Positions 1-64,000 of a stretch of 64,000 bases of DNA are shown here, in pieces (the stretch's first letter is position 1; every line of letters begins with the position of its first letter). The stretch spans positions 12,680,790 through 12,744,789 of the forward strand of contig CM119269.1 in NCBI GenBank assembly GCA_051294375.1. The letters run 5' to 3'. Below the pieces are notes generated by a model, which was not told the DNA's origin, did not search any database, and was given only the letters and a program-made list of their open reading frames with translations. Source of the stretch: Paraspadella gotoi. Lineage: Eukaryota; Animalia; Chaetognatha. The translations under genes and the position numbers were made by a program.

Positions 1-1159
1 ATTTATGGTTTAGGTACTGACGTTTTCGGACGGGCTACTTAAAAATAGTTTACAAGGTTGCACATTTTCATTTTTCTCTCATTTTTGTTTATTTTCGTAA
101 GTTTTACTATTTTCTCATTTCTCATTTTTCTTTTAACGTACGTTTAAACATTAACTTTGTCTATTCAACTAAGACAAATCATCATTGTTCAAGTCATTGT
201 CTAATCCTCCTTAACATCTTCAAAAACACGGATGAGAACAGGGCTCGTAATTCAACCAGAGCGGAGTGGCCTCGTATTGCTAGATCACTTCGCTTTGATC
301 CTTCGTTAAAAAATTAATAGGAATAATACAATTTAAAAACGAATAAAACTAAGGAATAAGAGCGTCGGGGGGAGTGATCTGAAGAGAATGTCCCATAACT
401 GGGAGGAGGTGGGTGGTCTTTCAGAGTCGCTTGCCACCTTAGCCTTTCGAATGGAGCAGTCTAAGAAACGACGCATCGAAACTATATCCATGGTTGATTT
501 CATCTAACATTATTTGAGCTCTGTCGAGAAAGGCTACGTCCGCGCAGCTGAAAAAAGATGACTATTCGAGCTGCCCATCCTGTTGCCGTGCGGTCTGCTT
601 AGCTACTTAATATCTAATTTTCCCGGGGGACAAGTAAGAGTTTGCCGCGCATCCCCAGTGTCGTTCGTTTTCCTAACATGACATGAAACACCATTAACGA
701 AGACACAACAGAAAGGTCCTTTTCATCTACTTATAGGATCGGGAAAAGACAGTAGTGTCAACAGCCTGCCTCGGCTCAGGCGTACTCCGTCCGAATGACC
801 AGTGAGGCGACCATATTCTACTATCGTCAGGGCCGTCACAAAAGGGGTTCCTTTTGTGTAGACTTTCTCTTGTTACTCCATCGTCGCGCTTGTGTGTACA
901 TGGCGGCGATCAGACACGCATCCGACCTGTTCGCTAATCTCTAGTCGAGCGGGGTTTGTGGTGCACTACTGGGTGAAGCAGATGTCCCATCGACGTCTTC
1001 GTTCACGTTGACAATGAGGACTCTGGTGTGGACGTCACCCTTTTGCGACCACAGCACTTTCGTGGACTTGTGGACAAGACCTTGACGAGCGGTTGATCAG
1101 AAGGTTGACACTTTGAAACGTGGCACTGGACGAAAAGGGTTGGGATGTGCGTCACTCAC

Positions 1160-2793
1160 GACGGCAACACAAAGGGCGGCTGGATGCGGCCGCGCCACTT
1201 CCGGCGACGAGGGAGTTGACCGGCAGTCTCCCCCAGTAAGCGCGACGGGTATAGGAGCGGAGATACGCCTGGCGAGGCAGGCTGACTACTTAGTTCCTCT
1301 GCAAAATTCGTTGTAACACAATTAAAAACTTTGTTTTTCTCTAAACTAATTAATTAATAATAATACTTTAACATTTTATTAAGATTTGACTTGCTCATAT
1401 TTAGTGATTCCTTTATTTGTTCAGAAGTTAAATCATTATTCAGCTTTGGTTTTGGGGACGCACTCTCTTGTTAGAGTCCATTTCTCCTTATCAGAGCTCA
1501 ATCAGCATAAGATTAACATCTAAACAGTTAATCACTTATAGTGCTAAATTGTGTTCAATAAGGTCTAAGCACAATATAATAGAGATAAATAAATAGTGTT
1601 TAATTGTGTTTCCATTTCTCTACTTCAGGCAAAGCTAACTAGCTATACACATTAAAGACAGTTTATATAGTAAGCGAGCATTCTTCACCGATGCCAAGTC
1701 AAGTCAACATACCATCAAGTAAGATATTAATGAACACTGAACCTTTTGGTACCTATTTATATGCCTATCTTATCACAGGCAACAAACCCCCCTTATACTA
1801 TTGTTTACACTAAAACTATACAAAAGCCTTCATATTATAAAATGATATCGAATTTTGATATTCAACCCCTGAGAGGGTTTAAAAAGGCTGAAATTTTTTT
1901 TTCATTAATTATAAGTTTTTGGAAGCATTAGGTGCATTGATGTCTAAAACATATAAAAATCATTTTAGAAATATGGCGAACTGTCACGAATTATTCCAAA
2001 TCTGACATAAACATAATAATAATCATGAACAGAAAAATTCAGGGAAACTATTTTTTGGTGGTAATAAATGTTTTTTGTTGAAGAGTAAGGGTCTATGCAA
2101 CTGTTCAAAAATCCAAAAAAAATTCATAATAAAGAAGCCTTCTGAATAGGTTTGAAATTTATCATTTCATTTTCTAGAACAACATTTTTGAAAAATTATA
2201 TAACAATCAAGAAGATCGGAAGTTCGGAAACGCCGAAAAAAAAAAATCTTTAGCGTTTTTGCCAACCTAAATATATAAATTTATGTTCCGAATTATTTAG
2301 CTAATCGTTCGACTTCATTATGTTTTCTTGCAAATCAACACAAACGCCTTCTACCTGAGCCCGTCGAAGGCGGAGACGTCAACGACGTCTTCGCCGCGCG
2401 ATCGCCGGCCAGCCCGCGACGCCGGCGCGCCTCTCGACCCTGGAGCGGCGGGAACCGGGGCGGTGCCCTGGGTCACTGGCGCGGGGGCAGCGCCTTTGCT
2501 GCGGGCAGAGGCGCGCGACCGAACGGAGCCTCTGGACTTGCCGGCGTCAGTGCCGGCGCCGTCGGCGCCTGAAAGATCAGGATGGAATTAGAGATACACA
2601 GTTTCACGGTGTGAAGGAAAGTTATTGATCAAGAATGCTTTACAAAGGCATTCCACATAGATAATTTGAAAATATTCTCTATTTACATAAGTTTATAAAA
2701 AGATCAATGCAATTATTGAGGTGATATTAATATAGAAATGTGTTGCACTAGTCTGGCACGCTCGACAGCACACAGTTATCGAGGATAAATCAG

Positions 2794-2859
<66 letters not shown>

Positions 2860-2924
2860 ATCTTGCCGGATTTTTTTGGGGGGCGAGGCGCGGGGACTTG
2901 GTCGCCGTCGGTCGAGTCATGCAT
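1160..2924 (-). CDS. Putative spliced gene of unknown product (low-complexity Ala/Pro/Arg-rich exons)
   Basis: GC-rich blocks bounded by splice-like sites on minus: ~2571-2355 (ctttcag|...CTCAG|gtag, open frame ADGAGTDAGKSRGSVRSR...DVSAFDGL) and ~1297-1160 (ttttgcag|...|gtgagt). Possible ATG near 2924. The exon phases could not be reconciled and no family was recognised. Confidence 0.25.
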
Positions 2925-3614
2925 GATTCAGAGAAGAGGCTCTTGAGTTATGATTGAAATAAGGCGAGAAAGACGATCGCGCCACCAAGGGGCGGAAAGG
3001 AGGGGGAAGTAGAGGGCGCGTGAGAGAAAGAAGCAAAGAAAAGTCGCATAGAAGAGAGTATCGATTATTCATCGAGAGAAAGAGAGTGAGATGATTTTTT
3101 TAGCGACCACGAGACGCGAAATACAATCCAAATGCTCACATTTCTCCGTTTTCCCCAAACTCCCTGTCTCCCTTGCATCTCCCTAGATTCTCCCTACAGT
3201 CTCTCTTTTCTACTTTCCGCCCGTCTCCTATCATTCACTATCTCCAACCGGCTCCTTCCCCCCTAACTCTCTCTCCTTCCCATCTCCCTCCCATCTCTCT
3301 TCTAATTTTCCTCCCTCTCTCCCTCTCCCTATTCTCCTCGCGTTTTCCTTTCGTCCTTCCGCATAATTCGGTTTGGAAAAAGAATTTCTTTACGCGCGCC
3401 TTTTTTCCCCGTCTTCGGCTATTTTTGTGAGAGCGCCGAAATTTTTGACCTCCAACGAAATCAGTTGAAGCGAAAAAAAGCGGGAAAACCGTTGCTAACA
3501 AAATCAGCGGAGACTTTCCATTCAATCGCTTCGTCTGCTTCGCCCGCTTTTCCACCCTCGTCTTCGCCCTCCACATCCAACACGCTCTCTCGACTCTCTC
3601 TCTCTCTCCTCTCT

Positions 3615-3665
<51 letters not shown>

Positions 3666-3806
3666 TCTTCTCCCTTTATTTCGCAAAAACCTAAACTCTC
3701 TTTCTTGCTTTTTCATTCTCCTTCTCACCACAAAAATCCCATCCTAAGGTTTTATTCCTTTTCTTTCATAACCGTTTTAACTCTTGTTTTCGTAACCCAG
3801 TCCAAA

Positions 3807-3897
<91 letters not shown>

Positions 3898-4216
3898 CCT
3901 CGAGATTTTTCCTTCTCCCTTTGTTTATGTTTCTCAGCCGCCATCTTGCGTCGGCCGTCTCGACCGACGGACGCCATCTTGTCTCCGGCCAAAAAAAGGA
4001 AACGTGCGCGGCGCACTGCGCGCCATCATCGGTTTTAGGTTTTTCGCTTTTTTTTCTAATTCTTTTTAGGTCGAAGCGGGGAGTGCGGGGTGAGGGGTGA
4101 GGGGATGAGGCGAGTTGTGGTGTCTCATTCCTTCAAAAATCGCAGGCGAGCAATGTAATATATGAGAAATATATATATATAATATATGAGAAAGTCTTGA
4201 TTGAAAGCTTGCAGGG

Positions 4217-4345
4217 ACCTTCTATGTCATTATCTTGTAAGAGTGATGGAGGCCTTAAACCACCAAAGCCTGTCCAAAGTCAGGGGCAAGATAGCTTGTT
4301 TATTAAATGAATGGATAATTTTTATATTGGTTGTACCAATTTCAT
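4217..4345 (+). repeat. Dispersed ~130-bp repeat, copy 1 (ends in the ATTGGT-TGT-ACCAAT palindrome)
   Basis: Near-identical to the reverse complement of 26149-26277. Shorter fragments occur at 27183, 37428, 41148, 50782 and 61455. Confidence 0.85.
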
Positions 4346-4675
4346 AAAATTCAGCTCCTCGTATTTGAAAGGAACAAACACAACTTCACCAGAAAAAATT
4401 AAGGTTCTCAGTAACATTTAAAACAGTTAGGATCTAATCGAAAACAAAAAAATTAGCCTACATTTACGCGAATTATTTCTTTTATATTTCTTATTAATTG
4501 GTCATGAGAATCGCTATTATAATAATTATATAATAAAAGAAGAAAAAGAAATACAGAAAAGACAAAAAACTCTCTCAACACTTCGAGATAAAAATTCAAA
4601 AGAGAATCCGAATTCGGGATTTGAATGAGCGGAAAGAAAAAGCGAAGGGCGACGGCGCCGCAGATGTTTTGAAAA

Positions 4676-4718
<43 letters not shown>

Positions 4719-4726
4719 AGAGGGAT

Positions 4727-4772
<46 letters not shown>

Positions 4773-5536
4773 TATTTTATTTGCGTCACAATCGAACAGT
4801 AACTTTTTTTCATTAATCATCTCTTAATTTCATTCATTTAATTCAACGAAAGAGCGACTTATCCTTTCAAGAACGGCGCTAAGTTGCACCACCAACTTCT
4901 CCGCATTCATTGGCGGACGTAATTCCGCGGCGAGGCAACGATTTCCGGGTGCTCCTCGTTTTTCGGGAAACGATAATCGAGGATATAAACGGATTACGTC
5001 GGCTTTAAAAAGCTCAGGAAAGAAAAAAGGAGGAAAAAAGGAGGAAAGGAGTGGTAATAGAGGAAGGAGTGCAAATTGAAAAGAAATGGGATGGGCGAGA
5101 GAAAAACGGGCCAAGCCCAAATGCAAAGAGGAGAATAAGGAGAGAGAAAATGAGATGAGATGAGATGAGGACGCGGTCTTCAGCATCACTGCCGACTCAT
5201 CACCACCTTTTTGATATAAAAAATCTCATCTTTTGTTTAATTATTTTTTGCCCAAGAAAAAATTTGAGACAGGGTAGTAGAACTCTAGAGCAAAAGAAAA
5301 CCACCAGGTAAAATATTTTTGAGTTCTGTTCTTTAATGGGCAAAAAATCCCAAAAATAGGGGGAGGGAGGGGACGTGAAAAGGGAACGGACAGAAAAGAG
5401 CGTGTACAAAAACATTGCCTTCTCATTGACGAGAAAAACCCCGTCTGGACTCTGGCTCGCATTCGGACGGAAAGGAAGCCGGAAGAGGGAGAGTCTCTCT
5501 CTCTCTCTCTCTCTCCTCCCCATCATCCAATCTCTC

Positions 5537-5616
<80 letters not shown>

Positions 5617-5618
5617 AG

Positions 5619-6271
<653 letters not shown>

Positions 6272-6846
6272 GAAAGAGAGAAAAATGTGTGCGTTTCTTT
6301 TCCATTCTGTTTTTCTTCTTCCTCCCAATTTATCCCAATCTCTTTCTTCTCCTAAGAATCACGCAATTCTTGTCTGATCCCTTTTTCTCGATTCTCTCCT
6401 CGCCTCCTCGTCGCGTTGCACCAACACGTCGTTTTCTGCCTTTAGCCCCGTACCCCCCCCCTTTCCTCGTGTCCCCCTCGCCCTTTCCACTCTCAACGTG
6501 GAAAGAGGGTAAACGGGGTTGACGAGTCGTCCGCGTCACCTTTTCATCGTTGACTGAGTGATGGGCGAATAGAGGAGGGGGGCGGGGGTTGAGGTGGTGA
6601 GGGCCGACCGAATCCTTTTAAGGTGAAAGGTGGGGAACGAGCCGAAGCTGGAGTAGAAATAAGAGAGAGAGGGGGGGGGGTGTGAGGTCCTACCGGCGGA
6701 TCCCCGCTCGTTTCGTCGACCCGATGACGGCTTGACCCCGAAAAAGATGAATCTGAAAGAAGGCACGGAGAATGAAAGGGGGAAACGTGTGAGATGACCG
6801 GATCAAAACTTGACCTTTCAGGTGGAAAGAAAAATGGAGGCGAAAA

Positions 6847-6936
<90 letters not shown>

Positions 6937-7107
6937 GAAACTGTCCAGACAGCCGCTTATGATCGCATTTCATTCGGACAAAAACGGGCGCTGGCTATGA
7001 GTGGCTCTCCTTTCCATTATATTTTCTTGGCATCTTTTCCAGAACTTACGTCCGAAACGCCAAAGCCGACCGGCCTCGTTTTTGCGTTCACGCAGGAGAC
7101 GTATACG

Positions 7108-7203
<96 letters not shown>

Positions 7204-7974
7204 AAAGATGACGGAAGATTTACTCTCCGGGTTCCTTTTTTTTCTATTATCGCGGAATCGAAGATAGATTTCGTGTTTTTGCTTTTTATTTTGTCCTTCT
7301 TTTCCTTTATAAGTTTCTCTCTCTCTCTCTCTCTCTCTCTCTTTTGAGGAGAGTTTTCTCTCTCTCCCACTCTCCCAAAACATTATCTCCTGAAACGATG
7401 AAAACGTTATGGAAATCACAAATTGATATCGTCTTTAAAAATTCAACGAATATCTCTTAGTGTCTGTCTTGCTGTCTTCTATTTTTGCTCTTCACTCAGC
7501 AAAGGTGACATCTTCGTTCTTTCTATCTTCGTCTATACAGCATTTATTCCTCGCTTGCAGTCTTGCATTCTTACTCAATACTCATTAGCTTGCTTCTTCT
7601 TCTTACTTTTCTTTAACCCTTTTTGTTTTCTTTTTCCTCCCTTTCCTTTTCTCTGTCTCCCTCTTCTCCCTTAATTTCGCCCCATTTCCTGTTTTTCTTC
7701 CATCTTCAAAAGTCTTCTTCTTTGGCGAATCCATCCGTTTTCCTCGACGACGACGACGACGACGACCGACGTCTGCTCTTCATCTTCCTCCATTAAAAAG
7801 CCTTTTTCCTGCCGGCGGAGAGAGGACCGGGCGGCGGAGGGCGGCGAAACCGCCGCCACCGCCACGCCCGCCCGGTGTTGGCCCGCGGGTGGCCCCACTT
7901 AGCTCCTCCGCGACCCCGCAAGACCTTTTGACCCTCTGAAGGCAGAGGATGAAGAGGCGCCCACTCGTCACTCG

Positions 7975-8082
<108 letters not shown>

Positions 8083-8918
8083 AGAGAAGAGAGAGAGAGA
8101 GAAGAGAGAGANNNNNNNNNNNNNNNNNNNNNNNNNCTCTCTCCCCGAGTGACGAGTGGGCGCCTCTTCATCCTCTGCCTTCAGAGGGTCAAAAGGTCTT
8201 GCGGGGTCGCGGAGGAGCTAAGTGGGGCCACCCGCGGGCCAACACCGGGCGGGCGTGGCGGTGGCGGCGGTTTCGCCGCCCTCCGCCGCCCGGTCCTCTC
8301 TCCGCCGGCAGGAAAAGGCTTTTTAATGGAGGAAGATGAAGAGCAGACGTCGGTCGTCGTCGTCGTCGTCGTCGAGGAAAACGGATGGATTCGCCAAAGA
8401 AGAAGACTTTTGAAGATGGAAGAAAAACAGGAAATGGGGCGAAATTAAGGGAGAAGAGGGAGACAGAGAAAAGGAAAGGGAGGAAAAAGAAAACAAAAAG
8501 GGTTAAAGAAAAGTAAGAAGAAGAAGCAAGCTAATGAGTATTGAGTAAGAATGCAAGACTGCAAGCGAGGAATAAATGCTGTATAGACGAAGATAGAAAG
8601 AACGAAGATGTCACCTTTGCTGAGTGAAGAGCAAAAATAGAAGACAGCAAGACAGACACTAAGAGATATTCGTTGAATTTTTAAAGACGATATCAATTTG
8701 TGATTTCCATAACGTTTTCATCGTTTCAGGAGATAATGTTTTGGGAGAGTGGGAGAGAGAGAAAACTCTCCTCAAAAGAGAGAGAGAGAGAGAGAGAGAG
8801 AGAAACTTATAAAGGAAAAGAAGGACAAAATAAAAAGCAAAAACACGAAATCTATCTTCGATTCCGCGATAATAGAAAAAAAAGGAACCCGGAGAGTAAA
8901 TCTTCCGTCATCTTTTTA

Positions 8919-8986
<68 letters not shown>

Positions 8987-9158
8987 CGTATACGTCTCCT
9001 GCGTGAACGCAAAAACGAGGCGCGTCGGCTTTGGCGTTTCGGACGTAAGTTTCTGGAAAAGATGCCAAGAAAATATAATGGAAAGGAGAGCCACTCATAG
9101 CCAGCGCCCGTTTTTGTCCGAATGAAATGCGATCATAAGCGGCTGTCTGGACAGTTTC

Positions 9159-9252
<94 letters not shown>

Positions 9253-9979
9253 CGCCTCCATTTTTCTTTCCACCTGAAAGGTCAAGTTTTGATCCGGTCA
9301 TCTCACACGTTTTCCCCCTTTCATTCTCCGTGCCTTCTTTCAGATTCATCTTTTTCGGGGTCAAGCCGTCATCGGGTCGACGAAACGAGCGGGGATCCGC
9401 CGGTAGGACCTCACCCCCCACCCTCTCTCTCTTATTTCTACTCCAGCTTCGGCTCGTTCCCCACCTTTCACCTTAAAAGGATTCGGTCGGCCCTCACCAC
9501 CTCAACCCCCGCCCCCCTCCTCTATTCGCCCATCACTCAGTCAACGATGAAAAGGTGACGCGGACGACTCGTCAACCCCGTTTACCCTCTTTCCACGTTG
9601 AGAGTGGAAAGGGCGAGGGGGACACGAGGAAAGGGGGGGGGTACGGGGCTAAAGGCAGAAACGACGTGTTGGTGCAACGCGACGAGGAGGCGAGGAGAGA
9701 ATCGAGAAAAAGGGATCAGACAAGAATTGCGTGATTCTTAGGAGAAGAAAGAGATTGGGATAAATTGGGAGGAAGAAGAAAAACAGAATGGAAAAGAAAC
9801 GCACACAATTTTTCTCTCTTTCTTTCTCTCTCTCTGTCTCTCTCTCTCTCTCTCTCTCNNNNNNNNNNNNNNNNNNNNNNNNNNNNNNNNNNNNNNNNNN
9901 NNNNNNNNNNNNNNNNNNNNNNNNNNNNNNNNNNNNNNNNNNNNNNNNNNNNNNNNNNNNNNNNNNNNNNNNNNNNNNN

Positions 9980-12900
9980 CGGCCACGGTGCTGGTTTTGT
10001 CGGTCGGTTCGTCGGTGCGAGTGTCGGCGTCGTCGGCGACGGTTCGACCGTCGGCGTCGCCTCCTCCATCGACGCCGTCGGAGACCAACACTTTCGCCGC
10101 TGCAAAAGTTAAAAAGTTAACCATTAACCATTGACCACATTAACCATTAACAACATTAACCATTAACTACATTGACCATTAACCACTGGAGAAGAAAATA
10201 TTAAATTTCTAACCGCCGGTTCCCGGACGCGAGCCCGGTTTGTCGCCTCCCATCGACTGCGCCACCGTCCCTAATCCCAAGCGACGCTCCGTCGCGGGGG
10301 CGTGGCCGACTTTGCGGAACTCAAACAAAGTGCTGAGGGCGCCGTCGTTCTTTAAGGTGATGGTTCTGTCGAGGGGTTCGATGAGCGGATTAAGAGATGG
10401 TTTTTTTTTCTACAGATATTTAAATAGAAATACCGATAGAGTGTTTCGCCGACGACTGTGAGCCCGAAGTCAACTGCGTCGGTTTCTACACTGAGGTCGC
10501 ACTTCTTAGTCAGGCATCTGAAGAGAGAGAGAGAGAGGAGGAAGAGGGATGAAGAACGGCGAGAGAGATGAGAGAGAGAGAGAGAGTGAGAGAGATTGGA
10601 TGATGGGGAGATGAGATGATGGAACAATTCCTGAGGATTAATGACAATTCCATCTCTCAACCTGACTGGAATGGAGAATGCTCCCGTCCTGGAGAGAAAC
10701 TGAAGTTCCCCGAAGATGTCCTCGTTGATCTTTGGTTTGAAAGCGACGCTAAAGTCGCAGGTGAGGCCGGCGGACATTTGACCGGGTGGGGAGAAGCAGA
10801 CCTCCATGAAGTCTTGCAGGAGATCGGACATTCGTTCGTACTTGCAGTAGTTGATGCTGTTGGAGAAGAAGAGTGAGATCATCGGAGAAAAAAAAATCGA
10901 TCGGGGAAAAGTTTAATCAAAATGCCGTATACACTGACCTGTACGAAACATTGGTGAGGACGACTTTGCGTTGGTAAGTCTTTCCGACGTCGAAGTCTTT
11001 AAATTCAATGACGCTGGGACGCGAGTAAAAGGGGGCGGCACCCTCGAAGTTGGCGCCCGAGAGAAGAGGGGGACGGACGATGCCCGCGCGATGCTTGTTT
11101 AGAACTCTGGGTCAATTAGAGATTGTAAGAAAATGAGACAGCGATAAGACTCCATGTTGTAACAGAAGGTTTCTTGGTATTGAAGAAAAAGAACCAAAAT
11201 AATTTACATATTGTAGAAATTATTTACAAGCGCCATTAATTGGTGTTAAAATTATGCAATATTTTACAAAATATATTTTGGTTACAATATTATACAAATC
11301 CAGGTTGCTAACAGCGCGACCTCCTAAATTACAACAAACAAACAAACTTGTTAAGGATCTCGGCGTCCATCTTCGACTTGGCGAACTGCGCCCCCACGAC
11401 GTTGGGGTCGACGACGGCGGCGGCGCGGAGTTTCTTAAGACGCTTCCTCTCTCCGCCGCCAGTGTCCCAGAGTCCGGGGAATTCGGGTTCGGCCATCAAG
11501 TCCTTACGGGTCTGGGGATTTAAGATGGGGATCGGGGATTTAGATCGAAACACAGGCGGGGAATGAAGGATCCACTCACCGTCCCACCATCGTCCCCTTC
11601 CTCCTCTTTCTTAGCAGACGCTCTTTCCAAACCGCCAATGACCATCTCCGTTTCCTCCTTTTCTCCTTCTTCCTCTTCCTCTTCCCGCTCCTCGTCTCTT
11701 TCCTCCGTATCTCGACTCAACAGTCGAAATTCCTGGTTTGAAGAAAAAAAAATTAATTCAAAAATGGAATAGTATGGCAGCAGCGGGGTTGCCTGTGATG
11801 CCCATTGGGATGGGGCATCTCACTGTTGGCTTTGGGGGCTCCGACCCTCAGTGACGCATCCAGTCACTGGCGCGGTTACCCTAGGACGGTCTCGCTTTGC
11901 CAACGCAGAGGGAAGTCGTTAGGACTGTGGAGGGAAGACTACGCCTGGGATGGTGTGTTCCCCCTCTGAGCCAATGGATTTGGCTGAACAATGGTGGACG
12001 TGAGGCGGTGTCACATACCGCCACAATTGACTATTTAATATAAAACGAAAATTTGTTCATTTCGACGACGATTTTATTTTAAGAGAAAATAACAACTAAT
12101 TTTCAAACAACGAAAAAAAATGATTTGCACATAATCATACTAAATCTATATCTTTTCAATTAATACCTTGACGGTTCTTGCCATCGCCAGCGCCTCTTCC
12201 TCGTCAACATCCTCTTCCTCTTCCTCCTCCTTGAGTCTCCTCCTAATCTCCGTCTCCACCGCCTTGGGCAGACGGGTCCTCCTCTTCTCCTCCCTCTCCG
12301 CCGCCTTCTCCCTCTCCCTCTTCTTGTCCGGAGGAAACAACCAGGGATACTTCCTCCTCCTCCTCTCCATCGCCGCTTCCTCCTCCATGAGGGCGTGGGT
12401 GATGCCGATCTGTTTGACGCGCTGCTCGCCCTCGAACTCGAGGCGGCGTCGTTCGCGTCGCTCGGCGTCGCGGCGGCGGAGGATTTCCAGATCCGGATTG
12501 CCGCCTGAAGGAGGGGATGGGCGTTTCTTGAAAAGAGTTCTTCCAGTCTTCCTTCTTTCTCACCCTTCATTTCTCCCATCCTTCTCTTCTTTCGTCCTTC
12601 CTTTAATTTCTCAATACTTCCTTCCTTTTTCTTCTCCTTTACTTTCTTCCTTTCCCTTCTCCCATCCTCCCTTCCTTTCTTCCTTTTCTCCCATCCTCTC
12701 TTCCCATCCATACCTTGAGCGGCGATCTTAATCTTCTCTTCTTCCTCCGCCTTCTTGGCCTTCTCGTCCAAATGCCTCCTCTTATCGTTGAGCGCTTTGA
12801 GGTTGGATCGGTTCTGGTCCAAGTCCTTCTTCAACTTCAACAGCGACGTCATCTTGGCCTCGTGGTCGGCGTGACGGGCCTCCGCCGCGGACTCCTAAAT

Positions 12901-14825
12901 CCGGAGTTGACGTTATAACAACCAATTACGGAGTTACTACGATTCCTACCCGGTTCCTACGAACCTTTTCCTTTCTCAGCGCCTCGACGGTGCCGTGGAA
13001 GATCTTCCGGTGCCGATTGTGAGCCTCCCTGGCGCCTTCGCGACGCATGACCCGCTCCCCTGCGCGGACCCGCATCCCTTCCTCCGCCTCCTGTCGCTCG
13101 GCGCGTTGGCGTCGATTCGTCGCGCGGCGTAGCTCGTGTTCGCGCAAAACTCTCATCTGAGCGTCCTGCATCTCTTCCTGTAATAAATTGATTAAAATAT
13201 TAAGTCAACGTTGATTGTTAACATTAAGGTTTAACTTAAAAACGAATAGTTTATAGTGGAAAGGAACTGCAAGGCCGTGCCTTTGCGAGTACAAAAAAAA
13301 GCTTTTTTTTGTAAAATAAAGAGGGAGAGAATATAGTCAAAACGATGAATGACAAAAAATTGTTTTTCAGTACTGTCCACAAGGAAAATACACTTCGTGC
13401 TACTCTCAGTGTATGAAATGAGTCACCGTCACCACCAGCGTCACCTGCTTCAATCTGGCTTCGTTCTCATCGAGAAACAACTCGTCCAAGAGACGAACTC
13501 CTTTTTCGATGTCGATCTCGAAAAACTCCAACTCCACCTTGCGGACGACCTCGCGCACCTGGAGAACGGGAAGAGGGTAAGTGGAACCTTGAAACACCAT
13601 TTTCACCGAGAGTCGAAACTTACCTTTTCCTCCAACTTGGCCTCCGACTCGATCTCCCTGCACATCCTCGCGTGCTTCCGCCGCAACCGATCGGCCAAGG
13701 CCCGGTTGTTGTCGGCGTCGGCGGCGTCTATTCCCGCGAAAGCGGCGTCTCTCTCCGCCTCCAAATCGGCGAGACGGCGCCGACACTTGGCCTGCTCCTC
13801 CGAGGCCAGTTCGAGGACGCGGCGTCGGTCGACGTGGACGCCGTTCATGTAGTTGATTTGTCTGAGAGGAGGGAAAAGAAGAGAGTGGGACGAGGAAAGG
13901 AGGTGAAAGGGAGAAGGAAGGGAGGAGGGAGGAAAGAAGCGAAAAAGGAGAAGAAAAATAGGAGGAAAAAGAGAAAGGGAGGAAAGAAGAGAAGGAAAAA
14001 TAAAAGAGAAAAAGAAAAAACACGTTTAAAAAAAAACAACAACAAAATGAGGAAATAGGAGGAAAGAAAAGAAAAATCAAAGAATTAAAGAGAAGCCAAT
14101 TGACGTTATAAGTTCAGATTAACCAATATGAAATTGGCTAATCAGTTTCTGTAAACCCCCCTTCCCCCCCAAAAAAAAAGTACACACTCACTTCCGCAAA
14201 TAAATGAGAAAATGTCTCTCCTTTCGCGTGAGACGAGGATAAACGATCTGTTGTTGATGACGTCGTCTCGTCTCTTCGTCGTCGTCGACGTCGTCGTCGT
14301 CGGTGTAGAGATCGGAATCGTAAAAGTCCTCGAAGGCCTCGTCCTCCGTCGCCGGAGAATCCGCCTCCCGATCAGACAAATCCGGCGCCTGGAAGGGGGG
14401 GGGAGGAAAATGATAACGACAACAACAAACATGTATGCATACATACATACATGCATACATACTGACCTCCCCGAATCTTCCTGCGTCTTCCTCCTCCTCC
14501 TCCATCCTATGCTCCTCTTCCCTCCTTCGCCCCTCGGCTTCTTCTTCCTCGTCCGAGGTCTCCGTCACAGGAAATCTCGGGGTTCCGTCCAGGGGCACGA
14601 TGAGTTCCCCCTCGTGGGCGAAACCCCCGGGGGTTGAACCCAAAAGACCCGAGACTCCGGGGCCGCCTGTGGGAGCGAGAGAAGGGGTTAAGGATAATAC
14701 TAATTTGTTTTTCACCAGGCCTGTGTTTCCTGTGTCGTCTTTCTGTCTTAATCTTAGCCCCCACCTCCCCTCGAGTACTCACCATGGTCAGGAGGCGCTG
14801 GGCTTTTCTCTTTCACATTCTCCAT
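9980..14825 (-). CDS. CFAP74: Cilia- and flagella-associated protein 74 (multi-exon; C-terminal part not found in window)
   Basis: Probable start MENVKEKSPAPPDH at 14825, followed by coiled-coil exons. Then PFYSRPSVIEFKDFDVGKTYQRKVVLTNVSY / INYCKYERMSDLLQDFMEVCFSPPGQMSAGLTCDFSVAFKPKINEDIFGELQFLSRTGAFSIPV / CLTKKCDLSVETDAVDFGLTVVGETLYR / TITLKNDGAL, which matches the first Ig-like (ASH/PapD-like) domains of CFAP74 as I recall them. Confidence 0.88.
11772..12026 (-). mobile_element. ~255-nt structured dispersed element carrying a twister ribozyme motif (copy B, in CFAP74 intron 11733-12166)
   Basis: Reverse complement aligns end to end with 58600-58856, with about a dozen differences by eye. 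It is a GC-rich island in an AT-rich intron and contains multiple hairpins. Confidence 0.85.
11825..11904 (-). ncRNA. Twister ribozyme, type P5, variant lacking one A in loop L4
   Basis: Minus strand reads GTTGGC AAA GCGA GA CCGT CC TAG GG T^AA CCGC GC CAGTGAC TGGATGC GTCACTG AGGG TCGG AGC CCCC AAA GCCAAC. It is the same fold as 58723-58803 but with AGC instead of AAGC. Confidence 0.72.
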
Positions 14826-15345
14826 CTCCTTTTTCTCCTCTCGCGCCGCCACAAATCCCAAAGCTCTCTCTTTTTATTTTAATCAGCGCCGCACACCGAT
14901 GCAGCGCCATCTTTTACGTTTCTTTCACTCATTTCCTTCACTTTTATCGACTAGATATGAAAAAAATGAATTTGTTGCTTGATTTTTTTGTGATGAAGGT
15001 ACGATTATGACGATAAAAAATTGTTCATCAAAAAAAAACAAAAAAAAAAACGTTCTACATTTAAACTGATTTGGGCTTAATGAAATGGTGGTAGATCCAA
15101 AATTCCGTCTGAACAAATTAGTATACAGGAGGGACTATTTTGAATAAACGATAGCCTTGATAGTAAAATAAAAAATAAAATCATATCGATGTCTTAAGAG
15201 ATTCATTCGACAAAAAAGTAATAAAATTGAGATTATTTTGCTACAGAAATGTAAATATTAAATTAAAATTGCAAAAATAATGAATGTTTATCTGGCAAAA
15301 AAAAAAAGACAAAAAAAAAAAACTTTTTAAAACTCGCAATAGATT

Positions 15346-26539
<11,194 letters not shown>

Positions 26540-27620
26540 CTTGAGCTGTTCTCGTAGTGGTTCGAAGGCTTAAAGATAATTTAAACAATTTAGCGTTAAA
26601 ACAGGTAAAATAGGTACGAATTGCTTATAAAATATAACCTGTGAAGCACCCAAAGACAAGTTAAGAACCCTAGACTTTGTATCGTCGGCGGATGGGAACG
26701 AATTGGGGAGGAAACAGCAGATTCGTCTTCAACTGCTAAATTTTCGAAACAAATTTTTTCACCGAACGTTTTATTTTTCTTTTATTTTCTTTTTTTCTTC
26801 ATTTGTGACGCCAACAGATGTGGAGTATAAGGTAAGTTACGCTTGTGTGTTATGTTATGAAAAAATTCTGGCAAGAAATAAACAGTAATTGTATAAAAAA
26901 AAATAAGAAAATTGATTGAGCCGTTTCATTTGCGAATACAATGTTATGAAACCAAACAGTATCAGAGTAATTAGAATTGATTCCATTTTTGCGGGAGTTT
27001 ATTACAATTAGTATTTTTTAAAAATTTGATGGTTACATTTTTGTCTTTCTTTACAATACGTGCACTCAATTTGAACTTTCTGTTTGAAAGATTTATAATA
27101 CTTTTAAGTTCAACCCAAAGTTCATCAAAAGATCATGAATTTGAGTACATAGTACACACATGAAGTTCAAAGCATTGATGTTATGAAATTGGTACAACCA
27201 ATATAAAAATATTATATTTTTTAAATTAAAATAATGACTGACTTATTTAAAAAATTCTTATCACAGGAAAGATAAGTGCAAAATTTTATCTATAAATTTT
27301 AAAAATTTTTCGAGCCAAACGAAAAATTGTTCCGAAATTCAAACGTATTAAAAAATAAATCCTTCATAAAATATAAAAATAGAAAATAGTGAAACAAGTC
27401 ATTTAAAAATTTTCATTAATAAATAATAAATCGTTAATAATAAATAATAAGTCGTTAGGCGCCTAACACAATAATGCGAAAATTAAAACAAAAATCAAAT
27501 AAATAATTACTGAACCGAATAATAACCCAAAGGCGAAACAAACCTATAAAATTATAAAATCAAATAAAAATTAATTCTGAAACAAATTCTTGATTTTGGT
27601 GTTGGTCTTTTTGTTTCTTC

Positions 27621-27634
27621 GTCGTCATAGAAAC
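27621..27634. promoter_or_regulatory. Candidate RFX X-box in the divergent DRC2/CNOT9 intergenic region
   Basis: GTCGTCATAGAAAC fits the X-box consensus GTHNYYATRRNAAC. It lies ~1.1 kb upstream of the ATG of the ciliary gene DRC2. Confidence 0.45.
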
Positions 27635-28242
27635 GAGGAAGTCCTCAGTCTCGAGCGTCGATGGCTGCGCCCTTTGCTTGGAGGGGGAATAACCCTCTTG
27701 CCGGAATATTTCAGCGTGCTTCAAGGTTTATAATTAATGCTTAGCTTAACTTCAAATTTCTTTTAAATATGCTGTTCGTTAAAATCTATCACGTGTTGAC
27801 CATTGCTTACTTTCACATTCGCTAGGTGTTAAATTGTAGTATTATCTTTTTCTCTTTCGGAAAGTACAGATGCGTTCGTAGTTTTTAGAATATATTTAGT
27901 GTAACAGAATGTGTGTTTTTTTTTTCAGTTTTTAAAGCCGTAAATACCGAGCGGTTTTACTATCTATTGTATGATTCTAATTTGACGAGAAAAATGTCAA
28001 TTCTAATGCCTCACCCAAGTCGTAAAATCAAAACCTTTCCTTGAGCTATTCATTTGTTTTCGTCTCCCGTCTGGGTTCTTTAATAATGTGTTCTTCCCTT
28101 AAATTATATGTGAAATATTATCTAAGTAATTTTTTGTTGCAGAATTATGTGCCATAGAAGTCTGCAGGTTTATGCTCTATAGTCCCGAATACAAACATTT
28201 ATTGGATAAGATAAAAAAGGGGTTCTTTTATCCTTATCAAAA

Positions 28243-29366
28243 ATGAACCCGCTTGTCGCAACGCCGCAACCCAGGCTCATGAATCTCGGTCAAGGCCAAG
28301 TTTCGAGTAATCCTGGCATGAACTTGGGATCCACGACTCCACAACCCATGAACAGCACGACACCAGCCCCCAACGTTCCGGGAAGTGGACTGCCAACCTC
28401 TCAAATTGATAGGGAGCGTGTTTACAATTGGATTATTGAGCTTTCTAACCCTGAAGCCAGGGAAAATGCCCTCCTGGAATTGAGCAAAAAGAGGGAAGTT
28501 GTTCCCGATTTAGCGCCCATGTTGTGGCATTCCTTTGGTACCTCCGCTGCCCTCTTGCAGGAGATTGTCAACATTTATCCGGCCATCAACCCTCCCACTT
28601 TGACGGCCCACCAGTCGAACAGAGTTTGCAACGCGCTAGCTCTCTTACAATGCGTCGCTTCTCACCCAGAAACGCGCACCGTTTTTCTCAAGGCCCACAT
28701 ACCCTTGTTTCTTTACCCGTTCTTGCACACGACTTCAAAGACTCGACCTTTCGAGTATTTGCGGCTCACGAGCTTAGGTAAGATTGAGTTAGTACAAAAT
28801 TGTTTCGATAGAGCAAAGGACTTTTAAAATACGGATTAATTAAGTATTTATTAATTAATTATGTAGGTGTTATCGGCGCGCTCGTCAAAACGGACGAACA
28901 AGAAGTCATCGATTTTCTTCTGACGACGGAGATCATTCCTCTCTGTCTCCGAATTATGGAGGCGGGGAGCGAACTGTCCAAGACGGTCGCCACCTTCATT
29001 CTACAGAAGATCCTGCTGGATGACACCGGCCTCTCTTACATTTGCCAGACCTACGAGCGCTTCTCACACGTCGCTCTCATCCTGGGGAAAATGGTTCATC
29101 ACTTGGCGAAGGAACCCTCGGCTCGTTTACTTAAACACGTCGTCCGCTGTTACTTGCGGCTCTCTGACAACCACCGAGCCCGAGAAGCTTTGGGCCAGTG
29201 TCTTCCCGACCAGTTGAAGGACCAGACTTTCGTCAACTGCTTAAAGGACGACCAGAGCGCTCGACGGTGGTTGGCCACGCTCTTAAAGAACCTAGAATCC
29301 CCTGGGGGCATCGCCGGCGGGCTTGCCATGCCCGGTCCCAATCTTATGCAACCTGGACCACAGTGA
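28243..29366 (+). CDS. CNOT9: CCR4-NOT complex subunit 9 (RQCD1/Caf40); exons 28243-28777 and 28867-29366
   Basis: [65 protein letters not shown]|[45 protein letters not shown]. Canonical GT-AG intron. Confidence 0.98.
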
Positions 29367-29835
29367 TTTTTTTTATTTCCTTTTTAACGACAAGAAGCTT
29401 TATTTATTTTTTTAAAAAGAAAATCGTTTTAATTAGACGAATTTCGATCGAAAGCTTTTGGTTTTGAAACCATATTGATGACGGCCTTTTGTAAAAACGT
29501 CAGTCTACATACGAGTACATGATTTGTAAATTGGTTAATTGGAAAATTGTGTACTGCCGACATCCGCTAACTTAGTGTGATCTCAACGGCTTTTGAAGGG
29601 AATTAATCGTACGATTTTGCGACGACGAACTCGTAATTTTTTTGTAGCTTTTTTGTTTTGCTTTGGACACAACATCGCCTCCGAAACTTATTAAGTTACC
29701 ATTGAAACTGCGCCGTCTCAAAAACCACAAAAGTTTTTCTTGTTGAACGATTTTAATCCTTCTAATTTTTTTTCATCGATGTGATTTAATAATTTCCTGT
29801 ACATATAGAAGGAGGGTTTCCATTTTCACTGGAAG

Positions 29836-32341
29836 ATGGTGCTGGATTTAGACCTTTTCCGAACTGAAAAAGGCGGCGACCCCGACACGTTGCGTGACAA
29901 TCAACGCCGTCGATTTAAAGACCCCCGTCTCGTGGATGACGTCGTCAACGCCGACGTCGAATGGCGGCGACTGCGATTCCTCGCCGATAGATGGAACCGC
30001 GTTAAAAAAATGGCGTCTAAGACTGTTGGTGACAAGATGAAGGTGCCCCTAAGTCCTAATGATTTGTCTGAAACGATAACTTTAAATTCCTCTATCCGAC
30101 ATAAGGCGAAAGAAAAGGCGGGTGATTCCGGGGCCCCGTTACCAGAAACAGTCACGGGTCCCGCCCTGGCTGAAGCGACTCCGCAAACAATGTCGGCGCT
30201 CTCAGTGGCGCAGTTAAGACTCGTCTCCGCCGAGGTCGACGCGCGGATAAAGGAGAACGAAGACCAGCTGGAGGCCTGCGATCGTAGGCGTCGGTCAATG
30301 CTCGCCCAGATCGGCAACAAGCTGCATCCCTCTGGTAAAGATATAGAAATTTAAAGGTTTGCTCGATTTGAAGACGCCTCTAATACAGCCTCTCCTTTCG
30401 CAGTGCCGATCAATGACAACGAGGTCTTCAACGAGGTTGTCCGAACCTTCGGCGACGTAACATCGCAACGCCGTTATTCTCATGTCGATCTCATCGTTAT
30501 GATCGACGGCACCGATGGCGACAGAGGCTCCGCAGTCGCTGGGGGAAGGGGCTATTATCTCAAGGGCCCCGCAGTTTTTTTGCAGCAGGTCCGTGAGATT
30601 CGACCGAAATTTGCATTTTAAAAGATGTTGATCGACAAAGATGTTTTCGGACTTTAGGCACTGATCAACCTCGCCCTCCAAAGCCTTCGTCCCAAAGGTT
30701 TTACTCCTATCTATACTCCTTTCTTCATGCGGAAAGAGGTTCGACGCTGTTTCGCTTCGTTTTTTTTGGTCTCGATCTCGCCAACAATTTCCTTTGGTTG
30801 CTATAGGTGATGCAAGAAGTGGCTCAGCTCTCACAGTTCGACGAGGAGCTGTACAAAGTCGTGGGAAAAGGATCCGAAGAAACCGCCGACTCCTCGATTG
30901 ACGAAAAATATCTGATTGCGACCTCGGAGCAACCGATCGCCGCCTTTCATCGCGACGAATGGATACCGACGGAGCAGTTGCCGCTGAGATACGCCGGGTG
31001 AGAGATCGATGGTAGAAACCCTGAGCTTGGAGCCTTTTTTTCGCGTCTACAATCTAGTTATTGATCGACGACTATCTCACTCTGAATCTATCTATTTTCT
31101 TTTTAGCCTCTCCACCTGCTTCCGCCAAGAGGTGGGTTCTCACGGTCGCGACACGCGCGGCATATTCCGCGTCCATCAGTTCGAGAAAATCGAACAGTTC
31201 GTTGTCACGTCTCCCCGGGACGACGAGTCCTGGAACGAGTTCGATCGAATGTTATCTAACGCCGAGGACTTCAATCGAAAACTGGGGGTGCCTTACAGGT
31301 CTGATCGAGGAAAATCGGAAGAGTGAACCTAGAAGGGTGACATCGAATCTACTAGTCGCGTAGAGGTCGCATTTCTATTTCTTGCGGAATCAATTCAGTA
31401 TAAATATTTCATATTTTTTTTAGAATCGTAAACATCGTGTCGGGGGAGTTAAACCTCGCGGCGGCCAAGAAATGTGATTTAGAGGCTTGGTTTCCTGGTC
31501 AGGTAAGCGTTGAAAACAAATGTAAGAGTCAGTATAAAAGAAAGATAAATCTGCACAAAAACTTCCGTGCCGCTAGGGGGTTTTCCGGGAATTGGTCTCC
31601 TGCTCCAACTGCACCGACTACCAGTCGCGGAGACTCAAGATCCGCTACGGCCAAACGAAGAAGATGAACGAAGCACCGGAATTCGTCCACATGCTCAATG
31701 CCACCATGTGCGCGACCACCAGAACCATTTGTTGCATATTGGAAAATTATCAGGTCATTTTTCGATCTAATGATATTTAATATTTTCAATAGTTTCTATA
31801 GTTTTTGAAAATTGTATTATCTTGAAGCGTGCATTTACTTAACTGATTATTTCCGGCTCAGGAAGAAGACGGGGTCCGCGTTCCCGAAGCCTTGTCGCCC
31901 TTCATGCCGCAAAAGTATCGCGCGAAAATCCCATTCGTCAAACCCGCGCCCATCGATCAGGAGGAGACGCAGAGACAACGCAAGCAGCGTCAGGGTCAGA
32001 AAAGTGGCAAGCAGCTTGCTAAGTCGCCAGGAAAAAAAGTTGAAAAACTGACGGCGTCAAAAGTCGAAGCGGAGATTTCGGCGGCGAGAGAGTCGAGGAG
32101 CCGGTTCGACTCTGCGACTCTCTCTACGCCCGAAGGACTTCGAAGTCTCGACGACCATCTGGCCGACAACAGCTACGTTTCGGGATTTTGGCCGACGAAG
32201 GCCGACGTTGTTGCCTTCGAAGGAATCGCTCGTCGACCAACAGAGGAAATGGAAGTCTTCGTCAACGTAGCACGATGGATGAAGCACGTGGATTCGTTCG
32301 AGAAACGAGAGAGGGAGGCGTGGCCGGAACCCTCGGAATAA
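29836..32341 (+). CDS. SARS1: Cytosolic seryl-tRNA synthetase with a C-terminal GST-C-like extension (multi-exon)
   Basis: [63 protein letters not shown], motif 2 [54 protein letters not shown], motif 3 [31 protein letters not shown]. Confidence 0.97.
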
Positions 32342-32700
32342 GACGCTTTGTTTTTTAATGGTAATTTGATTTGATTACATAATATGTAATCAAATATTAT
32401 ATATTATATGTATTTGTTAGCCGTTGTAGTTATTTCATAGTTTTACTCAGAAACAATGGTAATCTAGCTAGAACTTCAATTTTTTTTACTAGAACAGAAC
32501 AATCGCACATAACATTTGCCCCTTAATTTTTCAGGTGAAAACGTTTCGGCTTAGGACTTTCCTCTCCTCAGTTTGCTATGAATCTCGCCTTTTTTAAGAC
32601 GTCCAATAAATTAAAGGATTGAGGGTAGGTGAACAATTAATTCACTTTTGATCTACGTATTAATTTTTTTTCTTTTTGGTTTCAATCGGATTATTTTATT

Positions 32701-46217
<13,517 letters not shown>

Positions 46218-48330
46218 TGAACGAGGAAAAATTGTTATTGTTCCGCGCGCGCGCGACGCAGGCGCTGTACACTGGCCTCTTGTTGTCGGCCTCATTGACC
46301 GACTCGGAACCTATTTCCTCAACAAATTAAACATAACTGATAGTTTAACGTAATAAATTTTAAGTTTTCCAGATCTATTATTGACTTATTCCTTCAACTC
46401 AACATCCGATATAAGAATCGCGTCATTAAAATTTTTTTTAAAATTGACCACGAATTTTAATAAGACATAAGTTTAATTTTAACATTTTCTATTTGTTACG
46501 AAAATAAATCCGGTTTTATTAATAAAAATTTATAATGAAGAATTTACATATTTATTGCTCCACTTGAGGAGTTAAGTAAAATCTAGAGGGTGTGGACTTG
46601 TTGCGTCCGCGAGGGTTAAATTGATATCCCAGCCAAGCTTTTTAATAAATACTACGGTAATACGTGGCAATTAGTTTTTTAACTTTGGCTAAGGTTAAAA
46701 TAGTCTGGTTTTTTGAAAGTTCCACCATTTCTTTACTCATAACTGTCTCAAAATCTGAGTAATCTCTTTCACTGGTTTAGTTGGAAATATAATATACGCG
46801 CACCTATTACGTGTACTTGGTTCCCCGATGACCATCCGGGAGATGCACGGTTTCTCCCGGTAAGAAAACAAAAATCCCGTTAATTGAAAACAAACGAAAC
46901 TAGTTTTTAGTAGTAGATTGTTAACGCGATGAGCTTTATTAACTTATCAATACATGGAAAATACACACAAGGTTTGTCGAAAGGGGAAAAGTCAATTTAT
47001 CGGAGGGTAGATGTCCTCGAGTCGTAAAGCTGAATTTCAATCATTATAATTATATAGTACTCCTAAACGAAATCATCGACCCAGTTCTTATAATAAATTC
47101 TTAACGTTATTTCTTTCCTTTTTTTTTCTAAGTTGATTTGAAAGCAACTCCTCAGTTGCTTAAGGTTCCTTGTTTTCGCTGTTCCTTACATTTTGTCATT
47201 ATCCCCCCTTAAAAGTCCGTTCCTAAAAAAATCCCTCTCGCTGATTATTGACATTTAATGAATACAAATTACAGTCTGTGTCTCACTCCATTTTCGCTTT
47301 ACTCAGTCGCGAAATACAGTCAATCGCTCTCCTGTACAGAAGGGACCGCTTTTAAGGTCTAAATTCTTTTAGAATTGTTATGAATTTTTTTCGTTGTTAT
47401 AACGATCGACAGTCGACTTAGTTAGGCTTGACAAATGGAAAAAAAATTTCAGGTGAAGCGTGTGAGCAGTTTTGCGTCAGGTGCTAAAAATTCTAAAATC
47501 GCCAAAAGAATGGGTAGGATTCTGCGAATGTTATTAAAATGTTAATTGAATCAAGATTCGTAATTTAATTCAAGTAAGGTTATGATTTAATAGCCTTAAA
47601 TCTTTCAATTTTACTTTTAAGTTTATTTATTTCCGAAATGTTTTAAAATTTTCTTTTTCAAAAACTCGTAATGTTTAATTCTCAAAAAAATTATTTTTAC
47701 TGTTAAAATCATGTTTGAAATACCACAATATTTTGCAAAAAGAATATAAAAGAGCGCTCCAAACACCATGATTTAGAAATTTAGCTTTAAACTTTGTCTT
47801 TAAAATAAAATTTCGACACATTTTTAATTTATATTAAAAATTTACTTGGCTTTTTTAATTGTCAATATACGCCAAGGAATCTGTACCCTTCAACTTTGGA
47901 TATCATCCCAATAATGAGCAGCTTTAGAAAAAATTGTAGTAAATCTTTAAAAACGACCAATTTTGCGACACTCGACTAACTTGTCCTATACATTTTTTCA
48001 GATTATATTTTATTTGTACGAGTGATCTTCAAAATATTTGTGATGAAACTCCGTTAATTCACAATGTTAAGTCCTTCCGAAATTTGACTAGACTGGAAAT
48101 ACGACCAAACAGGTACAAATGATAATTTCGGCCAAACAAGCAATCAGAGAAACGAAATCGTAGAGGGAAAGAAGTTGGGTTAAAAATAAATGATATAACT
48201 TGCTCATTGCTCAATAGTACTCTTGTCATATTATTTGAGTTTAAGTTAGTTTTTGTTTGTAACATGATTCTTGACGTTCTTTCGTCATTTCGAAGATAGA
48301 TTTAATATCCTTTGTCGCTAGTTACCAAAG

Positions 48331-50261
48331 ATGTCCTCGGAACCTCTGTCATCTCCGTTGCTTGGAAGAGGCGATGACGTTGAAAACGTCGTGGTTTCAA
48401 AAAACACGGGTCGCCTCAACGGAGATCTCGGCGCCGGAGTCATCGACGATCTTCCCCGGCGTCGAATCGTCATTTCCAAGAGCAGCAGCGGGCTCGGATT
48501 CAACATCCGGGGAGGCGTCGACGCCCCTTACGTTAAGTCCGACGTTGGTAAGGGATTTCTCAGGAAAAAATACTACACCCTGTTTTGTCTTTTGACACAG
48601 TTTTGTTTGATTAGTGTACTGAAACAACCAATTCTCTTTTTCTCTTTCTTTCTCTTTCTTTGTCTTTCTCCCTTCTCCACAAAAAAGGCATCTTCGTCGT
48701 CAAGGTCCATCGCGACGGCGCCGCGGCTCGAGACGGTCGACTCCGCGCCGGTGACAAGATCCTCTCCCTCAATGGCGCCCCCTTGACGAGCCTGCGCCAC
48801 GAAGACGCCGTGGCGCTCTTCCTCGCCGCGCCAGAAAGCGTGACGTTGGACGTCGTGCGGGGAGCGGGCCCTGTGCTGCGGGAACTGGAAGCGTTGGCGA
48901 CGGAGGTCGGAGTGGTCAGGTTCATTTCATGTAATAGGACATCGGCGAAATTGAGCCGCAATTCGAGTTGTATTTTCCCTTTCTCACATTTAGTCCGCTT
49001 GCAAGTCCCGAAACGGAAAAGACCATTAACAACAACAGCGACAACAGTAACAACAACAACAGCATGGACGGCTTGTCGCCCATAGCTTCATGCAAGCTCT
49101 TTAACGAGGCCTGTCCTGAACCTGAAGACACTGCTTCCACAGAACCGATTGATGGCGATGCAGCTCATTCAGTAAGCATAAAGCAACTGACTCGCTTTCT
49201 GGCTTCATATTTTATTGAAAAAATTCCCTTTCATTATTTTCCAGTCACGTGTCAGAGTCGCTTCTGAAGTCAAATCAGTCCCCCAGCGTCGAATATCTTC
49301 CAAAAAAGGAGCGAAGGATCGTCGCGCCGAAACGAGCGGCGACGGCGTCGATGTCACTCTCGAAAAACTAGTAGAACTGAGGTCGACGACGTTATCATCT
49401 CCCGTTTCTACGATTTCTTCTCCCGTCGACTTGGAACCTTCCGTTGACGCGATTCGCGAGGATCTTTCTATCACCGACACGGATCACCCGAAAGACTCGG
49501 AAATCTCGCTCGAAGAAATGAGCTCATCTGAGGCAAACGCCATTCCAGCCCGCACTCCCTTCACTATAACAAAACGATCGAATGAAGGTCAAGACGACGA
49601 AGACGAAGATATCAACGTTGAGGAAATCCTGTTGGTCGTTCCCGGGGTCAACGATCACGCCATTCCCAACGCCGTCTCCCTGTCCTCGCCATCCTTCCGT
49701 TACGAACCGTCCGTAGATCGGTCCTCCGGTCTTCCATTTTCCCTCGATCTCCGCGCGAAGGCTCAGGTTTTCGACGGTGGCGCCGACGTCGAAAACCTCG
49801 GCGATGAGTCTCCGCTCTCCGCGGATACGAGCGAGTCGCTATCGATGAAGACAGCGGAAGTTCCGAGGGAGATAGAGATGGCGTCCATGGAAGTTAACGG
49901 TTCTTTCGTCGACGCCGATGAGTCGTTCTCGTCATCCTCTTCGAATCGCATCCTTGGTATTTTCAACGACGACATCCGGGAGAAAAAACGTGGACTCACA
50001 TCCGGGTCTCATGGCGTTTCTCATCGTCCAGAACGACCCGCGGAAAAGGAGGAGCGTTCTTCGCTTCCCGCATCCACGGGTCCGTCGACGGTGCGACCGT
50101 ATCCTTCGACGAGTGCGAAAACGACCGCGGGGTCGGACGGCAGCGGCGAAGGAGAAGAGCGTCTCGATGATCGATTGCTGAAGCTGACGATGGCGCTTGC
50201 GGCGCTGGCGGGCGTCTGTGTCGCCGTTGCAGTGGCACGACTCAGGAAGGTTTTTAAGTGA
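48331..50261 (+). CDS. SYNJ2BP/OMP25-like PDZ protein with a long linker and C-terminal tail anchor
   Basis: PDZ domain across exons 1-2: IVISKSSSGLGFNIRGGVDAPYVKSDV|GIFVVKVHRDGAAARDGRLRAGDKILSLNG...LRHEDAVALF. The protein ends in hydrophobic LTMALAALAGVCVAVAVA followed by basic RLRKVFK. Confidence 0.8.
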
Positions 50262-51590
50262 AAATCAATAAAATCTGGAAAAGCCGTCCTTTTGCTTTTT
50301 CAACTTCTGTCTTGTTCTTGGTGCCAAATATTTTCATCCTTATCCAATCTTATTTGTCTGTCTTTAACAAAAATAGAGTTAGATGAAATGGTTATACGAG
50401 TTAGATGATATGGTCCTCCTACTAATTGACGTTTCATCACAAAGTGAAGTGAGTTTCGGCTTCGAAAGATTTTCTCAATGAAAATTGTTCAGTCTTTTTT
50501 GTCCATGAGATGAGAAATCTTTTTAAAGAGATGCACTATGTATTCTCATTCCTTTATTTGTCAATGCCGCAATAACTGATCTCTCGATAACAAAATGTGT
50601 GAACTGATTGTTTTTAATCGCGCTAAAATCAAACCTGAAATTACATTTTTAATTTTAACGCGAAAATTTTTACTATCTTTCATGAAATTAGATATCAAGG
50701 GGTACGTAATACCGGAGGCACGATTGGTAATTTTTGAGAAAGATTGCTTAAAATAAGCCCATTTCTAGATCTTTTCATTTTATGAAATTGGTACAACCAA
50801 TATTTCATTTCATATTTTATTCCAACCGCGTTGTTTAGTATGATTTAACTTGGTTTTATGACATGTCTAATATGTTTTTGTGATTAAAGTTATTCATAAT
50901 TTATACTCAATTGTCAACGATGTCCTGCTATTGAAATTACTTTTTTTCGCACAAAAAGCAAAGATTTGGACTTTTTTGCTGTTGAAATATTGTTTCATAT
51001 CATAATACATAGATAAACCCCTTACACTTACAGTAGTGGAAAATAAATTTAAGCTGGAATGATCAATTACAGAAATGACTGAAATCATTTGTGCATCGCG
51101 AAAAACTACGCATCTTAACTCGGCTCATGAGCCAAAATTTTCTAATTCGCTTAGTTTTACGTGTTAAAGAGAAGCGTTTTGAAGTAAAATAATAATAATA
51201 ATACTAATAATTTTTCTCTTTCATTCCATTTTTTTGTTATAGCATCTTTTTATTTTTACCAAAATAAGCATGTTTTTTGACCTTTACTCCAACACAATTA
51301 ACGACAGTGCACGTCGACATATTGCACTTATACAATAGTATTGTGATAACTTTTAGGTATCAGTCTTAAATCTATTGTATCAAGAGATTATCATTATATT
51401 TAAATAAACATTCACTCCCGTCAGCAACTTTGAAAAGTTCGCAACTAGGTCCAATTTAAATGTAGATCTCACAAAAGACGCTTAATTTACAAGCAGCTTT
51501 TAATCGTTAAATCAAGCTTTGTTTACGTTATATGTCGTTTTGTTTTCAGTCACAGTCGTTAAAAAAAAAACTGTTGGTAAACTTTTGGCG

Positions 51591-53088
51591 ATGTCATTAT
51601 TGGAAGACCTCGATGGAGCTGGAGATCACCGTATGATGGCTTTCGCCGCAAACAGCGGCAAATCGAAGAATCGCGCTCGTGTGAATGCGAATCCTCATCG
51701 GCCGTCTACTCGATCGATCAGAGTCACGGGAATTCCCGGCCGCAGGTTGTTTCTCTCATCAAATCGGGACCAGCTCTCTCTCTCTCTCTCCCCCCATGGC
51801 AATTTTTACTCGACCGCAGACACGTGACGGACTCGGCGTTGATGGACCTCTTCCTGCCGCACGGTCCAGTGACGGGATTTGAGCGGAGGCGCGACACTCG
51901 AGGCGTTGAGGCCGATTCCACGCAGGTTGTCGTGGGGAAGATGGTTTTATTATTTCAATTTTTTTTTATAAAATTATTTTAATTATAAGGTTGTGGTTTC
52001 GTTCGAGACGGAGGAAGCAGCTTGGGCTGCGCTTCAAGAAGTTGAGGTGAATCGTAAGTTTATTTTTTAAGATTTAAAAACCGCGAGGAGAGGTGGTTGA
52101 AGGTGTGGCTTGTCCCCCACAGTTAATGTGGGTAGGCGGTAAGCTTGCTCTATGGTTTAACCGACTCGTCACTTTTGTGCAAGATCCGTTCCGTTGGTTG
52201 CTAGAACCGGGAGGATGGGGTTCAGAAATGAAGCGTTGGCTCATTACTTGACTTATGACGTTGCAGCAACTTAATATGTCGGTTGCTGATCTCGGACAAC
52301 TCTTTTTCAAAGGGTAGTAATATGGCATCAATACTAAATGATTTCTTGACAATTCGTCTTTTATCAGGGACTGGAGATTGCGAAGGGTGCCACTTTGGCC
52401 GCCTTCCCTTCCTTCGAGCGAGAGAAGTTGGAGCGCGACGCGGAGATGAGGCGGGAAAAGGCGTTGAGGGTCAAGGAGAGAGAAGCAGACGCTTTGGCCG
52501 ACTACTTGAGGAAGAGGCGTGCGAGAAAGTACATCGACGACGAAGAGAACAACGATACTGACGACGACGAGGCGAGTTGTTTTACTATGGAAATGGTTTG
52601 CAGTTTTTAAATTGTTACTTTCGAAGCGTAAGTTTACGCGCGATTTGTCTGATGATTTAAACGAGCAAACCATTGAACAAAAATTCAAAATTGTTGTCTT
52701 TATCCCATCTTTGGTCATCACAACTTTTTATCTTAGGCGAATTCGCCCGTCAATTCTCTTCCGGAAACTCCTCCAAATACGCCGCCCGAGACCGAATGTA
52801 ATAATTTATCGGTTTTATTAATCGTGAGGAGTTTCTTATCTAACGCAGAATAATTTATCAGCCTTGACCCAGAACAATTCGAACAACGATTCAGCTTCCG
52901 ATATCACCCGCTCTGGCTCGGCCCTCGCGGAATACTTAAACAAGCTTCGAGAGGCGGAAGAGGTGCGCTCTACATTCGTCGAAGCTTTCGGAGCCGGAAT
53001 GTCCCTTCACGAGGTTTTTCAGGTGGAAAACTTTGGCTCAACGTATCATTTAGGCTTTTGTGTCATGAGGCGAGAAGCTCGTAAATGA
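51591..53088 (+). CDS. Putative RRM-containing protein with a coiled-coil region (~6 exons)
   Basis: Spliced reading: TRSIRVTGIPGR|HVTDSALMDLFLPHGPVTG...|VVVSFETEEAAWAALQEVE|GLEIAKG...FEREKLERDAEMRREK. This follows an RRM secondary-structure pattern, and the junctions are GT-AG. Confidence 0.6.
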
Positions 53089-53643
53089 CAAACAAAATTG
53101 GCGAATGGATTTAAAAATAAAATAAAGGCCTCGTCCTTATTAAAATCATACGTCATCCCAGGATCGTGCATCCTCTCTTCAAGCAGATGGTGTGCTCGGA
53201 ATAGGTCGTCGCCCAAGACTCTCGATTTTCGACAATAGACGTCAGCAGGAATGCAGGTCTTTGATGTTGAGAATGGTGCAAGGAGCTATTGTGTAAATAG
53301 CGGAGACAGGCTGTCATTAAATATTATTCTTTTAATTTAACAGCTTTGTGACCAACGGTCCTAGGAGATTTCCACACTCTCGGCTGCAACTACAATGAAC
53401 ATACATAATGATCTTCTGATTGCAGACTTAAATAACTGGCTGAGGAGCCAGATGTGGCTCCTTCCTACTGACTTTTTTAACTTATCATTGAGCCAAAAGT
53501 ATTGTTAGAAATTGTTTTGTCTTAGTTATAGTGTTGCCACTGCACTGTTGCCTTAATTCATTCTTTTTCTTGTAATCACCATTGATTATTTTAATAAAAT
53601 CATTCCCAGTTAAGTCCTGCTTATTGTTCAGTAATTTACTATT

Positions 53644-56424
53644 TTAAGTAATAGTAGAAGTTCTAAAGTAACGGACGAGGGCTTCCATTTCACAGACAAA
53701 CTCTCGCGCCATTGTCCGCCCGAGCTTACCCGAAGTGCCGATCGCCTTCCAAAATCGAAAGTAATCATCAAAGTTGAGGCTGGTCGTCCAGTCCAGTAGC
53801 TCGTCCACCTCCCATTCCGCCACGGCGTCCGTTCCCGCCGCTTCCGCCGTCTCCGCAACGCCTTCCACAGCTTGACGGACTTGTTCGCCGAGATCCCCGC
53901 CCCTCGTCGAGACCTGTCGGAATTAAAAGGACAATTGGAAATTGATAGCATATATATTTAATAATAATTTTAAGGAATTCATGACCTCTTGTTTCGGTTG
54001 CATTAATCCCATTCCGTACATTTTCCGCATCCATTCAACTTTCCTGTGTTTTTTCCTTCGTAAAACATCTGCGAAGTGAAATGTCGAAAGTTGCTTTTTT
54101 GTTTATCCTCGGATCGCCGAGAATTTCTTCATACTTCATGCCATGTAATATAATATAATATGTCACCTTGCTTTTTGCGGAGTCTGTCGTGATAGGCGGG
54201 CGTGACTTTCCTCGCGGACTCCCACTGAATTCTGTCCGCGTCCAACCGAAGCAAAAGGCCATCGCTGACGGGTCTCCATCCGTTGTTCTCCACTCGCCTG
54301 TACCATCGCTGGTGATTTTCCGTCAGAGCCTGGAGATAAGAGGACCGTTTATAAGATGGGCTATCACTTTATGCGACCAAAACGACGGCTCCAGGAGGAG
54401 GGGGAGGAGTCCAGCACTCCTGTCACAAAAGTGGCAAGAACTGACAACCGCCCACCTCGTCAGCAGGCGAGAAGAGGGCAGCTGGCAGGCGTATCAGGCC
54501 AAAGAGACATTCGAGTAGCACTTGGAATGTTTCCGCAAGGAAGCCTCCCTAGCCCGACAATAACATGTTCGGTTCAATTGTCCTCTCAACCAATGACACG
54601 CCAATGACCCAGCCCCATCGCCCGAGCCTCTCATTTGTCCAAACCAAGGGGGGCCAGCTCACTTTGAGCTCTATCTTAACTCTTAATTTCTAACTTTAGT
54701 AACAATTCTTTACGCTAAATGTATTTTCTCACTTTCACATTTCATTTTCACCTTCACTTAAACTGATTTATTTATTAAATAGTTAATTGTTAATAACAGT
54801 TTAAACTTTATTTGTTGTACATTTGAAATGTAATATTATTTTCTCTCTCCCTGTCTCTCTCTCTCAATCTCTCTCACTCTGACCATTTCATTTCTTATTC
54901 AAAACTAAAATCTCTATCTGTCCTCATTCTTAACCTTTCCTCATTCTTAACCTTTCCTCACCACTTGACCACTATTCTTTTCTCAACTCTGTGTTGGAAA
55001 CTTTGCCCTCTCTCTCTCTCTCTCTCTCTCCCCCCCCCCTCCCTCCCTTCTTTCACACAAAAAACTGTCCAAATTTTCAGAAATCATTGACGCTGAAGAA
55101 GGCTTGTATCCAAAGCCGAAACATGTACGTTTTATGTGATAAAATAAAATTCGTTGTGAAACAAAATCATTTTGCCCCGATACATATAACAACGAAAAAG
55201 AAAGGTTATTACCCCAATAAAATCCAATAATTTTATCGACGAGATTTCTTCCTAGAAATTCATGCGTTTTTCCTTAAATGTTATTATTCCATTGTTAATA
55301 GGTTTCGTTGCTTATAACTTACTTGATGTAGCGGCAGTGGCAGATGAAGTTGGTGATTATGAATGAGACCTGGAGATGGTTTTTTCGTGCTTGCTTTAGT
55401 GTAATCCTTGGGCGAGCTGGCTCCTAGGTCCACCACCTTTAACGAAAACGGAAAAACACTTGTAAAACTGGAGAGCACACTTCCGGATTGCGTTCATTCT
55501 CTACTATATTCCGACCAAAACTTCAGCCCCATAATTCTTACCGGGTTGTGGGTAAAGATTTTGTAATAAATCCTAGGCGGAAAAGCGTCTCCCGCCAACC
55601 GGAACTTGACGTGAAATCCTCCGGCGCCATCCAGCAGCGCCGCCTCGCGAGGGTTCACGCAGCGCAGCATCTGACGAGGATCTCCCTCATAGCGGAAATT
55701 AATAGCATCCTTGTAGTATTGAAATACCTGTGGAACGATGTGGCGAGTGAGCTAATGAAAGTATATTTAGTTTTTATTTTCTGCGCAATAGACCTGACAG
55801 TCGATGTGACGCCTCCACGCACGCTGGATGATTTTCACTGCCACTTCTGGTTTCAAATTCTCGCGACGCTCCTGCAAATATAAACCAATAATAAGCAGAA
55901 CGCTAGAAGCGTACAATCACAAAAACAAAAGGCAAAATGCAATTTTTTAACTTCAAAGCATCGTGATTTCTTTAGTTAAATAGGGTTCAATCAAAATGAT
56001 GACTTTTCATCCGCCCCTGTCTCGATAATTACATTTTGACTTTAATCAATATTTTGAATGTATAAATTAAAATTCTGATCAACCTGAAGTTTCCTGAGTT
56101 TCTCCGCCTCATCCAACTGACGTCTGATTCTTCTCAGCTTCCTTCTGATGTCGTACCACCAGTTTTGGATGATTGTTGCTGAGAAGTCGTCGAAAGGAAG
56201 TGGCTCTTCCTCCATCTCTTCGCTGATTCGCGTAAATTTAAATAAATTTTTCTGTAAATAAGCAATATTTGATATGGCCAATTGACCATGCCGCCTCACC
56301 TAGTGGCGCAGTATGTTTTGTAAAACTTCCACAGTTTCGGGGCGACTGCTTGAGCCCGAGCTTTGGAGCGGCGCGCGGGACCACGTCCCCATGGTGGCGT
56401 CGTCGCTGCTACTGCTCGCGGCAT
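53644..56424 (-). CDS. C11orf65: MFI / C11orf65-like IQ-motif protein (3' end uncertain)
   Basis: AVKIIQRAWRRH; FQYYKDAINFRYEGDPRQMLRCVNPREAALLDGAGGFHVKFRLAGDAFPPRIYYKIFTHNP|VVDLGASSPKDY; WYRRVENNGWRPVSD; KHRKVEWMRKMY; AEWEVDELLDWTTSLNFDDYFRFWKAIGTS. These blocks are colinear with human C11orf65 as I recall it. Confidence 0.9.
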
Positions 56425-58138
56425 TTCGTGGTTTTCGCCACCATTAGTATTTCACAGCTGTCTGCGGTTTGTTTTTAACGAAAAAGGTATTCTTAAACTC
56501 GCGCACAAAAAACTAAGCTTATTATTATTAAATCCTTGGTCAAGACTGCAGCAGTGCTTACGTTTGGTGTTCAGAGCCGAATTGTTCATGTGCATATGGT
56601 ACGTATTCAATAGTCACTATTCATTCAGATTCAGTCGCTTTTGTTTATAACTTGATGTTTTTTTTTCATTTTCATCGTATCTACAAAAACAGAAAAAACT
56701 GAAGTAAAACTTTTCTATCTTTATGGTTTATTTTAAAGGTGACAAAAGAATGTTTTCTTTGAAAAATTATAAGATTTTAGGTAAATCGTAATGTTTTGGG
56801 GTATGACTAAATAACTTAGTTGTTGAATTAAATTGTGCAATAGGTAAGGGAAAATAACAAAAAATATTATGTAAGTTTTAAAAATAAGTAAAATGTTAGT
56901 TGTTTTATATTCGATGGAAAGTTTTTTTTTTTTAGTTTTAGTGGCCATCTAAGATACGGTCCAACTCCAAAACTGAAAAGTTATCTCAGATTATTGACAA
57001 AAATATTTTGAGGCATAAACTGTATATTTTTTTTAATGCCCAAACTATCTATACTATAAATATATTTTCCTTGCGTTAAAAAAATCCCGATAAATAAAAA
57101 AAATAGAAAAGTTATAGTAATCATTTTAAGTAGATTTTTGCCAATATTAATTTTAGTATTGGTTAATGTTGAGCCTTGAAAGTGACTGTACAAGTAGTTC
57201 ATTTGGACAACAAATTGAAACAACATCAGGTTAAAAGTTTACACTTTATTATCAAGGAAACAAAATATTACATTTATTAGAAAATGAATCATACAGTAGA
57301 AAAAAAGGCATTTGGTGGGACGGTGATACGGTAACATATTGAGTTATAATTGAGAATTACAAAATTGAGGCGGCTTATGGTAATTGTTAAGTCCCCTCAA
57401 TATCAAACTTTGGACGGAGGTTGCTCGAGCACTTTTGGTATGCAATTTGGATGCAGCACCAATTTTGTTGCACAACATTTAAAAAAAGTTATGTACATTG
57501 TATAAGCAAGTAAGAGAGTTTACAATCTATCGATATCAAACATTTTGGACGGATGATGATAAGGACACTTTAAGGTGAGCAACTTTGCGATGCGGCACCA
57601 ATAAATTAAGGCAATATCTTTATACAAGTTCAATGGTTTAAAAAAAAAAGATCTAGAAATATTTTCAACTAACTACTAAGATACATACTTTCTATAAAAT
57701 TGAAAAATTATATTTAGTGGTGATAAGGGTTAATCAATCAACAAAAAAATCCCTTATTTTTATTTTATTAAAAGAATTATTGAATCATGCATGGTACTAC
57801 AGAACATTGACGAAATAATTCAAATTCAGACCCGAGGAAGGACGGCCTAAAAACAAACACTGAGTTACAAATATTCTTCTCTTTTAAAGTACTAATTAAT
57901 ATTTATTTTTTAAAACTATCGTGCAATGAATGAAATTTGTGAGTTTAAAAAATTCTTATTACGTTAACACACTAATTTGCTTCAAATGGATAATCATCCT
58001 TGTATCATTTAAACCCTTCAACATAGGAAATATAGTAATAACTAATAAGCATTTTTTGAGCAAATATATTTTCTTTTTCTTGATCGCTAATTCTACCATC
58101 GACATTTGAAACAATTAAATAAAAGGAAGCTCCACCGT

Positions 58139-61100
58139 TCACATCTTGGCCACGACCTCCGCCAACACCTGCGAGTAATTGGTCTCTTCCCTCAGAAGCG
58201 GCAGAGTCACCAACTTGTCGCCCTCCGTCAAACACGTGGTCGACAAGGTCGGGGGCGTGGCTTCCTTGAAGGCGACGCCGAAGGATCGTCCGTCGAGATT
58301 GAGCGAAGGAAGAAGACCCTCGACCACGTTGTCCACGAGGTAAGGATCCTCGTCGATGAGCGCCTTCGTCGTCGTCGTTGACGAAGACGACGACGCCGTC
58401 TTTCGAGGACGCCCTCGCTTCGGCAGCGCCGATGACGCCGTATGTTTCTCCGGCGCCACGACGTCGAAGAGTCGGAGCAGTAGCTCTGGGTTGGACTCTT
58501 TCAACTCCACGGATGTGCGATGGCGACATGGCTCGTCCGAAGGGTCCACCTCCGCTGAAGAAAAAGACCTCGTCAAATATAATCGTGAAATATAAACCCT
58601 TGTGGCGGTATAGTCACACCGCCTCACGTCCACCATCCGTCAGCCAAATCCATTGGCTCAGAGGGGGAACACACCATCCCAGGCATAGTGTTCCATCCAC
58701 AATCCTAACGACTTCCCTCTGCGTTGGCAAAGCGAGACCGTCCTAGGGTAACCGCGCCAGTGACTGGAGGCGTCACTGAGGGTCGGAAGCCCCCAAAGCC
58801 AACAGTGAGATGCCCCATCCCAATGGGCATCACAGGCAACCCGGCTGTTGCCATACCCTCCCCCTAAAACCCTATCCCTGTTTTCTATCCACCTTACCTT
58901 CCTCGCCCGACCCCCACAGCGGAGGTAAGGGCCTCGAATCGTGATGAAGACTCGCGGGTGAGATTTTATGAGGAACGTTGGGCTGTTGCCAGAAAGAGAC
59001 GGGTAAGGCGCGCATCCGCATCGGAAGCGGCGCGTGTTTGGGGTGAAGATGATGCCGCGACTTGGGCACGCTCGTCGACGACGCCGGCGACAATGCCGAT
59101 AAAGAGGCGGCGACGATTTCCGGCGTCGATTCGTGACTCAAAGCCGGCTTTTTTGGCGCCGTCTCGGCTTCGCTCATGGGTGTTGTGGTTAAACGTTCGG
59201 TCGAGGAGGCTGTGGCGTTGCTGGGGACGGATTCGGCGGCGGCGGCGGAGGAGGCGGGGACGTCTCGTCTGATCGCGTAGGTTTTAACTCCGTCTTTGGA
59301 ATTGGTGAGGAAGAGGGAAGAGGAGGAGGAGGAGGATGAGGAGGAGGAAGAGTTGGATTGACGATTGATTTTGGGTCTGGACACATTGATTCTCGGCTGA
59401 GGATTTTGGGTCGAAGCTTGACAGGCGAACGCCTTGGAGAAGGAGCGAAGGGGCGGCTGGGCGTGGCCGAGGAACGTCGACGCGGCGCGGACGGGCGACG
59501 CGGCGCCGACGCTGCTGCTGCCGGTGCCGAACGAAGAGACGCTGACGCCGCTGGAGGAGGAAGGGGAGGGTGGGCTGCCGGTGTAGCAGTGGTCGACGTG
59601 GAGAAAAATCTGTGGGCAAGTGTGGGGAGAGGAGTGAGTGGTTAGTTTAGTGGAGTCAGGAGTGGGATATACAGTTGAGGGTTGGGTGAAGAATCAAGTT
59701 ATGAATAAAGAATTCAAAAAGATATTTAAAGAATTCATTTTCATGTGATTGAAAGATTGTATATATCTCGTTTTAGTTAATTTACTAAATTAGATTATGA
59801 AAAACGCTAAACAATCGATATTAGGAAGATAAGGTCGGTTAAAGGTCAGTCACCTGACCTTGGTTAAGGGTCGGTTATGACTTGGTTAAGATCAGGTACC
59901 TTGTTGCTGTTGTCGTTGTTGTCGCTGTAATTATATTGTGAAATATTAAGCTTAATTCCTTATCTAATTATGTTGTTTTCTGGAAATAGAGAAGCATTTA
60001 AGGGGACCCAGTGATAAAAATGATATCATAAGCTTAAGGGTCTATCATCAAAGGAATTTGAAATGGTGATAGTCATTAATTTTTCTTTGACGGAAAGTGG
60101 CAAAAAAAATTCCTATCTCTTAATGTAGCGGAAACAAAAATTTTATAATTATGAAAAAAAAATTTAGTTGACCCTACCTAAATATTTATATAATCCATTA
60201 TTTTATTTTTGCATTAGAAAGTATTTTTTACTAAATTCCAATTTTTTATTTTTTACTGTACAAAGCTATAATTTTAGGTTAAGCCTATTGAGCAAAGGCT
60301 TTACAAGACTAATATTTTTATATTTTTATATTTACTTAAAGCAGACAAATCAAAACCTAAATTCTATTCTTACAGAAACAAAACTGTAATAATTTATTAA
60401 TTTAATATTCATATTCATCCACTTAAATGTATAATTAAACTATATTGATTCCTAATTATAACAATTAAAAATTTAGCAAAAGTACAGAATCTTTTCTCTT
60501 CTTTTTATATTTATATTACTTCAAAGAGTTTATTTTCATCTAATTAACAGAATCATTTGAAAAAAAAAGTTTTAAATAAATCAGTCGATACTTAAATTTG
60601 ATTCATTCCTAGTTTTTTTTCTTATAAATTTTTGTAATAAAAGCTGAAAATCTTTTTAAAATTAGATCTTACCCTTTTTGGAAAAAAAAAATTTTAAACT
60701 TGAAAAAGATTTTCTTCTTACCGATTTTTTAAAGAAAATTAAGCTCGCTGTTTTTATCGAATTTTTTAACTACTTCCCAAATGATTAATAGAAGAAAAAA
60801 ACTTATATGATCAGAACCAGCTTAAGTTAAAGGGTCAAACGTTATGTTTTCAGCTTTTTACCCCCCCTGTTCACTTGTCCCCTTAAGTCCTATTGCCTGA
60901 TAAAAAGGATTTCTCTCATGGATTTCTAATAGTACAATTAGGAAAGACATATTAACACAATCGACTCAACCACCAAAACATTCCGCAATCACCCCCACCC
61001 CCTCCCGCACCCTCTTCCGCCACGCCCACCACTTCGCACGCCCACCCTTCTGCCACGCCCACCCCTTTCCTCCCGGACTTCCGGGTCTCGACGCTTCTTC

Positions 61101-61763
61101 GCCCGAATCCTCGTCCTCGACGTCGTCAACGCGACGCCGGTGACGCTTCGACGCCGCCGTTCGTCAAACGACGCCGCGCTCCCTACGATGACGCCGCGAC
61201 CGGAAATGGCGCCGGAACGTCCGGCGATGGCGCCGCCCATTCCTGGACGCCGACGAAAGGATCCGGCTTTGGGTTTTGGTCCGGACGGCGGGGCGATGGA
61301 GATGTGGGTCACCTTGAAGGAAATGAAAGATAAATGATGATTTTAATTAATAAATGATTTAAATTTTAATAATTAAATAATATTTGAATACAAATTCATA
61401 GCATTACTAATTATATTTAAGTGAAAAAAATACTTAATAAATAAATGTTGTATTATGAAATTGGTACTACTGATATAAAAATTATTCTTTTAACAAACAA
61501 GCCATCTTCAATCTTGTTTATTCTTTATCAAAAAAGAGATTCGAGAGACTAACCTCCCGATCCGCGACGACCAGTTCCGGTCTGATCCTCGTCAGCGCCA
61601 ACAACGAGTTTACGTCAAAGTCGAAATCGTCGTCCGTCAGAGTCGCCGAAAAGAAGGGGGCGGCGTCGAAGCGACGGCGCGGTGGGCGCGGTCGCCGTTG
61701 AACGACGACGCCGCCGATGGGCGTGGCTCGCGTCGTTTCCGGTTTCGGCATCAAGAGACTCAT
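58139..61763 (-). CDS. Uncharacterised protein with a TEAD-binding omega-loop-like motif, DHxY motif and AT-hook (5 exons)
   Basis: Phase-consistent exons ~61763-61554, ~61312-60993, micro-exon 59924-59900, ~59609-58898 and 58554-58139. Motifs: HVDHCY, PLPMRMRALPVSFWQQP, PKRGRPRK, and C-terminal NYSQVLAEVVAKM. Confidence 0.7.
58600..58856 (+). mobile_element. ~255-nt structured dispersed element carrying a twister ribozyme motif (copy A, in intron 58555-58897, antisense to the host)
   Basis: Second copy at 11772-12026 (minus). Hairpins: GGCGGT/ACCGCC, AGCCAA/TTGGCT, CAGAGGG/CCCTCTG, GATGCCC/GGGCATC, GGCAAC/GTTGCC. Confidence 0.85.
58723..58803 (+). ncRNA. Twister ribozyme, type P5 (predicted cleavage U58749^A58750)
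   Basis: P5 GTTGGC/GCCAAC; P2 CGC/GCG; conserved GA; T1 CCG/CGG; P1 CC-TAG-GG; U^AA; T2 GC/GC; P3 CAGTGAC/GTCACTG; P4 GGG/CCC; L4 TCGGAAGC. Confidence 0.82.
60002..60882. mobile_element. Non-autonomous TTAA-flanked DNA element (Kolobok-like)
   Basis: TTAA|GGGGACCCAGTGA ... TCACTTGTCCCC|TTAA: imperfect 12-13 bp TIRs beginning GG, TTAA on both sides (59998-60001 and 60883-60886), and an AT-rich non-coding interior. Confidence 0.55.
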
Positions 61764-62263
61764 GACCGTCGAAGGGGGGGTGAACTCGACTTGTGACTTT
61801 TTATTTAAATTAATTTTGCCATCATTGTTTAAAAAAACAGTTTATTTACAAAATGATTTTTGATGATTTCGTATTAGATTTAGTCGAATTTCAGTATTAA
61901 TTTCGCCATTGCCTTATTTGAAATAAATTTTTGTTTAAAATTAATATTCGTACTTTTTTCTTTAAAAAAAAGAAAAAAAAGAAATCGATTGTTTCGAAAA
62001 CGGACGAAGACAGAGAGAGACAGAGACAAAAAGAGACGAGTCACATATCTCTCTCTCTCTCTTGCCGATAAGAAAATCCGATAATATTTCGTCTCTTGCC
62101 TCCGGAACGGTCGATTGCGATGGCTACTGTTTATGTGTGTGTGTCTCTCTCTCTATTCCAGCCAATGCCGCCGCACCGACTCTCTCGTTCCGCGATGGGA
62201 CAGCTTTCCTGTCATCTGGAGGACATATGTCGTTTTCTCAGATCGCGTGTCGTAAGAAACGAG

Positions 62264-62298
<35 letters not shown>

Positions 62299-62627
62299 AG
62301 TCAGTGGCATTAGGGCAACTAAAAAATCAAGTGCCATCAACGGCATGACTTTTCTAAATATTAACAAACAAATGATTAAGTGCGGTTAGTGTACAAACCT
62401 AAAATTACATACATAAAAATATGATACTGACAATAATACAATGATATTGGGAAAAAACAACGGCGACGACGGAAAAAACCACAACAATGACAACAGCAAC
62501 GTTAATCTCAGGAGTCAGAGAGAAAAACAAAATCGCAACGATGACAAACGAAGATAACAACAACAACGACAAAGATCGTCTAGGGTCCGAGTCACTCGAC
62601 CGCGACTTTTTTTTTTTGCTCTCGGCG

Positions 62628-62715
<88 letters not shown>

Positions 62716-62800
62716 ATCCTTCCGTCACTCAATTCGTTTTCGATCTCTTTGTTTCTCTCTCTGTCTCTTTTCTTATGCCTCTCTATTCTCTCTCTCTCTC

Positions 62801-62865
<65 letters not shown>

Positions 62866-62868
62866 TCT

Positions 62869-62899
<31 letters not shown>

Positions 62900-64000
62900 T
62901 TTGAATTCGAATGATGCTACTAGTTAAACTGACATCACGCAAACGGTTTTTTTTGCTAACATTACGTCATATTTCGTTAAAATCTTTTGCTAAAAAAATC
63001 AGAAAAAAAAATCGATTTTGGAAATATTTCGTTTGTGGTCCAGTTGTTGTTGGCATTTGTTTGTTGGCTGTTGTTGTAGTTAAAACATAACAGACAACAA
63101 GCCGAGGAAATAACAAAGCCAATAGGTAATAAAAAATGGAGGTGACACTTACATTTACATTAATACCGCAGCGATGTATAATTTCTGGATCGTTTCGTCA
63201 TTTGAGAATCATGAAATTACTCGAGATAAAAAAAATGGCAACGATGACTTCGTTTTCGAAAAAGATAAAAAGACAAAAAGAAAAAAGACAAGTCGAGGCA
63301 AGTCTCCAATTGCTTCGTTGACTTGATATCTATGTTGACATGATTGAAAATGGGTTGGGGGAAGGGACGACCGCGCCCTCCTAATGATATGAATAAGATA
63401 TTTTTGATTTTAAATAATTGTATAGGAAAAATAATATCTAACAGACAATTAAAAAGAGACAAAATTGAAATAATTAAGACCGAAAACTTAAAATAGTAAA
63501 ACACGTAAATTAGTCATTATTATAGTTCGCTTACTCGGAAGCTCGGAAAGCGGAATTAAAAATAAAGAAGTCAACTTTTTTTAAATTTAAAAATGGCGTA
63601 AAAAAAGAAAGATAGAGAAGAAGATGAGGCTGAGTGAGATGACTTATTGACTGATCCGTCGTCGCTCGTTAAATTACAAAAAAATCACTAAGCGGCGCTG
63701 ATTCGATTTTCACTTTAATCTCACGATTCTTTCGGCTTCACTCCAGACTCCCACCTTCTCCCTTTTCACGGACGCGAAAGTTCCGAAGTTCAACGAGGAT
63801 TTTATATTCGCGAGATAACAACAACAACGACAGCGAAGAGGACAACGTCGACGATAGAAGGCGATAAAAAAATATTCTGTTCGCGCGTTAAGATAAACTG
63901 ACGATCGAATTGAAATCGCAACCTGAATTTCTCGTCGTGAAAAAAAAAGTAAACAAAGAAAAACAAAAGGGAAGCGTAGATCGTCTCGACGCGCAGATTA

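What the first reader, a model, noticed from the sequence alone, without database searches (positions are those of the whole stretch)
11772..58856. A ~255-nt twister-bearing mobile RNA element (retrozyme/SINE-like) inserted in introns of two unrelated genes
Seen: 11772-12026 (minus) and 58600-58856 (plus) align over their full length with shared ends (TTGTGGCGGT...GCCATAC), about a dozen differences and no coding capacity. The element is almost all hairpins around the central twister, and its ends can pair (TGTGGC/GCCATA). Established: animal non-LTR retrozymes are small non-autonomous elements usually built on hammerheads, and eukaryotic twisters are linked to non-LTR retrotransposons. Inference: a non-autonomous retroelement family using a P5 twister, possibly through tandem or circular RNA intermediates. 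Two copies in 64 kb suggest a high copy number. I saw no poly(A) tail and no convincing target-site duplication.
Basis: partly seen in the sequence, partly recalled or inferred. Interest (0 to 1): 0.82.

Follow-up and report, generated by a model that had tools for sequence, protein, structure and literature searches.

The report
Twister ribozyme inside animal LTR element
The two repeats are lone long terminal repeats (LTRs) of an abundant animal jumping gene, and they carry a predicted self-cutting 'twister' RNA; the element likely spreads through a circular RNA, a design so far described mainly in plants and with a different ribozyme.

Summary
The repeat is real (13 differences in 257 columns, both copies intronic). 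Copy B holds a complete P5-type twister fold; copy A lacks one conserved A. The element is not a SINE or a non-LTR retrozyme. Contigs from public runs put its ends at 58601 and 58855 (TGT...ATA). These ends leave a 4-bp target-site duplication (4/4 in B, 3/4 in A). In two runs from different studies the end runs into AG plus a tRNA-Trp-type primer-binding site. These are the published marks of CsRn1-clade Gypsy LTRs, so both copies are solo LTRs (about 0.9). The family has at least hundreds, probably thousands, of copies. Variation inside the twister falls in loops (0 of 16 core positions vary). Best mechanism, inferred (about 0.55): a non-coding LTR 'retrozyme' whose two twisters cut out a unit RNA that is circularised and copied by a Gypsy helper. 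Not shown: cleavage, circular RNA, a polypurine tract, the internal region, or a primer site in the window's own organism. Rfam does not score the twister above noise, and nested folding prefers another structure. Eight literature searches found no twister inside an animal LTR.

The parts
58601..58855 (+). Copy B: solo LTR, 255 nt, TGT...ATA; antisense in the intron of a TEADIR3 (FAM181-like, label recalled) gene
   Evidence: Loose contig ends pile at 58600/58601 and 58855; intron 58555-58897; PF15238 at 26.6 bits, cut-off 26
11773..12025 (-). Copy A: solo LTR, 253 nt, TGT...ATA; sense in an intron of a gene inferred to be CFAP74
   Evidence: Alignment; intron 12166-11733; PF24771 hit E 4.6e-22 in a downstream exon on the same strand, none in the flanking exons
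58597..58600 (+). Left target-site duplication of copy B (CCCT)
   Evidence: Identical to 58856-58859
58856..58859 (+). Right target-site duplication of copy B (CCCT); no primer-binding site follows
12026..12029 (-). Left target-site duplication of copy A (CAAT)
   Evidence: 3 of 4 match with 11772-11769
11769..11772 (-). Right target-site duplication of copy A (CTAT); no primer-binding site follows
58723..58803 (+). Predicted type-P5 twister ribozyme. P5 58723-28/58798-803; P2 58732-34/58753-55 plus a C.A mismatch; L1 G-A 58736-37; pseudoknot T1 58738-40/58784-86; short P1 hairpin 58741-48; UAA 58749-51; T2 58756-57/58789-90; P3 58759-64/58772-77; P4/L4 58780-93
   Evidence: Descriptor from Table 1 of PMC8501958: one hit in the window, 0 in 100,000 shuffles on both strands; Rfam twister-P1 partial match only, 15-17 bits, E 0.16-2.6
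58749..58750 (+). Predicted self-cleavage site U^A (LTR nt 149/150)
   Evidence: By homology with the U-A site in loop L1 (PMC8501958 section 17); not tested
11825..11904 (-). Twister of copy A, lacking one A of loop L4 (opposite 58787); probably impaired
58601..58722 (+). U3-like 5' part, the most variable (10 of 122 places vary at 5% or more in X6); inverted CCAAT-box match at 58650-58658; weak Pol III A/B-box match at 58654-58664 and 58690-58698
   Evidence: motif consensus recalled
58804..58855 (+). U5-like 3' part with two hairpins, nearly invariant (1 of 52 places at 1% or more); followed by AG + TGGTGAGCCC in contigs of runs X10 and X12

Best explanation
The two repeats are solo LTRs of an abundant Gypsy-type (CsRn1-like) retroelement that carries a predicted twister ribozyme in its LTR and likely works as a non-coding LTR retrozyme. 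Shown: fixed TGT...ATA ends, a 4-bp duplication, a tRNA-Trp-type primer site behind the LTR in two runs, an intact twister motif whose variation is confined to loops, and no AATAAA or TATA. Inferred: a full element is LTR - primer site - short non-coding middle (perhaps about 225 nt) - purine tract - LTR. Its transcript is cut at nt 149/150 of both LTRs. [quoted passage not shown] A CsRn1-clade reverse transcriptase primes on tRNA-Trp, copies the circle without needing an R repeat, and its integrase inserts the DNA. Solo copies arise by LTR-LTR recombination or as short cDNAs from the circle. Odds: LTR identity about 0.9; a twister kept by selection about 0.8; the full non-autonomous circular route about 0.55.
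For: Ends: X6 loose ends 43 before 58601 and 42 before 58600; 178 behind 58855, 51 behind 58856, 23 behind 58854. X2: 80 and 22. X9: 9 and 35. X10, X11, X12: one each behind 58855 (rows shown). TSD 4/4 and 3/4: chance about 0.0007-0.0009. Primer site: the same continuation in X10 (study P4) and X12 (study P5); chance of the 10-mer about 6e-6 per end. CsRn1-clade elements have a 4-bp TSD, TGT...ATA or TGT...AAA ends and PBS TGGTGA(G/C)CCCG(T/A) (PMC2582038 section 6). Twister: all core letters and both pseudoknots are present in B; 0 of 200,000 shuffled strands pass. In X6, 7 of 19 free places vary against 4 of 62 constrained (Fisher p 0.003; without CpG 6 of 18 against 1 of 50, p 0.001), and 0 of 16 core places vary. 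In X2 the only two variants in 58712-58875 lie in loop L3; the X11/X12 variant differs by a 4-nt loss in that loop. P1 is dispensable, so a 2-bp P1 is no obstacle (PMC5408937 passages). Short middle: X12 yields one 506-nt contig (depth 12.8) with about 234 nt before and 21 nt after the LTR, which fits a collapsed repeat unit of about 476 nt (inference). Precedent: plant LTR retrozymes (PMC4918200 passages).
Against: No whole genome is held, so no two-LTR copy, purine tract or internal sequence was seen. The primer site was seen in only 2 contigs, neither from a run labelled organism A. In those runs the loose-end letters are a blurred consensus, and of three low-depth runs with a 3' end one (X11) lacks the site. 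The site departs from the published motif at letter 11. The 476-nt unit is one reading of a contig whose upstream letters were not shown; an autonomous element fits too. Rfam gave no hit at gathering score and no twister-P5 hit at E up to 10. Nested folding of the 81-nt twister prefers another structure (-31.5 against -18.1 kcal/mol without pseudoknots; P1 and P4 probability about 0; P2 0.02 alone, 0.37 in the whole LTR). P2 starts with a C.A mismatch. The descriptor was written after seeing the element. The variant test uses a table cut by 17 rows, contig depths rather than copies, and my own role labels. The 3' U5-like part is as invariant as the twister. The X10 contig crosses the predicted cut site unbroken (uncut, re-ligated or DNA).
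Confidence: 0.58

Rival explanations
1. Solo LTRs of an autonomous CsRn1-clade Gypsy retrotransposon (gag-pol between the LTRs) whose LTR holds a twister that makes RNA ends in place of polyadenylation; solos come from ordinary recombination.
For: All terminal features (ends, TSD, primer site) are those of autonomous CsRn1 elements, whose LTRs in Table 1 rows seen are 146-368 nt. The X12 contig could be 3' internal end + LTR + 5' internal start of a long element. No AATAAA in the LTR.
Against: Cutting at the same site in both LTRs leaves no R repeat, which a linear genomic RNA needs, and an uncapped mRNA (reasoning as in PMC4918200). Very high copy number at about 95% identity is more usual for small non-autonomous families (own knowledge). 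No RT, RNase H or integrase hit among 50 of the window's 86 long frames scanned.
Confidence: 0.25
2. An ordinary TRIM or solo-LTR family (possibly Helenus-like, with a Pol III promoter) in which the twister-shaped stretch is a captured, non-cutting passenger.
For: Nested folding disfavours the active fold; Rfam score is at noise level. A weak A/B-box pair exists in copy B (41 of 3000 shuffles on the sense strand, 72 on either). Animal Helenus TRIMs make 4-bp TSDs and some use tRNA-Trp (PMC10886601 passages). Low variation could reflect recent spread.
Against: All core letters, both pseudoknots and P5 are intact, T1 uses CCG/CGG where the Table 1 examples use GGG/CCC, and variation avoids constrained places. 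ARAGORN finds no tRNA; copy A fails the box test. The Helenus/Ajax consensus file holds neither twister L4 word searched.
Confidence: 0.12
3. One reading: a non-LTR retrozyme or SINE moved by an RTE or Penelope reverse transcriptase, or the 5' UTR of a LINE.
For: Size (255 nt) fits animal non-LTR retrozymes; known animal twisters sit in RTE elements (PMC8501958, PMC7761336).
Against: Sharp ends on both sides, 4-bp TSD, TGT...ATA, tRNA primer site; no tail; cut site internal; no head-to-tail joint among 15 of 56 joints shown. Animal non-LTR retrozymes are tandem, use type I hammerheads and lack LTR, PBS and PPT.
Confidence: 0.04

Closest known systems
Plant LTR retrozymes (Cervera, Urbina, de la Pena 2016, PMC4918200; passages read; review PMC7761336 parts 2-3)
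   Same: Self-cleaving ribozyme inside an LTR of 250-350 nt; 4-bp TSD; tRNA primer site and LTR ends borrowed from Gypsy elements; solo LTRs occur; no coding in the LTR.
   Different: Host is an animal; ribozyme is a P5 twister, not a type III hammerhead; primer is tRNA-Trp type, not tRNA-Met; middle part and circular RNA not shown here.
CsRn1 clade of Ty3/Gypsy LTR retrotransposons (PwRn1, AgCR; PMC2582038 section 6 and passages)
   Same: 4-bp TSD; TGT...ATA termini; PBS matching the first 10 letters of TGGTGA(G/C)CCCG(T/A); LTR length in range.
   Different: No ribozyme is mentioned in the text read; gag (CHCC) and pol could not be examined.
Animal TRIMs: cestode ta-TRIM (PMC4558846, passages) and Helenus/Ajax (PMC10886601, part 2, passages and supplement search)
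   Same: Short non-autonomous Gypsy-dependent elements, 4-bp TSDs, up to about 1,900 loci, many solo LTRs.
   Different: No ribozyme (the word is absent from the ta-TRIM text, and only in a reference title in the Helenus text); Helenus LTRs hold a clear tRNA-derived stretch, not found here.
Twister ribozyme type P5 (review PMC5408937, passages) and T-variant twisters of Perere-3/RTE (PMC8501958 section 17 and passages)
   Same: P1, P2, P4, T1, T2, UAA site, GA and GU...AAGC cores; association with retroelements.
   Different: P5 permutation with an internal cut site inside an LTR, not a P1-type ribozyme marking the 5' end of a non-LTR element.
Animal non-LTR retrozymes (PMC7761336 part 3; bioRxiv 10.64898/2026.07.22.740005, passages)
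   Same: Small, non-coding, structured, ribozyme-bearing, in animals.
   Different: Those are tandem repeats with type I hammerheads tied to Penelope-like elements and lack LTR, PBS and PPT.

Membership tests
CsRn1-type Gypsy LTR | 4-bp target-site duplication | tested here: met
   4/4 in copy B, 3/4 in copy A; joint chance about 0.001; only 2 loci tested
CsRn1-type Gypsy LTR | LTR termini TGT...ATA or TGT...AAA | tested here: met
   Ends fixed by loose contig ends in six runs; motif
CsRn1-type Gypsy LTR | tRNA-Trp primer-binding site just 3' of the 5' LTR | tested here: met
   First 10 letters match in one contig each of X10 and X12; not seen in organism A runs or in the window
CsRn1-type Gypsy LTR | Polypurine tract and a second LTR | not testable with these tools
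   No genome held; upstream letters of the X12 contig not shown
CsRn1-type Gypsy LTR | Gag with CHCC motif and CsRn1-clade Pol (autonomous member) | not testable with these tools
   No internal region available
LTR retrozyme (plant type) | Self-cleaving ribozyme motif inside the LTR | tested here: met
   P5 twister motif at LTR nt 123-203; activity untested
LTR retrozyme (plant type) | Ribozyme is a type III hammerhead; primer is tRNA-Met | tested here: not met
   No hammerhead in Rfam scans; primer site is Trp-type. So it works like, but is not a member of, the plant family
LTR retrozyme (plant type) | Short non-coding middle between the LTRs | tested here: inconclusive
   506-nt X12 contig fits a unit of about 476 nt but also other layouts
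LTR retrozyme (plant type) | Abundant circular RNA bounded by the cut sites | not testable with these tools
   Only contigs, no raw RNA reads
Twister ribozyme, type P5 | Stems P1, P2, P4, pseudoknots T1 and T2, conserved L1 and L4 letters, ends in P5 | tested here: met
   Copy B passes; copy A fails by one missing A in L4
Twister ribozyme, type P5 | Score above an Rfam twister cut-off | tested here: not met
   Only twister-P1, 15-17 bits against 67.2; no P5-model hit
Twister ribozyme, type P5 | Self-cleavage at U^A | not testable with these tools
   Needs an in vitro assay
Animal non-LTR retrozyme | Tandem head-to-tail copies with type I hammerhead; no PBS | tested here: not met
   Single copies; no head-to-tail joint in 15 of 56 joints shown; primer site present
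SINE / RTE-type element | A-rich or simple-repeat tail, long variable TSD, ribozyme cut at the 5' end | tested here: not met
Helenus TRIM | tRNA-derived sequence with A and B boxes in the LTR | tested here: inconclusive
   Boxes with one mismatch each in copy B only (41 of 3000 shuffles); no tRNA by ARAGORN

The most novel reading that the evidence does not exclude
The first animal LTR retrozyme, and the first built on a twister: a roughly 480-nt non-coding circular RNA that parasitises CsRn1-clade Gypsy machinery, has seeded thousands of ribozyme-bearing solo LTRs into introns (some made directly from the circle), and may be shared across species, since a 98%-identical copy with its primer site turns up in a run labelled as another organism.
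Probability: 0.5. Interest if true: 0.85.

Novelty: new variant of a known kind. Interest (0 to 1): 0.74.

Why it matters
Reviews split retrozymes into plant LTR forms (type III hammerhead, tRNA-Met) and animal non-LTR forms that lack LTR, PBS and PPT, and tie animal twisters to non-LTR elements. A twister inside an animal Gypsy-type LTR would show that the ribozyme-plus-circle strategy arose again, with another ribozyme, another kingdom and another helper clade. It gives a concrete role to test for eukaryotic twisters. Thousands of copies allow direct tests: covariation, whether solo LTRs come from recombination or from the circle, and whether sense-strand intronic copies lose the ribozyme (here the sense copy is broken and the antisense copy intact, n = 2).

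Tried and rejected
No whole genome is held. JGI metagenome scan for LTR end plus primer site: 0 hits. Scan for the twister core: 3 loci, all chance seed matches of 19-22 nt with no similarity beyond. IMG/VR scans: 0 hits twice. Rfam: nothing at gathering score in the window; mir-1994 and AsdA hits at E 1.7 and 6 judged chance. No RNA holder listed on record. X9 behaves like a spliced library and holds 460 contigs of the element, but contigs cannot give level, strand or ends, so its higher depth over 58788-58835 is not used. X13 and X14: nothing laid, no proof of absence. Summed depth ratios (about 15,000 in X6, about 34,000 in X2) are not copy numbers: overlapping short contigs inflate them. 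A 5-bp TSD was rejected because it needs the end at 58854, against the pile at 58855. Terminal RNA pairing was rejected. No TATA or AATAAA. The homologue search placed the host only as an animal without close relatives (best 79-84%). Earlier scan notes: none by sequence, place or the first word search; 8 of 28 shown for a wider word search, none on an LTR. Roth et al. 2014 is not held, so the P5 consensus comes from Rfam's P1 line, PMC8501958 Table 1 and PMC5408937. PMC12471100, PMC3286476, PMC6765202, PMC13725137 and 10.1101/2022.07.19.500677: passages only; none showed a twister in an LTR.
Full report
1. Observation. The two stretches align over 257 columns with 11 substitutions and 2 one-base indels (E 2e-113), and the window has no third copy. 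They encode nothing longer than 49 aa from an ATG. Copy A lies on the sense strand of a 434-nt GT-AG intron (12166-11733). A CFAP74 domain sits in a downstream exon on the same strand, so the gene name is inferred. Copy B lies antisense in a 343-nt intron (58897-58555) of a gene with a TEADIR3 motif (26.6 bits, cut-off 26; the FAM181 label is recalled). Run X9 covers this gene up to 58554 and from 58898, the predicted splice sites. The host is an animal with no close relative among the homologues (Rcd1 best hits 79-84%).

2. True ends. Contigs from public runs were laid on copy B. In X6 10,943 contigs lie on the 461-nt stretch; in X2 1,155 lie on 164 nt. Among the rows shown, loose ends pile up before 58601 (43) and 58600 (42), and behind 58855 (178), 58856 (51) and 58854 (23) in X6. 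X2 gives 80 and 22 behind 58855 and 58856. X9, X10, X11 and X12 agree on 58855. So the element is 58601-58855, TGT...ATA, 255 nt. At least 252 right-flank contigs in one run set a floor of hundreds of insertions. Two copies in 64 kb (Poisson range 0.24-7.2) and the depth suggest thousands, but depth is no copy number.

3. Primer site. In X10 (organism B, study P4) the single contig laid runs from 58665 to 58855 with 3 differences and goes on for 85 nt beginning AG-TGGTGAGCCC. In X12 (biofilm metagenome, study P5) the single contig laid shows the same continuation for 21 nt. X11 has a 3' end without it, as a solo copy would. PMC2582038 section 6 lists for CsRn1-clade Gypsy elements a 4-bp TSD, LTR ends TGT...AAA or TGT...ATA, and the tRNA-Trp site TGGTGA(G/C)CCCG(T/A). 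Ends and TSD match; the site matches for 10 letters and departs at the 11th (chance about 6e-6 per end). Neither window copy has the site or a purine run beside it, so both are solo LTRs. The site was not seen in runs labelled organism A, where many flanks blur the loose-end letters.

4. Twister. Rfam finds nothing at gathering score. At loose E-values it aligns only part of twister-P1 (15-17 bits against 67; E 0.16-2.6), and the P5 model is not hit. A descriptor built from the columns of PMC8501958 Table 1, permuted to open in P5, hits once in the window, at copy B, and in 0 of 100,000 shuffles on both strands. It was written after I had seen the element. All core letters are present, and T1 is CCG/CGG where the table's examples have GGG/CCC. 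P1 has only 2-3 pairs, but P1 is dispensable. Copy A lacks one A in L4 and fails. In the X6 variant table, 7 of 19 free places and 4 of 62 constrained places vary at 1% or more (p 0.003; p 0.001 without CpG), and 0 of 16 core places vary (40 rows shown, 17 cut; roles assigned by me). The one non-CpG change in a stem keeps a G-U pair. In X2 only two places vary, both in loop L3; the X11/X12 form has lost 4 nt in that loop. Against activity: nested folding gives P5 and P3 but not P1, P2 or P4 (-31.5 against -18.1 kcal/mol, pseudoknots not modelled), and P2 begins with a C.A mismatch. Plant retrozymes also fold with the ribozyme blocked, so this is not decisive.

5. Mechanism. Shown: LTR ends, TSD, primer site, twister motif with its cut site at LTR nt 149/150, no AATAAA or TATA. 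Inferred from plant retrozymes: cutting in both LTRs gives a unit RNA with no R repeat; ligation gives a circle with one whole LTR; a Gypsy enzyme primes on tRNA and copies it; integrase leaves 4-bp duplications; solos come from recombination or short cDNAs. The X12 contig is 506 nt at depth 12.8, with 345 nt before 58712, so about 234 nt lie upstream of the LTR if its 5' part is whole. In a sample where nothing else was laid, that flank is probably multi-copy. If the contig is a collapsed cycle with a 30-nt overlap (assembler behaviour recalled), the unit is about 476 nt and the middle about 225 nt. An autonomous element fits as well.

6. Known systems. It works like a plant LTR retrozyme but fails that family's ribozyme and primer tests. 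It has the terminal marks of the CsRn1 clade, whose proteins could not be tested. It fails the tests for animal non-LTR retrozymes (no tandem joint among 15 of 56 shown, no hammerhead, primer site present) and for RTE-type twisters (cut site internal). A Helenus-type Pol III promoter is inconclusive.

7. Novelty. Eight searches found no twister placed inside an LTR and no animal LTR retrozyme. [quoted passage not shown] Partial precedents: P1 twisters are enriched among plant Copia and Gypsy annotations (PMC11933835, one passage), and 1.6% of Schistosoma T-variants have an LTR-type RT domain downstream. Roth et al. 2014, subscription journals, Repbase, Dfam and most supplements were not seen; they may list such cases. 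Two unchecked notes of this scan report twisters in Penelope-like and RTE elements of other genomes; they are context, not support.

8. Verdict. Observation confirmed; interpretation partly supported and re-classed as a twister-bearing Gypsy-type solo LTR. New variant of a known kind; interest 0.74.

Noticed in passing
window 5510-7983 and 8137-10616: A 2.5-kb inverted duplication (94-98% identical) centred on an N gap at 8112-8136 duplicates a CFAP74-domain exon on the other strand. It may be an assembly or amplification fold-back artefact.
   Followed up: no
window 4209-4346, 26148-26285, 61395-61508: A second small dispersed repeat: two 138-nt copies at 94% and an older partial copy at about 74%; no Rfam hit at gathering score.
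   Followed up: partly
run X10 (organism B), laid on 58665-58855: The only contig laid in a run labelled as another organism is a 98%-identical LTR with its primer site (depth 6): trace contamination by an abundant RNA, a co-sampled animal, or horizontal transfer.
   Followed up: no
window 11773-12025 versus 58601-58855: The copy on the host gene's sense strand has the broken twister; the antisense copy is intact. Both lie 40-46 nt from the splice acceptor.
   Followed up: partly
58600 and 58856 in run X6: About half of the left loose ends shown (42 of 85) have T before the LTR, and the right-hand consensus starts with A, hinting at an A-N-N-T target preference.
   Followed up: no
window 28210-35000: Compact housekeeping cluster: Rcd1/CNOT9 split by a short intron, a seryl-tRNA synthetase N-terminal domain and an Arc1p-N-like domain.
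   Followed up: no

What the first reader, a model, noticed from the sequence alone, without database searches (positions are those of the whole stretch)
58723..58803. Apparently intact type-P5 twister self-cleaving ribozyme hidden in an intron
Seen: 5'-GTTGGC AAA GCGA GA CCGT CC TAG GG T AA CCGC GC CAGTGAC TGGAGGC GTCACTG AGGG TCGG AAGC CCCC AAA GCCAAC-3'. Established: a twister core runs U^A-A, P2, GC (pseudoknot T2), optional P3, P4 enclosing U-NNN-AAGC, P2', the conserved GA (general-base G), a strand pairing with the L4 NNN (pseudoknot T1), then P1. All of these are present in the circularly permuted order whose ends lie in P5 (GTTGGC/GCCAAC). T1 is CGG/CCG instead of the more familiar CCC/GGG or CCU/AGG, so the pairing holds despite a different sequence, which argues against chance. 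Weak points: P1 is only a 2-bp hairpin, and P2 and P4 each end in an A-C mismatch. Inference: an active ribozyme cleaving between 58749 and 58750.
Basis: partly seen in the sequence, partly recalled or inferred. Interest (0 to 1): 0.92.

Follow-up and report, generated by a model that had tools for sequence, protein, structure and literature searches.

The report
Twister ribozyme inside animal LTR repeat
A predicted self-cutting "twister" RNA sits in the middle of a 255-base repeat scattered in very many copies through an invertebrate genome; the repeat is likely the end piece (LTR) of a jumping gene that would copy itself through circular RNA, a design so far described in plants and with a different ribozyme.

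Summary
The motif is real: every conserved twister nucleotide and both pseudoknots are present in P5 order, far beyond chance, although Rfam gives no significant hit. It is not a host-gene device. It lies antisense to a confirmed intron and is the middle of a 255-bp dispersed repeat (58601-58855), with a second copy at 11773-12025 and, by contig depth, probably thousands in the genome. The repeat has fixed TG...TA ends and 4-bp flanking duplications (one exact, one 3 of 4). In one contig from another run it is followed, after 2 nt, by a primer-binding-site-like complement of a mature tRNA 3' end. Common variants spare the ribozyme core. Best reading: solo LTRs of a non-autonomous LTR retroelement whose twister would cut out a unit RNA that circularises, as plant hammerhead retrozymes do. 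Not shown: cleavage, circles, paired LTRs, polypurine tract, helper element. Six literature searches found no twister in an LTR and no LTR retrozyme in animals. The scan holds no look-alike DNA.

The parts
58601..58855 (+). 255-bp dispersed repeat, copy 1 (likely solo LTR); ends TGTGGC...GCCATA
   Evidence: BLAST to copy 2, 95% over 255 nt; contig depth step and loose ends at 58600/58601 and 58854-58856
58597..58600 (+). Left 4-bp flank CCCT (candidate target-site duplication)
58856..58859 (+). Right 4-bp flank CCCT (exact repeat of the left flank)
58723..58803 (+). Twister ribozyme motif, P5 order, with P3 hairpin and closed P5 stem
   Evidence: twister-P1 partial match E=0.66
58749..58750 (+). 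Predicted cleavage site U^A (position 149/150 of the repeat)
   Evidence: inferred from alignment to Rfam-confirmed twisters; not tested
58736..58740 (+). Conserved G-A and the T1 strand CCG
58783..58790 (+). L4 loop U-CGG-AAGC carrying both pseudoknot partners
58758..58778 (+). P3 hairpin; its loop (58765-58771) holds the only common variants inside the ribozyme
58555..58897 (-). Host intron (343 nt, GT..AG) that holds copy 1 in antisense
   Evidence: phase-consistent splice sites; X9 contig 18 joins 58898 to 58554 (table 8)
58898..59693 (-). Upstream exon (open frame) of the host gene, with a TEAD-interacting omega-loop motif (FAM181/PERCC1-like, family names recalled)
   Evidence: Pfam PF15238 E=6e-6
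58142..58554 (-). Downstream exon of the host gene, weak AT-hook match
11773..12025 (-). Repeat copy 2 (253 bp), sense in another intron; lacks one A of the L4 loop; flanks CAAT/CTAT
11733..12166 (-). Host intron (434 nt, GT..AG) that holds copy 2 in sense
   Evidence: X9 joint skips 434, depth 179; ends checked

Best explanation
The motif is a predicted twister ribozyme carried in the middle of a 255-bp high-copy repeat that is likely the solo long terminal repeat (LTR) of a non-coding LTR retroelement, which would work like a plant retrozyme with a twister in place of the hammerhead. Shown: the twister anatomy, the repeat, its fixed ends, many insertion sites, antisense position in this intron. 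Inferred: a full element (LTR-PBS-internal region-PPT-LTR) is transcribed; the twister cuts at U149/A150 of each LTR; the released unit RNA has its two ends held together by P5, P2 and T1 and is ligated to a circle; a helper reverse transcriptase primes on a tRNA (probably Trp) at the PBS, reads through the junction and rebuilds a whole LTR; a Gypsy-type integrase inserts it with a 4-bp duplication. Most copies are lone LTRs, made directly from the circle or by LTR-LTR recombination. The copy at 58.7 kb is a passenger that cannot cut its host pre-mRNA.
For: Twister anatomy complete and far above chance. Second copy with the same two ends. Summed contig depth 1.2-1.6 million on the repeat against 85-101 on its flanks in X6; at least 252 contigs leave the right end and 85 the left end into unrelated AT-rich DNA; 3,700-5,700-fold at the L4 loop in X2, X7, X8. 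4-bp flank repeats, 4 of 4 and 3 of 4; plurality flank letters ATAT, ATAC or GTAT in most listed loose-end rows on both sides. One X10 contig continues past the right end with 2 nt and then the complement of a tRNA 3' end including CCA: 10 nt, a short gap, then 13 nt of the T-arm; both blocks are identical to an ARAGORN tRNA-Trp (L120). A 10-nt PBS plus T-arm boxes is known from Ty1 (PMC4974528, passages). Variants at 3% or more in X6: 0 of 74 core positions, 2 of 7 P3-loop positions, 15 of 110 upstream positions (p=5e-4); a diverged version in X11 has its fixed differences upstream and none fixed in the core. The cut site lies mid-element, so plain 5' processing cannot explain copies that keep 149 nt upstream. 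Plant retrozymes show ribozyme-in-LTR, 4-bp TSD, PBS and solo LTRs (PMC4918200, passages).
Against: No cleavage data. No Rfam hit at or near gathering score. The nested twister fold is 11 kcal/mol above the predicted minimum and P1 and P4 have pairing probability near 0 without pseudoknots. No compensatory changes are visible in the family. The 40 nt downstream of the ribozyme are as invariant as the core (0 of 40), so conservation is not ribozyme-specific. The PBS rests on one contig of depth 6 from a run labelled as another organism, of which 30 of 85 loose letters were printed; insertion beside a tRNA-derived sequence is not excluded; 49 of the 50 tRNA matches were Arg, not Trp. The right end is TA, not the canonical CA (TG..TA is a listed non-canonical type, bioRxiv 10.1101/137141 passages, in plants). 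No paired LTR, PPT, internal region, helper element or circle junction was seen. TSDs come from 2 copies and no empty site was found. A solo fraction this high is unusual for TRIMs (PMC10886601 passages give 2 to 4 LTRs per internal part).
Confidence: 0.55

Rival explanations
1. The repeat is the LTR of an autonomous Gypsy-type retrotransposon, and the twister processes or regulates its coding RNA.
For: Same LTR, TSD and PBS evidence; the internal region was not seen, so coding capacity is open; tRNA-Trp priming occurs in animal Gypsy elements (PMC10886601 section 16).
Against: Cuts in both LTRs would remove cap, tail and the R repeat from an mRNA that must be translated (inference). No long coding frame adjoins either copy, and no reverse-transcriptase frame was recognised by eye among the window's frames of 170 aa or more (not searched by profile).
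Confidence: 0.15
2. The repeat is an LTR-type element but the twister fold is a relic or is misfolded and does not cut.
For: No Rfam hit; P1 only 2 bp; two A.C mismatches; competing fold 11 kcal/mol lower; the X10 contig runs uncut across the site.
Against: All catalytic and pseudoknot positions are intact and invariant at the 1% level in three DNA runs (one RNA-like run shows 1.3% and 1.5% rows beside copy 2's gap); about 94% of natural twister candidates tested cut, and P1, P2 and most P4 defects were tolerated (PMC11662667 abstract, section 32). An uncut contig is expected from precursors, circles or DNA.
Confidence: 0.12
3. The repeat is a MITE-like DNA transposon with very short inverted ends that happens to carry a twister.
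For: Fixed ends, short imperfect inverted termini (5 of 8), a 6-bp hairpin just inside each end, AT-rich targets, very high copy number, nearly all copies stand alone.
Against: The tRNA-complementary stretch 2 nt past the end; a DNA transposon has no use for an invariant ribozyme; the inverted ends are too short for most MITEs (recalled).
Confidence: 0.1
4. It is a SINE, an RTE-type 5' end or a Penelope-type repeat in which the ribozyme makes the 5' end of the RNA.
For: This is the only role published for twisters in mobile elements (PMC8501958 abstract and introduction; PMC7761336 passages); animal retrozymes derive from Penelope repeats (bioRxiv 10.64898/2026.07.22.740005, abstract).
Against: The cut site is 149 nt inside the element; both ends are fixed; no tail, no tandem array and no long TSD; no head-to-tail joint among the 15 of 56 and 15 of 33 joints listed.
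Confidence: 0.05
5. It is a host-gene regulatory ribozyme that cuts the intron of this gene.
For: It lies inside a confirmed intron.
Against: It is antisense to the spliced RNA and is one of very many near-identical copies.
Confidence: 0.03

Closest known systems
Plant LTR retrozymes (Cervera et al. 2016, PMC4918200, passages read)
   Same: Self-cleaving ribozyme inside a 250-400 bp LTR-like repeat, 4-bp TSD, PBS after the LTR, solo LTRs.
   Different: Twister instead of type III hammerhead; animal host; PBS fits tRNA-Trp or Arg, not Met; solo copies appear to dominate by far; paired LTRs, PPT and circles not shown here.
Twister ribozymes, type P5 (Rfam RF02684) and P1 (RF03160)
   Same: All conserved nucleotides, both pseudoknots and the P5 strand order; T1 CGG/CCG as in phage twister L167.
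   Different: P1 2 bp against 6-9 bp in the nine cleanly parsed phage P5 loci; P3 and a closed P5 both present; A.C at the first P2 pair; scores below Rfam cut-offs.
Twister variants of Schistosoma Perere-3 (RTE) elements (PMC8501958, abstract and introduction read)
   Same: Twister as part of a high-copy animal retroelement.
   Different: Those sit at the 5' end of a non-LTR element beside the TSD; this one is mid-element in a repeat with two fixed ends.
Animal TRIMs: Helenus (PMC10886601, passages and section 16) and taeniid ta-TRIM (PMC4558846, passages)
   Same: Short non-coding LTR elements, 4-bp TSD, PBS for a tRNA 3' end (Trp among them), solo LTRs, Gypsy helpers.
   Different: No ribozyme reported in their LTRs (the word is absent from PMC4558846 and only in a reference of PMC10886601); tRNA-like boxes here are only weak look-alikes.
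Animal non-LTR retrozymes (PMC7229834, passages)
   Same: Small structured repeat of 150-450 bp with a ribozyme, thousands of copies.
   Different: Those are tandem arrays with type I hammerheads, lack LTR, PBS and PPT, and have long TSDs.

Membership tests
Twister ribozyme class | U^A-A step at the cut site and G-A on the opposite side of L1 | tested here: met
   U58749 A58750 A58751; G58736 A58737
Twister ribozyme class | Pseudoknot T1 (3 bp) between L4 and the strand after GA | tested here: met
   C-G, C-G, G-C; same triplets in L167
Twister ribozyme class | Pseudoknot T2 (GC with GC of L4) and L4 U-NNN-AAGC on P4 | tested here: met
   P4 3 of 3
Twister ribozyme class | Helices P1 and P2 | tested here: met
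   P2 3 of 4, P1 2 bp; such defects were tolerated in PMC11662667 section 32
Twister ribozyme class | Covariation of the helices among homologues | tested here: inconclusive
   Core invariant in the family, no compensatory pairs visible
Twister ribozyme class | Site-specific self-cleavage | not testable with these tools
   needs a bench assay
Rfam Twister-P5 (RF02684) / twister-P1 (RF03160) as database families | Score at or above the gathering cut-off | tested here: not met
   No P5 hit; P1 15.2 bits against 67.2. Not filed as an Rfam member.
Plant LTR retrozymes | Type III hammerhead in the LTR | tested here: not met
   The motif is a twister; no hammerhead hit. Works-like claim only.
LTR retroelements (retrozyme, TRIM, Gypsy) | Fixed termini with short inverted ends, TG...CA | tested here: inconclusive
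   Fixed ends and 5' TG met; 3' end is TA
LTR retroelements (retrozyme, TRIM, Gypsy) | 4-6 bp target-site duplication | tested here: met
   4 of 4 and 3 of 4 in the 2 copies held; no empty site found
LTR retroelements (retrozyme, TRIM, Gypsy) | Primer-binding site 1-3 nt after the LTR | tested here: met
   One contig only (X10); matches tRNA 3' halves
LTR retroelements (retrozyme, TRIM, Gypsy) | Two LTRs around an interior ending in a polypurine tract | not testable with these tools
   No genome held; the 2 window copies are inverted and 46 kb apart
Plant LTR retrozymes | Circular RNA joined at the cut site | not testable with these tools
   Only contigs available; no raw RNA reads
Helenus TRIMs | tRNA-derived A and B boxes in the LTR | tested here: inconclusive
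   One A/B look-alike with a mismatch each; 54 of 2000 shuffles do as well; ARAGORN and Rfam find no tRNA
Animal non-LTR retrozymes | Head-to-tail arrays with type I hammerhead | tested here: not met
   Dispersed single copies; no such joint among those listed
RTE 5' twister variants | Cut site at the element's 5' end beside the TSD | tested here: not met
   Cut site 149 nt inside

The most novel reading that the evidence does not exclude
This is an animal LTR retrozyme built on a twister ribozyme: a tRNA-primed, integrase-inserted, non-coding retroelement that replicates through a self-cut circular RNA and has spread mostly as thousands of lone LTRs made straight from the circle. It would be the first LTR retrozyme outside plants and the first with a non-hammerhead ribozyme, so an independent invention of the same life cycle.
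Probability: 0.5. Interest if true: 0.8.

Novelty: new variant of a known kind. Interest (0 to 1): 0.66.

Why it matters
Twisters are known from over a thousand organisms but almost none has a biological role; the one published role is 5' processing of RTE retrotransposons. A twister inside an LTR would be a second role, and would show that the circular-RNA route of LTR retrozymes is not special to plants or hammerheads. The family escapes Rfam, so similar elements may be widely missed. With thousands of young intronic copies, it also gives a direct test of whether genomes select against self-cutting RNA in the sense strand of introns.

Tried and rejected
Rfam scans of the window and of three sub-regions gave no significant hit. 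No whole genome is held. No family copy was found in viral contigs or metagenome contigs (BLAST of the repeat against all 66 loci then held); those matches served as a null instead. No RNA holder is on record; X9 and X10 are RNA by guess only, and contig depth in X9 (higher over the 3' part of the repeat) cannot show level, strand or cut site, so it is not used. No empty-site allele of copy 2 in X2, X7, X8; whether copy 2's missing A is real or an assembly error could not be told. The PBS-like stretch is absent from the window and its one viral match is not a tRNA. Pol III boxes: weak, not claimed. A TA-type (Tc1/mariner) or 5-bp TSD reading does not fit copy 1. No custom covariance model was built: MAFFT misaligned the phage set, and a gap-free subset would only have repeated Rfam's model. 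The host phylum was not resolved: CNOT9 is 75-84% identical to many animals alike and the seryl-tRNA ligase piece only 38-47% to anything. The twister discovery paper is not held. One search returned only general transposon papers.

Full report
1. Observation. The 81 letters are at 58723-58803 on the plus strand. P1 is 2 bp; by the register of Rfam-confirmed P5 twisters it is U58741.G58748 and C58742-G58747.

2. Chance. A P5 descriptor that asks nothing of P3 or P5 hits once in the window, here, and 2 times in 1.48 Gb of order-2 Markov sequence trained on the element, its GC-rich block and the window; neither null hit has a 7-bp P3 or a 6-bp P5. Of 49 database matches to the sequence-only pattern, 2 had P2 and P4 and 0 had P1, P2 and P4. 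Against this, Rfam gives no hit at gathering score, no twister hit in 2.1 kb and only a 15.2-bit, E=0.66 twister-P1 match over 58755-58798. The miss has a plain cause: the P5 model expects a P1 of about 8 bp, no P3 and CCC/GGG in T1 (14 of 17 phage loci with that T1 pattern scored above its cut-off). A phage twister-P1 with the same CGG/CCG pseudoknot exists and itself falls below the cut-off (L167, 1 of 4 loci). Folding programs do not model pseudoknots; the nested twister fold is -20.5 against -31.5 kcal/mol for the predicted minimum. In a test of about 2,600 natural twisters, about 94% cut, and P1, P2 and most P4 defects were tolerated (PMC11662667, abstract and sections 32, 33, 35 read; PMC5113685, part 1 of 2 read). 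Activity here is likely but untested.

3. Setting. The host is an invertebrate animal of unresolved phylum. The motif lies in a 343-nt intron, 58555-58897, of a minus-strand gene with a TEAD-interacting motif; a contig of run X9 joins the two exons exactly. The motif is on the plus strand, so it is antisense to the host RNA and cannot cut it.

4. The repeat. A second copy, 95% identical over 255 nt with the same two ends, lies at 11773-12025 on the minus strand, sense in another confirmed intron, and lacks one A of L4. Laying run contigs on copy 1 gave summed depth of 1.2-1.6 million on 58601-58855 against 85-101 on the flanks in X6, with 10,949 contigs laid; 85 contigs leave the left end and 252 the right end into unrelated AT-rich DNA (listed rows only). 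At the L4 loop the ratio was 3,700-5,700 in X2, X7 and X8. The tool warns that summed depth is no copy number, so I read this only as hundreds of sites shown and probably thousands. The ends are TGTGGC and GCCATA. Flanks repeat 4 letters: CCCT/CCCT and CAAT/CTAT. Plurality flank letters next to both ends are ATAT, ATAC or GTAT in most listed rows, with exceptions such as ATTG, ATAG and CTGC, which hints at a symmetric 4-bp target; overall agreement is only 0.42-0.48.

5. Selection. Variants at 3% or more in X6 fall on 15 of 110 positions upstream of the ribozyme, 2 of 7 in the P3 loop and 0 of 74 in the core (p=5e-4; 12 nt at each end left out because the tool does not list them reliably). At 1% in three more DNA runs the ribozyme still varies only in that loop. 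The 40 nt downstream are also invariant, so this shows a conserved 3' half and not the ribozyme alone. No covariation is visible.

6. Primer-binding site. The single contig laid from run X10 matches 58665-58855 with 3 differences and goes on for 85 letters, 30 of them printed. After 2 nt comes the complement of a tRNA 3' end with its CCA: 10 nt, then 5 nt where a tRNA has 8, then 13 nt of the T-arm. A pattern drawn from it found 96 stretches in prokaryote contigs, of which 80 were held; 50 of the 80 overlap an ARAGORN tRNA (49 Arg, 1 Trp), and the Trp gene (L120) is identical in both blocks. The pattern was designed from the query, so the hits show what it resembles and are not a significance test. 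Position, polarity and CCA are those of an LTR primer-binding site; a 10-nt PBS with extra T-arm pairing is known from Ty1 (PMC4974528, passages). This is one contig of depth 6 from a run with another organism label.

7. Mechanism. Shown: twister anatomy, fixed-end repeat, many sites, antisense position here. Supported by little data: TSD (2 copies), PBS (1 contig). Inferred: a cut in each LTR frees a unit RNA with no R repeat, which must circularise to be copied; the P5 order leaves both ends able to re-pair through P5, P2 and T1; reverse transcription from the PBS through the junction rebuilds an LTR; a Gypsy-type integrase inserts it. The plant model already proposes solo-LTR cDNAs from circles (PMC4918200, passages), which would explain why nearly all copies stand alone. 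I put this at 0.55; an autonomous LTR element 0.15; an inactive fold 0.12; a MITE 0.10; non-LTR 5' processing 0.05; host regulation 0.03.

8. Known relatives and novelty. It belongs to the twister class by anatomy but is not an Rfam member by score. It works like a plant LTR retrozyme but is not a member as defined, since the ribozyme is not a hammerhead. Animal retrozymes in print lack LTR, PBS and PPT (PMC7229834, passages; bioRxiv 10.64898/2026.07.22.740005, abstract). Twisters in mobile elements are reported at RTE 5' ends (PMC8501958, abstract and introduction; PMC7761336, passages) and in viroid-like circles (bioRxiv 10.1101/2022.07.19.500677, passages). A review lists no twister in an LTR in the passages seen (PMC6765202). 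Searches listed no paper whose title or abstract opening describes a twister in an LTR or an LTR retrozyme in animals. The library lacks most subscription papers; Repbase and Dfam were not available; I read no supplements, and the candidate tables of PMC11662667 could list this organism. The scan's own notes hold no look-alike DNA and one hammerhead repeat in another genome, which I did not test.

9. Verdict. Observation confirmed; interpretation partly supported. The ribozyme alone is an ordinary new member of a widespread class. Its carrier is the finding: likely a twister-bearing LTR retroelement in an animal. Novelty: new variant of a known kind. Interest 0.66.

Noticed in passing
window 11773-12025 (-): The copy that lies sense in an intron lacks one A of the conserved L4 loop, which about 99% of bridging contig depth carries; the antisense copy is intact. 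This fits selection against cutting host pre-mRNA, but it is one case and may be an assembly error.
   Followed up: partly
window 58604-58623 and 58835-58852: Each end of the repeat has the same layout in mirror image: 3 nt, then a 6-bp hairpin starting GGC with a 6-8 nt loop.
   Followed up: no
window 58642-58658, 58673-58686, 58810-58832: Three hairpin loops of the repeat share an ATCC(C)A-like word, a possible protein-binding or packaging signal.
   Followed up: no
window 58654-58698: A-box and B-box look-alikes 36 nt apart, one mismatch each; 54 of 2000 shuffles do as well.
   Followed up: partly
window about 5600-10540: A 5-kb near-perfect fold-back centred on an N gap at 8112-8136, likely an amplification or assembly artefact.
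   Followed up: no
window 4209-4346, 26148-26285, 27182, 37427, 50781, 61453: A second small repeat family whose copies share a 25-nt word with a 5-bp hairpin between GAAA and UA, like hammerhead stem III but with no CUGANGA seen upstream by eye.
   Followed up: partly
run X11 laid on window 58601-58855: A biofilm metagenome holds a diverged version of the repeat with fixed differences upstream of the ribozyme and none fixed in its core, so a related organism probably carries the family (6 low-depth contigs listed).
   Followed up: no
L167:57-125 (-): Phage twister-P1 with the CGG/CCG pseudoknot, E=2.8e-9 but 48.3 bits, below Rfam's 67.2 cut-off: the cut-off misses real T1 variants.
   Followed up: partly
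L120: A tRNA-Trp(CCA) on a 4.5-kb contig of a bacterial MAG that matches the PBS-like blocks; possibly a eukaryotic contaminant.
   Followed up: no
window 58142-59693 (-): The host gene joins a TEAD-interacting omega-loop motif and an AT-hook-like word in one protein.
   Followed up: no
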